Assembly: GCA_037189525.1 (NCBI GenBank)
Contig: JBBCJC010000001.1
Span: 192,001 to 256,000 of the forward strand
Origin: Gemmatimonadales bacterium
GTDB taxonomy: Bacteria > Gemmatimonadota > Gemmatimonadetes > Gemmatimonadales > GWC2-71-9
Length of the DNA stretch: 64,000 bases
Direction of reading: 5' to 3'
The number at the start of each line of letters is the position of its first letter. Position 1 is the first letter of the stretch. Below are positions 1 through 64,000 of this stretch, piece after piece. A model generated the notes under the pieces. It made no database searches. It saw nothing but the letters and a program-made list of their open reading frames with translations, and was not told where the DNA came from. The translations under genes were made by a program, and so were the position numbers.

Positions 1-1
1 G

Positions 2-823
2 GCCAAGTTCGCGCATGTGTTCCTGCCCGGATCGTCGTTCCTGGAAAAGAACGGGACCTTCACGAATGCTGAGCGGCGTATTTCCCGCGTCCGGAAGGTC
101 ACCGAACCGCCGGCCGGCAAGGAAGACTGGGAGATCACAGTCATGCTGGCCAACGCGCTCGGCTATCCGATGCACTACGACCATCCGTCCGAGATCATGG
201 ACGAGATTGCCCGGCTGACGCCGACCTTTACCGGTGTCAGCTATGAGAGGATCGACGAGCTGGGCAGCATCCAGTGGCCCTGCAACGACGCCAGCCCGGA
301 GGGTACACCGACCATGCACATCGATCAGTTCGTGCGTGGCAAGGGCCGGTTCCTGATTACCGAGTACGTACCGACCGCCGAAAAGGTCAACCGGAAGTAC
401 CCGCTGATCCTGACGACCGGGCGGATCCTGTCGCAGTACAACGTCGGGGCGCAGACCCGGCGGACGCATAACGTCGACTGGCATGAGGAAGACCGGCTCG
501 AAATCCATCCGCACGATGCGGAAGAGCGCGGCATCCGCGAGGGCGACTGGGTCGGGATCGTGAGCCGCGCCGGCGAGACGACGCAGCGGGCCACCATTAC
601 CGAACGGGTGCAGCCGGGAGTGGTCTACACCACCTTCCACCACCCGGAGTCGGGCGCCAACGTGATCACAACCGAGAATTCGGACTGGGCCACCAACTGT
701 CCCGAGTACAAGGTCACGGCGGTGCAAGTGATGCCGGTGTTCCGGTCGTCGGAATGGCAGAATCGGTTCAAGCAGTTCACGGAAGAGCAGCTGGCGCTGC
801 TCGAACAGCGGATTACTTCATGA
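2..823 (+). CDS. fdsA: Formate dehydrogenase alpha subunit, C-terminal part (truncated at the window edge)
   Basis: Molybdopterin oxidoreductase C-terminal motifs (LPGSSFLEKNGTFTNAERR, LTTGRILSQYN, TNCPEYKVTAVQV). The frame is open from base 2 and is followed by fdsD. Confidence 0.93.
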   Translation, partial: AKFAHVFLPGSSFLEKNGTFTNAERRISRVRKVTEPPAGKEDWEITVMLANALGYPMHYDHPSEIMDEIARLTPTFTGVSYERIDELGSIQWPCNDASPEGTPTMHIDQFVRGKGRFLITEYVPTAEKVNRKYPLILTTGRILSQYNVGAQTRRTHNVDWHEEDRLEIHPHDAEERGIREGDWVGIVSRAGETTQRATITERVQPGVVYTTFHHPESGANVITTENSDWATNCPEYKVTAVQVMPVFRSSEWQNRFKQFTEEQLALLEQRITS

Positions 824-1068
824 ATAGCATCGAGGAACTGATCCGGATGGCCAATCAGATCGGGCAGTTTCATCAGAGCTTTCCCGATCGGGCCGAAGGA
901 CTGAACGGAACAGCGATGCACATTCGGCGGTTCTGGGATCCGCGAATGCGGCGGGCGCTACTTGCGCATATCGATGAGGCGGGCGGAGCCGGCCTCGACG
1001 AGATCGTCCTGGAGGCGATTCGTTCGTACCGGCAGGAGCTATTCCCTCCGGAGCAACCGGTGACGTAG
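820..1068 (+). CDS. fdsD: NAD-dependent formate dehydrogenase delta subunit
   Basis: ATGA overlap with fdsA; typical motifs LIRMANQIGQF and HIRRFWDPRMR. Confidence 0.9.
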   Translation: MNSIEELIRMANQIGQFHQSFPDRAEGLNGTAMHIRRFWDPRMRRALLAHIDEAGGAGLDEIVLEAIRSYRQELFPPEQPVT

Positions 1069-1206
1069 TGCCCCTCCCGTTCCGAAGACGGGCAGGCTTC
1101 GCGTTTCGGCACCCCCATACGACACCGAGCATCTCATTTACCTCATCGATCCCAGTGTTTTGTCCCGGTTGTGCCTCGCCAATCGAGGGAGGATCACCCG
1201 CATTCG

Positions 1207-1437
1207 TTAATCCCACGCGGACACACGACCCAGCCACTCGATCAGAAGGTCGAGTCTGTCCCCGTACGGAGTGAGCTCCGAGTCTTCATCCAGACCACCG
1301 CTCTCCAGCATCTCATCCGACACGAATGACCGCAGGTCCTCACGCTCGGATGGCGTCAACATCCTGTGCCAGATTGCCTTCGCAAGAGGCTCGAGGTGGG
1401 GCGCACGCCGTCCAAGAACGTGCATCAAGAGATCCAT
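1207..1437 (-). CDS. Small acidic hypothetical protein (start uncertain, 1437 or 1488)
   Basis: Natural-looking helical sequence (LTPSEREDLRSFVSDEMLESGGLDEDSELTPYGDRLDLLIEWL), co-oriented with the dipeptidases. Confidence 0.5.
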   Translation of the reverse strand: MDLLMHVLGRRAPHLEPLAKAIWHRMLTPSEREDLRSFVSDEMLESGGLDEDSELTPYGDRLDLLIEWLGRVSAWD

Positions 1438-1516
1438 CTCGAGAGCACCGTCCCATTCTTGGGGCCAATGCGACGGGTGCGGTTTCACCGACGTACTCCC
1501 GCACCACGACAGGAAA

Positions 1517-2803
1517 TCATTCGGGCCGATCCAGTTCCTCGATCGTTGCGGTGGATGCGGGCCGGCTCTGTCTGAGCCTGATCGCCACCTGCTCCGCGCC
1601 CCGCATGGCGCGGAGGACGTTCAGGCCAAGCACTTTCTTCACGTCCTCGTCGCTCCAGCCACGCCGGAGCAGCTCGGCCGTCAGATAGGGATACCGCGTC
1701 ACATCATCCAGCCCGATGGGATGCTGCCCCAGACCGGCGTAGTCTGCGCCGATGCCGACATGATCAACGCCCGCCACTTTACGAACGTGTTCGACATGGT
1801 CGGCCACCTGCGCCAGCGTGGCATCGTTGGTCCGGAAATTCCGAATCCAGGCTCCGAACGCCTCGCCCGCAGCTTTCGGATCATTGGGGAACTGGGCCTT
1901 GAACTCACGTTCCTTCTGCAGCACCCCGGCGGCCTCACGCGCAGCTTGCGGGTCGATGAAGCCGGGGAAGAAGTTGATCATCACCACACCCCCGTTCGCA
2001 GGAAGCCGGGCAAGAATGCTGTCCGGTACGTTCCGGACGTGATCGGCCAGCGCCCGCGCCGACGAATGACTGAAGATGACCGGTGCTTCGGACACGCGAA
2101 GCGCATCCGACATGGTCCCGTCCGACACATGGGAAAGATCGACCAGCATCCCGAGCCGGTTCATCTCGCGGACCACCTCTTCACCGAACCGGGTGAGCCC
2201 GCCGTGACGCGCCTCATCGGTGGCGGCATCGGCCCAGGGCGTCGTGGCACCGTGCGTCAGGGTCATGTACCGCACACCCAGCGTATGGAACTGCCGCAGC
2301 GCCGGCAGCGAGTTCTCGATCGCATGGCCGCCCTCGATGCCGATCAGGGATGCGATCTTGCCCTCTTTGTGAATCCGTACGATCTCATCCGCCGTCACCG
2401 CAAACTCGAGCGACGGTGATCGCGCTACCATCCGCCGGATCGCATCGATCTGCTGTAAAGCGAAGATCCCGGCCCCCTGCCCCATCAGCGACGACGGTAC
2501 GTACGCCGACCAGAACTGCCCACCAACCAGGCCGGTCCGCAACCGCGGAATATCCGTATCGAGGTCGGGCAGGCCCTTGTCCGGATCGAAGTGCTCGAAG
2601 CTGCCCTTCCCGGTCGACAGCACCGCCGACGACAGATCATTGTGCCCGTCGATGAGCGGTACCTCCCGGTGGAACTGGCGGGCCCGTTCGAGCAGCGTGG
2701 TATCGGCAGGTAGCTTGGTACAGCCGGCAAGGGCGCCGCTCAACAGAACGACGCCGGCAACGAGCGCAGCCGAAGGAACAAGACGGGACCGCAACGATGA
2801 CAT
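1517..2803 (-). CDS. Membrane dipeptidase (peptidase M19), predicted lipoprotein
   Basis: IDGHNDL, GGQFWSAY, GIEGGH, VDLSH and FSHSS motifs; lipobox LAGC; GAGGAG RBS before the ATG at 2803. Confidence 0.93.
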   Translation of the reverse strand: MSSLRSRLVPSAALVAGVVLLSGALAGCTKLPADTTLLERARQFHREVPLIDGHNDLSSAVLSTGKGSFEHFDPDKGLPDLDTDIPRLRTGLVGGQFWSAYVPSSLMGQGAGIFALQQIDAIRRMVARSPSLEFAVTADEIVRIHKEGKIASLIGIEGGHAIENSLPALRQFHTLGVRYMTLTHGATTPWADAATDEARHGGLTRFGEEVVREMNRLGMLVDLSHVSDGTMSDALRVSEAPVIFSHSSARALADHVRNVPDSILARLPANGGVVMINFFPGFIDPQAAREAAGVLQKEREFKAQFPNDPKAAGEAFGAWIRNFRTNDATLAQVADHVEHVRKVAGVDHVGIGADYAGLGQHPIGLDDVTRYPYLTAELLRRGWSDEDVKKVLGLNVLRAMRGAEQVAIRLRQSRPASTATIEELDRPE

Positions 2804-2887
2804 GGACACTCCTCTGACCGTACGCAGAGTGGAGCACTTCGACGGGAACGTCACTCCTTCGGTTGCAGCATCCGCTGGAACCACCTG

Positions 2888-4165
2888 CTACGGCCGCGAT
2901 CCGGTAGCGCCGTCCAACTCCTCGATAGTCGCAGCCGAGGCCGGGCGACTCTGCCGCAGCGTGGCTGCAGTCTGCTCGACGCTCCGCATCACCCGCAACA
3001 GGTTGAGTCCGATCACCTTCTTGACATCGTCGTCGTTCCAGCCGCGCCGCAGCAACTCCGCCGACAGATACGGATAACGGCTCACGTTCTCGAGCCCGAT
3101 CGGATGCTGGCCCAGACTCGCATAGTCGGCGCCGAGTCCGACGTGGTCGACCCCGGCCACCTTGGTGATATGCTCGATATGATCGGCGACCTGCGCCAGC
3201 GTGGCGTCGTTGGTGCGGAAATTCCGGATGTAGGTCGCGAACTCGGCGGCGGCAGCGTTAGGGTCGTTGGGATGTTTGGCCTTGATTTCCCGCTCCATCT
3301 GCAAGACGCCAGCAGCCTCCTGGGCCGCCTGCGGATCGAGGAAGCCGGGGAAGAAGTTGATCATCACCACCCCGCCGTTCTTGGCCACCTGGGTCAGGAT
3401 GCTGTCGGGCACGTTCCGGACGTGATCCGCCAGCGCGCGCGCCGAGGAGTGGCTGAAGATGACCGGCGCCTCGGAAACCCGCAGCGCGTCGGACATGGTG
3501 GCATCCGACACGTGCGAGAGATCGACCATCATGCCGATCCGGTTCATCTCGCGCACCACTTCCTCACCGAAGCGCGAGAGCCCGCCGTGGGTGGCAACGT
3601 CGGTCGCGGCATCGGCCCAGGGGATCGTGGCGCTGTGGGTGAGTGTCAAGTACCGGACACCCAGCTCATGGAACATCCGCAGCACGGCCAGCGAGTTGTC
3701 GATCGAATGCCCACCCTCGATCCCGATCAGCGAGGCGATCTTGCCGGTCTTGTGAATCCGGACGATATCATCGGCGGTCGTGGCATACTCGAGCGTGGGC
3801 GACCGCTCGATCATCCGGTGGATCAGATCGATCTGCCCGAGCGTCGGCATCGCGGCCCCATGCTCCATGAAGAGCGACGGGACGTAGGCCGCCCAGAACT
3901 GTCCTCCGACGAGTCCTTCCTTGAGTCGCGGCACATCCGTATCGATCGACGGCAACGACTGATCCGGATCGAACCGCTCGAACTGTCCGCCCCCCTCGGC
4001 GAAGACGACCCACGGAAGATCGTTGTGGGTGTCGACCATGGGGACTTCCTGATGGAGCCGCCGCGCGCGCTCCAGATAATCACCGGAGTCCGCTTGCTTG
4101 GCACAAGAGGCGGAGAGGATGGCAAGCAGCAGAACGGCGGACTGGCGAATCAGACGCACGGGCAT
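2888..4165 (-). CDS. Membrane dipeptidase (peptidase M19), tandem paralog, predicted lipoprotein
   Basis: [21 protein letters not shown] and FSHSS motifs; signal peptide ending SASC. Confidence 0.93.
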
Positions 4166-4324
4166 GCCTCGTCGGAATGACTGGGAGATGTCGGAGAACG
4201 GCGCCTGACGCTAGCACCTTCCCGGAATCAGGGCAAGAGATTTGGCACTGGGCGACAACGGCGTGCCGCTCCCGGAACCGAACCGGTTCGGCTATCCTGC
4301 CAGGCATTCGACCCGGAGCGCCCC

Positions 4325-4642
4325 GTGAACGACATCCCGTTGGCCTGTACCCTCTCCAGCCCCGAGCTGCAGCGACGGAAATCCGGACTGCTCGCCTCGG
4401 TGCGACAACGCGCGGACCGGGCCACGGCACAGCCGAACGGTCTCGAACTCACCTTTGTTCACGACGAGGCCTTGCTGGCGGATCTGCTGGAACTGGTCCG
4501 GCTCGAAGCCCAGTGCTGCCCGTTCCTCCGCTTCGACCTGCGGGTGGGACCGCGCCCCGAACCCTGCCGCCTGATCGTCAGCGGTCCTCCCGGCACGACA
4601 GACTTTCTCGACGGATGGGGATGGCACCCCGACGCAAGCTAG
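4325..4642 (+). CDS. Conserved hypothetical Cys-motif protein, possibly metal-binding
   Basis: PLACTL at the N-terminus and EAQCCPFLRF; GTG start preceded by GGAG. Confidence 0.7.
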   Translation: MNDIPLACTLSSPELQRRKSGLLASVRQRADRATAQPNGLELTFVHDEALLADLLELVRLEAQCCPFLRFDLRVGPRPEPCRLIVSGPPGTTDFLDGWGWHPDAS

Positions 4643-5032
4643 CTACGCATATTGGGGCGATGCGGACGGCTGCCGATCAAAGACCAGAAACGCGAGACCC
4701 ACTCCCAGCACGAGGCTGCCCGCCAGAAGGAAGGGAAAGATCAACGCCATCGACCAGTAACGACCGGCCACCCTCCAGCGCAGCAAGCGGCTATGGAATT
4801 CGGCCAGAGTGCCTTCGTCGCGAGTCGCCAGCACGGCGAGATAGGCCGCGATGGTCGGCCCGAATCCGCCCAGCATGTAGAGCGACATGAAGAGCGGCTC
4901 GCCGAACGCGGAGACGCCCGCGCGAGCGATCCAGACGAGCCCCCACCAGGCGCCCCAGGTGATTGCAAAGGTCGCCGCGAGGTAAACCCAGACTCGGCGG
5001 TTGGAGCCGGCAACGGGAGCAAAAGCAGTCAT
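4643..5032 (-). pseudogene. Truncated CPBP/CAAX-protease (Abi)-like membrane protein
   Basis: N-terminus typical of CPBP proteins (YLAATFAITW, GGFGPTIAA, LLRWRV..R.W) but only 129 aa, with no EExxxR catalytic motif. Confidence 0.55.
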
Positions 5033-5064
5033 TGCGCCAACAATAGCACCAAAACGCCGGCGCC

Positions 5065-5092
5065 TTGATTTTCGGTTTTTCTTCGGTATCCT
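5065..5092 (+). promoter_or_regulatory. Putative sigma70 promoter of imuA with a TTCG-N7-TTCG direct repeat in the spacer
   Basis: TTGATT (5065-5070), 16 nt, TATCCT (5087-5092); TTCG at 5071 and 5082. Confidence 0.55.
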
Positions 5093-5122
5093 CTTGTCGT
5101 CGCCTCCTGGAGCCCCACCGAA

Positions 5123-5854
5123 ATGGCCAGTTCAGCCGCCACCGCCCTGGCCTCCGTGCCGGCGGATCGGCGTACCAGCCATCTCCGGGCCATCCTGGCG
5201 GCGCGGTTCCCGGACGCCCTGCCGCTTCCGGAGCAGACCAGGCCGAGCCTGGCAACCGGGGTGGCGGCGCTCGACCAGATCCTGCCCAACGGGGGGCTGC
5301 CTCGGGGTCGCGTCTCGGTCTGGTCGGCCGGCTCCGGCGGGGCCACTGCCCTCCTCCGGGCCAGTTGCGACCACCTGTTGGCCCGAGGAGAGCGAGTGGC
5401 CTGGGTCGACGGACGGCGGACTCTGGGCCCGGCCTGGGCGGATGGACCGACCGTGATCCGGCCGGCCAATGACGCCCTGGCACTCAAGGCAGCCGAAATC
5501 CTGGTGCGCTCGGGAGGGTTCCCCCTGGTCGTCCTGACCGGCATCGACCCCCAACCCGGGGAGATGCTCCGGCTCTCCCGAATGGTACACGAAGGCCAGG
5601 GCGTCCTGGTGGCGCTCTCCGAACGAACCCAGGGCGCCACGCTCAAGCTCCGTTCCCGGTTTCTCCCGAGCCGGTTCCAGTGGGCGCTGGACCCGTTCGG
5701 CGAGCCGGCCAGGCTCGATCGGATGGGATTGGAAATCCGCGCGACCACACCGGGCTGGTCGCGCACCGTCATCCTCACACTCGAGGTCGTCTCGCATGAG
5801 CTTCGCCTGTCTTTGGACCCCGCGCTGGCCGACCGACGCGGCCAGCTCGGCTGA
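5123..5854 (+). CDS. imuA: ImuA-like (RecA/SulA fold) mutasome accessory protein
   Basis: LATGVAALDQILPNGGLPRG, degenerate P-loop, VAWVD; first gene before imuB-dnaE2. Confidence 0.8.
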   Translation: MASSAATALASVPADRRTSHLRAILAARFPDALPLPEQTRPSLATGVAALDQILPNGGLPRGRVSVWSAGSGGATALLRASCDHLLARGERVAWVDGRRTLGPAWADGPTVIRPANDALALKAAEILVRSGGFPLVVLTGIDPQPGEMLRLSRMVHEGQGVLVALSERTQGATLKLRSRFLPSRFQWALDPFGEPARLDRMGLEIRATTPGWSRTVILTLEVVSHELRLSLDPALADRRGQLG

Positions 5855-7130
5855 TCTGGTCCAGCGGGCCCTCCGGATCGCGCCGCGGGTTACGGTCGAG
5901 CCGCAGCAGAACAGGCTCTGGGCGGATCTCCGGAGCCTCGACCCGTTGGTGATCGGACGCAAGCTCCTGGCAGCTGCGCACCGAGGCGGCCAGACCGGCG
6001 CGCGGGTCGGGACGGCCGCGACGCCGATCGCCGCCGAGGTCGCGGCGCGGTGCGGCGCGGGGCATCAGGCGACCCGGCTCGATCTCCCGGGACTCACTCT
6101 GGTTGCATCGGGCCTCGACCGGTCGTTTCTCGCTGCGTTTCCAGTTGCCGCGCTGCTGCCGGATCAGACCCTCGCGTCCCTGCTGGACGGCGTCGGGATC
6201 GAGCGCTGCGGCGATCTCGCGGCGCTCGACCTCCAATCGGTCGAGGTTCGGCTCGGCATCGACGGGATCCGACTCTGGAAGCTGGCACGCGCCGACGACC
6301 CGCGTCTCATCTTCGGCGCACGTCGTTCAGAACGTCCCTTTGCCGAACTCGAATGGATCGATTACGAACTCGCAGCCGAGGCACAGGCATTGTTCGTGGT
6401 CAACGGGCTGCTGAACTCGGTCTGCGACGAGCTGATCCGCCGTTCGGAAGGTGCGCATCTCATGGAGTTGACCTTCCACCTGGCGGACCGGAGCCGAGTG
6501 ACGTTGCCGATCCGGGTCTCCTCCCCCACGGCAGACCGGGCCACTTGGGTACGCGTCATCCGGGTCACGCTCGAGCCCCTGACGCTCGGCGCCCCAATCA
6601 CCCGCATCGGCCTCGAGGTCAAAGCCTCCGTCGCCGTCGGTCATCGGCAGGGAGACCTTTTCGATGCCGGCTTTGCCACGGCGCGCTCCGCGGATGCGGC
6701 CCTGGCCCACCTGCTCGACCAGCAGGGCGATGCCGTGGTCACCCCTCGGCGCACCGAGCATCCCCTGCCGGAGCGCCGGATTGCCTGGCTACCGGACCTG
6801 AGCGGTCAGGTGGCCGAGCCGGACACCGGGCACCTCTCGCTCTCCGGCACCATCACACCGCGTCTGACGCTTCAACAGCCGACCGCCATGCAACGGGTCG
6901 AGGTCACCCTCACCACACGGCGCGAGGCGCTGCTGCCGACCGGATATCGCGACAATCGGGTCTACCATGAGTTTATGACGACGGTAGGTCCGGATCGGAT
7001 CTCGGGCGGGTTCGGCGCCGAACGATTCGAGCGCGACTACTACACCGGCATCCGTGGCGACGGCGTCATGGTCCTCCTCTATCGGAATCTGGCCGTGGAC
7101 GAGTGGATCCTGGCCGGATGGTGGGACTGA
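5796..7130 (+). CDS. imuB: ImuB, inactive Y-family polymerase
   Basis: Y-family-like core without catalytic acidic motifs, clamp motif QGDLF, C-terminal GPDRISGG...RDYY...W.L.GWWD. Confidence 0.88.
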   Translation: MSFACLWTPRWPTDAASSADLVQRALRIAPRVTVEPQQNRLWADLRSLDPLVIGRKLLAAAHRGGQTGARVGTAATPIAAEVAARCGAGHQATRLDLPGLTLVASGLDRSFLAAFPVAALLPDQTLASLLDGVGIERCGDLAALDLQSVEVRLGIDGIRLWKLARADDPRLIFGARRSERPFAELEWIDYELAAEAQALFVVNGLLNSVCDELIRRSEGAHLMELTFHLADRSRVTLPIRVSSPTADRATWVRVIRVTLEPLTLGAPITRIGLEVKASVAVGHRQGDLFDAGFATARSADAALAHLLDQQGDAVVTPRRTEHPLPERRIAWLPDLSGQVAEPDTGHLSLSGTITPRLTLQQPTAMQRVEVTLTTRREALLPTGYRDNRVYHEFMTTVGPDRISGGFGAERFERDYYTGIRGDGVMVLLYRNLAVDEWILAGWWD

Positions 7131-7136
7131 AGCGGT

Positions 7137-10100
7137 ATGACGGCCCCATTCGTCGAATTGCGCGCCCTGTCCGCCTACTCCTTCGGTGACGGGGCGGTTG
7201 CTCCAGACACCCTGGTCGAGCGTGCTAAGGCGCTCGGTTACCATGCGCTGGGTCTGACGGACCGGGCCGACCTGGGCGGCATCGTCAAGTTTCAGATGGC
7301 CTGCAAAGCTGCCGGGATCACACCGGTCGTCGGCGCGGAGCTTCTGGTCGACGGCTATCCACTCGCGTTCCTGGTGCGGAGTGCGGCCGGCTTCAACAAT
7401 CTGGCTGCGCTGATTACCCTGGCGCGGGTTGGTCCGATCGAGACGTGGGACCCCAACACCGCCACGCGAGGCCGCCCGCGCGTCAGCTGGGAAGACGTGG
7501 CCGAGCGAAATGAGGGTCTGCATCTCCTCACCGGACCACCGTCAGGTGCGCTGGCCCAGGCTCTCCGCGAACGGCGATTCGATCGGGCCGACCACCTGCT
7601 GGCCAGCTACCGATCGGCATTCGGCGACCGGGTGGCGATCGAAGTGCACTTCCATGCAGCCGGACGCTCGGAGGCTGCGCTGGCGGGTGCGCTCGTGACT
7701 CTGGCGTATCAGCGCGGGGTGCCCTGGTTTCCTACGACTAATCCTCGCTACGTCGATGAAGGATCTCGTCTGCTTCACGACGCCCTCACGGCGCTCCGCC
7801 ACGACACCACCGTGGCCGAGGCAACGGAGCGAGGTCTGTTACATCCCAACGGAGAGTGGAGTCTCGCGGATCCGACGGTGATGGCAGCTCGACTGCACGG
7901 GGCCGAAGCCGGCCTGGACACGACGCTCCGCCTTGCCCGGGAGTGTGCGTTCGATCACAAATGGATCCGGCCTCCGCTCCCGAAGTTCGAAACGCCCGAG
8001 GGTCACGACGACGACTCCTGGCTGAGGCATTTGGTCTTCGAGGGAGCCACCAAGCGCTGGGAGGAGGATCTGAACGACACTCATCGTAACCAGCTCGAGC
8101 ACGAGCTGGCGATCATCACCAAACTCGGATACTCGGGATTTTTCCTCGTGATGTGGGACGCGGTGCGTGAAGCCCATGAGCGGGGCATCCTGGCGCAAGG
8201 GCGCGGCAGTGCCGCCAACTCCGCGGTGGCCTACTGTCTCGGCATCACCGCCATCGACCCGGTGCGACACGGGCTGCTCTTCGAGCGATTCCTCTCGGAT
8301 GCACGCGTCGGCGGCGAAACCGAAGCGCCGGACATCGACGTCGACTTCGAGCACGAGCGCCGGGAAGAGATCCTGAACTACATCTACGACAAATATCGCC
8401 GTCCTCGAGCGGCACTCACGGGTGTCACCCAGCTCTACAGCGCCTGCACCGCCATTCAAGATGCGATGCGCGCCTACGGCTATCCTGCGGAGCTTGCGTT
8501 TCGGCTCTCGAAACGGCTGCGGCGAGCGGATTGTGTGAGAGGGGTAGAAAAACTTCGGGAAGGACTGGCCGCCGAACAGGGATTCGAGCTGAGTGAGCCG
8601 CGCGCGGAAGCCGTTCTCGCCACCATGGCCGCCTGCCAGGATCTCCCCAGGCTGCGTTCGACTCACCCTGGCGGATTCGTCCTGTCCTCGGCCCCGCTCG
8701 GGAACTATCTCCCGATCGAGAGCACCTCGATGGGGCGCACCATCGTCCAGTTCGACAAAGACGACCTGGACCATCTCGGCATTCCAAAGTTCGACTTCCT
8801 GGGGCTCGGCGCGCTGACGGTGGTCCGAAGGGCGTTTCGAGCCGTCAAGGAACGTACCGGACACCACCTCGAGATGTACGATCTGGAAACGGACGATGCC
8901 GAAACGTACGCTCTGATTAGCAAGGGTGAAACGCTCGGCACCTTTCAGATCGAGAGCCGGGCGCAGATTGCCTCGATCCTGCACACCAAGCCAGAGCGCC
9001 TCTATGACATCGTGGTCCAGATTGCCCTGATCCGTCCCGGGCCGATCCAGGCCCGGTTCGTCGGACCATATACCCGGCGGCGACGGGGGCAGGAAGTCGT
9101 GACCTATCTCCACCCCAAACTCGAGCCCATCCTCGAGCGGACCCAGGGTATCCCGATCTTTCAGGAACAGGCCATGAATATCGCCATCGCGCTGGCGGGA
9201 TATTCCGCCGCGGAGGCCGACCTGCTCCGCCGTACCATGGGACATATCCGCAAGCGACCCAAGCTCGAAGCGGCCTTGGAAGAGCTGCGCCGCCGACTCA
9301 TCCAGAACGGCATTGCCGAAGATATCGCCGAGCAGATTCGGGAAGACCTGACCAGCTTTGCCAACTATGGATTTCCGGAGTCGCACTCCTGGAGCTTTGC
9401 GCTGATTGCCTATGCAACGGCATATCTCAAACGCCACTACCCGGCCGAACTGCTGCTGGGACTCCTCAATGCCCAGCCGATGGGTTTCTATCCCATTGCC
9501 ACCTTGATTCATGACGCCAAGCGTCACGGGGTGCGCGTGGTGGGCCCGTGCCTTGCGCTGGGCTTCGCCGACTGTACGGTCGAAGGAACCGACTCGGACC
9601 ACTTCCTCCGCCTGGGCTGGCGATTCATCCGCGGCATCAAGACTCAGGCAGTCCACGCGCTGAGCGCTGCGCGTGCCAACGGCCCTTTCACCGGCATCGG
9701 CGATGTAATCCGTCGCGCCGGCATGACGCGCCGGGATGCGATTGCGCTGGCGCGGGCCGGCGCATTCGGGATCTGGGAATCCGATCGGCGAAAGGCGGCC
9801 TGGGAAGCGATTCGCCATGTGGGAGCACCGATGCCGCTCGCGCCGTCACATGCGGCGCCGCATCATCCGCGTGCTCTGGGCCGGACCGAACGGATCTTCC
9901 TCGATTACTTCGCCACGGGATCGAGCCTGGAGGGGCATCCGGTCGAGCACCTGCGCAGGAGGCTCGAGCAGGCCGGGGCGCTGAACAGCAAGGCACTGGG
10001 GCTGGCTGCGCACGGAACTGAGGTGCTAGTGGGAGGCATGGTCGTTACCCGCCAGCAGCCGGGCAGCGCCAAGGGGGTGCTCTTCGTCCTGCTCGAGGAC

Positions 10101-10295
10101 GAGCAGGGATTTCTCAACGTGATCGTCCGGAAAGAATTGGAACTGGCCTCACTGGAGGCCGCGCGGCATGCTCGCTTCCTGCTCGTGAGGGGTACGGTTC
10201 AGCGAGACGGAGAGGTGATCCATGTCATTGCCGAGCGGATCAAACAGATCCGGCCGAAACGGAGGCTGGCCTTCACTTCCCACGATTTCCACTGA
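7137..10295 (+). CDS. dnaE2: Error-prone DNA polymerase DnaE2 (ImuC)
   Basis: PHP domain, GRGSAANS, PDIDVDF, FQIESRAQ, YGFPESH, OB fold and the DnaE2-type C-terminus SHDFH. Confidence 0.96.
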   Translation: MTAPFVELRALSAYSFGDGAVAPDTLVERAKALGYHALGLTDRADLGGIVKFQMACKAAGITPVVGAELLVDGYPLAFLVRSAAGFNNLAALITLARVGPIETWDPNTATRGRPRVSWEDVAERNEGLHLLTGPPSGALAQALRERRFDRADHLLASYRSAFGDRVAIEVHFHAAGRSEAALAGALVTLAYQRGVPWFPTTNPRYVDEGSRLLHDALTALRHDTTVAEATERGLLHPNGEWSLADPTVMAARLHGAEAGLDTTLRLARECAFDHKWIRPPLPKFETPEGHDDDSWLRHLVFEGATKRWEEDLNDTHRNQLEHELAIITKLGYSGFFLVMWDAVREAHERGILAQGRGSAANSAVAYCLGITAIDPVRHGLLFERFLSDARVGGETEAPDIDVDFEHERREEILNYIYDKYRRPRAALTGVTQLYSACTAIQDAMRAYGYPAELAFRLSKRLRRADCVRGVEKLREGLAAEQGFELSEPRAEAVLATMAACQDLPRLRSTHPGGFVLSSAPLGNYLPIESTSMGRTIVQFDKDDLDHLGIPKFDFLGLGALTVVRRAFRAVKERTGHHLEMYDLETDDAETYALISKGETLGTFQIESRAQIASILHTKPERLYDIVVQIALIRPGPIQARFVGPYTRRRRGQEVVTYLHPKLEPILERTQGIPIFQEQAMNIAIALAGYSAAEADLLRRTMGHIRKRPKLEAALEELRRRLIQNGIAEDIAEQIREDLTSFANYGFPESHSWSFALIAYATAYLKRHYPAELLLGLLNAQPMGFYPIATLIHDAKRHGVRVVGPCLALGFADCTVEGTDSDHFLRLGWRFIRGIKTQAVHALSAARANGPFTGIGDVIRRAGMTRRDAIALARAGAFGIWESDRRKAAWEAIRHVGAPMPLAPSHAAPHHPRALGRTERIFLDYFATGSSLEGHPVEHLRRRLEQAGALNSKALGLAAHGTEVLVGGMVVTRQQPGSAKGVLFVLLEDEQGFLNVIVRKELELASLEAARHARFLLVRGTVQRDGEVIHVIAERIKQIRPKRRLAFTSHDFH

Positions 10296-10307
10296 GTCCT
10301 GATCCCG

Positions 10308-10946
10308 TCAGGGCAGTCCTCCCGAGGCCCGCACCGCGTCGGCATAGACTCGGGCAGCTGCTTCGATATCCGCCGCTCCGAAAATCCCCGAGACCACCGC
10401 AACGCCCACGCCGCCCGCAGCCATGACCGGCCACACATCCTCCGCCCGTACCGCACCGATCGCTACGCACGGCCTGCCCGCGGCCCGGCGTTGCAAATCG
10501 GCGAACCCCGTGGGGCCGAGCGCGGTGCCCGCGTCTGCCTTGGTGGTCGAGACCCGCCAGGGGCCAATGCCCCAGTAATCCGCTGCGAGCCCGCGCTCGA
10601 TTTCCGCTTCGACTCCGACCGAGGCTCCGATGATGAAGCCGGGCGGGATAATGGCCCGGGCGCGGATCGGTTCGATGTCGTCCGAGCCCAGGTGAACCCC
10701 ATGCGCACCTGCCGCCAGCGCCACATCGAGGCGATCATTGACCAGCACCGGGACATCGACCCGTGCCAGCAGGGCTCGGCACCGGTCGACCAATTCACGG
10801 GCCGAGGCGTGCTTGAGGCGGAGTTGGATCATGGTGGCGCCGCCGGATACCGCCGCTGCGCATGCCTCGACGAGATCGTGACCGGCCAGGACCGAATCGT
10901 CGGTCACGGCTACCAGGCGGAGGGAGGAGACGAGATCGGATCGCAT
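10308..10946 (-). CDS. thiE: Thiamine-phosphate synthase
   Basis: IQLRLK, VNDRLDVALA, GVHLG, TTK, VAIGA and GVAVVSGI motifs. Confidence 0.93.
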   Translation of the reverse strand: MRSDLVSSLRLVAVTDDSVLAGHDLVEACAAAVSGGATMIQLRLKHASARELVDRCRALLARVDVPVLVNDRLDVALAAGAHGVHLGSDDIEPIRARAIIPPGFIIGASVGVEAEIERGLAADYWGIGPWRVSTTKADAGTALGPTGFADLQRRAAGRPCVAIGAVRAEDVWPVMAAGGVGVAVVSGIFGAADIEAAARVYADAVRASGGLP

Positions 10947-11071
10947 CCGTCAAAGATACCTGGATTCATGAGCGCCCCATGCCCGGACGTACATCCAGCC
11001 GCTGCCGCGCTACCAGCGCCATTGTGACATGGCCCACAGCCGGACATCAGCCCAACCGTTATCGTACGGGG

Positions 11072-12007
11072 ATGACCCTTCGTTCGATCCCGCCTGACTC
11101 GACAGGAATGAGCCGCTACCGGGTACAGCGGATCTCGGCCGCCATGGCTGTCTCACTGATATGCGGCGTGGTCCTGACCACGCCCGGGGCGGGTCAGGCA
11201 CCTCCCCCTCCATCGCAGCCTGGCCCCGCCGTGTGCGCATTCGACACGACGGATGCCACGATGACGATCCCAATCGTGATCTCGCTCGCCACCCCGCTGC
11301 GAGTCGACACCATCCCTCGAGCTCGGCAGCAAGCGACCGACTACCTCCAGGCACTCCTGGCACACTATCAGCCCCCGAGTGAATTCGACGTTCAGGTTCG
11401 GCCTGTCGTCACCATCGACCAGCTCGGCAACTCACCCGACAGCATCGGTCTCGGGCTGAGCGGGACGTTCTATCCTCCGATCGACGCCGGTCGACGACCC
11501 GCAGTCAACCTGGCGTTTCCCGCGCTCAGCGAGGCCCTGGTGGTTGCCGCGCATCGGCTCGCCAGCCAACAACCGATGCCGATCGATGCCTGGGTCGCCC
11601 ACTCGATGCCCAACCCGATCACCCTGTCGATCATCGTCACCGCGGGCACGCCCTCGCGCGGTATTCCGATCGCCCGATCGAGCATTCGCATCTACAAGGC
11701 GGACTCACTGGTGCAGCCGAGCCGCATGCACCGTCCGCGGTATCCCCGCGCCATGCAACGGCGCGGCGAGCATGCGCGAATGGAGGTGCAATACATCGTT
11801 CGCGAGAATGGGTGGGCGGACTCGCTCTCGCTCCGGATCGTCCATGTCAGCGTCGGCACCCGTCGGGCGGCGGACCCGGTGGCAACGGAATTTGCCAAAT
11901 CGGCAGCCGAGGCAATCCTCAAGAGCGAGTTTCGCCCCGCCCGGGTACGCGGATGCCCAGTACCGATGCTGGTCATGCAGCGAGTCAGCTTCACCATCGG
12001 CAATTGA
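11072..12007 (+). CDS. Secreted protein with a TonB C-terminal-like domain (start uncertain)
   Basis: Signal-like N-terminus; C-terminal PRYPRAMQRRG...VQYIV...G...FRPARVRGCPV..LVMQRVSF. Confidence 0.65.
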   Translation: MTLRSIPPDSTGMSRYRVQRISAAMAVSLICGVVLTTPGAGQAPPPPSQPGPAVCAFDTTDATMTIPIVISLATPLRVDTIPRARQQATDYLQALLAHYQPPSEFDVQVRPVVTIDQLGNSPDSIGLGLSGTFYPPIDAGRRPAVNLAFPALSEALVVAAHRLASQQPMPIDAWVAHSMPNPITLSIIVTAGTPSRGIPIARSSIRIYKADSLVQPSRMHRPRYPRAMQRRGEHARMEVQYIVRENGWADSLSLRIVHVSVGTRRAADPVATEFAKSAAEAILKSEFRPARVRGCPVPMLVMQRVSFTIGN

Positions 12008-12277
12008 GCCGCGGCCTACCATCGCGGCATCCCACCGGACGTTATCGAAACCGAGCGGACCGCCTTTGCCCGAAGCCCGGATCGCGCCTCCCAGCGCGTC
12101 CCGATCAGCCCGACGACCCGGACTCGCCACTCCGGTATCGGGAGACCTTCCGCCAGCCCTATCGCTATATTTCCTGGTCTGCTGACGCCTGGCAACCAAG
12201 CAGACCGGCGCGCCATCGCGGCTATCGATCGGTGGAGCACCGCTCCCAGCATAATTGTGAACCCACAGGTGCGGACT

Positions 12278-12823
12278 ATGCGAGCTACGATTCTCCTGAC
12301 CCTGCTGGCCGCAGCACCGATTGCTGCGCAAAATCATCGTCATACCCCCGGAATGACACACGCAAACACCGAGGCGAAAGAAGGGGGGCAGAGCGCGTTT
12401 GCCGCTTTGGCGGAAGTGGTCCGCATCCTGGAGACCGACCCTCATACCGACTGGAGCAAGGTCAACCTCGAGGGGCTCAGACAGCACCTCCTCGACATGG
12501 ATGACGTCACGATGGGCAGTACGATCACGACCCGTACGATCCCCGCCGGCATCGAGGCGGACGTAACGGGAACCGGCCGCGCCGTGACCGCGATTCAGAG
12601 CATGCTGCGGAACCATGCGGAGTTCATGAACACCGGCTCGCCGTTTCGGGCGACGGTTACCCCCACCGCATCAGGCGCACGCATTGCCATTCGCGCCGCG
12701 AAACCAACCGACACCGCCACCGTCACGAAGCTGCGCGGCCTGGGTGTGATCGGCTGGCTGGCGTCGGATGCCCACCATGCGACGCACCACCTGGCGCTCG
12801 CCCGTGGTGAGATGACCCACTAG
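12278..12823 (+). CDS. Secreted His-rich hypothetical protein, possibly metal-binding
   Basis: Signal peptide; QSAFAALAEVV..LE.DP.TDWSKVNLEGLRQHL.DM; HHATHHL..ARG tail. Confidence 0.75.
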   Translation: MRATILLTLLAAAPIAAQNHRHTPGMTHANTEAKEGGQSAFAALAEVVRILETDPHTDWSKVNLEGLRQHLLDMDDVTMGSTITTRTIPAGIEADVTGTGRAVTAIQSMLRNHAEFMNTGSPFRATVTPTASGARIAIRAAKPTDTATVTKLRGLGVIGWLASDAHHATHHLALARGEMTH

Positions 12824-12903
12824 CTCAGATCGTCGCAGGGCGAGCCAGGAAACCGGGCCCGCCCTCCCCTCGTATGGATCAGACTGATCCCTCGCGAGGA
12901 AAC

Positions 12904-13356
12904 ATGTTGCTCCGATCCGCATCAGCTGCACTCCTCGGCATCCTCATCCTCCCCACGCTGGCCCAGAGCCAGCAGGCGGACGACCGAGCTGCCGTCCATC
13001 GTGCCGTCCTCGACTATGTCGAAGGATTCTACGAGGGCGACAGCACCAAACTGATCCGCAGTGTACGCCCCGACGTCGTCAAGCAGGGCTTCTATGCCCC
13101 GGGCAATGCGCCGGCATACGAAGAAAGCGCCATGCCTTGGAACGAGTTTCTCGACTATGTGCGCAACGTGCGCACACGCCGAGCGTTCGCACCGCCGGAC
13201 GCGCCGAAAGAGATTGCGATCTACGACGTCCTCGACAAAACGGCCAGCGCCAAACTCACCGCGGCCTGGGGCACCGACTATCTCCTGCTGGCCAAGGACG
13301 GCAATCGCTGGATGATCCGGATGGTCCTCTGGCAGAGCCCGCCTCGAAAAGGGTAA
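12904..13356 (+). CDS. Secreted NTF2-like (putative lumazine-binding family) protein
   Basis: Signal peptide; AVLDYVEGFYEGD and TASAKLTAAWGTDYLLLAK...W.I; GAGGA RBS. Confidence 0.8.
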   Translation: MLLRSASAALLGILILPTLAQSQQADDRAAVHRAVLDYVEGFYEGDSTKLIRSVRPDVVKQGFYAPGNAPAYEESAMPWNEFLDYVRNVRTRRAFAPPDAPKEIAIYDVLDKTASAKLTAAWGTDYLLLAKDGNRWMIRMVLWQSPPRKG

Positions 13357-13530
13357 CGGCAGACGCAGCATGAGCCGGCCTTCAAGATTACTTGAGGCCG
13401 GCTTCATTTTTCTTCCTGCCAGGTTGGCTATTATAGGAAAGGCCGCCGTCACGGCGGCTGTGTTCCGATCACCGGAGCGCACAGCGGGGCGATCGTCGCC
13501 CTGCCCTGTACCAACCGCAAGGAGACCTCG

Positions 13531-14670
13531 ATGCGTCGACTTTCGACTCCCGGCCGCCTGGCGACTCTGCCGACCGACTACGAACCACCCTGCATTTCGC
13601 TCTACCAGCCGACCCATCGGCATCACCCGGACAATCAACAGGATCCGATCCGGTATCGAAATCTGTTGCGCGCCCTGGAGACCTCCTTACGCGACCGATA
13701 TCCGGACCGCGATGCGCGGAAACTGGTCGCACGCTTCGAAGCCCTGGCGCATGACACCCACTTCTGGAATCACCGGACCGACGGTCTGGCGATCCTGGCA
13801 TGGCTGCCGGACCACTTCGAGATTTTCGATCTGCAGCGGCCGGTGCGCGAACGGGTCGTCGTCGCCGACAGCTTCCATACCAAGCCGATGCTGCGCATCC
13901 TGCAGTCCGCCGACCGGTATCAGATCCTGAGTCTCAACCGGCACGAGGCCAAGCTCTACGAAGGCAATCGCGACGCGCTCGATCTGATTTCGCTCGACGG
14001 GGTGCCGCATACCATCACCGAGGCTCTCGGCGACAAGCTGACCGAACCGCATACGGCCGTGCGATCGTTCGGGGGCGGCAGCCAGGGAGCGGTCCATCAC
14101 GGGCACGGCCAGCGGAAAGACGAAGTCGACCTCGACACCGAGCGTTTCTTCCGCGCCATCGACCGGGTCATTCTCGAGAACTACTCCAAGCCTTCGGGGC
14201 TACCGCTGATCCTGGCGGCGCTACCTGAGCACCACACCGTATTCCGGGCCCTGAGCCACAACTCGGCGCTGATGCCACAGGGCATTACCATCAACCCCGA
14301 TGCGCTCGACCTCCAGCAGCTGCGGGCCGCCGCCTGGGACGTGATGGGTCCCCGCTATCTCGAGCGCCTGGCCCGTCTGATCGACGTGTATCAGGGCGCC
14401 AAGACCCGGGGACTGGCTACAGACGCGGTCGAGGATATCGCCCGCGCCACCGTTGCGGGCCGAGTCGACACGATGCTGGTCGAAGCGGATCGAATCATTC
14501 CGGGCGGGATCGACCGTACCACCGGAGAGATCACGACCGAGGATGTCGCGGTCGACGACGTGCTGGACGACCTGGCGGAGGCCGTTCTGCGGGCCAAGGG
14601 GGATGTAGTCGTCGTGCCAGCCGAGCGGATGCCTACCGATACGGGAGCTGCGGCGACGTATCGTTATTGA
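13531..14670 (+). CDS. Bacterial archaeo-eukaryotic release factor family (baeRF3-like) protein
   Basis: PCISLYQPTHR, VADSFHTKP, GRVDTMLVE, DDVLDDLAEAVL..KG.V, MPT.TG.AA..RY; AAGGAG RBS. Confidence 0.85.
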   Translation: MRRLSTPGRLATLPTDYEPPCISLYQPTHRHHPDNQQDPIRYRNLLRALETSLRDRYPDRDARKLVARFEALAHDTHFWNHRTDGLAILAWLPDHFEIFDLQRPVRERVVVADSFHTKPMLRILQSADRYQILSLNRHEAKLYEGNRDALDLISLDGVPHTITEALGDKLTEPHTAVRSFGGGSQGAVHHGHGQRKDEVDLDTERFFRAIDRVILENYSKPSGLPLILAALPEHHTVFRALSHNSALMPQGITINPDALDLQQLRAAAWDVMGPRYLERLARLIDVYQGAKTRGLATDAVEDIARATVAGRVDTMLVEADRIIPGGIDRTTGEITTEDVAVDDVLDDLAEAVLRAKGDVVVVPAERMPTDTGAAATYRY

Positions 14671-14685
14671 CCGGGGTACCGGCGC

Positions 14686-15771
14686 TCAGGCGCCGAGCAG
14701 TGCCTCTACCACTCGCATACCAGCCGCGCCGTCCCAACCTTCGGGGCGGCGCGGTTGGTGCGTTTCCCCTGCCTCGGCCAGGACATCCGCCACCGCGGCG
14801 GCAATGGCCGAGCGAGTCGAGGCCACCAGACGGTTGGTCCCTTCGGTCACGGTCACCGGCCGTTCGGTATTGGGGCGCGCAGTGAGGCACGGCACACCAA
14901 GCACTGTCGTTTCTTCCTGCAAGCCGCCCGAATCGGTCAGCACCATCCGGGCACCATCCACCAGACCGATCGTCTCCAGATAGCTGAGCGGCTCGAGCAG
15001 CCGCACCCGGGAATTGGTCGGTGCCACGCCAGCCTCGTGCATCCGCTGGCGCGTGCGCGGATGGACTGCGAAACACACGGGCATGGCGCCGGCGAGGTCG
15101 TCGAGCGCGCCAACCAGCTCACGCAGCACGGCGGGATCGTCGACGTTGGAGGGCCGATGCAACGTCACGACCGCGTACCCGCGCGGCGACAGCTCCCAGC
15201 GGTCAGGCACCTTCAGGGCACGAGCCGTATCGGCCAGGCGCAACAGCGTGTCGACCATGACGTTGCCGACAAACCGGATCCGCTCGGCGGGAATCCCTTC
15301 GGCCAGAAGGTTGGCATCCGCATCGCGGCTCGGCGTCAGGGCGAGGTCGGTCAGGCGATCGGTGAGCACCCGGTTGATTTCTTCGGGCATCGACCAATCG
15401 CCGCTGCGCAGCCCCGCTTCGACGTGCGCAATCCGGACGCCCTTCTTGGCCGCTACCAGCGCGCACGCCACGGTTGAGTTGACATCGCCGTAGACGACAA
15501 CCCAGTCGGGCCGGACCCGATCGAGCACGGGCTCGAAGGCCAACATGATCCGCGCCGTCTGCTCCGCATGGGTGCCGGACCCGACACCCAGGTTTTCATC
15601 GGGAGCCGGAAGGCCGAGATCGGAAAAAAACGTGTCGCTCATCGCGGCATCGTAGTGCTGGCCAGTATGCACCAGGCTCTGTGCTACGCCGTGATGGGCC
15701 CCGGCCATCAGCACGGGGGCAACCTTCATGAAATTGGGGCGGGCGCCAACGACGTGTAGCCAGGTGGGCAC
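14686..15771 (-). CDS. wecB: UDP-N-acetylglucosamine 2-epimerase (non-hydrolysing)
   Basis: VGARPNFMK, HTGQHYD, HVEAGLRS, PEEINR, TDSGGLQEE and TERP motifs. Confidence 0.96.
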   Translation of the reverse strand: MPTWLHVVGARPNFMKVAPVLMAGAHHGVAQSLVHTGQHYDAAMSDTFFSDLGLPAPDENLGVGSGTHAEQTARIMLAFEPVLDRVRPDWVVVYGDVNSTVACALVAAKKGVRIAHVEAGLRSGDWSMPEEINRVLTDRLTDLALTPSRDADANLLAEGIPAERIRFVGNVMVDTLLRLADTARALKVPDRWELSPRGYAVVTLHRPSNVDDPAVLRELVGALDDLAGAMPVCFAVHPRTRQRMHEAGVAPTNSRVRLLEPLSYLETIGLVDGARMVLTDSGGLQEETTVLGVPCLTARPNTERPVTVTEGTNRLVASTRSAIAAAVADVLAEAGETHQPRRPEGWDGAAGMRVVEALLGA

Positions 15772-15773
15772 GA

Positions 15774-16841
15774 TTATCCGATCAGACCAAGTTCGGCGTC
15801 GATTTTAGGGAGATCGAGCACAAAAAAGAAGCGGGTGCCGGTGGAACCGGTCTCGACTTTGAGTTCGCCGTACATCGCTTCGACCAGCTTCCGGCAGATC
15901 GAAAGGCCAAGGCCCGATCCGGAGAAGGCGTAGTCGCGATCTTTCTGGCGACGGCGGAACGGCTCGAACAAAGTGGCCATGGCGGAGGCCGGAATGCCGC
16001 GTCCGCTGTCGCGCACCGAAAACTCGAGCGCACCGGACGCCGTTTCCGTCACCCGGATTTCGACGAACCCTTCGTCGGTGAACTTGAGTGCGTTGGTCGT
16101 CAGGTTGAGCAACACCCGGCTCAACGCCACCGGATGTCCCTGGCGCGAACTGGCCGCCGGCGACGTGACGCGCACCTCGAGTCCCTTCTCCTCGGCAATC
16201 GGCTGCACGATGTCGCGGACGGATTCGATGATATCCGCCACCGAGAACGGCAGCGGTTCCAGGTCGACCAGGCGGTCACCGCCGCGGGCCAGCTCGATCA
16301 CATCGCTCGCAACGGAACTCAGACCGAACGCCGCGCTGTAGATCAAGCCCAGCTGGCGTTCCTGCAGCGGTGTTATCGGACCGCTTCGTCCACGGTTGAG
16401 CGTCTCGGCGAGAAACAGGATCGAGGTCAGCGGCGAGCGGAGATCGTGGGCGACTTCGACGACGAGTTCGAGCCCATCCGGACCCGAGAGCCGATCGGTA
16501 AAGCGCTGATCCCAGGCGGGTTCGAGTTCCGTGCTCAGCCGTTCGAAGGCGGCCAGGATCCGAATCAGCTGGGCAGCGTCGGTCGGTGGCTGGGCTTCGA
16601 TCAGGCGAACGAACTCGCGGCGGACGAGACCCAGCATACGACGACTCAAGGGGCTGCCGGAAATCGACGCGGGCGTGTCGGTGGCATCCATTCGGTTTCG
16701 CACCGCGTCGGTCACCTGCCGGGCGGTCAGCGCAACCTCTTCGGGTGAGGCGGCGTCTTCGCGGATCGATTCGAAACTTGCGGAGGCGCGTTCGGTCGCG
16801 GTCGTGAGGAGCTGCAGCAGGTCGACCGCGCCGCCAGTCAT
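15774..16841 (-). CDS. Cytoplasmic histidine kinase (HisKA plus HATPase)
   Basis: AHDLRSPL H-box, NLTTNALKFT N-box, DSGRGI and GSGLGL G-boxes; no transmembrane segment; overlaps the regulator stop. Confidence 0.93.
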   Translation of the reverse strand: MTGGAVDLLQLLTTATERASASFESIREDAASPEEVALTARQVTDAVRNRMDATDTPASISGSPLSRRMLGLVRREFVRLIEAQPPTDAAQLIRILAAFERLSTELEPAWDQRFTDRLSGPDGLELVVEVAHDLRSPLTSILFLAETLNRGRSGPITPLQERQLGLIYSAAFGLSSVASDVIELARGGDRLVDLEPLPFSVADIIESVRDIVQPIAEEKGLEVRVTSPAASSRQGHPVALSRVLLNLTTNALKFTDEGFVEIRVTETASGALEFSVRDSGRGIPASAMATLFEPFRRRQKDRDYAFSGSGLGLSICRKLVEAMYGELKVETGSTGTRFFFVLDLPKIDAELGLIG

Positions 16842-18370
16842 TCGCCGTCCTCCGCCCCCTTGGCGCGCGGGACGTTGTGCTTGTCCATCAGGCGGTACAA
16901 CGTGGTGCGATCGACACTCGCCAGACGCGCGGCCTTGGACATGTTGCCGTTGGCCCGGGCAACCAGCCGGACCAGGTAGTCCCGTTCGAACTGCGCGATG
17001 ATCTTTTCCTTGGCCGGATGATAGGCTTCGTCGGCGACCGGAAGGGACAGCAACGGCGCTTCGCGAGGTGCTTCATCATGACTGTCGTACGTCGGAATAT
17101 CGTCCGGACCGAGTACCTGATCCGGCTCGGCCAGCACGGCGACATGCTCGATCACGTTCTGCAGCTCGCGCACGTTCCCGTACCACGCTCGGCTGCGCAG
17201 ATGCGCAATGCACGCCTCGGAGATCTTCGGCGTCCGATCGGGCATGGCGCGATGGCGGGCCCAGTAATGGGTCAGGAAATGATTGGCGAGCAGCGGAATG
17301 TCTTCCAGCCGCTTCCTGAGCGGCGGCAGCGTGATCGGCACCACCCGCAACCGATAATACAGGTCGCCGCGCAGGATGCCGTTCTCCACCGCGTGCTGCG
17401 GCTCGCGGTTGGTTGCCGAGATGAACCGGACGTCGACCGTGGCATCGGAGGTTTCCGACCCGACGCGGCGAACCACGCCATCCTGCACTACGCGGAGCAG
17501 CTTGGCCTGGAGCGGCAGCGGCATCTCGGTCAGTTCGTCGAGGAAGAGCGTCCCGCCGTTGGCCGTCTCGAGGAGACCAGGTTTGTCGCGATCGGCGCCG
17601 GTAAAAGCGCCCTTCCGATGGCCGAACATCTCCGATTCGAGCAGCTGCTCCGGCAGGGCGGCGCAGTTGATCGGCACCAGGGTTTTCTTGGCGCGGCGGC
17701 TGTTCTGATGAATGAACTGCGCCACCACTTCTTTGCCGGTGCCGCTCTCCCCACTGATGAAGACGGAGGCATCGGTCGGCGCGACTTTGCGGGCCAGCTC
17801 GATCGCCTTCCGGAACAGCGGCGAGATCCCAATCAGGGCAATATTGTCGCTGTGGCTGTGCTGGTGCAGCAGCTGCTGGCGGAGGTCGCTCGCTTCGCGC
17901 GCCACCATCACTGCGTGCGAGGCGCGACCGATCAGCACCTGGAGGTGCGTCGCCGAAAACGGCTTGGGCAGGTAGTCCCAGGCACCGGCGCGCAGCGCTT
18001 CGATGCTCGTCGTCACGCTCGGATTGCCGGTCATCACGACCACGATCGTGTCGCGATGGGCGTTGAGCGCCGCCTGCAGAATCGCGAGACCGGACACCTG
18101 TGACATATACAGGTCGACGAGCACGATGTCGAAGCGGCGGTTCTTGAGCAGATCGAGCGCCTCTTCCCCGCGGCCTGCCAGGGTTACGGAATACCCGTCC
18201 ATTTGGAGAACGCTGGCGCAGCTCTCCCGAAGCGTCCGCTCGTCATCGACCAGGAGAATCCGAATCCCCGCCTTGACGTCGGACGGGATCGACAAGGGAT
18301 CCCGCGCGCCCGAAGACTCGACGGAAACAGGCTCAGAACTGGCCTTTTCGAGATGTGGGGGTACTCCCAT
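16838..18370 (-). CDS. Sigma54-dependent response regulator (NtrC family: REC-AAA+-HTH); start 18370 or 18394
   Basis: REC (LVDDE, VLVD), GESGTGKE, GAFTGA, LFLDE, GNVREL and a Fis-type HTH (NMSKAARLASVDRTTLYR). Confidence 0.96.
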   Translation of the reverse strand: MGVPPHLEKASSEPVSVESSGARDPLSIPSDVKAGIRILLVDDERTLRESCASVLQMDGYSVTLAGRGEEALDLLKNRRFDIVLVDLYMSQVSGLAILQAALNAHRDTIVVVMTGNPSVTTSIEALRAGAWDYLPKPFSATHLQVLIGRASHAVMVAREASDLRQQLLHQHSHSDNIALIGISPLFRKAIELARKVAPTDASVFISGESGTGKEVVAQFIHQNSRRAKKTLVPINCAALPEQLLESEMFGHRKGAFTGADRDKPGLLETANGGTLFLDELTEMPLPLQAKLLRVVQDGVVRRVGSETSDATVDVRFISATNREPQHAVENGILRGDLYYRLRVVPITLPPLRKRLEDIPLLANHFLTHYWARHRAMPDRTPKISEACIAHLRSRAWYGNVRELQNVIEHVAVLAEPDQVLGPDDIPTYDSHDEAPREAPLLSLPVADEAYHPAKEKIIAQFERDYLVRLVARANGNMSKAARLASVDRTTLYRLMDKHNVPRAKGAEDGE

Positions 18371-18428
18371 CGAGCTGTCACCCCGTATATCCATAAAGTA
18401 ATTGCGCTGCCCGGTTGCATCACTCAGA

Positions 18429-18444
18429 GGCGAGAACTGTGCCG
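18429..18444 (-). promoter_or_regulatory. Putative sigma54 promoter for the regulator-kinase-wecB unit
   Basis: Minus strand CGGCACAGTTCTCGCC = GG-N10-GC. Confidence 0.55.
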
Positions 18445-18479
18445 TGAGAACCGCAGCGCCGATTGCACCGTTCAGGCAG

Positions 18480-18554
18480 AGTTGACGAGGCGCAACAACA
18501 CCGAAGCCCACAATCGATGCAGCATAGCAACGATAATGTTGCACACGAGCATCG
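18480..18554. promoter_or_regulatory. Three palindromic enhancer-like sites (YGWTGC-N6-GCAWCR)
   Basis: AGTTGA-N6-GCAACA (18480), CGATGC-N6-GCAACG (18515), TGTTGC-N6-GCATCG (18537). Confidence 0.65.
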
Positions 18555-18820
18555 ACAATCCATAGATTGATGAATGCCTGAAACAGCTCCACAGGCTCCT
18601 GGCATCACGTTTTGGCTGCGGGAACCGTCGTCTCTTGCGAAAAGCGATGCTTGGACCCCACAGAATCAGCCCATTGGATCGTTGTAAGTCATTTTGGATT
18701 AATTATAGACCGGTTAGACTGGTCGATTTTCGTACTTCAAAGTGCCACAGGCCGCTCCGACCGCCCTCGGGAGGGCGGCGGGCTGAACCGGATACCTCAA
18801 AAGCGGATTGCGGCAAAACC

Positions 18821-18836
18821 CGGTATTGAGCTTGCA
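18821..18836 (+). promoter_or_regulatory. Putative sigma54 promoter for wzc
   Basis: CGGTATTGAGCTTGCA = GG-N10-GC with TTGCA. Confidence 0.7.
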
Positions 18837-18917
18837 ATGGAAGCCTGACTTGATCCCACCCGGCTTCGCACAACAGCGGACGGAGCGGGGGACGGCGGAC
18901 AACGAGGATAACTGGTG

Positions 18918-21344
18918 ATGACCAATCGGATTACAGGCGGATCGGACCCGGGCCGCGCCCTCCAGCCAGGTGTGAACTCGGCGTTGGGGTCGTACGACCC
19001 CAACATGGCGTACCCCGAACCGCCCGAGGACGACGAAGCCGAAGGCGGTCTCGATATCGGGCGGATGATCGCCGCGATTTTCCGCTACAAGTGGCTCGTC
19101 CTCGGTATCCTGGCGGTCGGCACGGCGGCGAGCCTCTTTGCCACCCGATTCATCAAGCCGACCTATTCGGCATCCGCCACCGTCTATGTCACCCAGGGCA
19201 GCCATACCGGCAGCGGCCCGATCCGGACCGACGGAATCATCCGTGACAACTCCTGGCCCCAGTTGGTCCGCAGCTTCGCGGTGATCGACCCGGTGGTCCG
19301 TGCATATCGGTTGTACCTCTGGCATCCGCCGACCGACAGCCTGCCGTTCCGCGGCTTCGACCTGGCAACGCGGTTCCAACCCGGCGATTACCGGCTCCAG
19401 ATCGATGCGACCGGACAACGCTACACGCTGCTGCGCGGCAAGAGTATTTCCGTCGAGAGCGGCGCCGTGGGCGATTCCATCGGCCGGACGGTCGGGTTCC
19501 AGTGGGCGCCACCCGCCGGGACATTCGCGCCGGGCATAGAGATTCCTTTCAGCGTCTCGGTACCACGCGACGTCTCGGCCGGCCTGGCAAGCTCGCTTCA
19601 GATCCGGGTTGCGCAGCAGAGCGCGCTGATGGTCATCGGGCTACAGGATTCCGACGCCGAGCGGGCTGCGCAAACCGTCAACGCCATCGTCGACCAGTTC
19701 CTCCTGGTCGCCGACGGGCTCAAACGGGATCAGTTGGCCAACGTCACGAAGGACCTCACCGAGCAGATCCGCATCGCGGATTCGTCGATGCGAACGGCGG
19801 AAACAGAACTGGAATCGTTCCGCGTCCGGACCATTACACAGCCGCGGATAGAGCAACAGGCGCCCGTCGCTGCCGGCCTGCAGCAGACCCAGCCGGTGGT
19901 GGCCAGTAACTTCATGGCCAAGCAGCTCGAACTGAGCAACCTCGAGAAAGACCGCATTGCGATCGAGCAGTTGGTCCGGCAGGGGCGCGAAACCGGCTCG
20001 GTGCCTGTCGATGCCTATCATACGATTCCGGCCATCCGCACCGCCCCGGATCTGGTGACCGTGCTGGGCGAAGTATCCCGGACCGAAGCCGAACTGCGTA
20101 GCTTACGCAATCGCTACACCGACGAATACGGCGGCATCAAGAAGCTGGTGGCCGACTTGGGCGAGCTGACCACCCGGACCGTGCCGCTCTACGCCGAGCG
20201 CCTGATCAGCCAGCTGCGCAGTCAGGAAACGACGCTCCGCGCCGAAATCGAGCGCGACGCCCGGGAAATGCGCGAGATTCCGATTCGAGCCCACACCGAG
20301 GACCGCCTGTCGCGTGACGCCCAGTCGGCCGTGGGGCTGCGCCAGAATCTCCAAAACCGGCTGCAGGAAGCACGGCTGGCGGAGTTGACCGCCACGCCGG
20401 ACGTCCGCATCCTCGATCGGGCCGAGGTGTCGAGCTATCCGTCGTCCAACACCGCTCCACGGATCGTGCTCTTCGGCGTGGCAGCGAGTCTGGGCCTGGC
20501 GCTCGCCCTCGCCATCCTACTCGATCGGATCGACAAACGGTTCCGCTATCCGGACCAGGTCTCCCAGGGACTGGGCCTCGCGATTCTCGGCGCGGTGCCG
20601 GTCATTCGCCGCAGCCGCGGGGCGGTCCTCTCCGATATGGAGACGGCGCCGATCGTGGAAGCCTTCCGCTCGATCCGCATGAACCTGGCACACTCGTATC
20701 GCGACGGCGAACCCATCACGCTGACCATCACCAGTCCGATGGCCGGCGACGGCAAGTCGCTCATCTCGTCGAATCTCGCCATGTCGTTCGCCGAGGCGGG
20801 GTATCAGACCGTCCTGATCGACGGCGACACGCGCCGGGGTGAACTGTATCGGGTCTTTGGCGGCGAACGCCGGCCCGGCCTGCTCGACCACCTCGACGGC
20901 GAGGCAACCCTCGAACAGATCTGCCGACAGACGGCGGCGCATCCGAAACTGACGCTGATTCCCTGTGGAACCCGCATTTCGCGTGGCCCCGAACTGCTCG
21001 GCTCGGCGGCAATGACCGACCTGGTCAACACGCTGCGCTCCCAGTACCAGGTCGTCCTGATCGACAGCCCGCCGCTCGGCGCCGGCATCGATCCATTCGT
21101 ATTGAGTACGGTCACCGGCAATGTGGTGATCGTCCTGCGCGCCGGCGAGACCGACCGCGAACTGGCCGAGGCGAAGATTCAGCTGATGGATCGACTGCCG
21201 ACGCGGGTTCTGGGCGCCGTGCTCAATCACATCGATATCGGCAAGGGCTCGTACAAGTACTACGCCTACGAATATCCGACACGAGGCGAGAGCGAAGACA
21301 CCCGGCCGGCGGCCGACAAGCCGATCGCGCTGCCGCGATCCTGA
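18918..21344 (+). CDS. wzc: Polysaccharide co-polymerase / tyrosine autokinase
   Basis: Two TM segments flanking a coiled-coil periplasmic region; Walker A GDGKS, A' LIDGD, B LIDSPP; Tyr cluster SYKYYAYEY. Confidence 0.95.
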   Translation: MTNRITGGSDPGRALQPGVNSALGSYDPNMAYPEPPEDDEAEGGLDIGRMIAAIFRYKWLVLGILAVGTAASLFATRFIKPTYSASATVYVTQGSHTGSGPIRTDGIIRDNSWPQLVRSFAVIDPVVRAYRLYLWHPPTDSLPFRGFDLATRFQPGDYRLQIDATGQRYTLLRGKSISVESGAVGDSIGRTVGFQWAPPAGTFAPGIEIPFSVSVPRDVSAGLASSLQIRVAQQSALMVIGLQDSDAERAAQTVNAIVDQFLLVADGLKRDQLANVTKDLTEQIRIADSSMRTAETELESFRVRTITQPRIEQQAPVAAGLQQTQPVVASNFMAKQLELSNLEKDRIAIEQLVRQGRETGSVPVDAYHTIPAIRTAPDLVTVLGEVSRTEAELRSLRNRYTDEYGGIKKLVADLGELTTRTVPLYAERLISQLRSQETTLRAEIERDAREMREIPIRAHTEDRLSRDAQSAVGLRQNLQNRLQEARLAELTATPDVRILDRAEVSSYPSSNTAPRIVLFGVAASLGLALALAILLDRIDKRFRYPDQVSQGLGLAILGAVPVIRRSRGAVLSDMETAPIVEAFRSIRMNLAHSYRDGEPITLTITSPMAGDGKSLISSNLAMSFAEAGYQTVLIDGDTRRGELYRVFGGERRPGLLDHLDGEATLEQICRQTAAHPKLTLIPCGTRISRGPELLGSAAMTDLVNTLRSQYQVVLIDSPPLGAGIDPFVLSTVTGNVVIVLRAGETDRELAEAKIQLMDRLPTRVLGAVLNHIDIGKGSYKYYAYEYPTRGESEDTRPAADKPIALPRS

Positions 21345-21345
21345 C

Positions 21346-21392
21346 GAAACAGCGCTCGGCGCGCAATACGCGCCGAGCGCTGTTTCACTTTT
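21346..21392. terminator. Intrinsic terminator hairpin between convergent genes
   Basis: Perfect 18-bp stem GAAACAGCGCTCGGCGCG / CGCGCCGAGCGCTGTTTC with a 5-nt loop, followed by ACTTTT. Confidence 0.85.
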
Positions 21393-21421
21393 CCGGTCTC
21401 ATTCCGCCCCGATGGCGGGAG

Positions 21422-22273
21422 TTACGAGGCCGATGCGAGCCCATCCCAATCGAAGCGGGTGTCCGCCCCGGACGCGGGTACGTCGGTCGCACAGAAGGTC
21501 AGATCGGGCCGACCCACGGCCTGGCCCAGCCCGGCGCGCGCCGCCAGTTCATTGACGCGATCGACGAGCTGCTGACCAAGCACCTCGCCCGCTCCCACGG
21601 CGACGACGGCAAACTGCAGTGGACCCAACCGGCCGATCGCGTCCGAGGACCGTCCGGTCCGGCGCAGTACCTCACCCAGTTGCCGGGCAAGGCCGTCGGC
21701 GGCGGGCGGCAGATGCTCGACCGGCTCGCGCGGCCGCAACAGGACCGCGCTGACCCGCTCCTTCCGGCGGGCGGCATCGGCGCAGAGTTCGCCGCTTCGC
21801 CGAATCAGGCCGCGCCGGTTGTAGAGTCCCGACGCCTCGTCGACCAGCCCCTCATCACGCGAGGCGTCCGAGGCCGTCTTGGCTTCGAGAAAGAGCTGCA
21901 GCTTGACGAGGAGCGCTTCGGGGTCGAGCGGATAGCCGAAAAACTCCCACGCGCCCGCGCGATAGGCCGCAAAGCGCTGCTGCCGACCTGACGGGCCGGC
22001 CGTGGTGATGAACACGGGCGTCGACCGGCTCCAGTCGGGCCAGGATCGGAGCGTCTGACACACGGTGAGGCCGTCGAAATCCGGCATTTGCATGTCGAGG
22101 ATCACCGCGTCAGGTTTGCTCGAAGCCGCCCGATCGAGGGCCTGCCGTCCGGTATACGCCCGGACGACACGATAGCCTTGACCGGCCAGGATGGATTCGA
22201 GAGACCGCGCGGCCCATTCCTGATCGTTGGCGACGAGAACGGTCAGCTGCGACATCGGGACATTCTCATCCAT
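21422..22273 (-). CDS. Response regulator with a degenerate GGDEF domain
   Basis: REC (VILDMQMPDFDG) followed by DEASGLYNRRG and GRLGPLQF in place of GGDEF. Confidence 0.85.
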   Translation of the reverse strand: MDENVPMSQLTVLVANDQEWAARSLESILAGQGYRVVRAYTGRQALDRAASSKPDAVILDMQMPDFDGLTVCQTLRSWPDWSRSTPVFITTAGPSGRQQRFAAYRAGAWEFFGYPLDPEALLVKLQLFLEAKTASDASRDEGLVDEASGLYNRRGLIRRSGELCADAARRKERVSAVLLRPREPVEHLPPAADGLARQLGEVLRRTGRSSDAIGRLGPLQFAVVAVGAGEVLGQQLVDRVNELAARAGLGQAVGRPDLTFCATDVPASGADTRFDWDGLASAS

Positions 22274-22656
22274 TGCTGACCAGGACCGAGTAGAAACTGG
22301 CAAAAAGTGTGGTTTGTGAGCGGTAGCACCGATGAATCCGTGCAACAGGTCCCTTTCGTGGCGTTCCCGTTGCCGAAGCGGGACTCCGCTCGACGGAAAT
22401 ATCGTATATCTTTGATTGACAACGATTTATCGTCATGAAACCTCAACCTGGCCCACACGAGACTGCCAAAGACGGAATCGATTTCATGCAAGGTTCTGGC
22501 CGATGCCGCATCTGCAACCGGTCCAGGACGCGAAATCGTGCAAGAAATTGCACTATTCACCCACTCACAGGGGGCATCGGGGACCGTGCCATTCTTAGCA
22601 CGAGTCCTGCGGTGGGAAGCAGAATGAGGCGATCCTGGAAAAGAAAGACGGCAATC

Positions 22657-23463
22657 ATGGTGCGTGTGTTCAGCGGGTGGCGTGGAATGGCAGTCGTAAT
22701 GCTCAGCCTGGTACTCGGGGCGTCCGAGCTTCGGGCCCAGGACGCCGTTGTCGACATCCGCCGCGCGCAGGCCACCCGCCAGGAACTCGAGGCCGCGCTG
22801 GCGCAGCTCAAGGAGATCAGTAATTCCCCGGGCTACAGCAGCACGTTGCGCCGGGCCAAGGAGGCCGAGGCTGCCCTGGTACAGCAGCGCCTGACCGATG
22901 GGGACTTCCAGGTAGGCGATCAGATCGAGGTGGCCGTCGTCGGCGATACCGGCCTGACTGGCACCTTTACGATTCTGCCGGGCCGCACGGTGGCTTTCCC
23001 GAACCTGCCGCCCATTTCGCTCCAGGGCATCCTCCGCTCGGAGAGTTCCGAGTATCTGACGCGGGAAATCGGCAAGTACGTCAAGAATCCGCAGGTCTTG
23101 ATTCAGGCGTCGTACATCCGGCTCGCCGTCCTCGGCGCGGTCGTGCGGCCCGGATATTACAACCTGCAGGCCGACCGGCTGGTCAGCGACGCCATCATGG
23201 CCGCCGGAGGACCGACCGGTGGCGCCGACGTGGGCAAGACGATCGTGCGCCGCGGCAATCGGGAGGTCATCTCTCGCGATCAGCTGCAGCTCGCGGTGTC
23301 GAGCGGCCAGTCGCTCGACCATCTGAATCTGAACGGTGGCGACGAACTGGTGGTCGGCGGGTCGGTCGACGCCGCATTACCGCCCGGCTCGAGCATGATG
23401 CGATGGTTACTCCCGGCGCAGCTGCTGCTGGGTCTCCTGGTCTTAGGCGTACAGATTCTCTAA
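22657..23463 (+). CDS. Polysaccharide export protein (OPX/Wza-like, SLBB domain)
   Basis: Signal peptide, FQVGDQIEV, VLGAVVRPGYY, AIMAAGG and a hydrophobic C-terminal helix; no lipobox Cys. Confidence 0.85.
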   Translation: MVRVFSGWRGMAVVMLSLVLGASELRAQDAVVDIRRAQATRQELEAALAQLKEISNSPGYSSTLRRAKEAEAALVQQRLTDGDFQVGDQIEVAVVGDTGLTGTFTILPGRTVAFPNLPPISLQGILRSESSEYLTREIGKYVKNPQVLIQASYIRLAVLGAVVRPGYYNLQADRLVSDAIMAAGGPTGGADVGKTIVRRGNREVISRDQLQLAVSSGQSLDHLNLNGGDELVVGGSVDAALPPGSSMMRWLLPAQLLLGLLVLGVQIL

Positions 23464-24233
23464 TGGAATCAGCGCCAGGCACCTCCAGTATCGCGGTCAA
23501 CCCGCGGACTCGGCAGCCGCAGGCAGGTCGCCGAACCATTTCGGAGGAAGGCCGTCTTTCGCAGCAGGCAAAGATGGTGGCTCCCCCGCCCGAGGGCGCC
23601 CGGCGCTGGCTCAATGTGGCCGTGGCGATCGTGCTGCTGATCATTGCGATGCCCGTGATGATCATCATCGCCGTGCTCACCAAGTTGACGTCCAAGGGGC
23701 CGATCCTCTATCGGCAGACCCGGATCGGCATGGATCATCGGCTGCCCGGCGAGGTGCCGCTCCGGATCAGCCGGCAGCGCGTCTGCGACTTGGGCGGGCG
23801 GCCCTTCGTGATCTATAAGTTCCGGACCATGCGAGTCGACGCCGAAAGCGGTACAGGCGCGGTCTGGGCCAAAGAGAAGGATCCGCGGGTCACCTGGATC
23901 GGCGGCCTGCTCCGTCAGACCCGGCTCGACGAGCTGCCCCAGCTGTTCAACGTGCTCAAGGGCGACATGAACGTGGTCGGTCCGCGGCCGGAACGCCCCA
24001 GCATCTTCCTGCGCCTCGCCGATGAACTGGAAGACTATCAGCTGCGCCAGCGGGCGCGGCCGGGCATCACGGGGCTCGCACAAGTCAGTCAGCAGTACGA
24101 TCGCAACATGGACGACGTCGCGCGCAAGCTGCAGTTCGATCTCGAATATGTGCGCACCCAGAGCCTGCGCACCGACCTCGCCATCATGCTCAAGACCATT
24201 CCAGTGGTCCTGTTCCGTAAGGGCGGCTGGTGA
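23463..24233 (+). CDS. Priming phosphoglycosyltransferase (bacterial sugar transferase)
   Basis: YKFRTM, DPRVT, RLDELPQLFNVLKGDM.VVGPRPE and PGITGLAQV. Confidence 0.95.
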   Translation: MESAPGTSSIAVNPRTRQPQAGRRTISEEGRLSQQAKMVAPPPEGARRWLNVAVAIVLLIIAMPVMIIIAVLTKLTSKGPILYRQTRIGMDHRLPGEVPLRISRQRVCDLGGRPFVIYKFRTMRVDAESGTGAVWAKEKDPRVTWIGGLLRQTRLDELPQLFNVLKGDMNVVGPRPERPSIFLRLADELEDYQLRQRARPGITGLAQVSQQYDRNMDDVARKLQFDLEYVRTQSLRTDLAIMLKTIPVVLFRKGGW

Positions 24234-25114
24234 CGAGCGTCACCGCCCCGAGTGCAAGCCCGGGCTCCAGGTCTACCCTCTCCGGCAACTGGTTTCCCTA
24301 CGCTGTCGGCATCACCGCGTTTGCGGTGCTGTTCGCCGAGCCGTTTCAGCTCCTGCTGCGCGACTGGTGGAACGATCCGGAAGCGGGGCACGGACTGCTG
24401 CTCGGCCCGGTCGCGGTGTGGTTGGCCTGGCGGAGCCGTTCGGGCGTCGATCTGGCGCCGGCACGCGGGTTTGGCATCGCAATCCTGGTCGGCGCCGTCG
24501 CACTTCGATATCTGTCGAGCCTGGCCGCCGAGCTGTTCACGATGCGGATGTCGATGGTCTTTGCGCTTGCCGGGCTGGTCGTCTACTTCGGCGGCTGGGC
24601 ACGGCTCAAAGCCTGGTGGCTTCCGTTTACGTTGCTGGTCCTGTCGATTCCGTTGCCCGCGGTCCTGGTAGGCAGCATTGCGCTGCCGTTGCAATTCCAG
24701 GCCTCCCAAATCGGCGCGGCCCTGCTGGAGATGCGCTCGATCCCCGTCCGGCTCGACGGTAACCTGATCCTGTTGCCGGGGCACCGCCTGTTCGTGACCG
24801 AAGCCTGCAGCGGGTTGCGATCGCTGACGGCGCTGCTCAGCCTTGGCGTCCTGGCCGGCGGCCTGTGGCTCCGCTATCCGGTGTCGCGCGCGGCCCTCGT
24901 CATGAGCGCCATTCCGGTGGCCGTGCTGCTCAACGGTGTGCGGGTTTTCCTGACGGGATTCCTGGTCTTCATGGTCGACCCTGCGCTGGGTGAAGGCTTC
25001 ATGCACATGACCGAGGGCTGGGCCATGTTCGTGATCGCCTTCGGCATCCTGGGCGGCTTTGCCTGGGCCATCTCGTCGATCGAAGCGCGTTTTGCGCAGC
25101 GAGGGACGCGATGA
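24230..25114 (+). CDS. Exosortase (EpsH family transmembrane transpeptidase)
   Basis: Multi-TM protein with the Cys-Arg-His triad: VTEACSGLRS, LNGVRV, FMHMTEG; adjacent to EpsI. Confidence 0.95.
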   Translation: MTSVTAPSASPGSRSTLSGNWFPYAVGITAFAVLFAEPFQLLLRDWWNDPEAGHGLLLGPVAVWLAWRSRSGVDLAPARGFGIAILVGAVALRYLSSLAAELFTMRMSMVFALAGLVVYFGGWARLKAWWLPFTLLVLSIPLPAVLVGSIALPLQFQASQIGAALLEMRSIPVRLDGNLILLPGHRLFVTEACSGLRSLTALLSLGVLAGGLWLRYPVSRAALVMSAIPVAVLLNGVRVFLTGFLVFMVDPALGEGFMHMTEGWAMFVIAFGILGGFAWAISSIEARFAQRGTR

Positions 25115-25755
25115 CGATGACGGTACGCGCCGCCTGGATTCCGACAGCCATTCTGATCGTCGGGTGCCTGCTCAACGGATCGACCCGGATGCAGCGAACC
25201 ATGCCGCTGGTCGAACCGCTGACCGCCTTTCCCAACCGGATCGACGACTTCGAGGGCAGCGACATCACGATGACCGACGACGAAGTGCGCGTCGCCGGTG
25301 TCACGGACTATCTCTTCCGCCTCTATCGCGCGCCCGACCGGCCCGATTTCTCCGTCTACGTGGGCTACTACGCTAGCCAGGCGCGGGGCAAGACCATCCA
25401 TTCGCCGAAGAACTGCCTCCCCGGTGCCGGCTGGGAAGCGCTGGCATCGGAACCGATGGAGATCCCACACGCCGGCGGCGATCCCGTGCGCGTCAACCGG
25501 TTCATGGTGGCCAACAAAGATCAGAAGGCGCTGGTCTACTACTGGTATCAGGGGCGCGGCCGCACCGAGTCCAACGAGTACCGCGTCAAGCTCGATCTGA
25601 TGCTGGACGCCGCCGTGACGCGCCGGACGGAAGAAGCGCTGGTGCGCATCGTTCTGCCGCTCGACGGCCGGCTCGAGGAAGCGAACGCCGATGCTATGGC
25701 CGCCGATCTGATCCGCCGGATCAGCACCGAACTCAAGCGGAACCTCCCGGCGTAA
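25111..25755 (+). CDS. epsI: Exosortase-associated EpsI family protein
   Basis: VYVGYY.SQ, IHSPKNCLPGAGW, VYYWYQGRGR and ALVRI motifs. Confidence 0.93.
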   Translation: MTMTVRAAWIPTAILIVGCLLNGSTRMQRTMPLVEPLTAFPNRIDDFEGSDITMTDDEVRVAGVTDYLFRLYRAPDRPDFSVYVGYYASQARGKTIHSPKNCLPGAGWEALASEPMEIPHAGGDPVRVNRFMVANKDQKALVYYWYQGRGRTESNEYRVKLDLMLDAAVTRRTEEALVRIVLPLDGRLEEANADAMAADLIRRISTELKRNLPA

Positions 25756-26923
25756 CCGGGTCCGGTCGACGGGTCGGCTCCCAGACCGGATTGAGTTCGC
25801 CCCGCAACGCACCGATCCACGCCTTCACGCCCGCAACCTGCGAACTCACCGCAAACGCCGCAGTGGTCAGCAGTTTGGGCGCCGCGGACCCGGCAGGCCA
25901 GAAGTATCCGGCCGCGCCCGCCCCAAGCCCCAGCAGACCGGCCACCGCCAGGATCCATCCCCACGAAGTCGTCACGGTGAGCATCGCCACCCCGATCACA
26001 GCCAGCGGCAGCGCCGGGAACACCAGCCAGCGCAACAGCTTGTGCGCAAAGAGAAAGAACGCGAATCGGCCGTAACGAATCGGATCGAGCAAGCGGCGCT
26101 TGTACCAGAGCGTTTCGAGGCCGCGCGTCATGGTCCGCACCTTCCGGCGATACTCGGCGCGCAGCGAGCGGGTCCGCGCGACGTAGCAGACGGCGTCTTC
26201 CACCGACACGGACCTGAATCCGTGCTCACGCGCAATCAGCGGCGACGCGAAATCGCGGCTCAGCGCCTCCGGGAAGATCGAATCGAACAGCGACCGGCGA
26301 ATGGCAAAGAAGCAGCCGCTGGCGCCGACGATGGTACCGCAGTCGGTCTCGAGCCGGCGCACCCACATCTCGTAGCCCACGTAGCGGGACTCACCCTGGC
26401 TCTGCTCCTGCTCCCGGTCGCCGACGCTGACGTCCCGGCCCGAGGCCACCCCGACGGTCGGGTCGCGGAAGGCCGCGATGAGATGCCGAAGCGCACCCGG
26501 CGGGACGACGACCGTCGCGTCCATGTTGACGACGATATCCCCGACCAGGTGGCGGCCGGCTTCGTTTTCCGCGGCCGTTTTGCCGCTCCGCCTGGGCAGG
26601 CGCACCAGCGTGACGCCCCGATCGGCGTACCCCTGCGCGATCGCATCGGTCCCATCGGTCGAGGCATCCGAAATCACCAGGACGTGCCGGCGCTCGGCGG
26701 GATAGTCCGTGGCGAGGATTCGGTCGAGCGTCGACGCGATGGCCCCGGCTTCGTTGTAGACCGGCACCACGATCGTGACAATGGGCCATTCCTCGAAGGG
26801 CGGCAACGGCGAAGGGCTTTTGCGAAGCTTCCGCCAGAGCCACAGGACGGCCGGGTAGCCGACATAGGCCGCGCCGAGGATGGCGGGCGGCAGCAAGACC
26901 AACACGACTCCGAGAAGTATCAC
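25733..26923 (-). CDS. Glycosyltransferase family 2, membrane-associated
   Basis: VPVYNE, DASTDGT, GKTAAEN and RRKVRT, with C-terminal TM helices. Confidence 0.92.
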   Translation of the reverse strand: MILLGVVLVLLPPAILGAAYVGYPAVLWLWRKLRKSPSPLPPFEEWPIVTIVVPVYNEAGAIASTLDRILATDYPAERRHVLVISDASTDGTDAIAQGYADRGVTLVRLPRRSGKTAAENEAGRHLVGDIVVNMDATVVVPPGALRHLIAAFRDPTVGVASGRDVSVGDREQEQSQGESRYVGYEMWVRRLETDCGTIVGASGCFFAIRRSLFDSIFPEALSRDFASPLIAREHGFRSVSVEDAVCYVARTRSLRAEYRRKVRTMTRGLETLWYKRRLLDPIRYGRFAFFLFAHKLLRWLVFPALPLAVIGVAMLTVTTSWGWILAVAGLLGLGAGAAGYFWPAGSAAPKLLTTAAFAVSSQVAGVKAWIGALRGELNPVWEPTRRPDPVTPGGSA

Positions 26924-26930
26924 GAGCGTC

Positions 26931-28049
26931 TCACCGATCGGGCGTCAGGCTGCGGTACAGCCGTTCATAGTGATCGAGCCAGGTCGCGTAGCCGAAGTGG
27001 GTATCGAGCCGCCGGCTGGCCAGCGTTGCCCGGCGGGCGACGGCGCCGCGGTCGGTCCGCACCTGGTCGATGGCGCGCGCCACGGCCTCCGTATCCCCCG
27101 GCGGCACCACGGCGCCTTCTTCCTCACCAAGCAGATCGGCAACCCCGCCGACGCGGGTGGCGACCACCGGCACCCCCGCCGCCATCGCCTCGAGCACGAC
27201 CATCGGTGTCCCCTCGGTGCGGGACGTGAGCGCCACCACATCGAACGCGCGCAGCAGCAGGCCCGCCGACGTCTGCGCACCGTGCCACGTCACGCGCCCC
27301 GGCGCCACGGTCTCGGCCGTCGCCACCAGCGCATCGACCATCGGACCGGTCCCCACGACCGAAGCACGCCACGGCTCCGGCAGGCGCGCCACCGCATCGA
27401 CGAACTGATCCGGCCCCTTCTCGTACGACAGGCGACCGACCCAGCCAACGATCAGCCTGTCGTCCGGCAGACCGAGCACGGCGCGCGCCGCGGCGCGATC
27501 GAGCGGCGTCTGCGTCCCTGGTCGCGCATTGCGAATCAGTGTCATTCGCCGGCTGGGCACACCGGCCCCTTCGAGCAGCGTCTGAAGCGGCGCGGATACC
27601 GGCACCACGGCATCGGCGTACCGCAGCACCCGCCGATCGAACCAGTCGTACGCTCGGCCCTTGAGGCTCCCGCCCGTATACCCGTGCACCGTGGCAACCA
27701 CCGGCATTCCGACTCGGCGCGCAGCGCGCCATCCGATCAGGTTGCCATGGAAGCCATGGGTATGGATGAGCGCGGGGCCGCCCGTCGCCAGCACCTGTTG
27801 CACGGCGGCGATCTCCTCCCGATAGCTGCGCGGGGGAAAGCGGATTTCCCGCAGATCCACACCCGCGTCGGGCAGGTCGACAAACGGTTCGCAGGTTCCG
27901 TCGAGCCCCAGCAGCGACACGACCTGGACCATGTGGCCGCGCTCCGCCATCCCCGCCGCCAGGCTGGCAACGACCGTCTCGAGGCCGCCGGACGGGGCCG
28001 GCGCCACGACGAAGACCACACGGAGACGGCTCGGAGCTTCGCTGTGCAC
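26931..28049 (-). CDS. Glycosyltransferase family 4 (GT-B)
   Basis: GGLE, VGRLSYEKG and SRTEGTPMVVLEAMAAGVPVVATRVGG. Confidence 0.93.
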   Translation of the reverse strand: MHSEAPSRLRVVFVVAPAPSGGLETVVASLAAGMAERGHMVQVVSLLGLDGTCEPFVDLPDAGVDLREIRFPPRSYREEIAAVQQVLATGGPALIHTHGFHGNLIGWRAARRVGMPVVATVHGYTGGSLKGRAYDWFDRRVLRYADAVVPVSAPLQTLLEGAGVPSRRMTLIRNARPGTQTPLDRAAARAVLGLPDDRLIVGWVGRLSYEKGPDQFVDAVARLPEPWRASVVGTGPMVDALVATAETVAPGRVTWHGAQTSAGLLLRAFDVVALTSRTEGTPMVVLEAMAAGVPVVATRVGGVADLLGEEEGAVVPPGDTEAVARAIDQVRTDRGAVARRATLASRRLDTHFGYATWLDHYERLYRSLTPDR

Positions 28050-28072
28050 GGCAGGCGTCTCGCCCGAACCGG

Positions 28073-29185
28073 TCAGGTGTCCCCGCCCTGGCTCTCCTTG
28101 GCCGGCGGCTTGGTCGCGGAGTCGACCGGGCGAGGCACCGGGGGCCATTTCACGACACCGACCTCAGAGAAGGCCTGGACCGTTGCCGACGGCTGTGGAT
28201 CGCCGATGGAATGGTGGAGCACCACGCCGAACACGAGCGCGATCCCGTTGAGCAGGAAGTGGAGCAGATGGAGCGGCGTCACCGCCAGCGTAAACAGCAG
28301 GCCCCGACGACGGCGAAATACGTTGAATACCGGCAAATTGAGCAGCAACACGACACCGAAGGCCGCGGCCGACAGGATACCGAACAGGGCGGTATCGGTC
28401 ACCAGCCAGAGCACGCCGAGCAGGAACCCGACCCAACTGAGCGCGGCACAGGCCTTTTCGGGAATGGCCGGTCCCAGCGTCGCATCGCCGCGCTTCATCA
28501 GCAGTCGGCTCCGCGGCACGCTGCGCTCCCGGAGATCGGTCGCAATCATCCGCGCCAGGGTCCACTGCTTGAGATGGACCGCCACCACTTCGGACCGAAA
28601 CGCGATGCGGAAGCCCCGATCCAGGAGACGGTGGCCGAGTTCCAGCGCTTCGATCTGCTCACGAGAGAAGTGCCACTCGTTGAACATCCCGACCGCGAAG
28701 AACGGCTCGCGTCGCACCGCGCCGCAGTCGGCCCAAAATCCGCCGGCTTCGCCGCGGGAACCGTTATGCAGATAATGGTCGATCAGATCCTGGTACTGCG
28801 AGACCATGCCGCGAGACGCTTCGTCGTCGAACGATCCGTGCACGGCCGCGACATCCGGGGAGTCGAGAAATGCGAGCGCCATCCGGCGCAGCGTATTGGG
28901 CCGGACGCAGACATCGTCGTCGATGAAGACGAGAATCTCGCCCCGGGACATTTCTGCCCCGCGGTTCCGGGCATATGGCGCCCCGTGCGGCTTGCCCGTC
29001 AGACGGACGATGGTATCGGCATAAGGTGCCGCAATCGCCACCGTCTCATCGGTCCCGCCATCATCGACGACGATCAGCTCCCACAAGTCGCGCGGGAGAT
29101 CGCTCGCCTCCAGGGCTTCGAGCACCCGAGACAAAGTGGTCGGGCTCTTTCCCGTCGGAATGACGACCGAGAGCTGGACGCTCAT
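28073..29185 (-). CDS. Glycosyltransferase family 2 with C-terminal TM helices
   Basis: LSVVIP, VVDDGGTD, ARNRGA and FIDDD. Confidence 0.92.
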   Translation of the reverse strand: MSVQLSVVIPTGKSPTTLSRVLEALEASDLPRDLWELIVVDDGGTDETVAIAAPYADTIVRLTGKPHGAPYARNRGAEMSRGEILVFIDDDVCVRPNTLRRMALAFLDSPDVAAVHGSFDDEASRGMVSQYQDLIDHYLHNGSRGEAGGFWADCGAVRREPFFAVGMFNEWHFSREQIEALELGHRLLDRGFRIAFRSEVVAVHLKQWTLARMIATDLRERSVPRSRLLMKRGDATLGPAIPEKACAALSWVGFLLGVLWLVTDTALFGILSAAAFGVVLLLNLPVFNVFRRRRGLLFTLAVTPLHLLHFLLNGIALVFGVVLHHSIGDPQPSATVQAFSEVGVVKWPPVPRPVDSATKPPAKESQGGDT

Positions 29186-29574
29186 ACCGGGTCCTGCGCA
29201 ACGCTGCGCAGCCGGTCCTCCGACGAACGGCCGTCACGAACCACGCGGTCGACTCGCACCAGGTCCACGAACCGGATCAGGTCGCCGGACGCGACCAGCG
29301 CGCCCTGGCGCCGCAACTCGGCAACATCCGGGTTGCCAGGCAAAATCAGGATCCGGAATTCGGGCGGGAAATTGGCTTGAATCACGGGGGTCAGGACCGA
29401 CTCGGCTCCGGCAACGATGACCTCGACACTGTCGGTTTGCTCGACCCGCGTCACGTGCCGAAGGGCGTCGACGGTTGCCTTAGGACCCCACGGCAACACC
29501 AGGGACACCCGCGCTCGGCTGCGGGCACCCTTGATGGGGTCTAGATCTGCTCCTCGTCGACTACTCGGCGTCAT
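29182..29574 (-). CDS. Short degenerate GT2-like (GT-A N-terminal) protein
   Basis: VSLVLP...EVIVA...ELRRQGALVASGDLIRFVD resembles the GT2 nucleotide-binding half; ATGA-type overlap with the downstream GT2; lies behind a sigma54 promoter. Confidence 0.6.
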   Translation of the reverse strand: MTPSSRRGADLDPIKGARSRARVSLVLPWGPKATVDALRHVTRVEQTDSVEVIVAGAESVLTPVIQANFPPEFRILILPGNPDVAELRRQGALVASGDLIRFVDLVRVDRVVRDGRSSEDRLRSVAQDPV

Positions 29575-29607
29575 AGTTTTCCGCATCTCGAACTATGGCG
29601 CAGTCGA

Positions 29608-29623
29608 AGCAAACACGATGCCG
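29608..29623 (-). promoter_or_regulatory. Putative sigma54 promoter for the GT cluster 29574-25733
   Basis: Minus strand CGGCATCGTGTTTGCT; palindromic site TGCTGC-N6-GCAACA at 29649-29666 upstream. Confidence 0.7.
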
Positions 29624-29736
29624 CGATGCAATACATACCCATCATGGGTGCTGCGTCAACGCAACAGTACCCACTACTCGCGGTCAGTTGCGTCAAAGTC
29701 CGGGGGGAGCAGAGGCACGCATCGCGGACTGGCCCC

Positions 29737-30945
29737 TCAGGACCCGATGCGCACCAGCAGCCGCTCGAGTTCTGCCGCGCTGGCTTCCCACGAGCTGTTC
29801 GAAGCAACCAGCGCGCGCCCCGCATCACCCATCCGACGACGATCGGCCTCATCACGCAGCAGATGCACGACGTGGGTTGCCAGCTCCGCGCTGCGTTCCC
29901 CCAGCAGATAGTGCGTTCCCGCCTCCGCGCCCACGATGCCTTCGAAGGCAATCGGCGTCCCCACGACGGGACGTCCCATGGCCCAGGCCTCGAGCACCTT
30001 GTTCTTCACGCCGGCCCCCGAGCGGAGCGGGGCAACCACCACCTGCGCGCTCTCCAGATAGGGACGGACATCGGGCACCGAGCCGGTCACGGTAATGCCC
30101 GGGATCTCGCCTAACGCCTTGACTTCGTCGGTCGGGTGCCGCCCGACCACGACGAACCCGGCGTTTGCGACCTCGCGCCGAACCAGCGGCCAGACCTCGT
30201 GCGCAAACCAAACGGCGGCCTTGGCGTTGGGTTCGTAGCTCATGACCCCCGAGAAGACGACGGTCGGGATCCCGGCCTCGGCCAGGGCACGGCGATCGAA
30301 ATAGGAGAGGTCGACCCCATTTCCAATGACCGTCAGCTCGGGACCGCGACAAGTTCCGCCAAATGCCTCGGCGTCGTTACTCGAAATCAGAATGGCGTGA
30401 GCAATCCGAGACAGGACTTCACGCTCCAGCCGCCGAGTCATCCACCAGTCGGCAAGTCCGGTCCGCAAGGCGGGGCCCCGCTTCTCGCGCAAGGCGCGCC
30501 GACGAGCCAACGACGGCGCATCACAAATGTCGTAGGCGACGGGAATGCCGGCGAGCCCCTGCTCCACGTACGGCATCACCCGCCACCCGGTCGCCAGGAC
30601 ACGATCCCATCGACCGGCGCGAGCGCTCTCCTGGAGCGCGGCAAGCAAGCCGGAATCGTGCGCAGCAAGGTCCCAATAACGCTCGGGATCCCCTCGCAGC
30701 ACCTGATTGATCCGGTTGATGACGCCTGGCCTGGGAACAGGGGGCAGTTCGATCGGCGGGAAGGCCCTCACCTCAGAGAACAACTCGGCGAGCTGGGCCG
30801 CTTCTTCGGGCGAGGGATCAGACCCGATATACCAGAGCGACAGCTCGTGGCGTGCCGCGAGGGGAGCGAGGAGACCGACCTTCCGGAGTTCGTACCCCCC
30901 GATAATCGGAAACAACGGGTGTGCCGATATTACCAACAGCCGCAT
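29737..30945 (-). CDS. Glycosyltransferase family 4, of the type seen in exosortase loci
   Basis: NGVDLSYF, FSGVMSYEPN, GSVPDVRPYL, APLRSGAGVKNKVLEAWAMG. Confidence 0.92.
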   Translation of the reverse strand: MRLLVISAHPLFPIIGGYELRKVGLLAPLAARHELSLWYIGSDPSPEEAAQLAELFSEVRAFPPIELPPVPRPGVINRINQVLRGDPERYWDLAAHDSGLLAALQESARAGRWDRVLATGWRVMPYVEQGLAGIPVAYDICDAPSLARRRALREKRGPALRTGLADWWMTRRLEREVLSRIAHAILISSNDAEAFGGTCRGPELTVIGNGVDLSYFDRRALAEAGIPTVVFSGVMSYEPNAKAAVWFAHEVWPLVRREVANAGFVVVGRHPTDEVKALGEIPGITVTGSVPDVRPYLESAQVVVAPLRSGAGVKNKVLEAWAMGRPVVGTPIAFEGIVGAEAGTHYLLGERSAELATHVVHLLRDEADRRRMGDAGRALVASNSSWEASAAELERLLVRIGS

Positions 30946-31038
30946 TGATTCCGACCAGAAAGTTCACAGGGAATGTTACGAGGATGAGAACCGCAGGCCA
31001 ACCCTTGACCCGATCACCCCACGATCGGCCACCTCTCC

Positions 31039-31054
31039 TGCATTCCCGATACCA
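31039..31054 (-). promoter_or_regulatory. Putative sigma54 promoter for the GT4 gene starting at 30945
   Basis: Minus strand TGGTATCGGGAATGCA = GG-N10-GC. Confidence 0.65.
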
Positions 31055-31121
31055 CGGCATCGAGCAGGGGGGATTAACGCCTTGGCAGACCCGATTCTAT
31101 GGATCCTCGACCTCGATCATG

Positions 31122-31190
31122 CGATTCTTCAACGCAACATATGTTGCAATAATGCAACAATTACATTACACCTGTTGCGTCCTTGAATCG
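31122..31190. promoter_or_regulatory. Three enhancer-like palindromes between the divergent GT4 and NRPS genes
   Basis: CGATTC-N6-GCAACA (31122), TGTTGCAATAATGCAACA (31142), TGTTGC-N6-GAATCG (31173). Confidence 0.7.
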
Positions 31191-31297
31191 GTGAAGGTGC
31201 GGCATATCCCCAACTTTGCGCCCGATTCTTGCTTCTGCGCTATATCTGTTGCTGTCAAAACATGCGCGTGCTCGTACCACAGGCAAAGCTCGGAAAT

Positions 31298-34200
31298 ATG
31301 ACTGCCGTATCAACCCGCAAAACCGGAACGCCCTGGACCGGAGGCGTCGCCCAGCGAATTGCGATGCACCTGGAAACTTCTCCGCGGGCAGTGGCGGTCC
31401 AGTGGGGTGACGAGCAGCTCAGTTACGCCGAGCTGGATGATCGCGCCGCTCTGGTGGCGGGCCGGCTCAAGCAGGCCGGGGTCCGTCCCGGCGACTTCGT
31501 AGGCCTTTACCTGGACCGGGGTGGCGAGATGGTCACCGCGATCTTGGGCATTCTCAAGGCCGGTGCGGCCTGGGTCCCGCTAGATCCGGCCTACCCGCGC
31601 GACCGGATGGCCTGGATTCTGGCCGATTCCGGCGCGGCCGCGCTGCTCACCAGCCGAGCGCACGCGGGCGAACTCGCCGATGCCGAGGTTCGAGAAATCC
31701 TGCTGGACGATGCCTCGGAGGTCGAGCCAGCCGATGCCGTAGCCGTGGACGCCGACACGCCGGCCTATCTGATATATACGTCGGGTTCGACCGGCCAGCC
31801 CAAGGGCGTCGTCATCACCCACGGGAACCTGAGCCACTACGCCGCAGCCATCAGCGAAACGATCGGGCTCACCGCCCAGGATCGGTACCTGCACACCGCC
31901 TCGCTCGCGTTCTCGTCCTCGGTGCGCCAGCTATTCGCGCCGCTCGGCGCGGGCGCCTGCGTCATCATCGCGCGGCGGGCCGAGATTGCCGATCCGCGGG
32001 AGCTGCTCCAGGTCTGCCGCCGGGCGCGTGTCACGGTCGTCGACCTGGTCCCGTCGTACTGGTCGCGCCTGATCGAGGCCGCCGAGGCCGATCCGTCACT
32101 GCTCGCCGGCTCGGCGCTCCGCCTGACGCTATCGGCCAGCGAACCGCTGCCGGCGGCTCTGGTGCAGCGCTGGCTGGCGCTGACCGGCGGGCAGACCCGC
32201 TTCATCAACATGTACGGCCAGACCGAGACGGCCGGCATCGTCTCGACGGTGACACTGACGCCGAGCCTGCTGTCCGATGGTGCCGTCGCCCCACTCGGCG
32301 CGCCCTTGCCGCGCACCGAAATCCACCTGCTCGACGAATCGGGGATACCCGTTGCCGACGGCGCCGCGGGCGAGATCTGGATCGGCGGCGATGCGGTCGG
32401 CCCCGGCTACCACAATCGTACGGAGCTGACGGCTGAGCGGTTCGTCGATCACCCTACGCTCGGCCGGCGGCTCTATCGCACCGGCGACCTGGGGGTGCGG
32501 CGTCCCGACGGCCTGCTCACCTTTGCCGGACGGCGCGACAACCAGCTCAAGGTGCGCGGCCACCGGGTCGAGGTCGAAGAGGTCGAGGCCACGCTGCAGC
32601 GCCATCCGCAGGTATCGGCCGCGGCCGTGCATGCGCGCGAGCACCAGGGCGAAGCGACGCTGGTGGCGTTCGTGACCTCCACCGACGGCGCCGCGCCGAC
32701 CGGGCGCGAACTCCGGGAACATCTGCTGCGCTCCGTACCGGAATACATGGTCCCCGCCGCGTTCCAGGTAGTCCTGGCCCTGCCCCGGACACCGAACGGC
32801 AAGCTCGACCGCGGCGCGCTGTCGTCGCTCCCCGTCACCTTAGGAGCCGATCGCGCCGCCTACGTCGCGCCGCGCACCGATGCTGAGCGGGCCATGGCGC
32901 GGATCTGGGAGGACGTGATCGGCGTTGCACCGGTCGGCGTTCACGACCACTTCTTCGAAATCGGCGGTCACTCACTGATGGCCGTGCGGGTGCTGGCCCG
33001 AATCCGTTCGGTGTTCGGGACTGAGCCGCCCCTTCGCGTCCTGTTCGAACAGCCAACGGTTGCCGCGCTCACGGCGGCCGTCGCTGCGCTTGGCGCGGAC
33101 TCGGGTGCCGACGCCGGCATCGGCCAACTGACCGACGGACGCACCGCCCCGCTCTCGTTTGCGCAGGAACGGCTCTGGGTCCTCAATCAGATCGAACCGG
33201 ACAGCGCCGCGTACAACCTGGTCGCGGCGTTTCGGATGCGCGGCGCGCTCGACCGGGGCGCCCTCGAGCGCACCCTGACGGAGATCGTCCGCCGCCACGA
33301 GGCGCTGCGCACCTCCTTCCCCAGCACCGACGGCGTAGCTCGCCAGGTGGTCCAGCCGGTCGGCGAGTTTACGCTGGCCGCCGAGACGATCTCCCCGACA
33401 ACCGACGAGACGCTGACCCGCCGCGCGGCAGAGCTGGCGGCGCAACCGTTCGATCTGAGCAACGGACCGCTGTTCCGGGGCACCCTGCTCCGCGCGGCCG
33501 ACGACGACCACTTGCTGGTCATCGTAATGCATCACATCGTGTCGGACGGGTGGTCACGCGGGGTGCTCTACCAGGAAATCGGCGCGCTCTACAAGGCCTA
33601 CGCTTCGGGCGAGGCATCGCCGCTGGCCGAGTTGCCGATCCAGTACGGGGACTTCGCGGCCTGGCAGCGGGACTGGCTGACCGAATCGGTCCTGGCGCGG
33701 CAGTTGGACCACTGGACCCGCCTGCTGGCCGCTCCACTGCCGACGCTCGACTTGCCGACCGACCGGCCGCGCCCCCCGATTCAGACGTTCAAGGGCGCAA
33801 CGCACCGTTTCGAGATCCCTGCCGAGCTTGCATCCCGGCTCAAGGCGCTGGGCGCGGAAGAAGATGCGACCGCGTTCATGGTGCTGCTCGCGGCCTTCCA
33901 GGCCATGCTGAGCCGCTACAGCGGTCAGGACGACATCATCGTCGGGTCGCCGACGGCCGGCCGGACCCGGCTCGAGACGGAAGGCCTGATCGGCTTTTTC
34001 GTCAACACGCTGGCGCTGCGCACCAGCCTGGCCGGTAATCCCAGCTTCCGCACGCTGCTGGGCCGCGTGCGCGAGGTGGCGCTAGGCGCGTTCCAGCATC
34101 AGGATCTGCCGTTCGAGCGGCTGGTCGAAGGGCTGCACCTGCCGCGCGATTTGAGCCGGTCGCCCCTGTTCCAGGTGCTGTTCATCCTTCAGAACACGCC

Positions 34201-37200
34201 GGTGCATCCGCTGGCGCTGCCGGGCGTGGTCTTGGAGCAGGTCGACGTCGACGCCGGCGCCGCCAAGTTCGACCTGACGCTCTCGCTTGCCGTGCAGGAG
34301 AGCGGCTACGTCGGCCACCTCGAATACAATACCGACCTGTTCGACGCCGCCACCATCGAGCGGCTGGGCAACCACTACGTCACGCTGCTCTCTGCCGCGG
34401 CCGCCGCGCCCGACCTGCCGATCGAACGTCTGGGCATCCTCACACCGGCCGAACGCGTCCAGATCGACCGGACCTGGAACGACACGGCCCGCCCGCTGCC
34501 CAGCGCCGACACCCTGGTGACCCAGTTCGAGCGCCAGGTGGCCCTGACGCCCGACACGCCCGCCGCGAGCTTCGAACACGAGACGCTCAGCTACCGAGAA
34601 CTCAACGCGCGCGCCAACCGGCTGGCCCGGCGCCTGCGCGAACTCGGCGTGGCTTCCGGTGTACCGGTCGGCATCTTTGCGGAGCGCTCGCTCGAAATGC
34701 TGGTGGGGATGCTGGCCACGCTGAAAGCAGGCGGGGCGTATCTGCCGCTCGACCCCGCGTACCCGGCCGATCGGATTGCCTTCATGCTGGAGGACAGCGC
34801 GGCGCCGGTTATCGTCACCCAAGGCCGGCTGGTCGACCGCCTGCCGGCCACGACCGCCAAGGTGCTCCGGGCCGACCTCGACGCGGTGTCGTTTGCGCGG
34901 CTGCCGGATGCAAACCTGGACGGCGGTGCAGCACCAAGCGATCTGGCCTACGTGATCTACACGTCGGGTTCGACCGGACGCCCCAAGGGCGTCATGATCG
35001 AGCACCGCAACGTGGTCAACTTCTTCCTGGGCATGGACGAGCGGATCGGCGGCGACGGGCCGGGAACCTGGCTGGCCGTCACCAGCATATCGTTCGACAT
35101 CTCCGTGCTCGAACTGTTCTGGACGCTGACGCGCGGCTTCCATGTCGTGATCCAGGGCGATCCGGAGCGTGTCCGCGCGCAGACTGGCACACCCCGGTCG
35201 GACCGCAAGCTGGGCTTCAGCCTCTTCTACTTCTCGAGCGCCGCGGACGTTCCGCCCGCCGACCGGTATCGGATGCTGATCGAGGGCGCCAAGTTCGGCG
35301 ACGCGAACGGATTCGAAGCGATCTGGACGCCCGAGCGGCACTTCCATGCGTTCGGCGGGCTGTATCCGAACCCGGCGGTCGTGAGCGGCGCCATCGCGGC
35401 CATCACGTCGCGCATCAAGATTCGCACGGGCAGCGTCGTGTTGCCGCTGCACAGCGCCGTCCGCGTGGCCGAAGACTGGGCCGTGATCGACAATCTGTCG
35501 AACGGTCGCGTTGGGCTGGGCTTTGCGTCGGGCTGGCACGACCGTGACTTCGTCTTCGCGCCGCAGAACTACGAGCGCCGACGCGAGATCATGGCGGAGA
35601 TGATCGACACCGTCCGCCGCCTATGGCGCGGCGAGGCCGTGACCATGCCCGGGGGCGCCGGCAAGGACGTAACGATCTCGACGCTGCCGCGCCCGATCCA
35701 GCCGGAGCTTCCGGTCTGGGTGACCGCGGCCGGCACCACCGCGACCTACGAAAAAGCCGGCGAAATCGGCGCCAATGTCCTGACCCACCTGCTGGGCCAG
35801 AGTCCGGAGATTCTGCGCGAGAAGATCGCGGCGTACCGAGCGGCATGGCGCCGCGCCGGGCATACCGGAACCGGTCATGTCAGCCTAATGCTCCATACCT
35901 ATGTCCATCCGGACATGGAGCACGTCAAAGCCAGGGTCTGGCATCCGTTCCGCGACTACCTGCGCACCTCCGTCGACCTGATCAAGGGTCTTGCGGAGGG
36001 CCGCGGTCAGGACATCCGGTCGGCCGAGTTTACCAAGGAGGACATGGAAGCGCTGCTCGACCATGCCTTCCATCGGTACTTCGATACGAGCGCGCTGATG
36101 GGCACGCCCGAGACCACGTTCGAGATGGTCGAACGGGTCAAGGGCATGGACGTCGACGAAATCGCCTGCCTGATCGACTTCGGCATCCCGATCGACGAGA
36201 CGCTGGCCGGGCTCGAGCACCTGGCAGAGTTGCGGCGCCGCTCGGACGAGTCGTCCGCCAGCGCCTCGGCAGACTACGACATTCCTGCGCAGCTCCGGCG
36301 CTGGAACGTGACGCACTTCCAGTGCACGCCCTCGATGGCGGCCATGCTCACGGCGCAGCCCGAGATCAAGCCCGGCTTTGCCGGCCTGACCAAACTCATG
36401 ATCGGCGGGGAAGCCTTCCCACCCGCGCTGGCCGGTGAGCTGCAGCAGCTGGTCCAGGGTGATGTCATCAACATGTACGGCCCGACCGAAACGACGATCT
36501 GGTCGACGACGCAGCAGTTGGAACCGAACGTGACGTCTGTGCCGCTCGGCACTCCGATCGCGAACACGGTCTGCCGGGTGGTCGACCGGAACCTGGAGCC
36601 GGTGCCCGTCGGAATTGCCGGCGAGCTGCTGATCGGCGGCGCGGGCGTGGTGCGCGGCTACCTCAATCGCGCGGAGCTGACGGCTGAGCGCTTCATCGAC
36701 GATCCGCTGGCCCCGGGAAACCGGGTCTATCGGACCGGCGACCTGGTGCGCTGGCGACCCGACGGGCGGCTCGAGTTCCTGGGCCGGCTCGATCACCAGG
36801 TCAAGATCCGCGGCCATCGCATCGAGCTGGGCGAGATCGAAGCCATCGTCGAACAGCACTCGACGGTCCGTGAAGCCGTGGTGATCGCCCGCGAGGATGT
36901 CCCCGGCGACAAGCGGATCGTAGCATACGTCGTGGCGCGTGGCGCGCAGCAGCCGGACGCCTCGGAGATTCGCCAGGCGGTCGGCGCGCGGTTGCCGGAG
37001 TATATGATTCCGAGCCATGTGGTGGTGCTCGATCGGTTGCCGAGAACGCCCAACCTCAAGGTCGACCGCAAGGTCCTTCCGGCGCCCGATCAGCACGCCG
37101 CGCCTGCCGCAAGCTACGTACAGCCGGGCAGCGAACTCGAGCAGACCATCGCCGCGATCTGGCAGGAAGCGCTCCGGCTGCCGCAGGTCGGCGTCAACGA

Positions 37201-37465
37201 CAACTTCTTCGATATCGGCGGCCACTCGCTGCTGACGGTGAAGGTGCATTCGCGGCTGCGCGCCGCAATCGATCGGCCGGTGTCGATCACCGATCTTTTC
37301 CGCTTCCCGACCGTGCGGGCGCTGGCTGAGCATTTGGGTGGTGCGGCACCGGCCGTAGCCACGACAGAAGTTTCGCAAGCACGGGCCGGCGCCCGGCGCG
37401 AAGCGATGCAGCGCCGGCGTGGGCGTCGCCCGGCCGGTGCGAGTCCAGACTCACAGGATCAGTAA
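31298..37465 (+). CDS. NRPS, A-T-C-A[LLM monooxygenase insert]-T
   Basis: Two YTSGSTG.PKG A domains, two GGHSL carrier domains, C domain HHIVSDG, and a MupA/Atu3671-type LLM (FSLFYF, WTPERHFHAFGGLYPNP) at ~35210-36240. Confidence 0.96.
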   Translation: MTAVSTRKTGTPWTGGVAQRIAMHLETSPRAVAVQWGDEQLSYAELDDRAALVAGRLKQAGVRPGDFVGLYLDRGGEMVTAILGILKAGAAWVPLDPAYPRDRMAWILADSGAAALLTSRAHAGELADAEVREILLDDASEVEPADAVAVDADTPAYLIYTSGSTGQPKGVVITHGNLSHYAAAISETIGLTAQDRYLHTASLAFSSSVRQLFAPLGAGACVIIARRAEIADPRELLQVCRRARVTVVDLVPSYWSRLIEAAEADPSLLAGSALRLTLSASEPLPAALVQRWLALTGGQTRFINMYGQTETAGIVSTVTLTPSLLSDGAVAPLGAPLPRTEIHLLDESGIPVADGAAGEIWIGGDAVGPGYHNRTELTAERFVDHPTLGRRLYRTGDLGVRRPDGLLTFAGRRDNQLKVRGHRVEVEEVEATLQRHPQVSAAAVHAREHQGEATLVAFVTSTDGAAPTGRELREHLLRSVPEYMVPAAFQVVLALPRTPNGKLDRGALSSLPVTLGADRAAYVAPRTDAERAMARIWEDVIGVAPVGVHDHFFEIGGHSLMAVRVLARIRSVFGTEPPLRVLFEQPTVAALTAAVAALGADSGADAGIGQLTDGRTAPLSFAQERLWVLNQIEPDSAAYNLVAAFRMRGALDRGALERTLTEIVRRHEALRTSFPSTDGVARQVVQPVGEFTLAAETISPTTDETLTRRAAELAAQPFDLSNGPLFRGTLLRAADDDHLLVIVMHHIVSDGWSRGVLYQEIGALYKAYASGEASPLAELPIQYGDFAAWQRDWLTESVLARQLDHWTRLLAAPLPTLDLPTDRPRPPIQTFKGATHRFEIPAELASRLKALGAEEDATAFMVLLAAFQAMLSRYSGQDDIIVGSPTAGRTRLETEGLIGFFVNTLALRTSLAGNPSFRTLLGRVREVALGAFQHQDLPFERLVEGLHLPRDLSRSPLFQVLFILQNTPVHPLALPGVVLEQVDVDAGAAKFDLTLSLAVQESGYVGHLEYNTDLFDAATIERLGNHYVTLLSAAAAAPDLPIERLGILTPAERVQIDRTWNDTARPLPSADTLVTQFERQVALTPDTPAASFEHETLSYRELNARANRLARRLRELGVASGVPVGIFAERSLEMLVGMLATLKAGGAYLPLDPAYPADRIAFMLEDSAAPVIVTQGRLVDRLPATTAKVLRADLDAVSFARLPDANLDGGAAPSDLAYVIYTSGSTGRPKGVMIEHRNVVNFFLGMDERIGGDGPGTWLAVTSISFDISVLELFWTLTRGFHVVIQGDPERVRAQTGTPRSDRKLGFSLFYFSSAADVPPADRYRMLIEGAKFGDANGFEAIWTPERHFHAFGGLYPNPAVVSGAIAAITSRIKIRTGSVVLPLHSAVRVAEDWAVIDNLSNGRVGLGFASGWHDRDFVFAPQNYERRREIMAEMIDTVRRLWRGEAVTMPGGAGKDVTISTLPRPIQPELPVWVTAAGTTATYEKAGEIGANVLTHLLGQSPEILREKIAAYRAAWRRAGHTGTGHVSLMLHTYVHPDMEHVKARVWHPFRDYLRTSVDLIKGLAEGRGQDIRSAEFTKEDMEALLDHAFHRYFDTSALMGTPETTFEMVERVKGMDVDEIACLIDFGIPIDETLAGLEHLAELRRRSDESSASASADYDIPAQLRRWNVTHFQCTPSMAAMLTAQPEIKPGFAGLTKLMIGGEAFPPALAGELQQLVQGDVINMYGPTETTIWSTTQQLEPNVTSVPLGTPIANTVCRVVDRNLEPVPVGIAGELLIGGAGVVRGYLNRAELTAERFIDDPLAPGNRVYRTGDLVRWRPDGRLEFLGRLDHQVKIRGHRIELGEIEAIVEQHSTVREAVVIAREDVPGDKRIVAYVVARGAQQPDASEIRQAVGARLPEYMIPSHVVVLDRLPRTPNLKVDRKVLPAPDQHAAPAASYVQPGSELEQTIAAIWQEALRLPQVGVNDNFFDIGGHSLLTVKVHSRLRAAIDRPVSITDLFRFPTVRALAEHLGGAAPAVATTEVSQARAGARREAMQRRRGRRPAGASPDSQDQ

Positions 37466-37468
37466 GCA

Positions 37469-40400
37469 ATGAGCGAGCAGCAGCTTCCCCCGGGATCGGC
37501 CGAGACCGATATCGCCATCGTCGGCCTGGCCGGCCGGTTCCCGGGCGCCCCCGACGTCGCCACCTTCTGGAAGAACCTTCGCGACGGCGTCGAGAGCGTC
37601 ACCTGGCTCACCGACGACGAGTTGCGCGCCGCGGGCGTCCCGGACGAGCTGCTGGCCGATCCCGATTACGTCCGCGCCTCGTATCAGATGCCGGACATGG
37701 CCGGATTCGATGCCGGGTTCTTCGGCTTTGCGCCGCGGGAAGCGGCCATCATGGATCCGCAGCAGCGCCACTTTCTGGAACTCGCCTGGACGGCCATGGA
37801 GCACGCCGGGCACGCGCCGGAGCGCTTCGGCGGATCGGTCGGCGTCTTTGCCGGCTGCGGCGCCAACATCTACATGATGCTCAACCTGCTCACCAACCCC
37901 GAGCTGGTCGAGAATGTCGGTCTCTTTCTGTTGCGGCATACCGGCAACGACAAGGACTTCCTCGCCACCCGGGTGTCGTACCTGATGAACCTGCGGGGGC
38001 CGAGCGTCAACGTGCAGACGGCCTGCTCGACCTCGCTCGTAGCGGTCCACATGGCGGTCCAGAGCCTGCTCAGCAACGAGTGCGACATGGCGCTCGCCGG
38101 GGGCACGACCGTCAAACAGCCGCATCCGGTCGGCTACCTGTACAAAGAGGGTGAGATCGTGGCGCCGGACGGCCACTGCCGGTCGTTCGACGCCAAGGCC
38201 GAGGGCACCGTCTTCGGCAGCGGAGCCGGCGTCGTCGTGCTGCGGCGGCTGGCCGACGCGATTCGCGACGGCGATACCATCCACGCCGTGATCAAGGGAT
38301 CCGCCATCAATAACGACGGCGCCCAGAAGGTCGGGTATCTGGCGCCGAGCGTGGATGGACAGGCGCAGGCCGTCGCCGAGGCGCTCGCGCTGGCCGACAT
38401 CGATCCTGAGTCAATTCAGTTCGTCGAATGCCACGGTACCGCGACGCCGGTCGGCGACCCGATCGAAGTGGCTGCGCTGACCCAGGCCTATCAAGGCGCA
38501 GGAGCAGAGCGCACCGGGTACTGCGCCCTGGCGTCGCTCAAGTCGAATGTCGGGCACCTCGATACCGCTGCCGGCGTTGCGGGCGTGATCAAGACGGTCG
38601 AGGCGCTCAAGCATCGGCAGATCCCGCCTTCGCTGCATTACACCGAGCCGAACCCGGCCATCGATTTTGCGTCGAGTCCGTTCTTCGTCAATGACACGCT
38701 TCGCGAATGGACCACCGACGGCGGGCCGCGTCGCGCCGCCGTGAGTTCACTCGGCGCCGGCGGCACCAACGCCCACGTCATCGTCGAAGAAGCGCCGGCG
38801 CTACCGCCCTCCGGGCCGTCGCGCGAGCATCAGCTCTACGTGCTTTCCGCCAAGACCCCGACGGCGCTCGACACGGCCGCCGCCAACCTGGTGGCCGCGC
38901 TGCGCACCAGCCAGGACGCCCCGGCCGACGTGGCCTTTACGCTGGCGCAGGGCCGCCAGGCGTTGGCGCATCGCCGCGCCGTCGTGGCGAAGAGCGCCGC
39001 GGAGGCTGCGGACCTGCTCGACAGAAACGACCCCAAAGTCGTACCGACCGCCCAGGTATCGGATCGCAAGCGCACGCTGGCCTTCATGTTCGCCGGCGGC
39101 GGCGCCCAGTACGCGGGCATGGGTGCCGACCTCTACGAAGGCGAACCGGTTTATCGCGCCGCCGTCGACGAGTGTATTGCCCTGCTCCAGCCGCAGCTCG
39201 ACTGGGATCTCAAGACCCTGCTGCTGGCGCCGCCGGCCGATCGCGAACGCCTGGGCGAAGAACTCGAACGGCCGTCGCGCTCGCTGCCCTGCCTCTTCAT
39301 CACGCAGTACGCGATGGCCAGGCTGTGCCTGGCATGGGGCTTCGAACCCCAGGCCATGATCGGCCACAGTATGGGCGAGTACACCGCCGCGCATCTGGCC
39401 GGCGTTTTCTCACTCGCCGACGGCCTGGCGCTGGTGACCCTGCGAGGCAAGTTGTTCGAACGGATCCCGCCGGGCGGGATGCTCAGCGTGCCGCTGGCTG
39501 CCGAAGAACTCCAGAAGCGGCTGCCTGCCGAGCTGTCGATTGCCGCGATCAACGCGCCGGAGCTCTGCGTTGCTTCGGGCCCGCTCCAGGCGCTCGATGC
39601 GCTGGAGAAGGCACTTGCCGCCGACGAGATCGACTGCCGCCGGGTCCGCATCAACATCGCGGCCCACTCGGCGATGCTCGAGCCGATCCTCACGGAATTC
39701 GGCGCGTTCTTTCGCCGGATCACGCTGAGCCCGCCGACGCGGCCGTTCGTATCCAACGTCACGGGCGACTGGATCACGCCCGAGGAGGCGACCAGCCCGG
39801 AATACTGGGTCCGCCACCTTCGCCATACGGTGCGGTTTGCCGACGGCATCGGAGTGCTGCTGCGCGATGAAGGCCGCGTATTGCTCGAGATCGGCCCGGG
39901 GCGCGTGCTTGCCACGCTGGCATCCCTCCACTCCGATCGGAAGGCCGACCAGCCGACGCTGACCTCGATGCGGCATCCGGACGAAGCCGGATCCGACGTG
40001 GCCCACGCGCTCACCATGGCGGGCCGTCTCTGGCTCGCCGGCGTGACACCCAATTGGAACGGTCTCTGGAAGGGTGAACGCCGCCGGCGGATTCCGCTGC
40101 CGACCTACCCGTTCGAGCATCAGTCGTATTTCATCCAGCCCGGCAAGGGCGCCGTGACCAGCAAGCCGTCGCTGACTCGGCGGAACGATGTCGGTCAATG
40201 GTTCTACGAGACCGCCTGGGAGCGGGCTCCGCTGGCCGGAAGGACCGCGCTGGCAGCCGGGACGCGGTGGCTGGTCTTCCGCGACGAACAGGGCCTGGGT
40301 GCGTCGCTTGCCGCGCGACTGGGACGCGACGGGACCGTGATTTCCGTGCTGCCCGGCACCAACGTCCGGCAGGTCGATGCCACGACCTATCAGGTGAACC

Positions 40401-43108
40401 CGGACCAGCCCGACCAGATGACCGAACTGGTGGCCGCGCTCGTCAAAGACGGCGGCGTGCCGGCCCGGATCGTCCACACCTGGAATGCCGGCCCTGCCTC
40501 CGCAGGCGACCAGAGCAACGGCCGGGAGTTCTACAGCCTGCTTGGTTTGCAGCAGGCGTTTGCAGCCGAAGGCGTCGACGACGACATCCGCCTCGATGTC
40601 GTGACGACGGCCATGCAGCGTGTCGCCGGCGAGTCTGTCCTCGAACCGCGGCGCGCGCTGGTGCTCGGCCCGGTTCGCGTCATCCCGAAAGAGTTCCCCA
40701 ACATTTCCACCCGGAGCATCGACTTCTCGGGCCCGGGTACGCCCGGCTGGTTCGAGGCGCGCGCCGTCGAGCAGCTGGTTGCCGAACTCGGCGCTGACTC
40801 GGACGCCGAGGCAGTGGCGTGGCGCGGCACGGACCGGTGGGTCGAAACCTACGCACAAACTCCACTGCAGGCGGCGGGCACCGGACCGGTCGTGCGCGAT
40901 GGTGCGGTCTGCCTGATCACGGGTGGCCTCGGCGGCCTGGGCCTCGTCATTGCCGAGGACCTGGCGCGGGCGGCCAAGGTCAAACTGGTGCTGCTCAGCC
41001 GACGTGGGCGGACGCCCGACGCCGAGCCCGCGATCCGCGGCTTGGAGAGCTTGGGCGCCGAGGTGCTGGTGCTCGCCGCAGATGTTGCGGATTCGGCGCA
41101 GCTCCGCACCGCTGTCGCGGAGGCGCGGCAGCGCTTCGGGCCGATTACCCACCTGCTGCACGCCGCCGGCGTCATCGAAGATGCGCTGATTCCCATGAAG
41201 GAACCGGCTTCGGCCGGGCGGGTCTTTGCGCCCAAGATCCAGGGCACCCTGGCGCTCGACGAGGCGCTGGTCGGGGAACCGCTCGAGCGCGCAGTCGTCT
41301 TCTCATCACGCGGCGCCGTGGCCGGGGTGGCCGGTCAGGTCGACTATACCGCAGCGAGCGCGTTCCTCGATGCCTGGGCCGAACGGAAGGCCGTGCTCGA
41401 TGGAACACCGGTGCTCTCGATCGGCTGGAGCGCCTGGCAGGGCGTCGGTCTGGCGGCCGGACAGGCCGGCAGCGCCGCCAAGGGGCGTCCCACCGACCAT
41501 CCGTTCCTCGACAGTCGGCTCGACAACGGTGAATCGACCGAGTTCCGGAGCGTGCTCAGCACGGAGACGCATTGGCTGCTCGACGGGCATCGGATCAAGG
41601 GCGCCGAGGCGCTGATTCCCGGCACCGGATATCTCGAGATCATCCGCGCGGCGGCGGGAGAAGGGGCGCAGCAGGATCCGATCGAACTCCGCGACATCTT
41701 CTTCATTGCGCCCTTCATGGTTCACGGTACGGACCGGCGGGAGTTGCGGGTCACGGTCGAAGGTGAGCCAGGTACGGAGCGTGACATCGTCATCGAAGGT
41801 CGCACGCCCGGTACCGCCGAGTGGGACGAGCATGCCCGCGCCGTCGCGTCACCGCTCGCGGGCACCGCACCGCCCGCCCAGGACGTGGCCGCCATCCGAG
41901 CTCGGTGCGCCGCGCGGCGCGTGACCTTTGCCGGTCACCACGACCGCGAACACCTCGTGCTCGGCAAGCGGTGGGACAATATCACCCAGCTCGACTACGG
42001 CGCCGGCGAAGCGCTCGGAACCTTCGCGATGCCCGAGGAGTTCCACGCCGAGCTGCCGGTCTACCGGCTCCACCCGGCGCTACTCGACGTGGCCACCGCC
42101 TGCGCGCAGGCCTTGATCCCCGATTTCGACTCGGAGCGTGACTTCTACATTCCGGTCTCGTATGGACGGGTTCGCATCTGGGACGCGCTGCCCGCCGCGT
42201 GCCTCAGCCATATCCGGCTCCAGCCGGCCGTGGAGGAAGGGCAAGACACCGCGGTCTACGACGTCACGCTGCTTGCTCCGGACGGTCGTGTACTGGTCGA
42301 AATCAACGACTTCACCATGATGAAGGTGAAAGACCGGGTCAAAGTCGGTCATGACTCCGGTGAGCGCTCGGCGGCGCAGCCGCTGCAGTTCCAGGGCGCC
42401 ATGGCGCCGGACGAGGGCCTCGACGCCTTCCGCCGGCTGTTGGCCTCGGGCACGGTAGGGCACGTCATCGTGTCGCCGCAGGACCTGCCGACCTACCTCC
42501 AGGCACTCCGGATCCCGCCGGAACCCGTCGAGCGCGCCGCGCCGCCGGAGCCCGAGCAGCCCCCGATCGACGTAGCCCCGATCGAGGCGGTCCTGGCTGC
42601 GCACGAAGCCGTTCATCAGGCATTTGTGACGGCCCATCGGGAGCGGACCGGGACGATCCGGATTACCGCGTTTGTGCTCTTCGAGCTGGGCGAGCAGGCG
42701 ACGATTTCCGAGATGCGTCGGTTCCTCAAGGGGAAGGTGCCGGACGACATGATTCCGCAGCACCTGATCGAAATCGAGTCGGTTCCGCTCGGCGCGGACG
42801 GCAAGGTCGATCGGGCCGCCCTGCCCGACCCGTTTGCGGGCGCCGACGACTTCATCGGCCCGCGCACCGAGATGGAGAAGACCATCGCCGGAATCTGGAA
42901 GGACCTGCTCGGCGCCTCGCGGATCAGCATCCATGATAATTTCCTCGACGTCGGCGGCCATTCACTGCTGGCCATGCGGGCCGTCTCGAGGATTGCCAAG
43001 CAAACCGGAGTACGTTTGAATCCGTCGGTGATGACACTGCATACGCTCGAACAGATCGCAGCCGAGTGCGCCGAAAAGGCCGGCTCGGCGGCGGGGGCCG
43101 GGCGATGA
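37469..43108 (+). CDS. Type I PKS module, KS-AT-KR[DH]-Asub-T, no thioesterase
   Basis: KS (TACSTS, HGTAT, KSNVGH), AT (GHSMGE), KR (TGGLGGLG, GQVDY), DH (HRIKGAEALIP, HPALLD), terminal GGHSL carrier. Confidence 0.95.
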   Translation: MSEQQLPPGSAETDIAIVGLAGRFPGAPDVATFWKNLRDGVESVTWLTDDELRAAGVPDELLADPDYVRASYQMPDMAGFDAGFFGFAPREAAIMDPQQRHFLELAWTAMEHAGHAPERFGGSVGVFAGCGANIYMMLNLLTNPELVENVGLFLLRHTGNDKDFLATRVSYLMNLRGPSVNVQTACSTSLVAVHMAVQSLLSNECDMALAGGTTVKQPHPVGYLYKEGEIVAPDGHCRSFDAKAEGTVFGSGAGVVVLRRLADAIRDGDTIHAVIKGSAINNDGAQKVGYLAPSVDGQAQAVAEALALADIDPESIQFVECHGTATPVGDPIEVAALTQAYQGAGAERTGYCALASLKSNVGHLDTAAGVAGVIKTVEALKHRQIPPSLHYTEPNPAIDFASSPFFVNDTLREWTTDGGPRRAAVSSLGAGGTNAHVIVEEAPALPPSGPSREHQLYVLSAKTPTALDTAAANLVAALRTSQDAPADVAFTLAQGRQALAHRRAVVAKSAAEAADLLDRNDPKVVPTAQVSDRKRTLAFMFAGGGAQYAGMGADLYEGEPVYRAAVDECIALLQPQLDWDLKTLLLAPPADRERLGEELERPSRSLPCLFITQYAMARLCLAWGFEPQAMIGHSMGEYTAAHLAGVFSLADGLALVTLRGKLFERIPPGGMLSVPLAAEELQKRLPAELSIAAINAPELCVASGPLQALDALEKALAADEIDCRRVRINIAAHSAMLEPILTEFGAFFRRITLSPPTRPFVSNVTGDWITPEEATSPEYWVRHLRHTVRFADGIGVLLRDEGRVLLEIGPGRVLATLASLHSDRKADQPTLTSMRHPDEAGSDVAHALTMAGRLWLAGVTPNWNGLWKGERRRRIPLPTYPFEHQSYFIQPGKGAVTSKPSLTRRNDVGQWFYETAWERAPLAGRTALAAGTRWLVFRDEQGLGASLAARLGRDGTVISVLPGTNVRQVDATTYQVNPDQPDQMTELVAALVKDGGVPARIVHTWNAGPASAGDQSNGREFYSLLGLQQAFAAEGVDDDIRLDVVTTAMQRVAGESVLEPRRALVLGPVRVIPKEFPNISTRSIDFSGPGTPGWFEARAVEQLVAELGADSDAEAVAWRGTDRWVETYAQTPLQAAGTGPVVRDGAVCLITGGLGGLGLVIAEDLARAAKVKLVLLSRRGRTPDAEPAIRGLESLGAEVLVLAADVADSAQLRTAVAEARQRFGPITHLLHAAGVIEDALIPMKEPASAGRVFAPKIQGTLALDEALVGEPLERAVVFSSRGAVAGVAGQVDYTAASAFLDAWAERKAVLDGTPVLSIGWSAWQGVGLAAGQAGSAAKGRPTDHPFLDSRLDNGESTEFRSVLSTETHWLLDGHRIKGAEALIPGTGYLEIIRAAAGEGAQQDPIELRDIFFIAPFMVHGTDRRELRVTVEGEPGTERDIVIEGRTPGTAEWDEHARAVASPLAGTAPPAQDVAAIRARCAARRVTFAGHHDREHLVLGKRWDNITQLDYGAGEALGTFAMPEEFHAELPVYRLHPALLDVATACAQALIPDFDSERDFYIPVSYGRVRIWDALPAACLSHIRLQPAVEEGQDTAVYDVTLLAPDGRVLVEINDFTMMKVKDRVKVGHDSGERSAAQPLQFQGAMAPDEGLDAFRRLLASGTVGHVIVSPQDLPTYLQALRIPPEPVERAAPPEPEQPPIDVAPIEAVLAAHEAVHQAFVTAHRERTGTIRITAFVLFELGEQATISEMRRFLKGKVPDDMIPQHLIEIESVPLGADGKVDRAALPDPFAGADDFIGPRTEMEKTIAGIWKDLLGASRISIHDNFLDVGGHSLLAMRAVSRIAKQTGVRLNPSVMTLHTLEQIAAECAEKAGSAAGAGR

Positions 43109-43896
43109 ACCCGTTTTTCTTCGGTTCATCGAAGTCCCCGCTCTACGGCGTCTACCATCCGCCGCGGGCAGGCAGCGGGCCGGCCAAAGCCGTCCTGACC
43201 TGCTATCCGCTCGGCGCGGAGTACATGCGGGCGCATCGCGCGTTCCGCCAGCTGACGACACTCCTGGTCAAGGGCGGCACGCACGTTCTGCGGTTCGACT
43301 ACTTCGGCACCGGCGACTCGGCCGGCAACGGCGACGAGGCCCGCATCGTCCGGTGGCTCGACGACATTGCGACCGCAATCGACGAACTCAAAGAAATGGC
43401 GCAGGTGCCCGCGGTGACGCTGGTCGGCCTCCGCCTGGGCGGCACGCTCGCTGCTTTGGCCGCCGAGGGTCGTTCCGACGTCGAGCAGGTCGTGCTCTGG
43501 GATCCGATCGTCCGCGGCAATCGGTACGTCGAGGAGCTGGTCGGCAAGCATCGGGCGGAACAGGCGGCGCGAGGACGCACCGCGGCGCCCGGTACGGCGG
43601 GCGTCCACGGCTTCCCGGTTACCCAAGCCCTCCAGAAAGAGCTTGGCGCAATCGACCTGCTGACCTGGCCGGGCACCGGCATCCGGCGCATCGACGTGGT
43701 CACCTCATCGGAGCAAGCGGATGCCGACGCGCTGGTCGCGCAGCTGCGCGATCGAGGCGCGATGGCCGCCGGACTGGTGTGCCCGAGCAACGGACAATGG
43801 GACGAGTCGGATGCGTTCGGCTCGGCGCTGATCCCCCAGAGCATCATTCAGGGCGTGATCGGCTGCGTCAATGGTGAAGGAGTGCAGGTCGCATGA
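43105..43896 (+). CDS. Alpha/beta hydrolase fold protein, exosortase-associated hydrolase-2-like
   Basis: RFDYFGTGDS.G, elbow GLRLGG (Arg at the nucleophile position), VLWDP; ATGA overlap with the PKS. Confidence 0.88.
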   Translation: MNPFFFGSSKSPLYGVYHPPRAGSGPAKAVLTCYPLGAEYMRAHRAFRQLTTLLVKGGTHVLRFDYFGTGDSAGNGDEARIVRWLDDIATAIDELKEMAQVPAVTLVGLRLGGTLAALAAEGRSDVEQVVLWDPIVRGNRYVEELVGKHRAEQAARGRTAAPGTAGVHGFPVTQALQKELGAIDLLTWPGTGIRRIDVVTSSEQADADALVAQLRDRGAMAAGLVCPSNGQWDESDAFGSALIPQSIIQGVIGCVNGEGVQVA

Positions 43897-44789
43897 GAGA
43901 GAAAGTCCTCAAGTTCGGGGCGAGCCGGGGGCTGGTCGGCATTCTGACGGAACCGGCGCCGGGCGGCCCGGCCAAACCGACGGTCATCCTCCTCAATTCG
44001 GGGATTCTGCATCACGTCGGCGCGTCGCGACTGTATGTGCAGATCGCGCGGCGGCTGGCGGCCGCCGGTCATGCCGCGTTCCGTTTCGATTTTTCCGGCA
44101 TCGGTGACAGCGAGTCGCGCAAGGACACGCTTGGCGCGGCCGAAAGCGCCGTGGTCGAAACCCGTGAGGCAATGGATCTGCTGGCAGCCCGCCGGAGCAA
44201 CGATCGCTTCATTCTGTTCGGCCTGTGTTCCGGCGCCGATATGGGATTCAAGGTGGCGGGACAGGATGAGCGCGTCGTCGGCCTGATCCAGCTCGATCCG
44301 TTTGCGTACCGAACGACCGGCTACTACCTGCGCCACTACGGTCCGAAGCTGTTCAGTCCGAGCGCCTGGGTTCGCTTCGTCTCGGTCCGGCTCGCCAAGC
44401 GCCGCACCGCGCGCGAAAAGGCCAACGGTACCGACGAGCCACTCGAATACGTCGCCGCGGAGTACCGGCGAATCTTCCCGCCGCGCGAGCAGGTCGAGGC
44501 GCAGCTGCGCACCTTGGTTGGCCGGGGCGTCCACATGCTCAACATCTTCTCCGACGGGCAGGGCGACCACATCAACCACGGGCCCCAGTACGCCAAGGCG
44601 TTCCCGACCCTCGACTTCAACGGCCAGCTCCAGGTCGACTACGTGCCGTTTGCCGCGCACACCTTCACGGACCTGGGCGATCAGCGCCGGGTGGTCGACA
44701 CGATCGCCGGCTGGGCCGAGCGCGTCGGCCCGGCCATGATGCCCGCGACCGGGGCGGCGGCGGAAGCGGAACTGGCGGCGGCGCGATGA
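43893..44789 (+). CDS. Alpha/beta hydrolase fold protein, exosortase-associated hydrolase-1-like
   Basis: HHVGASRLYV, RFDFSGIGDS, elbow GLCSGA (Cys nucleophile), AHTF. Confidence 0.88.
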   Translation: MREKVLKFGASRGLVGILTEPAPGGPAKPTVILLNSGILHHVGASRLYVQIARRLAAAGHAAFRFDFSGIGDSESRKDTLGAAESAVVETREAMDLLAARRSNDRFILFGLCSGADMGFKVAGQDERVVGLIQLDPFAYRTTGYYLRHYGPKLFSPSAWVRFVSVRLAKRRTAREKANGTDEPLEYVAAEYRRIFPPREQVEAQLRTLVGRGVHMLNIFSDGQGDHINHGPQYAKAFPTLDFNGQLQVDYVPFAAHTFTDLGDQRRVVDTIAGWAERVGPAMMPATGAAAEAELAAAR

Positions 44790-46027
44790 GCGACCCGGCC
44801 GCGCCAGTCGGCAATGAGATCCCACGCCTTCCCGCGTGGAAGACTGCGTTATTTCTGTTCATCCTGCTCGGTGCCGGCGCAGCCATCCTCGAAGGCCTGG
44901 CGCACCTGTACCTCAAGCTCTTTCGCGGGTACGACGGAAAGCATCTGATCCAGTACGAGTTCGACCCGTACAAGAACATCCTCCCGACCCCGAATTACGT
45001 CGATACCCGTGGCATCCAGCACAACTCGGTGGGGTTTCGGCGCTCGAGCGAAGTCACGGTCGAGAAACCCGCCAACACCTACCGCGTGTTTCTGATGGGG
45101 GCGTCGACCGCGTATGGACTGGGTGGACTCTGGCCCCATCTGCAGCGTGACTTCGAAGTCATCGACAACAGCCATACCATCGATGCCTATCTCGAGCGCG
45201 ACCTGCGCGCCGCGTTTCCCGGGATGAACGTCGAGGTCATCAATGCGGCCATTACGAGCACCTGGACCCATCATCACCTGATCTATCTCAATCAGAAGAT
45301 TCTCCGGTATCAGCCGGACATGATCATCTTTCTCGACGGGTTCAACGACTTCTACCACACCACCCCGGGGCACGACCAATTTGCCGCGTATGCGTATGGC
45401 GAGCAGTCGCACCGGATCATGGGCCCGCCGACCCTCACATCGCTGGCGTTCCAAAACTTCTGGTGGTTCTACCGGAAGAGCGCGCTGGTCCACCTGGTCA
45501 CGCGCGAGGCGCGCAAGCTGGGCGGCCTCTTCAGCGGACGGGGGGAACGGACATCGATCGACCCCGACGAGCAGCTGCAACGCCTCCAAGAGATCTTCCC
45601 GGCCAATGCGCTGACCATGGTGCATCGCTACACCATGATCACTAAAGATGCGGGCGTGCTCCCGGTCGTGGTCCATCAGCCCATGCTGATTCTCGAAGGC
45701 CACCGCGCCGCCAGCATGGTCGAGATCGAAAAGAAGCTCTTCGATTTCAACGTGTCGTCCTACGTCCCCAACTACGATCAGTTCGCCCTGAAAGCGGCAC
45801 CCTGGGTCGTGGATACGACCCGCGCGGTGGTCGAGCAGAGCGGCGGCACCTTCATCGACGCTACCAACATCTACGGCGGCGAAACCCAGCAGATCTTTAC
45901 CGACTATGCGCACCTGACGCCTAGGGGAAATGAGGTTCTCGCCAAACACATCGAGGGCGTCATCGGACCGATGATCCGGTCGGATGCCCGCGCCAAGGGG
46001 CTCTCGGTCCCCGACTCGCTCCCGTAA
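44786..46027 (+). CDS. Membrane-anchored SGNH/GDSL family protein
   Basis: N-terminal TM helix; blocks GASTAYG, DGFND and DYAH. Confidence 0.88.
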   Translation: MSDPAAPVGNEIPRLPAWKTALFLFILLGAGAAILEGLAHLYLKLFRGYDGKHLIQYEFDPYKNILPTPNYVDTRGIQHNSVGFRRSSEVTVEKPANTYRVFLMGASTAYGLGGLWPHLQRDFEVIDNSHTIDAYLERDLRAAFPGMNVEVINAAITSTWTHHHLIYLNQKILRYQPDMIIFLDGFNDFYHTTPGHDQFAAYAYGEQSHRIMGPPTLTSLAFQNFWWFYRKSALVHLVTREARKLGGLFSGRGERTSIDPDEQLQRLQEIFPANALTMVHRYTMITKDAGVLPVVVHQPMLILEGHRAASMVEIEKKLFDFNVSSYVPNYDQFALKAAPWVVDTTRAVVEQSGGTFIDATNIYGGETQQIFTDYAHLTPRGNEVLAKHIEGVIGPMIRSDARAKGLSVPDSLP

Positions 46028-46041
46028 GCCGCGCGTCCGCC

Positions 46042-47157
46042 ATGGGCCGTCTCCGTGTCATGCAGGTGACGCAGGACCTTGGCGTCGGGGGACTCGAGCG
46101 CGTCGTGGCCACGTTATGCCACACGATGGACCGCTCGCAGTTCGAACCCTCGGTGCTCTGCCTGCGGGAAATGGGCGCGCTCGCGCCGGCGCTCGAAGCC
46201 GCCGGGATCCCGATCACCGTGCTCGAACAGCCCCGCGACGGTCGCCCCGACTACTTCGCCTACCGGCAAGTCCGCGCGGCGATCCGCGACCAGAAGATCG
46301 ACGTCCTCCACACGCACAACACCCAGGCCCTGCTCGACGGAGCGCTGGCCTCGCTTGGCGGGCACAGACCGCGGCAGATCCATACCGATCACAGCCGAGT
46401 CTGGCCCGACCGGTTCCGCTACCGCGTGCTGGAGCACCTGGCGTCCCACCGCATCAGCGCCATGGTCGGCGTATCCGAGGCGACGACCGCCAACCTGCGC
46501 CGCTATGAATGGATCCCGAAGCGGAAGCTGGTCACCATCCTGAATGGGATCGACCCCGCGCCGTTCGCCCTGCCGCTCGATCTCGATGCCAAACGGCGTG
46601 ACCTCGACGTGGCCGGACGATTTCCGCTCCTCGGTGTGGCCGCCCGGCTCACCCATCAGAAGGGCCACCGGTTTCTCCTCGAGAGTGTGGCGCGGCTCAG
46701 GCAACGATTTCCCGACCTCCTCCTCCTGATCTGCGGCGAGGGCGAGCTCGAGGGGGAGTTGCGCGAAATGACCAAGGCGATGGACCTCGAGCAGCACGTG
46801 CGTTTCGCAGGGGTCCGCCTCGATCTCCATGAGATCCTCCGGGTGCTCGACCTATTCGTGCTGTCATCGGTCTGGGAGGGGCTTCCGATGGTCCTGCTCG
46901 AGGCGATGGCGGCGGGATGCCCGATCGTTTCGACCGACGTGGGTGGTATCAGCGCCACGCTCCAGAGTGGCGTGACGGCGAGCCTGGTCCCCCCGTCCGA
47001 CCCCGACGCGCTGGCCCATGCCATCGCGCACCTGGCAAACGACCACAGACAGCGGAAGATCCAGGCAGACGCCGCCCGGGAGATCTTCGAGGCCAACTAT
47101 AGTGCCTCGGCCATGACCCGCCGCTACGAGCGGCTCTATCGCGGCGAGCGCCTGTAG
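46042..47157 (+). CDS. Glycosyltransferase family 4
   Basis: GGLE, NGID, ARLTHQKG and SVWEGLPMVLLEAMAAGCP. Confidence 0.93.
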   Translation: MGRLRVMQVTQDLGVGGLERVVATLCHTMDRSQFEPSVLCLREMGALAPALEAAGIPITVLEQPRDGRPDYFAYRQVRAAIRDQKIDVLHTHNTQALLDGALASLGGHRPRQIHTDHSRVWPDRFRYRVLEHLASHRISAMVGVSEATTANLRRYEWIPKRKLVTILNGIDPAPFALPLDLDAKRRDLDVAGRFPLLGVAARLTHQKGHRFLLESVARLRQRFPDLLLLICGEGELEGELREMTKAMDLEQHVRFAGVRLDLHEILRVLDLFVLSSVWEGLPMVLLEAMAAGCPIVSTDVGGISATLQSGVTASLVPPSDPDALAHAIAHLANDHRQRKIQADAAREIFEANYSASAMTRRYERLYRGERL

Positions 47158-47175
47158 TCGTTTCCCCTGTCCAAA

Positions 47176-47191
47176 TGGCACCCTCCTTGCA
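47176..47191 (+). promoter_or_regulatory. Near-consensus sigma54 promoter (distal)
   Basis: TGGCACCCTCCTTGCA. Confidence 0.75.
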
Positions 47192-47383
47192 ATTTTTGGC
47201 GAGTTCAGGCAACACCGCCCTGTTTAGCGGATGCCGCACCTTGCTCGAATATGGTGCCTGGAGTCAACACCGTTCAGCAAGTGTTGCAGTAGCACCACAT
47301 ACGGTGATACCGCCGACCCAACTGGGGGCGCGTAAGTCGTGGTATGACAACACCGATGACGACACGGGTGGTGGGTCTGGCTG

Positions 47384-47399
47384 TGGACAGACTCTTGCC
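47384..47399 (+). promoter_or_regulatory. Putative sigma54 promoter (proximal) for the carbamoyltransferase operon
   Basis: TGGACAGACTCTTGCC; enhancer-like sites at 47252 (TGGTGC-N6-TCAACA) and 47282 (TGTTGC-N6-ACCACA). Confidence 0.6.
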
Positions 47400-47440
47400 C
47401 GGAGCAGAGCCGTCCCGATGGGAGGCGGACGAAAGGCGAC

Positions 47441-49270
47441 ATGGCGAGCACGTATATCCTGGGTATTTCGGCCTACTACCACGACAGCGCGGCAGCGTTG
47501 CTCAAGGACGGCGAGATTCTCGCCGCCGGCAGCGAGGAACGGTTCACCCGGAAAAAGGGCGACTCGGCGTTCCCGTCTCGCGCGGTGGAGTACTGCCTCA
47601 AGGAGGCCGGGATCACCCTGAGCCAGGTCGACGCGGTCGGTTTTTACGACAAGCCGCTGCTCAAGTTCGAACGGATTCTCGAGACATACCTCGAGGTCGC
47701 CCCGAAGGGATTCGGGTCGTTCCTGAAGGCGGGACCGCTCTGGATCAAGGAAAAGCTCTTTACCGACCGCCAGCTGCGCGACTCGCTCGACGGCTGGCAG
47801 GGGGATCTGCTGTACGCCGAGCACCATGAATCGCACGCGGCCAGCGCATTCTATCCCTCGCCGTTCGAAGAGGCGGCAGTCCTGACCATGGATGGCGTCG
47901 GCGAGTGGGCCACGGCCTCGTGGGGTGTGGGCAAGGGCGCCGACCTGACGCTGACCCGTGAACTGCGCTGGCCCGACTCGCTCGGCCTGCTCTATTCGGC
48001 CTTTACCTACTACACCGGCTTCAAGGTCAACTCCGGTGAGTACAAGGTGATGGGCCTCGCTCCCTATGGCCAGCCCAAGTACGTCGACCAGATCTACAAG
48101 CACTTGATCGACCTGCGTGAAGACGGGTCGTTCACGATGAACCAGAAGTACTTCAACTACTTGAGCGGCCTCACTATGACGAGTGAGGCGTTCAATGAGG
48201 TGATGGGCGGCCCGCCACGGGTGCCGGAGTCCAATCTGACGCAGCGCGAGATGGACCTGGCACGGTCGATTCAGGTCGTCTGCGAAGAGATCATGCTGCG
48301 CATGGCACGGACGGCGCATAAAGAGACCGGCCTGGAGAACCTCTGCCTGGCTGGCGGTGTGGCGCTCAACTGCGTCGGGAACGGCCGGATTCTTCGTGAA
48401 GGCCCGTTCAAGCGGCTCTGGATTCAGCCGGCCGCGGGTGATGCGGGCGGCGCGCTCGGCGTGGCGCAGCTGATCTGGCACCGCCACAAGAAGCAGCCGC
48501 GCACGTTGCGCCCCGGCAAGGACGGAATGAAAGGCACCTATCTCGGCCCCTCGTTCACGCCGGACGAAATCGAAAAGGCGCTGTCGGCCGAGGGCGCGGT
48601 CTTCGAGCGGCTCGACCGGGACACGCTGCTCGACCGGACCGCCGCGGCGCTGGCCGAGGGCAAGATCATCGGGTGGTTCAACGGCCGGATGGAGTTCGGC
48701 CCCCGCTCGCTGGGCTGCCGCAGCATCCTGGGCGATCCTCGCAGCCCGAAGATGCAGGCGGACATGAACATCAAAATCAAGTTTCGCGAGGGCTTCCGCC
48801 CCTTCGCACCGAGCGTCCTGCAGGAGCGCGCCTCCGAGTATTTCGAACTCGAAGGCGAGTCGCCGTACATGCTGCTGGTGGCGCCCGTCAAAAAGGAACG
48901 TCAGATCCCGATGACGGCCGAGCAGCAGCAGCTCTGGGGCATCGACATGCTGAACGTGCCCCGCTCCGACCTGCCGGCCATTACGCACATCGACTACTCG
49001 GCGCGGATCCAGACCGTCAGCCCGGACACCAATCCGGACTATCATGCGTTGATCAAGGCGTTCGAGTCCAAGACGGGATGCGGCGTGCTGGTCAATACGT
49101 CGTTCAACGTGCGCGGCGAGCCGATCGTCTGCACGCCGTTCGACGCCTGGCGCTGTTTCATGCGGACCCACATCGATTGCCTGGTGGTCGGCCCGTATTT
49201 TCTCGAGAAGCCTCGCCAGGCGGAATGGAAGGAGGGAGACGCATGGAAGCAGGAGTTCCAGCTCGACTGA
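47441..49270 (+). CDS. O-carbamoyltransferase (NodU/CmcH/SxtI family)
   Basis: YYHDSAAAL, EERFTR.K, HHESHAAS, GEYKVMGLAPYG, EFGPRSLG.RSIL, FRPFAP and NTSFNVRGEP. Confidence 0.96.
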   Translation: MASTYILGISAYYHDSAAALLKDGEILAAGSEERFTRKKGDSAFPSRAVEYCLKEAGITLSQVDAVGFYDKPLLKFERILETYLEVAPKGFGSFLKAGPLWIKEKLFTDRQLRDSLDGWQGDLLYAEHHESHAASAFYPSPFEEAAVLTMDGVGEWATASWGVGKGADLTLTRELRWPDSLGLLYSAFTYYTGFKVNSGEYKVMGLAPYGQPKYVDQIYKHLIDLREDGSFTMNQKYFNYLSGLTMTSEAFNEVMGGPPRVPESNLTQREMDLARSIQVVCEEIMLRMARTAHKETGLENLCLAGGVALNCVGNGRILREGPFKRLWIQPAAGDAGGALGVAQLIWHRHKKQPRTLRPGKDGMKGTYLGPSFTPDEIEKALSAEGAVFERLDRDTLLDRTAAALAEGKIIGWFNGRMEFGPRSLGCRSILGDPRSPKMQADMNIKIKFREGFRPFAPSVLQERASEYFELEGESPYMLLVAPVKKERQIPMTAEQQQLWGIDMLNVPRSDLPAITHIDYSARIQTVSPDTNPDYHALIKAFESKTGCGVLVNTSFNVRGEPIVCTPFDAWRCFMRTHIDCLVVGPYFLEKPRQAEWKEGDAWKQEFQLD

Positions 49271-49650
49271 GTCCCGCGGAGGGCCGCAAGTTCGGCCTGC
49301 TGGTCGGAGGCGCGTTCCTGGCGCTGGGCGCGTTCTTCTGGTGGCGTCAGGCGCAGCGTCCGATGATGATCACGGGCGGCCTGGGCAGCGCGCTGGTGCT
49401 CGCCGGGCTCTTGATTCCGGGATACCTCGGACCGATCTACCGCGGCTGGATGAAGTTTGCGCTTCTCCTGTCCAAGGTGACGACGCCGATTTTCATGAGC
49501 ATCGTGTATTTCGTCGTGATCGCGCCGATCGGCTTGCTGATGCGCGCGTTCGGCCGGCGGCCGCTTCCCGTCCCCGCCCGCGGCAGCTCGGCGTGGTGGG
49601 CACGGCCGACCGATCCACCAAACGACGACGACATGTACCGGCAGTTCTGA
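49243..49650 (+). CDS. SxtJ-like two-TM membrane protein
   Basis: RKFGL, P..LGP.YRGWM, YFVVIAPIGLLMR, S.W, ending RQF; follows the carbamoyltransferase. Confidence 0.85.
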   Translation: MEAGVPARLSPAEGRKFGLLVGGAFLALGAFFWWRQAQRPMMITGGLGSALVLAGLLIPGYLGPIYRGWMKFALLLSKVTTPIFMSIVYFVVIAPIGLLMRAFGRRPLPVPARGSSAWWARPTDPPNDDDMYRQF

Positions 49651-49671
49651 ACACTCATTCGGGAGCAGGGC

Positions 49672-49830
49672 ATGGCCAAGGGATCGCTGGTCGGTGAGTT
49701 GTGGTCGTTCATGAAGGCGCGGCGCAAGTGGTGGCTGGCGCCGATCATCGTCATCATGTTGCTGGTCGGGATGTTGCTGGTGTTCGCCCAGGGCTCGGTC
49801 CTGGCGCCGTTCATCTACACCATCTTTTAG
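49672..49830 (+). CDS. 52-aa membrane peptide, SxtK/DUF5989-like (absent from the ORF track)
   Basis: Translated by hand: MAKGSLVGELWSFMKARRKWWLAPIIVIMLLVGMLLVFAQGSVLAPFIYTIF; GGAG RBS. Confidence 0.9.
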   Translation: MAKGSLVGELWSFMKARRKWWLAPIIVIMLLVGMLLVFAQGSVLAPFIYTIF

Positions 49831-49848
49831 TACGACGGACGGGTCGCC

Positions 49849-50601
49849 ATGTCCCAGCGGACGATCATCGTCGTCCCGTGTTACAACGAGGCGGCCCGTC
49901 TGGATACGGCGGCCTTCCGCTCCTACGCTCACGACGCGGGGAATGGCACCACCTCGTTCCTGTTCGTCAACGACGGCAGCACCGACGATACGCTCGCGGT
50001 GCTGCAGCAGCTCGCGCGTGATCTGGGACCGGACCACGGCGTCCTCGATCTCCAGCCCAACGGTGGGAAGGCCGAAGCGGTGCGGCGCGGAGTGCTCCAC
50101 GCCATGGCCGCATCGCCCGGCGTCGTGGGGTTCTGGGATGCCGACCTGGCGACGCCGCTGGCCACCATCGGTAGCTTACAGAGTATCCTCGAGCAGCAGC
50201 CGAACATCGAGATGGTCTTCGGCGCCCGGGTCCAGTTACTCGGCCGCGCCATCCACCGGCACCACCGCCGCCACTATGCGGGGCGACTCTTTGCGACCAC
50301 GGTGTCGATCGTGCTCGACCTGCCGATCTACGACACCCAATGTGGCGCCAAGCTGTTTCGGGTAGGCCCCATGACGCCCGAGCTGTTTGCCGACCCCTTC
50401 CTGTCCCGCTGGGTCTTCGACGTCGAGATCATTGCGCGCCAGATGCGGGCGCATCGGCGGCACCGCGGTCGCGATGCCGCGCAGATCATCTTCGAATATC
50501 CGCTCGAGCGATGGACCGACGTTCCGGGCTCGAAGCTCTCCATGAGCGACTTCGTCCGGTCGATGTTCGACGTGCTGAAGATCTGGCATGCGTACCGATA
50601 A
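49849..50601 (+). CDS. Polyprenol-phosphate glycosyltransferase (GT2, DPM/DPG-synthase-like)
   Basis: VPCYNE, NDGSTD, GKAEAVR.G, DADLATP, DTQCGAKLF and W.FDVE. Confidence 0.92.
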   Translation: MSQRTIIVVPCYNEAARLDTAAFRSYAHDAGNGTTSFLFVNDGSTDDTLAVLQQLARDLGPDHGVLDLQPNGGKAEAVRRGVLHAMAASPGVVGFWDADLATPLATIGSLQSILEQQPNIEMVFGARVQLLGRAIHRHHRRHYAGRLFATTVSIVLDLPIYDTQCGAKLFRVGPMTPELFADPFLSRWVFDVEIIARQMRAHRRHRGRDAAQIIFEYPLERWTDVPGSKLSMSDFVRSMFDVLKIWHAYR

Positions 50602-52141
50602 GCCGTCGACGCTACTCCCGATCGCACTCGTGGTCGTCATGGTGGCGATGGCGCTGACCTGCGCCTGGGGCCGCGAGTTATGGCTCGACGAGGCCCACTC
50701 GGCGTACCTGGCCACGCATGGTCTGCCGACCGTCTGGCGGGGTGTGGTGGGCGACGTCCACCCGCCACTCTACTTCGTCGGTCTGTGGAGCTGGGGCGCG
50801 ATCGTCGGCACCGCGCCGATGGCGCTTCGGCTTTTCTCGATCATCGCCGCGGCCAGTGCGGTGGTGATCACCTGGCTCACGGCCCGAACCGGAGACGACG
50901 AGCAGGCCGGGACCGTCGCGATCGTCCTCATGGCGCTCTCCCCGGCACTGGTGATCTTTGCCGTCGAGATTCGGATGTACGCGCTCGCAATCTGCGCGAT
51001 TGCCCTGGCGCTCTATGCCATTCGCCGCGCACGTCTGGCACCCTCGACCCGGCGTGCACTGATCGCCGGGGGCCTCGGCGCCGTCGCCGCGTTTACCCAT
51101 TACGTCACGCTGATCGCCGTCGTGGGCCTGTTCGCCACCTGGTTCCTGGTCGAGTTACGGAATCGGGAGCGACGGCGTACCGCGCTGATCGCCGGCATCA
51201 CGGCCGCGCTCGCCATCGCGGCATGGCTCCCGATCCTGCTGGCCCAGCGCGCGCACAAAGCGACGCTGGGCGCGGATCTCACGGCCGCGTATGGCGATCC
51301 CGCCACGCTGGTGTTCGGATCGACCGCAGTCGCGCCGCGCAGTCTGGTATCGTCCTTCTTGCTCGCGGCGCAGGACACCGCGAGCATCCTGGGCGTCTTC
51401 CCGGCCGAATCGACGATCCTGCTCGCGACCCTGGCACTCCCGTTCGGCATCCTGATGCTGCTCGCCTTGCGCCGAGCCGGCGGCGGCGATCCCTGGACCT
51501 GGATCCTGATCGGTGGCGGGATGGCCACCGTGGTCGGCATGGTGCTGCTCGGCATCGGAGGGCGACGCTATCTGGTGCCGCTGATCCCGCTCAGCGCGCT
51601 GATTTTCGCGCGCGGCACGACCGACCTCCCGCGGTCGTGGACGCGGATCGTTCGCATCACACTGGTCGCGACGGCTGCCGTGCTGGTGGCCGGTTCTATC
51701 CGCGTTGTGCAGGCCCCCAAACCGACGCCGGTGCAGGACGCGATCCGCTATCTGAGCACCAACGCGGGACCGCAGGACATCGCCGTCTTCCATGCGCCCT
51801 ACGCGATGCTGCTGTTCGACTACTACGCGGATCGGACCCACCTGGCAATCCGTCGATCCGGCTTTCCGGAATCCACGATCGACTGGTGGCAGCGCCAGAC
51901 CTTCCAGGGCTGGGGCAGCGCCATACCGACACACAGCGACGTCGACCGTGTCGAACGACAGCTGCGCGACCTGCCCGACGCCGCGGCGCTCTGGCTCGTC
52001 CTCTATGAAACGGGCTACTACGATCCGACGAGCGCGCTCGAACACCGGCTCGGCACCGTCGGCGTGCCGACCGAGCCGTGGCGGTCGACCGACGGCGCCT
52101 GGCGCCTGGTTCGGATCGCGTCCGCGGGGCCGCACCCGTGA
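50588..52141 (+). CDS. GT-C fold membrane glycosyltransferase (PMT/ArnT-like)
   Basis: LWLDEA, DVHPPLYF, LRLFS and EIRMY; many TM helices. Confidence 0.88.
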   Translation: MRTDKPSTLLPIALVVVMVAMALTCAWGRELWLDEAHSAYLATHGLPTVWRGVVGDVHPPLYFVGLWSWGAIVGTAPMALRLFSIIAAASAVVITWLTARTGDDEQAGTVAIVLMALSPALVIFAVEIRMYALAICAIALALYAIRRARLAPSTRRALIAGGLGAVAAFTHYVTLIAVVGLFATWFLVELRNRERRRTALIAGITAALAIAAWLPILLAQRAHKATLGADLTAAYGDPATLVFGSTAVAPRSLVSSFLLAAQDTASILGVFPAESTILLATLALPFGILMLLALRRAGGGDPWTWILIGGGMATVVGMVLLGIGGRRYLVPLIPLSALIFARGTTDLPRSWTRIVRITLVATAAVLVAGSIRVVQAPKPTPVQDAIRYLSTNAGPQDIAVFHAPYAMLLFDYYADRTHLAIRRSGFPESTIDWWQRQTFQGWGSAIPTHSDVDRVERQLRDLPDAAALWLVLYETGYYDPTSALEHRLGTVGVPTEPWRSTDGAWRLVRIASAGPHP

Positions 52142-53259
52142 TCGTGCTGCCCCTCGAACGCGCCGCAGGCATCGACGCCGCGTTCTACGACTCGCGCGAT
52201 CCCGCCAGGCACGCATGCCAGGCGGAGATCCTCGCACGCGGAGGCCACCTGCCGGTCCTGCACCGCACCGAAACGGAAGGGCTCGACGGCAGCGGCGACC
52301 GGTGGTTCGTCGGCTTGCGCGAAACGGGTCAACCGTTCGCGGCGGGGTTCGCGGTCGACATCCGGGCGCCTCGGCATGCCCTGGGGCATCACGTGCTCCG
52401 CGTAGGCCACTTCGGCGCCGACATCCCGGACCGGTTCCGCGCCGCGGCGGCGGAGGCGCTTGCCCACCTGGCAAAGCGCAGCCGCCGGACCTTGCGGACC
52501 AACGTCGGAATCTTCGCTCTGACCAGCGATGCGATGCAGCAGTGGAGGGACGCGCTGGCATCGGTGGGCTTTACCGCCGAGTCCGATCCGTGGGGCTACC
52601 AGTACACGCTGATGGTCGACCTCCAGCGCTCGGAGGAGGAGATCCTGGCCTCCTTCTCGCGATCCGGCCGCCGCAACATCCGCGAGATCACCAAGTATGG
52701 TATCGAGGTAGAACCGGTCACGGACCCGGCCCTGGTCGGTCGCATCGATGCGCTGATGACGGAAACGATGGGGCGTACCGGGGGAACCTACGTTCCGGTG
52801 CCGTGGGCCAACCGACTCGAACTGGCTCGGGCCCACCCGAACTTGGTCCGACTCGTAGGCGCGTACCTGGGAAGCGATCGGGGCCCCGATTCGCTGGTGG
52901 CGTTTGCCTGGTCGTACAACCACGGCGCCATTGCCGAATACAGCGACGCGGCGTCGCTCCGGATCCCGGGCTCGCGGGCACCGCTGGCCTACGCACTGGT
53001 CTGGGACCTGATCCGCTGGGCCCGCAGCGTCGGCGCCTCCTGGGTCGACCTAGGCGGTGTGACCGCCGGACGATATGATGACGCCACGGACCCGCTGGGC
53101 GGCATCTCCGACTTCAAACGCTCGTTTTCCGAGGACGTCCGGCACGTTGGCACGGAAATGGTACTCCATGCCACGACGATCCGAGCGACCGCGGCGCGTT
53201 GGCTCACCAGCCGGCGGGCGGCCGCGACCGCGCCATCACCTGATTCGGCTTCTCGATGA
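52138..53259 (+). CDS. FemAB/FemX-like GNAT aminoacyl/acyl transferase
   Basis: TLMVDL..SEEEILASFS...RRNIR, LVWDLIRWA, VDLGG and GISDFKRSF; GTGA overlap. Confidence 0.8.
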   Translation: MIVLPLERAAGIDAAFYDSRDPARHACQAEILARGGHLPVLHRTETEGLDGSGDRWFVGLRETGQPFAAGFAVDIRAPRHALGHHVLRVGHFGADIPDRFRAAAAEALAHLAKRSRRTLRTNVGIFALTSDAMQQWRDALASVGFTAESDPWGYQYTLMVDLQRSEEEILASFSRSGRRNIREITKYGIEVEPVTDPALVGRIDALMTETMGRTGGTYVPVPWANRLELARAHPNLVRLVGAYLGSDRGPDSLVAFAWSYNHGAIAEYSDAASLRIPGSRAPLAYALVWDLIRWARSVGASWVDLGGVTAGRYDDATDPLGGISDFKRSFSEDVRHVGTEMVLHATTIRATAARWLTSRRAAATAPSPDSASR

Positions 53260-54497
53260 CGACACCAGACGCGATCGTGAGCGTCCCCTCCGCCGATTCG
53301 GTTAGCGCACGCGCCGACGACAACACGGGACAACCGGCCGGACGGGCGCACACCGGACGGATCCGCTCGATCGACGGACTCCGTGGCGTGGCCGTTCTCA
53401 CGGTAATGCTGCTCCACTTCACGCTGATGCGCCCCTCCAATCTCTGGGAGGGCGGACTGGTCCAATTGCTGGACCTCGGCTGGATCGGGGTGGACCTCTT
53501 CTTCCTGGTGTCCGGTTTCCTGATTACAGGAATCCTCTGGGAGGCGCGCGGAACCGACGGCTACTTCTGGCGGTTTTATACCAGGCGGACGCTTCGGATC
53601 TTTCCGCTCTACTACGCGTTCCTCTTTGCGCTGCTGGTGGTCCTGCCACTCTTGCTGAGCCAGTACGAAGCCGAACACGCCACGAACGACCGGCGGATCT
53701 GGCTCTGGACCTACCTCAGCAACTTCCTGATGGCCCGCGACGGCTGGGAGGGGATGCCGTCGCATACCACGCATCTGTGGTCCCTGGCCGTCGAGGAGCA
53801 GTTCTACCTGATCTGGCCGCTGGTCGTGTTCCTGCTGAGCTACCGTGGTCTGGTGGGGACCTGCCTCGCGATTCTCGGCCTGTCTCCCCTGGTGCGCGCG
53901 GCGCTCGACCATGCACTCCCGAACGGCATCGCCGCCTACACGCTCCTGCCGGCCCGGCTCGACAGCCTGGCCCTTGGCGCTCTGCTTGCTCTGCTGGTCA
54001 GAACCGGGCCATCCACGATCGACCTGCGACGTGGCGGTGTCTGGTTGCTCGGGACGGGAACGGTCGGCCTGATCGGCTTGAGCGCCTTGGGTCGCCTTCA
54101 CGGATGGGGCGGGCTGCTGCCGCCCCTGCACTATGACGTGCAAGTCGTCGGCTATTCGCTGATTGCGGTGGCGTTCGGCGGCGTCCTGTTGCTCGCGCTC
54201 ACGGCGGCACCGGGCTCCCGACTCGATCGACTGCTGGCCACACCGTTCCTGCAAAGCCTGGGCAAATACAGCTATGCGCTGTACCTGTTCCACGTCCCGC
54301 TGCGCAACATCATCCGAGAGCGGGTGCGCGACGCGGGCGGGTTGCCACGCATCGGCGGCTCCGAACTGCCGGCCCAGATTCTCCTGTTCGTGGTGGCCAT
54401 CGGCATCACCTGGTGCCTGGCCGTCGTTAGCTGGCATCTCTTCGAAAAACACTGGCTCCGCCTCAAAGACCAGGTTCCCTACGGGAAAGCCGCATGA
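53256..54497 (+). CDS. Acyltransferase family 3 (OafA-like)
   Basis: DGLRGVA, GVDLFFLVSGFLIT, RRTLRIFPLYY, HLWSLAVEEQFY and SYALYLFH. Confidence 0.95.
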   Translation: MTTPDAIVSVPSADSVSARADDNTGQPAGRAHTGRIRSIDGLRGVAVLTVMLLHFTLMRPSNLWEGGLVQLLDLGWIGVDLFFLVSGFLITGILWEARGTDGYFWRFYTRRTLRIFPLYYAFLFALLVVLPLLLSQYEAEHATNDRRIWLWTYLSNFLMARDGWEGMPSHTTHLWSLAVEEQFYLIWPLVVFLLSYRGLVGTCLAILGLSPLVRAALDHALPNGIAAYTLLPARLDSLALGALLALLVRTGPSTIDLRRGGVWLLGTGTVGLIGLSALGRLHGWGGLLPPLHYDVQVVGYSLIAVAFGGVLLLALTAAPGSRLDRLLATPFLQSLGKYSYALYLFHVPLRNIIRERVRDAGGLPRIGGSELPAQILLFVVAIGITWCLAVVSWHLFEKHWLRLKDQVPYGKAA

Positions 54498-55984
54498 GTA
54501 CGCCTGCGCGGCCGACGAACCGGCTGGCGTTCAACACTCTGGTCTACGGCGCCGGCATCGTGATCAGTCGGGCGGCAGCATTCATCATGCTGCCCGTCTA
54601 TACCCGCATGCTCACGCCAGCCGACTACGGTCTGCTGCAGATCCTCGACATGACCGTCGAGGTGGCGATCATCCTGGTCAGTGCCGGCATCACGATCGGT
54701 GTCCTGCGCTTCTACTTCAAGGCCACGAGCGAAACCGAACGCAACCAGGTTCTGGCGAGCGCGCTGGTGTTTCAGACCATCCTGAATGCGGTCGGCTCCC
54801 TGCTCATCGTTGCGGCGGCCCGGCCGATCCACCTCCACGCCCTCGACGGCGCCGGTACGATCTCGATGGTCTACCTGGCGGCGGCCAATCTGACGGTCGG
54901 CCTGCTGATGACGGTGCCGCTGCTCAAAATGCAGGCGGAAGGCCGGTCGGGGCTCTACATGGCCGCGTCGGTCACCAAGCTCCTGATCCAGCTCACGCTC
55001 AACATCGTGTTCCTGGTGGGCCTCAAGACCGGACCCGTCGGTATTCTCTGGAGCACGTTCCTGAGCAACGCCGTGATCGGGTCGATTGCCGTGTGGTGGA
55101 TGCTGCGCAGTACCGGATTCGCGGTCGACCGATCGGCGATCCGGGATCTGCGACGCTTCGGGATTCCCTACCAGATCATGATCGCGGGAACGTTCCTCCT
55201 CGCGTTCGGTGATCGGTTCATTCTCCAATCGCTCAGCGGCCTCACCGCCGTGGGGATCTACTCGCTGGCCTATCAGTTCGGCTTCCTCCTGGTCAACCTC
55301 GGCGCGACACCCTTCTTCCGGGCCTGGAACCCGATCCGGTTCCAGATCGCGACCAACCCGCAAACCGAGCGGGATGCGACGTATGCCCGTGGATTTCGGC
55401 AACTCGACCTGATCCACGTCACGCTGGGCATCGGCATCGCGGTCTACGTCAAGCCGGTCCTCATGATCATGTCGGATCCGGCCTACCATGGAGCGGCCTC
55501 CCTGGCTCCGCTGATCCTGCTCGCCTATCAGTTTCAGACGTGGGCGGATGTGGTTCGCTTCGGGATCGACGTATCGGAGAGGACCAAGTACGCCTCGTAC
55601 GCCGTCTGGATCACCGTCTTCGTGGCACTCGGCCTCTACCTGGTGCTGATTCCCAGGTTCGGCGCGCTCGGCGCGGCTATGACCGCCGTGGTAGCCTTCT
55701 GGCTGCGTTTCCAGCTGACCTTCTTCTGGGCACAGCGGCTCTTCCCGATCCGATATGACTGGGGATTTCACGTGCGGCTCCTCGCGGGAGCCACGGCGCT
55801 GACGATCGGATACTTGCTGATCCCGGTTGACGGCCTGCTCCCGACGATCGGCCTCGCGACCGCGATCGTGGCGGCCTACTTCGCGGTGACGTGGTTCGGC
55901 GTGATGTACCCGGAGGATCGGCAGCAGGTCCTGACCATTGCACGAGGGCTGCCCGCCCGCTTCAAACGCACCCGCACGGCGTAG
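54494..55984 (+). CDS. wzx: Polysaccharide flippase (Wzx/MOP family)
   Basis: Many TM helices; LPVYTRML.PADYG, DRFIL, VGIYSLAY and LIPRFGALGAA. Confidence 0.88.
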   Translation: MSTPARPTNRLAFNTLVYGAGIVISRAAAFIMLPVYTRMLTPADYGLLQILDMTVEVAIILVSAGITIGVLRFYFKATSETERNQVLASALVFQTILNAVGSLLIVAAARPIHLHALDGAGTISMVYLAAANLTVGLLMTVPLLKMQAEGRSGLYMAASVTKLLIQLTLNIVFLVGLKTGPVGILWSTFLSNAVIGSIAVWWMLRSTGFAVDRSAIRDLRRFGIPYQIMIAGTFLLAFGDRFILQSLSGLTAVGIYSLAYQFGFLLVNLGATPFFRAWNPIRFQIATNPQTERDATYARGFRQLDLIHVTLGIGIAVYVKPVLMIMSDPAYHGAASLAPLILLAYQFQTWADVVRFGIDVSERTKYASYAVWITVFVALGLYLVLIPRFGALGAAMTAVVAFWLRFQLTFFWAQRLFPIRYDWGFHVRLLAGATALTIGYLLIPVDGLLPTIGLATAIVAAYFAVTWFGVMYPEDRQQVLTIARGLPARFKRTRTA

Positions 55985-55993
55985 TCCGCCGTT

Positions 55994-56890
55994 CTACGCA
56001 GCCAGCAACCCGGCCAGCCGCATCGCAAATCCGTCGATCGAGATACCGGCGGGCACATTCCAGCGGGGTAGATCGAACGGTCCGGCGGCGTTGGACATCC
56101 AACCGCCGTCGACCCGAAACGCCGCCTGATACCCGACCTGCCTGGCCACATCGCGGACGGTGTCATCGGCCAAGCCGTAGGGCCAGGAAATCCAGGGTTG
56201 CCAGGGCACGTTCTGCGCAGCGAGCCATGCCAGCGGACGGCGCAGCTCCTCCTGCAGGTCGTCGCCCCGGAGGCGCGTCAGGTTCGGATGCGACCATGTA
56301 TGACTCGCCAGCGTCACGTCGGTCGACGGCAGCTGTCGAGCAAGCGATTGCCACGAGCTCGACACCCGGGACCCCGACATGACCGTCCACGGCGCCCCGG
56401 CCTCGGCCGCCCAGGCGCCGACCTCGGCGCCCAGCCCGCGGCCCCGGGACAGCGCGGTCGCGCGGATGGCGTCCCAGTCCTCCCCGGCCCCCGCCAGCGC
56501 GTCCCACCAGAACGTCTCACCTTCGAGGAGGCCCGGCGCCACGAATACCGTCGACGGCAAACCCCGCTGCGTCAGCTCGGGCAACCCAAGCGAGACCGCG
56601 CCGTGATACGCGTCATCGAACGTAATGGCAACCCGAGGGCGGCGCGCCCGCTGCGGAGCCGGCGCCAGCAGCGCCGCCAGCGGCACGACATCGCAACTCC
56701 GCGTCAGCAGCTCGAGTTGGGCACGGAAGTCGTCGAGAGCAAGGTGGAGCGAGGCGTCGCCGCGGATCGGGTCGCCCGCGGGGACGATGTTGTGATACGC
56801 CAGCACCAGCGCATCGCGGCAACGGAAGCTGCGCAAGACCCGGAGGAGCCCCGAACCGTGCAGCGTCCGCTCGACCGCTCGCTTGATCAC
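55994..56890 (-). CDS. Polysaccharide deacetylase (CE4)
   Basis: VLAYH, ITFDDAY, SHTWSHP and SWPYG; GTGA overlap with the upstream gene. Confidence 0.92.
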   Translation of the reverse strand: MIKRAVERTLHGSGLLRVLRSFRCRDALVLAYHNIVPAGDPIRGDASLHLALDDFRAQLELLTRSCDVVPLAALLAPAPQRARRPRVAITFDDAYHGAVSLGLPELTQRGLPSTVFVAPGLLEGETFWWDALAGAGEDWDAIRATALSRGRGLGAEVGAWAAEAGAPWTVMSGSRVSSSWQSLARQLPSTDVTLASHTWSHPNLTRLRGDDLQEELRRPLAWLAAQNVPWQPWISWPYGLADDTVRDVARQVGYQAAFRVDGGWMSNAAGPFDLPRWNVPAGISIDGFAMRLAGLLAA

Positions 56891-58254
56891 GACTGGACGG
56901 CGACCGGACTCCGCGCCGGCGCCATGGACCGGGCCGCCAGGCGATCGCGCATGGCCACGACCTTGAGCGCCCCCAGCGAGAGACCAAAGGCAGTCCAGAT
57001 GAACGCGCCCCACGCGAGAGTCAGGAAGGATCCGGCCACAGCCAAGGCAATCAGGTGCAGAATCAGCGCATCGCACATTGCCGCTTCTTCGGGTCGGGGC
57101 GGCCTCGCTTTTCTGGCGCGCCCGGCCACCCGCTTGAGCATCACGATCGGCACCAGAAACGCCATGGCGAATGCCACCAGGCCCGGAACGCCCAATTCAG
57201 ACCCCATCTCGACCCAGATCGAGTGCGGCGCAGACCACCGCGTCCCCTGCCCCATCTCGTTGAGCTGCCGCACCGTCACGCTGTTGCCGTCCCGGAACGC
57301 GAAGTTGTTGATACCGACGCCGAAGACAGGGCTTTCGATCATGTATCCCATGCCGCGCGTCCACAGCGCCTTGCGGCCCGTCGTCTCCGTGGCGTTGTAG
57401 TCCTCGTTCAACGTCGTGATGGACCGCATCTGGGTCCAGTACCATTCCGACCCCGATGCCGCCACACCACCGATCACGATGCCAAGAAACGCCAGACGAT
57501 ACAGCAGCTTGGCGCCCTGAAAGAAGAAGATGACATAGAGGAGCACGGCGCCGAACGCGATGAAAGCACCGCGGGAACCGCTCAACACGAATGCCTGAAT
57601 CAGCGCAGCCGCCCCGCCGACACTCAACAACTTGACGATGATATTCCCGGTCGCAATGAAATACAGCGCAAACGGCACCGCGCCCACCATGAACATGGCA
57701 GCGTCGTTGGCGTCGTATGAGCCTTCACCCAGACCGCGAAAAGCGGAGGCATCCGAGGCCAGCAATGCGTAGATAACCGCGCCAACCAGGTATACCGCAG
57801 CCAGGCGCCGCAGATCGTGGAAGTCGCGGATCGCGAGCGCCAGGATGAAAAACAGAATGGCGGTCTTGTAGACATCGCCCATGAGGTACGAAATCGATGC
57901 GCCCGGGTAGACCCCGAACGGGGCGCTCAAGGTCGCCCAGACCAGCAGGAACGCCGCCACCTTACCGTAAGGCAGTTTGAGGCGCTGCCAGGCGCGGGCG
58001 CCTCGCGGATTCATCACCCACACCGCCACACTGGCCAGCGCCGCGAGCGTGATCGGCCGGAGGGCGGTCATCCCGGGCACGAGATGGTGAACCCGGGCCA
58101 CCGCCGTGAGGATGAAGGCACAGGCGCAAATCATCAGAAAATCGAGCGATTTGCGCTTCTCGACAGGCGGCACCGGCCCCCCGGAACCCCGGCGGACAGG
58201 CCTTGGCTGACCAACCGACGTGTGCTGCGGCAACGCAACAGCCGTTGCGCTCAT
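56887..58254 (-). CDS. O-antigen ligase / Wzy-like polymerase
   Basis: Multi-TM; DANDAA, SGSRGAF, GRKALW, PVFGVG..NF and APHSIW.E..SELG..G. Confidence 0.9.
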   Translation of the reverse strand: MSATAVALPQHTSVGQPRPVRRGSGGPVPPVEKRKSLDFLMICACAFILTAVARVHHLVPGMTALRPITLAALASVAVWVMNPRGARAWQRLKLPYGKVAAFLLVWATLSAPFGVYPGASISYLMGDVYKTAILFFILALAIRDFHDLRRLAAVYLVGAVIYALLASDASAFRGLGEGSYDANDAAMFMVGAVPFALYFIATGNIIVKLLSVGGAAALIQAFVLSGSRGAFIAFGAVLLYVIFFFQGAKLLYRLAFLGIVIGGVAASGSEWYWTQMRSITTLNEDYNATETTGRKALWTRGMGYMIESPVFGVGINNFAFRDGNSVTVRQLNEMGQGTRWSAPHSIWVEMGSELGVPGLVAFAMAFLVPIVMLKRVAGRARKARPPRPEEAAMCDALILHLIALAVAGSFLTLAWGAFIWTAFGLSLGALKVVAMRDRLAARSMAPARSPVAVQS

Positions 58255-58382
58255 TTGCATCGACCTACCATAACTGTTGCGTACGCGCATCGTCAGCCAT
58301 ACCGTTACGAGGACATGGGCCTAGTCCCAAACTTGCACCGGGAGGATCCCAAACGGGACCGCCCCCAGACAACCGGACCAGG

Positions 58383-59600
58383 ATGCTACTCGTCTCCATC
58401 GTCATTTTCAGCGTCGCTGCAATATTCTTGCTCCCGACGCTGTCCGACCTCATCAGCCTGCTTGCCCTCCGCCGAGGCACCGGCCCCCTGGTTCCCCCGG
58501 CGCAGGACACCCGATTTCTCATCCTGATCCCGGCTCACGACGAGGAGCTCCTGATCAGCCATACGGTAGAGTCCACCCGGGCACTCCGGTGGCCGCCGCA
58601 TCTGGTTCGGACCATCGTGATCGCCGACAATTGCACCGATGCCACCGCCGAGGTCGCCCGGGCTGCGGGAGCCGAGGTGCTGGAGCGGCGCCACGAGACC
58701 CTTCGAGGCAAGCCACGCGCCATCGCCTGGGCCCTGGAGCGAGTCGACCTGGCGGATTATGACGCCGTGGTCGTCCTCGATGCCGATTCGCTGATCGACC
58801 CCGGATACTGCCAGGCAATCGCGTCGGCCGCGCCCGTCCGGTCGCGGGCCTTCCAGGGGTGGATCGATGTCAGCAACCGGACCGAAACCGCGCTGACGCG
58901 GATGGGCGCCGTCTTTTCGACGGCCCGTTGCCTGTACGCCAACGAACTCAAGACCCGAACCGGCCTGACCGTCCCCTTCGGCAACGGCCTCTGTCTGGGC
59001 GCCGAAGTGCTCGAACGGCATGGCTGGACCGCGTTCTCGATCTGCGAAGACTGGGAACTCTATGCCATCCTGACCGAGCAGGGCGTACCAGTCCTCGGCG
59101 TTCCCGCCGCCCATACCTATTCGCAGGAAGCGAAGACGCTCAAGCAGGGCTCGAGCCAGCGCAGCCGATGGGCCGCCGGGAAGACGACCGTGCTGGCCCG
59201 GTACCTGGGCCCCTTGCTGCGGACCCGTCGGATCGGCTGGCGCCAGAAACTCGATGCGGTAGCGGAGCTGACGGGCCTGGGCCCGGTCGTGCATGCGGGC
59301 GTTGCGGCGCTCCTGTCGATGCTGGCCGCCGCCCTGGCCGTGCCCGGCTGGCCCTGGCTGGTGGCACTCCTGCTTGGCTCGCTCTTACGCACCGTGGTGC
59401 TCACCGCGCTGGCCCTTCGTCACGACCCGGAACCCGGCAAGGCCATCCTCGCGTTCCTCTACCTCCCCTGGTACGCCGTCTGGCGCATCGTGGTCCAGGT
59501 CAAGTCGTTCGGGATGCTGGGCGACAAACCCTGGGTCCGTACCGATCGTCATGCCCAACAGCCGGCCGATACCCCGCCGCTCGATCGTCAAGGCCCCTGA
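58383..59600 (+). CDS. Glycosyltransferase family 2, membrane-bound (D,D,D,QxxRW type)
   Basis: IPAHDEE, ADNCTD, LDAD, EDWE and QRSRW, with flanking TM helices. Confidence 0.92.
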   Translation: MLLVSIVIFSVAAIFLLPTLSDLISLLALRRGTGPLVPPAQDTRFLILIPAHDEELLISHTVESTRALRWPPHLVRTIVIADNCTDATAEVARAAGAEVLERRHETLRGKPRAIAWALERVDLADYDAVVVLDADSLIDPGYCQAIASAAPVRSRAFQGWIDVSNRTETALTRMGAVFSTARCLYANELKTRTGLTVPFGNGLCLGAEVLERHGWTAFSICEDWELYAILTEQGVPVLGVPAAHTYSQEAKTLKQGSSQRSRWAAGKTTVLARYLGPLLRTRRIGWRQKLDAVAELTGLGPVVHAGVAALLSMLAAALAVPGWPWLVALLLGSLLRTVVLTALALRHDPEPGKAILAFLYLPWYAVWRIVVQVKSFGMLGDKPWVRTDRHAQQPADTPPLDRQGP

Positions 59601-59927
59601 GCCACCCCGTCGCTCGCTCGGCGGGAAACCCCTGCCGAGTGAATCGACCCGCGACTCGGCACTTCCTGTAAACCCAACGTAGGTCATCACGGCAGCTGCG
59701 CACGGGCAGCCGACCGCCCTGGGCACCACGCGATAGGCCCCGCGCCGAGCCCCGCATCAGCACTCGCTCGACCAGCCACGACGGACCAGACGACGCATGG
59801 CACAGCGGGTTGTGAATCGCAGCCTGCCGGCGGCGCTCGACCGGCCGATCATACGAGCACCGAATGCCCGCAAGTATCCGATCACGGCCCGGGCCGCCGC
59901 GGTGCGACGGCTGATCCGGAAACGGCG

Positions 59928-59964
59928 ACGCCGCGGTCACTCGGCAATCGAGTGACCGCGGCGT
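59928..59964. terminator. Perfect 16-bp hairpin just downstream of the Ig-repeat gene
   Basis: ACGCCGCGGTCACTCG-gcaat-CGAGTGACCGCGGCGT; the U-tract is weak. Confidence 0.65.
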
Positions 59965-59983
59965 GGTCTGACCACCCGGGACG

Positions 59984-62900
59984 TCAGGGCCGCGTGCTGA
60001 GGCGCGTGTGGTCGAACCGAACCGTGTACGCCGTCGGGTTGGAACCGCCCGACCCGCTCTCCTGTGGCGTGAACTTCGCTCGTGAGAACGCCCCCGCCGA
60101 GTAGTTCTGGTTGGTGTGAGTGCCCTGCAGCACGCCGTCCACCCACCACTGCAGCACATGACTCCCGCCGCTCCCCGAGCGATCCAGCGACATCTCGACC
60201 CGGTGCCACTTGTCTCGCTTGAGCGGCGTCGCGGTCCGGTTCGCCAGCGGATACTGTCCTCCGCTAAAGATGCGCAGGTAGAAGTCGCCCGTCGTCGGAT
60301 CGCCGGTCCACTTGCTCGCCACCAGAATCACGTTGTTCGGCTCGATGTAGGCAAGCTTGTGCAGCATCGACTTCGTCGGGAACGTCGAACCCAGCTTGAA
60401 CCAGAAGGCCCAGTACAGACGATTGGTGCCCTTGAAGGTGTACTCGAGCATCGGCGCGCCGCCGGCTCGCGCACCAACCGGGAAGGTCCATTCGAGCACC
60501 AGCGGACCGGAGACCGGAGCGCTCGCATCGCTGACCGTACCCAGCCGCACACCTTCCGACGACGGGTTCCAGGCCTCGTCCCACCCGCCCGCCTTGAGCG
60601 AGCTGGTGAAGCCATAGTCGGTGATCAGCGTCGACCCGGTGGGTTCGTTCGGATACAACCCGCCAGACTGAGGCGGCTCGGGGGGCGTCTGGGCCGCTTC
60701 GACCGTCACCGTTGCCGGTGGAGCAGAGACGCCGCCCGTCGACGCGTTGACGCGATAGTTGCCCGAGGTGCTCGGCGCCGAGTACACCCCCGTCGTCGAG
60801 ATCGAGCCACCAGTGGTCGAGTAAGACACGGCCGCCGGACGGTTGACGCCGTCGGACCAGGTCGCCATCGCCTGATACTGCTGGGTACCGCCGGCATCGA
60901 TCTGCGTGTTGCCCGGCGTCAGCGCCAGCGCCGTCACGACCGGCGCCGCAACCGTCACCGTACTCGTATCGGCAATCGTCCCGTCCTGATGGCGCGCGAT
61001 GACACGATAGGTTCCAGGCGTACCGGGCGCGGTAAAGAGACCCGTCGTCGCCCCGATCGAACCGCCGGTCGCGCTCCACCGAACCGACGGCGCGGTGGTC
61101 GACCCGTTGCTCCAGGTGGCGGCGACGGTGAACTGCTGCGTCAATCCGGTCTGCACCGTCGCCGTCTTGGGCGACACACGCAAGGCGGTCAGCGTCGGCG
61201 CCGTTACGGCAACCGTCAGATTGACGGTATCGGCAATGGTGCCCCCGTTCTGCCGCGCGATGACCCGATAGGTTCCCGCGCTGGATCCGGCCGTGAACAA
61301 CCCGGTCGACGAGATCGACCCGCCGGTCGCGGACCACGTCACGGCCGGCGCACCCGAACCGCCGTTGGTCCAGACCCCGCTGACCGTATACTGCTGCGTC
61401 GCGCCCGCAGCCACCGTCACGCCGCTCGGCGAGACGTCGAGACCAACCAGCTGTGGCGCGGCCACCGTCACCGTCACGTCGCTCGTGTCCGCGAGACGCC
61501 CGCCCTGCTGCGTCGCAATGACGCGGTACCGCCCGGCCGTCGAGCCGGCGACGAACACGCCGCTCGATGAAATACTGCCACCGGTTGCCGAGTACGTCAC
61601 CGTCGGCGTACCGCTCCCGCCGTTGGTCCAGACGCCGGTAACCGAGAATCGCTGCGTCGAACCGGCCTGCACCGTCGCCGATGACGGCGACAGCACGACG
61701 CCAGTCAGGACTGGAGCGGGCTGCGGGATCGTCACGGCACTGGTGTCGGCCAGGCCGGACTGGTGCCGGGCAATGACCCTGAACGTGCCGGCCGTGGAGC
61801 CGGCGGTGTAGACACCGGTTCCCGAGATGGTCCCACCCGTCGCGGTCCATGTAACCGCCGGGATCCCTGAACCGCCGTTGGTCCAGGATCCGTTGGCAAC
61901 GAACGCCTGCTGCCGGCCCGACTGGACCGTTGCCTGGGCCGGCGTTACAACGACGGCCCGCAGGACCGGGGCGGGCGCGGACACCGTTACCAGACTGGTG
62001 TCGGCGGTACCGTTCGAGGTGCGACCAATGACCCGAAACGTTCCGGTCGACGACCCGGCGGTAAACCGGCCGGCGTTGGTGATGGTGCCACCGGTGGCCG
62101 TCCACGTCACCGGCGCCGCCGAGGAGGCGGAGCCGTCGCTCAACGTAGCATTGGCGGAGAACAGCGCCGTCTTACCGGTTTCGACCGTCACACGCTCGGG
62201 ATCGACCGCCAGACGCGACACGCTGGGCGCAGTCACGCGCACCTCACTCGTGTCCGCCCGCGTTCCCCCCTCGTGCGTGGCAATGACGCGGTAGCTCCCC
62301 GGCGTCGACCCGGCCCGGTAGACACCGGCGTCCGAAATCGTACCGCCCGTAGCCCGGTAGGTGACCGGCGGCACTGTCGACGACCCGTCACTCCACGATC
62401 CCGCCACCGTAAACGTCTGACTCTCACCCGCGCCTAACGTCACCGAGCCCGGGTTGAGCACCAGTTGCGACAGCGTGGCGGCAGGCGATCCGACCACGAC
62501 CTGCGCCGTGTCCGAGACGTTGCCGACCGTCGCGATCACGGTGTACTGCCCGTCGCGCTGCCCTGCCCGGAAGACGCCGAAATTATCGATTGAGCCGCCC
62601 GTCGCTTTCCAGGACGGCGAGACCATCCGGTTCGAACCATCCGAATACCGGGCGGACGCCAGAAAGAGCATCCACCCGCCGCGGCTGAGCCGCACCGATC
62701 CCGGTGTAATAGACACGCCGGTCACGGAGGCTGGCTTGATCCGCACGACGGCACGCGCAAGCTGCGAAGAACCGCGGGCGCTCGCCACGACGACGAAATC
62801 CCCCTCGGTCGAGAGGGCGGTAAAATTGCCCTTCGCATCGATGGTGCCGCCGTCGGTGCTGTAGTCCACCGTCGACGGCGTCGTGATCGTCCCGTCGGTC

Positions 62901-63631
62901 CACTCGGCCTTGACATCGAACTGTTCGTGACCGCCGGCAACGACATCGACCTCCGCCGGCTCGATCCGCACGGTGCGCAGCTGCCGACGCGGCTGTACGA
63001 AGACGGCCGACGTGTCGGACAGGCCGTTGGCCGCGATCGCGACGACGATGAAGGGGCCCTCGTCGGTCGCCGAATAAAGACCCGACCCGTCGATCGTCCC
63101 GCCGGAAGCCGTCCAGAAGATTGGGACCGTGGCGCTGGCACCGCTCTGCAGTTTCGCGTGGGCGGTGAACTGCTGCACGTCACCGAGTTCGAGATTGAGA
63201 TGCTTCGGGGTCATCTCGACCGACGTCACCGGATTGTCCGGTCCGACGACATAGACGGCCGCGGAGTCCGCCTTGTCGGCCTGCTGCACCGACCGGGCAA
63301 CGACCCAGTAGGTGCCCGGCGTCGGCGCCGAGAAGTTTCCGGAACCGTCGACCGTCCCGCCACTGGCCGTCCACATCACCTCGACCCCGACGCTGTCCCC
63401 CGCGGCCCGGTGTCCGAACGCGGCAAAAGAGATCGGCTCTCCTCGCTGGACCGTCCCCAGACTCGGCGACACGATCAGTCGCGAGATCGCCGCATTCGGC
63501 GGACCTTCGGAGGCCGGTGGCCCCAGGAACTCCCGCTTCTGCCCCTCTTCCGCGCAGCCGGCCAAGACGACCAGTGCGAGTGCCCAGACTTGAATTTGAA
63601 GAGCCGTGACCCGACGCCGCGCAGTCCTCAT
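59984..63631 (-). CDS. Large lipoprotein with ~11 bacterial Ig-like repeats and a C-terminal beta-sandwich (lectin/lyase-like) domain
   Basis: Lipobox LAGC; ~85-aa repeats (V.P....V..G..Q.F...W.ATGG.I...G.F.A....G.Y.V.A...ADT..VTV); C-terminal WHRVEM...LQWWVDG. Confidence 0.88.
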   Translation of the reverse strand: MRTARRRVTALQIQVWALALVVLAGCAEEGQKREFLGPPASEGPPNAAISRLIVSPSLGTVQRGEPISFAAFGHRAAGDSVGVEVMWTASGGTVDGSGNFSAPTPGTYWVVARSVQQADKADSAAVYVVGPDNPVTSVEMTPKHLNLELGDVQQFTAHAKLQSGASATVPIFWTASGGTIDGSGLYSATDEGPFIVVAIAANGLSDTSAVFVQPRRQLRTVRIEPAEVDVVAGGHEQFDVKAEWTDGTITTPSTVDYSTDGGTIDAKGNFTALSTEGDFVVVASARGSSQLARAVVRIKPASVTGVSITPGSVRLSRGGWMLFLASARYSDGSNRMVSPSWKATGGSIDNFGVFRAGQRDGQYTVIATVGNVSDTAQVVVGSPAATLSQLVLNPGSVTLGAGESQTFTVAGSWSDGSSTVPPVTYRATGGTISDAGVYRAGSTPGSYRVIATHEGGTRADTSEVRVTAPSVSRLAVDPERVTVETGKTALFSANATLSDGSASSAAPVTWTATGGTITNAGRFTAGSSTGTFRVIGRTSNGTADTSLVTVSAPAPVLRAVVVTPAQATVQSGRQQAFVANGSWTNGGSGIPAVTWTATGGTISGTGVYTAGSTAGTFRVIARHQSGLADTSAVTIPQPAPVLTGVVLSPSSATVQAGSTQRFSVTGVWTNGGSGTPTVTYSATGGSISSSGVFVAGSTAGRYRVIATQQGGRLADTSDVTVTVAAPQLVGLDVSPSGVTVAAGATQQYTVSGVWTNGGSGAPAVTWSATGGSISSTGLFTAGSSAGTYRVIARQNGGTIADTVNLTVAVTAPTLTALRVSPKTATVQTGLTQQFTVAATWSNGSTTAPSVRWSATGGSIGATTGLFTAPGTPGTYRVIARHQDGTIADTSTVTVAAPVVTALALTPGNTQIDAGGTQQYQAMATWSDGVNRPAAVSYSTTGGSISTTGVYSAPSTSGNYRVNASTGGVSAPPATVTVEAAQTPPEPPQSGGLYPNEPTGSTLITDYGFTSSLKAGGWDEAWNPSSEGVRLGTVSDASAPVSGPLVLEWTFPVGARAGGAPMLEYTFKGTNRLYWAFWFKLGSTFPTKSMLHKLAYIEPNNVILVASKWTGDPTTGDFYLRIFSGGQYPLANRTATPLKRDKWHRVEMSLDRSGSGGSHVLQWWVDGVLQGTHTNQNYSAGAFSRAKFTPQESGSGGSNPTAYTVRFDHTRLSTRP

Positions 63632-63698
63632 GTCCATTCCCCAAAGCCGCGTTGAAAGCTTGGGCGACCACCACGATCGCCTCACCCCAGGCGGGATT

Positions 63699-63714
63699 GG
63701 CAAGGAACGGACCA
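63699..63714 (-). promoter_or_regulatory. Putative sigma54 promoter for the Ig-repeat gene
   Basis: Minus strand TGGTCCGTTCCTTGCC = GG-N10-GC. Confidence 0.65.
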
Positions 63715-63920
63715 GATTAATGTAGAATAATTTTACATACTATAGAGCGATGACATGTAAAGCTACAAAGCAATTATTCTCAATGAGTTACATAAACCAT
63801 GACCACGAATCATTCATAAAATGACGTACAATAACTATACACTTTACCGACATCATCTGAGTGCAATGGCTTGCGCGCAAACCCGGCTCAACCCTTCTTA
63901 TCTGACTCCAAATTCCGGTA

Positions 63921-63933
63921 AATCAATAGCTTA
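63921..63933 (+). promoter_or_regulatory. IHF consensus site in an AT-rich upstream region
   Basis: AATCAATAGCTTA matches WATCAANNNNTTR exactly; a one-mismatch copy TCTCAATGAGTTA is at 63778. Confidence 0.55.
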
Positions 63934-64000
63934 CAACACACCCGGCGGCGACCCGCCATTACCCCCGCTCAAATCGCCGTTGCGCCCACGCATCGTCTCG

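Follow-up and report, generated by a model that had tools for sequence, protein, structure and literature searches.

An 18-bp palindrome, first described as YGWTGC-N6-GCAWCR, marks the heads of exopolysaccharide and exosortase operons in a Gemmatimonadales genome, and it is likely to be bound by the sigma54-dependent activator encoded at 16838-18370 of the window, the 64,000-nucleotide stretch of contig JBBCJC010000001.1 analysed here. Judged from sequence comparisons, we give this reading, a PrsK/PrsR-like control with different parts, a probability of roughly 0.8.

The motif itself is real. The 12 copies listed in the original prediction all fit the pattern, four of them perfectly (18515, 18537, 31142 and 58275), five with one mismatch (22330, 29649, 31122, 31173 and 58223) and three with two (18480, 47252 and 47282); a fifth perfect copy (63978) and additional copies at 18405, 18568, 29616 and 47221 had not been listed. 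The motif is also commoner than chance would have it, as anticipated: the window holds 20 matches with at most one mismatch compared with 4.08±1.94 in shuffled sequence, and 0/100 shuffles reach 20. The intergenic DNA of the locus (4668 bp) contains five perfect copies and 12 copies with at most one mismatch, where the intergenic DNA of the remaining genome leads one to expect 0.02 and 0.26, respectively; locus coding DNA holds six copies with at most one mismatch, near background. This enrichment is specific to the 6-bp spacer, since the 12 alternative spacers (lengths 0-12 except 6) yield only 0-1 perfect copies and 0-3 with at most one mismatch in the same intergenic DNA. The spacing of 20-35 bp originally described between neighbouring copies applies in general, with the exception of the pair 58223/58275 (52 bp), and the consensus is better written as TGTnGC(g/a)-N4-(c/t)GCnACA. 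A second palindrome, TGCA-N6-TGCA, is weak and overlaps sigma54 -12 elements.

Relatives provide an independent route to the same motif. De novo palindromic EM returns it as the top result upstream of 65 dereplicated activator homologues from Gemmatimonadota, with a best-fitting width of 18, and the repeat on an independent set of 38 divergent homologues recovers TGTnGC-N6-GCnACA again. A matrix built on relatives alone places six gaps of the locus at ranks 1-6 of 1817 in the genome, and neither altered spacers nor 20 column shuffles put the locus gaps on top. The matches could in principle have arisen by chance, or as by-products of sigma54 -12 elements (TTGC) together with the higher A+T content of intergenic DNA; the half-site does include TTGC, a sigma54 promoter with TG in front of it is scored as a weak site, and the three two-mismatch sites are individually weak by pattern. 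However, spacer specificity, the shuffles, positional conservation in diverged gaps and the two de novo recoveries refute such an origin for the motif as a whole and reduce its probability to a negligible level, although the single weak sites at 18405, 18645 and 47252 may still be chance matches.

The motif shows the behaviour expected of an operator bound by an NtrC-type activator, and the locus encodes a suitable pair of genes:

16838-18370, minus strand: NtrC/Fis-family sigma54 activator (REC-AAA+-HTH_8, GAFTGA intact, recognition helix DRTTLYR)
15774-16841, minus strand: histidine kinase (HisKA and HATPase)

The traits of an NtrC-family enhancer-binding protein are present, namely a REC domain, a sigma54 AAA+ domain with GAFTGA and a Fis-type HTH, and rpoN is found in the genome; matches among solved structures are limited to generic Fis-type HTHs. 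The activator is the best candidate and the likely binder of the motif, as suggested by the recognition helix: sites of at least 10 bits lie upstream of 32/38 homologues with a [DE]RTTxYR helix (spacer controls, 3-13) and upstream of 0/3 homologues with a DRKTIHR helix, the latter forming one clade and hence counting as one contrast in a homologue tree that was built with FastTree and carries SH-like support only. The REC protein at 21422-22273 was rejected as the binder on account of its lack of a detectable DNA-binding domain; its C-terminus is a degenerate GGDEF. The kinase lies directly downstream of the activator in 70/71 related loci and is likely to be its cognate partner; it has no hydrophobic segment of the membrane-span type (maximum 19-residue hydropathy, 1.48).

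A real operator might instead be bound by an unlinked regulator common to Gemmatimonadales, with the activator gene merely one of its targets. Some ten further sigma54-activator-like proteins are encoded in the genome, and in the 97% complete genome G016 three perfect sites remain at polysaccharide operon heads where neither activator nor exosortase is found. Yet wecB of G016 stops at 196 aa where the cluster ends, the state expected after a deletion running through activator, wzc and exosortase. In different families, moreover, the sites go with the activator gene, paralogous copies included, and track its recognition helix. By hand count there are 50 strict perfect palindromes in 43 activator-positive genomes compared with six in 18 others, genomes that are related and so not independent samples. 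All in all, an unlinked regulator seems unlikely. In G005, sites are kept beside a contig end.

Even less can be said for a second activator of the NtrC family, encoded at the other end of the cluster and 15 kb past the window (C1:271595-272971), which we regard as a very improbable binder. The gap before its operon ranks 2/1817, and the protein is present in 46/61 genomes at E<=1e-150, G016 and G005 among them, but its recognition helix differs (DRANLYR). Its 42 loci, 15 of them uninformative, fall into two groups: with the ancestral housekeeping neighbours upstream, 0/18 gaps have a site of at least 10 bits, whereas 8/9 do with a divergent polysaccharide-cluster gene in that position, a contrast that shows the sites to follow the cluster.

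The activator at 16838-18370 thus remains the preferred binder, and its putative regulon can be laid out with a sigma54 matrix trained on the genome itself, locus excluded. The predicted features are as follows (strand given for promoters and genes):

18405-18422: motif site over the activator's predicted start; one mismatch, 8.9 bits, weak
18429-18444, minus strand: sigma54-type -24/-12 promoter of the activator gene; 10.1 bits, conserved in 5/5 aligned genomes
18480-18497: motif site about -70 from the activator's predicted start; two mismatches, 10.0 bits
18515-18554: tandem motif sites 18515 and 18537, 22 bp apart, both perfect
18568-18585: further motif site; 12.3 bits, also in G021
18821-18836, plus strand: sigma54-type promoter of wzc; 11.9 bits
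22330-22347: motif site between the REC gene and wza; 12.3 bits, conserved in 4/4 aligned genomes
22487-22502, minus strand: conserved sigma54-type promoter of the REC/degenerate-GGDEF gene
24230-25755, plus strand: exosortase (TIGR02602) and EpsI (TIGR02914) genes, within the putative regulon
29608-29623, minus strand: sigma54-type promoter of the operon from about 29.5 kb (GT2, GT4, GT2); 14.8 bits
29649-29666: strong motif site about -60 from the predicted start of the 29.5-kb operon; 18.3 bits
31039-31054, minus strand: sigma54-type promoter of the GT4 gene (29737-30945); 10.8 bits
31122-31190: motif triple 31122, 31142 and 31173 in the divergent GT4/NRPS gap; 12.1, 20.6 and 11.6 bits
31217-31235, plus strand: candidate non-canonical -24/-12 element for NRPS-PKS; 19-bp block identical in G021
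47176-47191, plus strand: consensus sigma54 promoter of the carbamoyltransferase operon; 13.5 bits
47221-47299: motif sites 47221, 47252 (weak) and 47282; 11.3, 7.5 and 15.8 bits
58223-58292: motif sites 58223 and 58275 between wzy and the EpsU-like GT2 gene; 16.6 and 12.0 bits
63699-63714, minus strand: sigma54-type promoter of the Ig-repeat gene (59984-63472); 10.2 bits, identical 16-mer in G021
63978-63995: perfect motif site; 9.3-12.9 bits

Copies had been described as lying mostly upstream of a -24/-12 element, which applies to seven of the 12 listed sites (18480, 18515, 18537, 29649, 31122, 31142 and 31173) and fails for the other five. The idea of a single programme fares similarly at the level of operon heads: five have a site upstream of a promoter (the regulator, wzc, the 29.5-kb GT operon, the GT at 30.9 kb and the Ig-repeat gene at 63.5 kb), whereas six are atypical or promoterless (REC, wza, NRPS, carbamoyl, wzy and the EpsU-like GT2). 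At the regulator, the tandem 18515/18537 sits at about -105/-127 relative to the activator start and at -323/-301 relative to that of wzc, a position conserved in 4/5 aligned genomes and shifted in L031; equivalents of the wzc promoter precede wzc in G021, G006, G007 and G024. The perfect site at 63978 lies about -300 from the predicted start of the Ig-repeat gene, and G021 has a site at a similar distance. The gap holding the triple 31122-31190 ranks 1/1817 in the genome. The block at 31217-31235, which is missed by the sigma54 matrix, has CG in place of GG, an intact TTGCT and sites at -114, -94 and -63, and we infer that it serves as the NRPS-PKS promoter; the non-canonical form of this conserved candidate promoter counts against a uniform programme, as do the carbamoyl sites, which fall downstream of the predicted start of promoter 47176 (+27 to +88), and wzy, where the matrix detects no convincing -24/-12 near 58223/58275 in either direction (best 4-6 bits, plus strand). 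Site 22330 follows the REC gene's predicted start (promoter 22487-22502) at a distance of about 137 bp and is upstream only of an unconserved -24/-12 at 22359, which was discarded as its partner because, despite 11.7 bits, it is unconserved in three relatives.

A sigma54 promoter accompanies 53/88 site-bearing cluster gaps, sites coinciding with the promoter being left out, compared with 66/325 siteless gaps and 7-15/88 in shuffles. The distance between site and promoter falls within -180 to -60 in 56/83 pairs, and tandem spacings peak at 19-23, 33-34 and 41-45 bp. IHF sites, which NtrC-family systems may have between enhancer and promoter, number 25/88 (14-25 in shuffles) in these gaps and 15/55 (5-15 in shuffles) before PEP-CTERM genes.

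Some activators of this type have two faces, FleQ acting as both activator and repressor. The protein at 16838-18370 might likewise bind but repress or roadblock at many sites, so that no single positive programme exists. This reading is favoured by sites that follow their promoter, at +27 to +88 for carbamoyl and at +137 for REC, and by site 18405, which covers the predicted start of the activator gene and hints at possible auto-repression. It is also favoured by the 11/83 site-promoter pairs in downstream position and by a sister clade in which 24/33 homologues have motif-like sites over the -35 and -10 elements of a sigma70-type promoter. Nevertheless, most pairs have upstream enhancer geometry, and the accessible part of PMC4641369 reports activator sites 40-70 bp downstream in Desulfovibrio. 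Widespread repression is accordingly quite improbable; repression could hold at some promoters without displacing activation by the protein at 16838-18370 as the main explanation.

The putative regulon extends to protein sorting. The gene pair at 24230-25755 scores 146.6 bits for exosortase (TIGR02602, cutoff 105.55) and 111.3 bits for EpsI (TIGR02914, cutoff 42.8), and this exosortase is the only one found in the genome. Motif matches had been predicted upstream of PEP-CTERM genes, and the genome's single PEP-CTERM gene indeed ranks 7/1734 short gaps; the site is present there, although the sigma54 matrix recognises no -24/-12. In relatives, 16/55 PEP-CTERM upstream regions reach 12 bits and 39/55 stay below, compared with 0-6 when the spacer is changed and a mean of 0.76 (maximum 4) over 200 column shuffles. 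A sigma54 promoter of at least 9 bits precedes 20/55 of these genes, and the sites lie at -94 to -277 from the start (14 pairs). The activator occurs in 29/30 exosortase-positive genomes and an exosortase in 1/18 genomes without the activator; 14/43 activator-positive genomes have no detected exosortase, so activator and sorting are not obligatorily linked.

This arrangement resembles the proteobacterial PrsK/PrsR/PrsT system, which, in the available portion of PMC1569441, likewise has an NtrC-like activator near exopolysaccharide and exosortase genes and a palindromic site plus sigma54 -24/-12 element before PEP-CTERM genes. The parts differ. The PrsR box has 17 nt and ends in TTTACA, the Gemmatimonadota site 18 nt and ends in GCAACA; the spacer reported for PrsR is 63±11 nt, and the site-to-start distances before Gemmatimonadota PEP-CTERM genes are longer (-94 to -277); and of the genomes studied at the time, only those of Proteobacteria were reported to have the box (PMC1569441, same portion). 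TTTACA or TGTAAA occurs in 3/55 PEP-CTERM upstream regions. The activator was rejected as a PrsR, scoring 377 bits for TIGR02915 (cutoff 502.6; genuine PrsR control, 585), and none of the candidates scored in 61 relatives, at most 22 in each genome, exceeds that cutoff. Neither PrsK (TIGR02916, best 102 of 300 bits) nor the TPR lipoprotein PrsT (TIGR02917, best 101.6 of 312.2 bits) is found in the genome; PrsK is transmembrane, whereas the adjacent kinase looks soluble. By analogy, the Gemmatimonadota activator would likely do the job of PrsR with a different protein and DNA site.

Other sigma54 regulators share single features. In Desulfovibrio vulgaris, the response regulator DVU3305 has identical half-sites (TGTTGC/GCAACA) in tandem copies, but with a 5-bp spacer (17 bp), a general-stress regulon and a recognition helix that, as listed, differs from the activator's (PMC4641369, accessible part); the N5 form of the palindrome is absent from locus intergenic DNA. 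DVUA0057 likewise combines PEP-CTERM and exopolysaccharide genes under one sigma54 activator, as supported by DAP-chip (available parts of PMC3333781 and PMC4641369), yet its sites are 17 bp long and of the TGTCGG-N5-TTTACA type (PMC4641369); as of 2011 the regulator lacked a validated motif (PMC3333781, same part). GlrR/QseF of Enterobacteriaceae has the same 18-bp TGT-N12-ACA geometry, as TGTC-N10-GACA, three sites placed >100 bp ahead of a sigma54 promoter and a choice between sigma54 and sigma70 promoters that depends on the lineage, but controls small RNAs rather than polysaccharide genes (PMC3045617, in part). GlrR is the top named match among the plasmid records listed (40.9%); at about 40% identity it lies outside the activator's clade, and the activator was rejected as a GlrR (NF011695, 348.8 bits, cutoff 763). 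A literature search that lay mostly outside subscription journals, and in which motifs printed as logos are unsearchable, found no report of the 18-bp motif or its regulator and no transcription-factor site described for Gemmatimonadota; the accessible parts of PMC3162934 and PMC9850573 hold nothing on motif or regulator. A look-up of RNA runs listed none.

In the mechanism that we favour, the soluble kinase would probably donate the phosphoryl group to the neighbouring activator, whose phosphorylated dimers would occupy tandem TGTTGC-N6-GCAACA sites on one helix face (about 21 bp apart) and oligomerise, and the oligomer would open sigma54 promoters usually 60-180 bp downstream. Its targets would be the Wzc/Wza/glycosyltransferase operons, the activator's own gene, probably the NRPS-PKS operon and, elsewhere in the genome, exosortase-sorted PEP-CTERM surface proteins. 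This regulatory logic is textbook sigma54, so the surprise is moderate. A broader proposition, tentative and on balance somewhat doubtful, is that Gemmatimonadota possess a slime master switch of their own, apart from PrsR, in which activator family, soluble kinase and 18-bp operator govern exopolysaccharide, NRPS-PKS tailoring and exosortase cargo across much of the class, with the sign of feedback flipped from positive (sigma54 promoter, this clade) to negative (operators over a sigma70 promoter, sister clade).

Gemmatimonadota are common in soils and sediments. The proposed activator-operator pair offers a direct test of slime and surface-protein control in this phylum, and the operator allows cluster limits and scattered PEP-CTERM cargo to be called from sequence. 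It would fill a gap dating from 2006, when the PEP-CTERM box was known only from Proteobacteria, and would tie NRPS-PKS to exopolysaccharide control. A genome-wide regulon was rejected, as five site-plus-promoter pairs lie outside the locus among 2095 heads compared with 1-11 in 30 column shuffles; the regulon runs about 14 kb beyond the window end. Outside the locus, the PKS cluster at 807-808 kb of C2 counts only as a candidate for a site plus promoter.

The 18-bp palindrome TGTnGC(g/a)-N4-(c/t)GCnACA is, judged from sequence, a real and conserved operator. All 12 copies named in the original prediction are present (four perfect, five with one mismatch and three with two), and the window holds 20 matches at up to one mismatch, against 4.08 ± 1.94 in 100 shuffles. 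The window corresponds to C1:192001-256000 of a 4.65-Mb genome, 98% complete, that contains 17 perfect matches, eight of them intergenic; five of these eight fall in the locus gaps, which total 4668 bp, and one more lies at the cluster's far end. The locus gaps carry 5 perfect and 12 ≤1-mismatch copies where the remaining intergenic DNA leads one to expect 0.02 and 0.26, and spacers of lengths other than 6 give 0–3 copies there. The exopolysaccharide cluster and its regulators are laid out as follows; gene boundaries come from our own codon-model caller and start positions are approximate.

15774..16841 (-), kinase (HisKA and HATPase)
16838..18370 (-), NtrC/Fis-family sigma54 activator
Cluster from 14.7 kb, first part: wecB, kinase, sigma54 activator, wzc, REC protein, wza, priming transferase, exosortase, EpsI
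Rest within the window: glycosyltransferases, NRPS, PKS, two exosortase-associated hydrolases, carbamoyltransferase module, wzx, deacetylase, wzy, Ig-repeat gene
Continuation over a further ~14 kb outside the window: genes for an XrtA-type deacetylase and for FemAB, each above cutoff
Outer end: TonB-like receptor, then a second kinase/NtrC-type activator pair (C1:270114-272971, 14–17 kb past the window end)

The window also holds an imuA-imuB-dnaE2 mutagenesis cassette (5123-10295) and a baeRF3 protein (13531-14670) that resembles a ribosome hibernation factor family, with a score below that family's cutoff.

Relatives yield the same motif independently of this genome. In 72 of 80 related loci (the other eight are too short), the 600 bp that precede the activator hold 30 matches at up to one mismatch with spacer 6 and 0–11 with other spacers. 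Unseeded palindromic EM on 65 dereplicated upstream regions returned TGtnGc-N6-gCnaCA as its best motif, and 38 more divergent homologues (53–69% identity, from 40 loci picked by hand among those listed) gave TGTnGCg-N4-cGCnACA. With a matrix trained on the first upstream set, from which the genome under study was left out, ranks 1–6 of 1817 go to gaps 30916, 78114 (which lies outside the window), 47158, 18203, 29455 and 58174, while the single-site gaps 22274 and 63473 come 113th and 161st. When the spacer of the matrix is altered, no more than two locus gaps reach the top six, and in 20 column shuffles no more than one does. Elsewhere, the gap 5′ of a large type I PKS cluster (C2:807282-808105) has one perfect and two weaker sites with a 16.7-bit sigma54 promoter, a combination that does not exceed the genome-wide null. 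A near-identical perfect palindrome, possibly coding, is present as a single copy in each of ten genomes of the same genus, three of which lack the activator (G005:C2:31595, G014:C139, G015:C1, G006:C5, G007:C7, G021:C37, G011:C58, G017:C92, G004:C595, G008:C418); no close match to it was found in the genome under study.

We consider the adjacent activator the likely binder of the motif, with a probability of roughly four in five. It occurs in 43 of 61 relatives, with a clear identity gap between 58% and ~45%; phylum-wide the count is 117 of 201 genomes, the unpublished G189 included. Its homologues lie almost entirely in records named Gemmatimonadales or Gemmatimonadota. The kinase follows it directly in 70/71 loci and wzc is divergent from it in 33/50. 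Exosortase is found in 30/61 genomes, 29 of which also have the activator, the sole exception (G014) being 84% complete; no exosortase was seen in 14 activator-positive genomes. Its recognition helix is nearly invariant: with this helix, 32 of 38 divergent homologues have an upstream site of at least 10 bits, and with a DRKTIHR helix none of three, all from one clade. The genome G016 counts against the adjacent activator: it retains three perfect sites, with neither activator nor exosortase found in it, as would also be expected if an unlinked protein binds the motif. These orphan sites lie in a polysaccharide cluster (C6:51876-68371) that lacks the activator/wzc/exosortase block and whose truncated wecB suggests a deletion.

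The second activator (C1:271595-272971) is nearly universal among relatives, and its pair is present in most of them. Its operon head carries the motif in 8/9 loci where the cluster abuts it and in 0/18 where it does not, 15 of 42 loci being uninformative. The two activators stand 40–115 kb apart in many genomes, and housekeeping genes adjoin the second pair in relatives without a cluster there; the arrangement suggests that this pair marks a preferred insertion point of the cluster.

The activator would work like PrsR of the proteobacterial PEP-CTERM control system and yet is not PrsR, because it fails TIGR02915, which a genuine PrsR passes, because neither PrsK nor PrsT passes in this genome, and because the PrsR box differs: the passages of PMC1569441 describing it give 17 nt ending in TTTACA, found only in Proteobacteria. 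Among up to 22 candidates scored per genome, no protein passes TIGR02915 in the 61 relatives. The half-site is already known from Desulfovibrio vulgaris DVU3305, with an N5 spacer (TGTTGC-N5-GCAACA; PMC4641369, supplement 3), and GlrR, as described in PMC3045617, has the same 18-bp frame. In supplement 2 of PMC4641369, the row that matches the C-terminal residues of the pDV PrsR gene (L256:13688-15118) is DVU0110 and not DVUA0057; the gene's tree label DVUA0057 is an assumption.

The motif had also been predicted before PEP-CTERM genes, and it precedes some of them. Upstream of the single such gene of this genome, on C3, lies a 16.7-bit site, followed 21 bp further on by a weak partner, but no recognisable -24/-12; the gap ranks 7 of 1734 gaps below 1 kb, right behind the six from the locus, and 10 of 1817 once long gaps are counted. 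From 69 regions in relatives (30 from a search, 39 hand-picked) 55 were kept, 23 of them from the genome G057; 12 were dropped for want of a recognisable signal-peptide start, the others as unparsed or too short. Sites of at least 12 bits occur in 16/55, against 1.1% of 1694 background heads in the genome under study; other spacers give 0–6, and 200 column shuffles average 0.76 (maximum 4). The majority of PEP-CTERM genes therefore have no strong site.

Promoter association was assessed in 507 dereplicated gaps of related clusters with a sigma54 matrix learned from the genome under study outside the locus; site calls in these gaps are not independent because they include training regions, whereas promoter calls are. 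A promoter accompanies 53/88 gaps with a site of at least 13 bits and 66/325 without a site (94 intermediate gaps excluded); shuffling, the better control because site-bearing gaps are longer, gives 7–15/88. In 56 of 83 site–promoter pairs the site falls between -180 and -60; in 11 it is downstream, and downstream activator sites have a precedent in PMC4641369. Neighbouring sites peak at spacings of 19–23, 33–34, 41–45 and 63–67 bp. The proposal of one programme, with sites 5′ of a -24/-12 element at the operon heads, stands in part; five heads are canonical.

Canonical heads and their sigma54 promoters
Activator, 18444 (kept in 5/5)
wzc, 18821
29.5-kb GT operon, 29623
GT4 gene, 31054
Ig-repeat gene, 63714

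At the NRPS-PKS, carbamoyl, REC and wza (site 22330), wzy and EpsU-like GT heads this arrangement is atypical or absent. Upstream of NRPS-PKS nothing matches the sigma54 matrix; a 19-bp block at 31217-31235, unchanged in G021 although the DNA around it has diverged, could be a -24/-12 with CG replacing GG, which would set the site triple at -114/-94/-63. The consensus promoter at 47176 has the carbamoyl sites downstream of it, at +27 to +88, unlike the canonical order in G021. In the window the carbamoyltransferase gene is followed by SxtJ-family (PF19588) and DUF5989 genes (47441-49830), a set also present in G021. Site 22330 is kept in 4/4 genomes, yet lies at ~+137 from the conserved REC promoter; a candidate promoter at 22359 is not conserved. 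The REC protein (21422-22273) has a degenerate GGDEF-like C-terminus and is possibly a phosphate sink or c-di-GMP-type input to the system; of 35 long related loci, 32 have it. The sigma54 matrix finds no -24/-12 candidate for wzy and one of just 4–6 bits for the EpsU-like GT, close to the level reached by 13% of shuffles.

A pattern search upstream of 104 activator homologues classed 27 as having a sigma70-type promoter (TTGAC-17-TA) and 12 as having a sigma54 type, one of them with both, and left 66 unclassified. Where the promoter is of the sigma70 type, its -35 and its -10 are each embedded in a motif-like 18-mer, the two 18-mers 21 bp apart, and four pattern-free positions read G, C, C and A in 21, 24, 24 and 22 of 27. 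The FastTree clade of the genome under study (14 rows) has eight sigma54 and no sigma70 promoters; its sister clade (33 rows, support 88) has 24 sigma70 promoters. This one clade contrast suggests positive feedback in the former and self-repression in the latter.

A second palindrome, TGCA-N6-TGCA, lies 5′ of wza (22537-22554) and is kept in 3/4 genomes; it may be another regulator's site or an echo of the sigma54 -12 element. It also precedes some PEP-CTERM genes, with 12 copies against 0–6 for other spacers.

Follow-up and report, generated by a model that had tools for sequence, protein, structure and literature searches.

The NRPS-PKS assembly line in the window (the whole 64,000-nucleotide stretch of a Gemmatimonadales contig analysed here) has no thioesterase (TE) and, in our reading, is unloaded by two docked hydrolase-fold proteins, HydA and HydB, with an N-acyl-4-aminobutenoyl-type group being transferred to the glycan of a Wzx/Wzy pathway; we put the probability of this reading at roughly 0.55. 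The NRPS, PKS, hydA, hydB, SGNH and GT4 genes are all intact and lie where the first-pass annotation placed them, tightly coupled at gaps of 3, -4 (ATGA), -4, -4 and 14 nt (Table 1). As also described there, the block lies between Wzc, OPX and exosortase genes, which occupy 18.9-25.8 kb together with polyprenyl-phosphate sugar transferase (PGT) and EpsI genes, and Wzx and Wzy genes (54.5-58.3 kb). The Wzx/Wzy-dependent locus is complete, with PGT, glycosyltransferases (GTs), Wzx, Wzy, Wzc and OPX all within 18.9-59.6 kb. Contigs from the possible source sequencing run span positions 29000-48999 with 0 differences, and three sequencing runs from other studies give depth in 30/30 bins, so that the block is no assembly artefact. 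Between the exosortase genes and the NRPS lie glycosyltransferase genes on the opposite strand and a divergent gap of 352 nt, which places the two in separate transcription units; a promoter and terminator scan of the sequence stayed at chance level (2 vs 1.8 and 10 vs 9.6). The SGNH protein has a single N-terminal membrane segment together with GAS and DxxH motifs and is a candidate periplasmic acyl transferase or esterase.

Table 1. Genes and domains of the locus, in window coordinates.
Feature	Position	Strand	Remarks
Wzc, OPX export protein, polyprenyl-phosphate sugar transferase (PGT), exosortase, EpsI	18915..25755	+	
GT2, GT4, GT2, GT4 genes	25733..30945	-	divergent from NRPS
NRPS	31298..37465	+	2055 aa
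Luciferase-like flavin monooxygenase (LLM), MupA/Atu3671 family	35216..36235	+	TIGR04020 508 bits, cut-off 244
PKS, type I	37469..43108	+	1879 aa
Asub*, orphan adenylation C-terminal subdomain (AMP-binding_C)	42581..42805	+	between DH and carrier
hydA (HydA)	43105..43896	+	alpha/beta-hydrolase-fold pseudo-enzyme
hydB (HydB)	43893..44789	+	alpha/beta-hydrolase fold, Cys112/His256
SGNH-family protein	44786..46027	+	Pfam 30.8 bits, slightly below cut-off 32.9
GT4 glycosyltransferase	46042..47157	+	final gene of tight run
Carbamoyltransferase, SxtJ-like and DUF5989 small membrane genes	47441..49830	+	second glycan-modifying cassette
GT2, PMT-like membrane glycosyltransferase, FemAB/GNAT protein, acyltransferase-3, Wzx flippase	49849..55984	+	
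Polysaccharide deacetylase, Wzy/O-antigen-ligase-family polymerase	55994..58290	-	

The NRPS has the domain order A1-T1-C-A2n-LLM-A2c-T2, the LLM being inserted in A2 between motifs A4 and A5. Pfam finds neither a TE nor a reductase domain in either megasynthase, as first annotated, but the monooxygenase within A2 and the AMP-binding_C subdomain of the PKS had been overlooked. The earlier assignment of A2 to glycine holds by its code, DILQMGMIWK, read against the reference specificity codes. A1 has the code SSRDLAMGIK, without the Asp235 that binds the alpha-amine, and carries Arg239 and Asp278; no characterised relative that would reveal its substrate was found among PDB or plasmid sequences. 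Its FSSS[VI]RQ motif is common to 15 metagenome proteins. An intact C motif precedes it in 6 of them and a TauD hydroxylase gene adjoins 3, and on this evidence a plain fatty-acyl or non-nucleophilic starter was dropped as the sole option. We likewise set aside a role as lipid anchor, the line having a single PKS module, no ER and no fatty acyl-AMP ligase. The C domain carries the motif HHIVSDG, and T1 and T2 both carry GGHSL.

The LLM likely alpha-hydroxylates the carrier-bound glycyl unit, by analogy with its relatives. The closest of solved structure is the PuwE monooxygenase (6ket, E 5.6e-107), which in puwainaphycin has been proposed to yield a 2-hydroxy group (PMC4219810). A monooxygenase likewise splits the glycine A domain of MtaG and MelG in myxothiazol and melithiazol (PMC11411415), and the window resembles these in having its LLM within a glycine A domain and above the TIGR04020 cut-off. 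The MtaG module is terminal, has a TE and gives an amide, whereas T2 in the window is followed by a complete PKS module; since that PKS is fully conserved, we rejected a terminal amide released by the LLM as the principal outcome.

The PKS runs KS-AT-KR-DH-Asub*-T, and its active-site residues (KS Cys186/His322/His363, AT Ser634/His733, KR Tyr1293, DH His1374/Asp1540 and carrier Ser1832) are invariant in 38/38 full-length orthologues. The A10 lysine is retained in the window's Asub*, yet in just 7 of the 38; residues T1745, R1750, P1788 and F1789 of Asub* are invariant in 42/42. Thr at the T1745 position is present in 42/42 terminal PKS Asub* subdomains, 13/19 terminal NRPS modules and 6/39 others, and A1-type internal modules also have it, the motif thus being enriched and not exclusive. 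Line genes immediately upstream of hydA end in an A subdomain plus T in 60 of 63 cases. In three genomes where the PKS has no Asub* (G420, G330 and G362) a C-A-T module comes after it, and two lines preceding the pair (G370 and Variovorax) end in C-T without a recognisable A.

HydB has the fold, nucleophile elbow (GLCSGA) and catalytic His of an alpha/beta-hydrolase release enzyme, with Cys112 and His256 each conserved in 58/58; its model (pLDDT 85) resembles esterase folds, Cys112 aligns with the esterase serine, and HydB is likely the catalytic acyl-transfer subunit. HydA has GLRLGG, with Arg110 at the nucleophile position in 69/69, and lacks equivalents of the nucleophile Cys and catalytic His of HydB. 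Neither protein has a membrane segment, and both hydA-hydB gene fusions and a T-hydA fusion exist. In a model of the complex the N-terminus of HydA docks on the TxSExRR helix, a conserved element of Asub*, and the carrier serine sits at the HydA/HydB interface. The model score is 0.77 (best of 3 controls, 0.33), a mark reached by 116/157 solved and 2/215 mismatched pairs, counts that apply only roughly to a model built with our own alignments and three chains. Runs share at least 84% of contacts with a partner pLDDT of at least 83, and the best modelled contacts join HydA F6/G7/E94 (94-100% conserved) to Asub* T1745-R1750, the predicted docking site for HydA, which would make HydA the docking subunit. 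PDB searches returned no similar complex, the nearest chains being generic esterases.

In cultured Alphaproteobacteria the closest full-length PKS matches have a formyl-A(Gly, LLM)-T NRPS as their partner and fall with the window PKS into one KS clade (46 rows, SH-aLRT 97, in a quick tree without bootstrap). The two systems have in common the KS-AT-KR-DH architecture with KR before DH, the glycan neighbourhood (5/5 loci inspected) and a glycine/LLM module of 47-57% identity. They differ at both ends: the starter is A1-T-C in the window and a formyltransferase in 3/3 alphaproteobacterial loci scanned, although formyl starters occur in some Gemmatimonadota copies, and all three alphaproteobacterial orthologues scanned end in T-TE with no Asub. 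Since orthologues have a TE in cis and no Asub*, whereas the window subtype has Asub*-T followed by hydA-hydB, the pair appears to stand in for the TE. We consider this replacement highly probable, and the first-pass view of the hydrolases as the unloading device of the line is supported. We take the PKS and NRPS genes of Phaeobacter to be this alphaproteobacterial cluster. Phaeobacter is noted to carry such genes in a passage of PMC4062626 that cites Martens et al. 2007.

Glycan genes recur around the line. Context was counted only where the coding flank outside the line came to 6 kb or more, which left out 12 of 43 loci of this PKS subtype and 2 of 26 of other lines; 9 duplicate loci, two own-genome loci and five very short contigs were also dropped. 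With kin that are not independent and many flanks one-sided, 20 of the 31 loci of this subtype have an export, polymerase, PGT or exosortase gene or two GTs, and 24/31 have at least one glycan gene (GT or export). The background in the line's own genome, 8 of 224 20-kb tiles with glycan genes, may be too low because its profiles were built from these same loci. The expected enrichment in polysaccharide loci is thus seen for this subtype and in the alphaproteobacterial loci; it does not extend to the other lines ending in the pair, of which 8/24 are in glycan loci and 16/24 outside, and for this reason we regard the pair as a general unloading device that is not glycan-specific. The donor also varies within what is otherwise the same Wzc/OPX/PGT locus, which holds this line in genomes G000 and G021. 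G025 has another NRPS-PKS there, and G002 a cassette of an ACP and an amino acid-ACP ligase; each of these systems ends in a HydA/HydB pair, which bears out the idea that such donor systems are exchangeable in one locus. A Variovorax line and pair run directly into OPX-Wzc-PGT.

The 16 pair lines outside glycan loci, together with 7/31 loci of this subtype that have neither GT nor export gene, would also be expected if the product were a diffusible small molecule, either hydrolysed off by HydA/HydB or glycosylated with a single oligosaccharide and exported via Wzx. A Pfam rescan of six of the seven (G014, G271, G389, L092, L123 and L132) found no GT or export gene, and one of these Pfam-negative loci lies on a single-contig genome in which 20 kb was read on each side. 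The cis TE of the orthologues is ordinary-looking and would normally hydrolyse, and the gene most often found directly after hydB is a GT4 (7 loci), both of which fit a released and glycosylated metabolite. Carenaemin of Collimonas arenae is a precedent, a diffusible antifungal that is reported to require both an NRPS-PKS and a Wzy-type cluster and whose core is proposed to be attached to a lipid-carried repeat unit (PMC8313283). It resembles our case in that an NRPS-PKS is genetically linked to a Wzy-type pathway and in the peptide-on-repeat-unit model, and differs in its two separate loci, its own thioesterase gene, its diffusible product and a gene table that lists no HydA/HydB-like pair. 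Against a diffusible product, the 51 window ORFs scanned with Pfam contain no MFS, RND or ABC exporter and no resistance family, as first annotated, and the neighbours are of polymer type (Wzc, OPX, Wzy). Simple ACP/ligase cassettes, which build no scaffold, are served by the pair too, and a nucleophilic Cys whose dedicated partner is catalytically dead would fit transfer better than plain hydrolysis. On balance we think a diffusible product rather unlikely.

Among 21 same-genus genomes, exosortase homologues occur in 13 and the LLM-NRPS in 2, and the NRPS-PKS block is accessory. This patchiness, the block's own divergent promoter region and the intact copies at non-glycan sites could be explained by a mobile cassette that has landed in the variable part of polysaccharide islands and does not act on the glycan. 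We find this improbable, as the glycan context recurs with differing gene orders in Gemmatimonadota, Myxococcota, Gamma- and Alphaproteobacteria, three alphaproteobacterial loci have GT genes placed between those for the PKS and the NRPS, and in the window the SGNH and GT4 genes show translational coupling to hydB.

The first-pass annotation had also linked the block to exosortases and to the glycans of exosortase-sorted proteins, and this part found no support. In the exosortase-A system hydrolase 1 corresponds to TIGR03100, hydrolase 2 to TIGR03101 and the ligase to TIGR03098. These hydrolases are the best NCBIfam matches of our pair and likewise form a tandem pair in an EPS locus, next to a carrier-based donor. 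HydB, however, scores 85 bits against TIGR03100 over nearly its full length (cut-off 168.45) and HydA 102.7 bits against TIGR03101 over residues 16-175 only (cut-off 202.75), so that membership of these families is not supported. The window also differs in having a full assembly line as donor, no TIGR03098 ligase (7 matches in the genome, the best at 246.9 bits, none reaching the cut-off of 592) and a non-XrtA exosortase. The last scores 152.1 bits against the XrtA model TIGR03109 (cut-off 208) and passes the general model TIGR02602 (146.6 vs 105.55), as EpsI does TIGR02914 (111.3 vs 42.8); by these scores it is of the general EpsH subfamily and not XrtA. The exosortase, EpsI and PMT-like glycosyltransferase of the locus and the resemblance to XrtA-system hydrolases would all suit an acyl group placed on glycans of sorted surface proteins. 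Yet an exosortase lies within the fetched flank of just 2/31 loci, G025 has locus, line and pair with no exosortase match, and the genome holds one marginal PEP-CTERM match (PF07589, 21.6 bits, cut-off 20.7). TIGR02595 matched nothing, its control included, and a pattern scan gave 0; a sorting motif other than PEP-CTERM is possible. We judge sorted-protein glycans a very improbable target. In the Bcam1330-1341 EPS cluster of Burkholderia cenocepacia, Bcam1334 is a TIGR03100 protein whose role has been guessed to be that of a quality-control hydrolase (PMC3584217).

For transfer to the Wzx/Wzy glycan we propose the following sequence of events. A1 would load a small acid, probably a dicarboxylic acid or one resembling Asp or Glu, that is bound with no alpha-amine contact of the usual kind, and the C domain, from its intact motif and the glycine code of A2, would couple it to glycine. 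The LLM probably hydroxylates the glycyl alpha-carbon, in the manner of MtaG/MelG and PuwE. With its active sites in place, the PKS would add one ketide from a presumed extender, reduce it and dehydrate it, giving an N-acyl-4-amino(-4-hydroxy)but-2-enoyl thioester. In the modelled complex HydA, itself catalytically dead, holds on to the TxSExRR helix of Asub* and positions the carrier for HydB, whose Cys112 may take the acyl group and hand it to a cytoplasmic acceptor. From the gene context this acceptor would most likely be a nucleotide sugar or a lipid-linked repeat unit prior to Wzx flipping, with a possible detour through the acyltransferase-3 and the membrane-anchored SGNH protein.

Known carrier-based systems for decorating surface glycans are Dlt, AlmEFG and Acinetobacter Alt1/Alt2, and PKSs occur in capsule loci as RkpA and WcbR; in all of these, as in the window, adenylation or ketosynthase chemistry on a carrier feeds a cell-surface polymer. 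They deliver one amino acid or a lipid, and to our knowledge none employs an NRPS-PKS of several modules or a Cys-hydrolase paired with a pseudo-hydrolase. A literature search, outside which most subscription journals fell, found no paper characterising the block, the pair or a docking role for Asub. More broadly, and at slightly less than even odds, we suggest that in several phyla NRPS-PKS lines are interchangeable peptide-polyketide donors for surface polysaccharides, unloaded by a trans-acting Cys-hydrolase and pseudo-hydrolase that recognise a repurposed Asub as a portable "end of line" tag, which could be grafted to a PKS or to an A domain standing alone. If true, this would assign functions to two long-standing puzzles, the hydrolase-1/hydrolase-2-like pair of exopolysaccharide loci and the LLM-NRPS plus PKS cluster that is widespread in Roseobacter-group and rhizobial bacteria. 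It would also add an NRPS/PKS release mechanism with a docking tag derived from an A subdomain, and many "orphan" clusters would give no extractable metabolite because their product is polymer-bound. The cultured carriers Ruegeria, Paracoccus, Aminobacter and Variovorax make the reading directly testable.

A search for longer Asub*-T proteins matched mostly multi-module NRPSs and shows merely that the PKS subtype is common. One gene elsewhere in the window's own genome (C5:1072390-1074525), with no pair nearby, encodes a complete A1-type domain followed by an extra, Lys-less Asub* and T; used as a query against 401 genomes of the phylum at E 1e-150, with few candidates scored, this A-Asub*-T protein matched its own genome only.

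The six genes running from the NRPS to the GT4 glycosyltransferase are tightly coupled, with gaps of 3, -4, -4, -4 and 14 nt, and stand between Wzc, OPX, PGT, exosortase and EpsI genes on one side and Wzx and Wzy genes on the other. The first-pass annotation had described this arrangement and had claimed that neither assembly-line protein carries a TE or reductase domain and that exporter and resistance genes are absent; a domain search of both proteins and an inventory of 51 window ORFs bear it out. The block is real and intact; public contigs span it, and the nearest kin of the window proteins are from Gemmatimonadota. No phosphopantetheinyl transferase gene lies within the window (C1:192001-256000 of the genome G000); the genome has two.

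Coordinates of the block and of related or neighboring features (plain numbers are window positions; C, contig of G000; L, locus; other G numbers, other genomes)
Location	Feature	Observation
31298-37465	NRPS	A1-T-C-A2-T
37469-43108	PKS	KS-AT-KR-DH-Asub*-T
43105-43896	HydA	
43893-44789	HydB	
44786-46027	SGNH	
46042-47157	GT4	
47441-49830	Carbamoyltransferase, SxtJ-like and DUF5989 cassette, likely a glycan carbamoylation unit	Also beside the block in G021, L104 and L106
59984-63703 (-)	Large lipoprotein-like product bearing Big_2 (Ig-like) repeats	No PEP-CTERM-like tail; homologues near the block in 8/31 loci
5123-10295	imuA-imuB-dnaE2 mutagenesis cassette	Ordinary
G000:C2:800000-855000	Separate multi-module PKS/NRPS cluster	Eight KS domains, distant from the window KS; phosphopantetheinyl transferase alongside
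G000:C5:160480-161982 (L014:10480-11982)	Stand-alone LLM-T protein	50% identity to the inserted monooxygenase; T2-like carrier
G000:C5:1072390-1074525 (L015:10388-12529)	Stand-alone protein: complete A1-type domain, extra lysine-less Asub*, T	T shares 60% identity with the PKS carrier; resembles first and last parts of the window line fused; follows hexapeptide acetyltransferase and TonB-dependent receptor genes; no hydrolase pair nearby
L013:2621-10700 (G002)	ACPS-ACP-acyl-CoA dehydrogenase-amino acid:ACP ligase-DUF1839-GH2-fused HydA/HydB cassette	Directly adjoins the Wzc/exosortase locus in G002; also in L011, L075, L142 and on an Azospirillum plasmid

The A1 code of the NRPS is SSRDLAMGIK, in which Asp235 is missing. 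Its motif recurs in 15 metagenome proteins, six preceded by an intact condensation motif and three adjoining a TauD hydroxylase gene, indicating that the A1 substrate can bear a nucleophile. Arg239, Asp278, Leu299 and Met322 resemble Asp/Glu codes, so that the substrate may be Asp or Glu in iso linkage, or else an acid of the malate/succinate type. A domains in which FSSS[VI]RQ replaces the Asp235 motif form a subfamily (L145-L161) found in starter and elongation modules alike and often adjoining TauD or CmlA-like hydroxylases. In relatives, the A1 starter gives way to a starter C domain or to a formyltransferase. The A2 code, DILQMGMIWK, which by comparison with glycine codes probably specifies glycine, fits the pattern DILQ[LMC]GM[IV]WK of all fully read modules containing a luciferase-like monooxygenase (LLM). 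This monooxygenase (TIGR04020, 508 bits), overlooked in the first-pass annotation, interrupts A2 between motifs A4 and A5, and its closest solved relative is that of PuwE, a protein treated in PMC4219810; MtaG/MelG is a split A-MOx module (PMC11411415). Catalytic residues of the PKS are invariant in all 38 full-length copies, and the AT motif IAAH does not identify the extender.

HydB has Cys112 at the esterase serine position, retained with His256 in 58/58 homologues, and is modeled as an alpha/beta hydrolase fold (pLDDT 85). HydA is its paralogue (98.5%), with arginine at the nucleophile position in 69/69, and no membrane segment was found in either protein. Both score under the cut-offs of TIGR03100 and TIGR03101, the families against which the first-pass annotation had proposed scoring them. 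Fusions of hydA to hydB (three genomes: G001, G002 and G008) and of T to hydA (G224) are consistent with a heterodimer. Among plasmids, the top full-length PKS matches are alphaproteobacterial; their NRPS partner has the layout formyl-A(Gly,LLM)-T, their KS domains group within the window's KS clade (46 rows, SH-aLRT 97, quick tree), and they end in T-TE with Asub absent (3/3 scanned), where lines of the window's PKS-Asub* subtype carry Asub*-T and the pair. The pair is likely the line's unloading device.

The orphan adenylation C-terminal subdomain (Asub*) may be its docking tag. An assembly-line gene precedes hydA in 63 of the 71 cases with an upstream neighbor, and in 60 of these 63 the gene closes with an A subdomain and a T (41 PKS, 19 NRPS); of the three exceptions, one is frameshifted, one sits on a contig that is cut and one terminates in C-T. 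Where the PKS has no Asub* (G420, G330, G362), a C-A-T module intervenes before the pair. The A10 lysine is retained in only 7/38 Asub* copies, including the window's, while T1745, R1750, P1788 and F1789 are present in 42/42. The threonine occurs in 13/19 terminal NRPS modules versus 6/39 others, two of those six being line ends beside the pair; because A1-type modules also carry it, it is enriched rather than exclusive. Modeled together as three chains, HydB, HydA and Asub*-T reached a score of 0.77 (best control 0.33), the score mark being attained by 116/157 solved and 2/215 mismatched pairs, counts that apply only roughly. Runs shared at least 84% of contacts, with partner pLDDT of 83 or more. 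The contacts of highest confidence lie between T1745-R1750 of Asub* and residues 4-9 and 90-98 of HydA, and the interface includes the carrier loop with Ser1832. The modeling supports a predicted binding of HydA to Asub*. PDB sequence and fold searches found no such complex. Since G000 has a single pair, the stand-alone A-Asub*-T protein would need the window pair in trans.

We propose, with a probability of about 0.55, that the line builds an N-acyl-4-amino(-4-hydroxy)but-2-enoyl group, that HydA docks on Asub*, and that HydB Cys112 accepts the acyl group and would hand it to a glycan-type acceptor, a nucleotide sugar or lipid-linked repeat unit; an alternative path could run via an acyltransferase-3 and the anchored SGNH protein. 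Domain makeup, residue conservation and gene neighborhood are observed here, and the individual reactions, the docking step and the acceptor are all inferred from them. That docking machine and glycan acceptor both hold is put more tentatively, at slightly under even odds.

Homologues of hydB occur in 42/401 phylum genomes and at 50 loci in the genome collection. Flanks were taken from eight near relatives and 39 phylum-match sites, genes were called, and Pfam labels were assigned from 110 representatives of clusters plus 93 additional ORFs; contexts were counted at the 31 of 43 subtype loci that had 6 kb or more of coding flank outside the line. As anticipated, the block recurs in polysaccharide loci: 20/31 carry either a pair of GTs or a gene of the export, polymerase, PGT or exosortase classes, and 24/31 at least one glycan-type gene, against a background of 8/224 tiles (20 kb each) across G000, of which the window locus supplies three, with profiles derived from the studied loci themselves. 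Genomes are related and flanks often one-sided; the numbers speak for a tendency rather than a rule. Other lines ending in the pair have such context in 8/24, and seven subtype loci are negative, six of them still so on rescanning. A diffusible product, perhaps glycosylated, is an unlikely alternative to glycan transfer. All five alphaproteobacterial orthologue loci inspected lie among polysaccharide genes; three more remote PKS matches lacking an LLM-NRPS do not.

The expected co-occurrence with exosortase was not supported (2/31 loci). The acyl group is very improbably destined for glycans of exosortase-sorted proteins, another suggestion of the first-pass annotation: despite the exosortase gene in this locus, TIGR03109 and TIGR03098 cut-offs were not reached and a single marginal PEP-CTERM match was found. 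The block is accessory: the LLM-NRPS occurs in 2/21 same-genus genomes versus exosortase homologues in 13/21. That it is a passenger cassette is improbable. One wecB/Wzc/OPX/PGT locus type holds the window line in G021, a different NRPS-PKS in G025, and in G002 a cassette of ACP, acyl-CoA dehydrogenase and amino acid-ACP ligase with a fused pair; a Variovorax line and pair lead into OPX-Wzc-PGT.

Carrier-based surface-glycan decoration is known from Dlt, Alm and Alt, and PKSs occur in capsule loci as RkpA and WcbR. The line is probably such decoration in a new form, with a new release mechanism. Carenaemin requires an NRPS-PKS and a Wzy-type cluster (PMC8313283), an EPS cluster contains a TIGR03100 protein (PMC3584217) and Phaeobacter PKS/NRPS genes have been catalogued (PMC4062626). 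Literature searches, mostly outside subscription journals, found no characterization of the block, the pair or a docking role for an A subdomain.

Gene order varies, the NRPS being divergent or after the pair in L034, L126, L127, L123 and L030-L031, and G271 has PKS and pair with no NRPS in 20 kb either side. A complete PKS-Asub*-T with pair (L128) lies in a bin labeled Klebsiella pneumoniae, on a contig whose low GC (38%) suggests a binning error.
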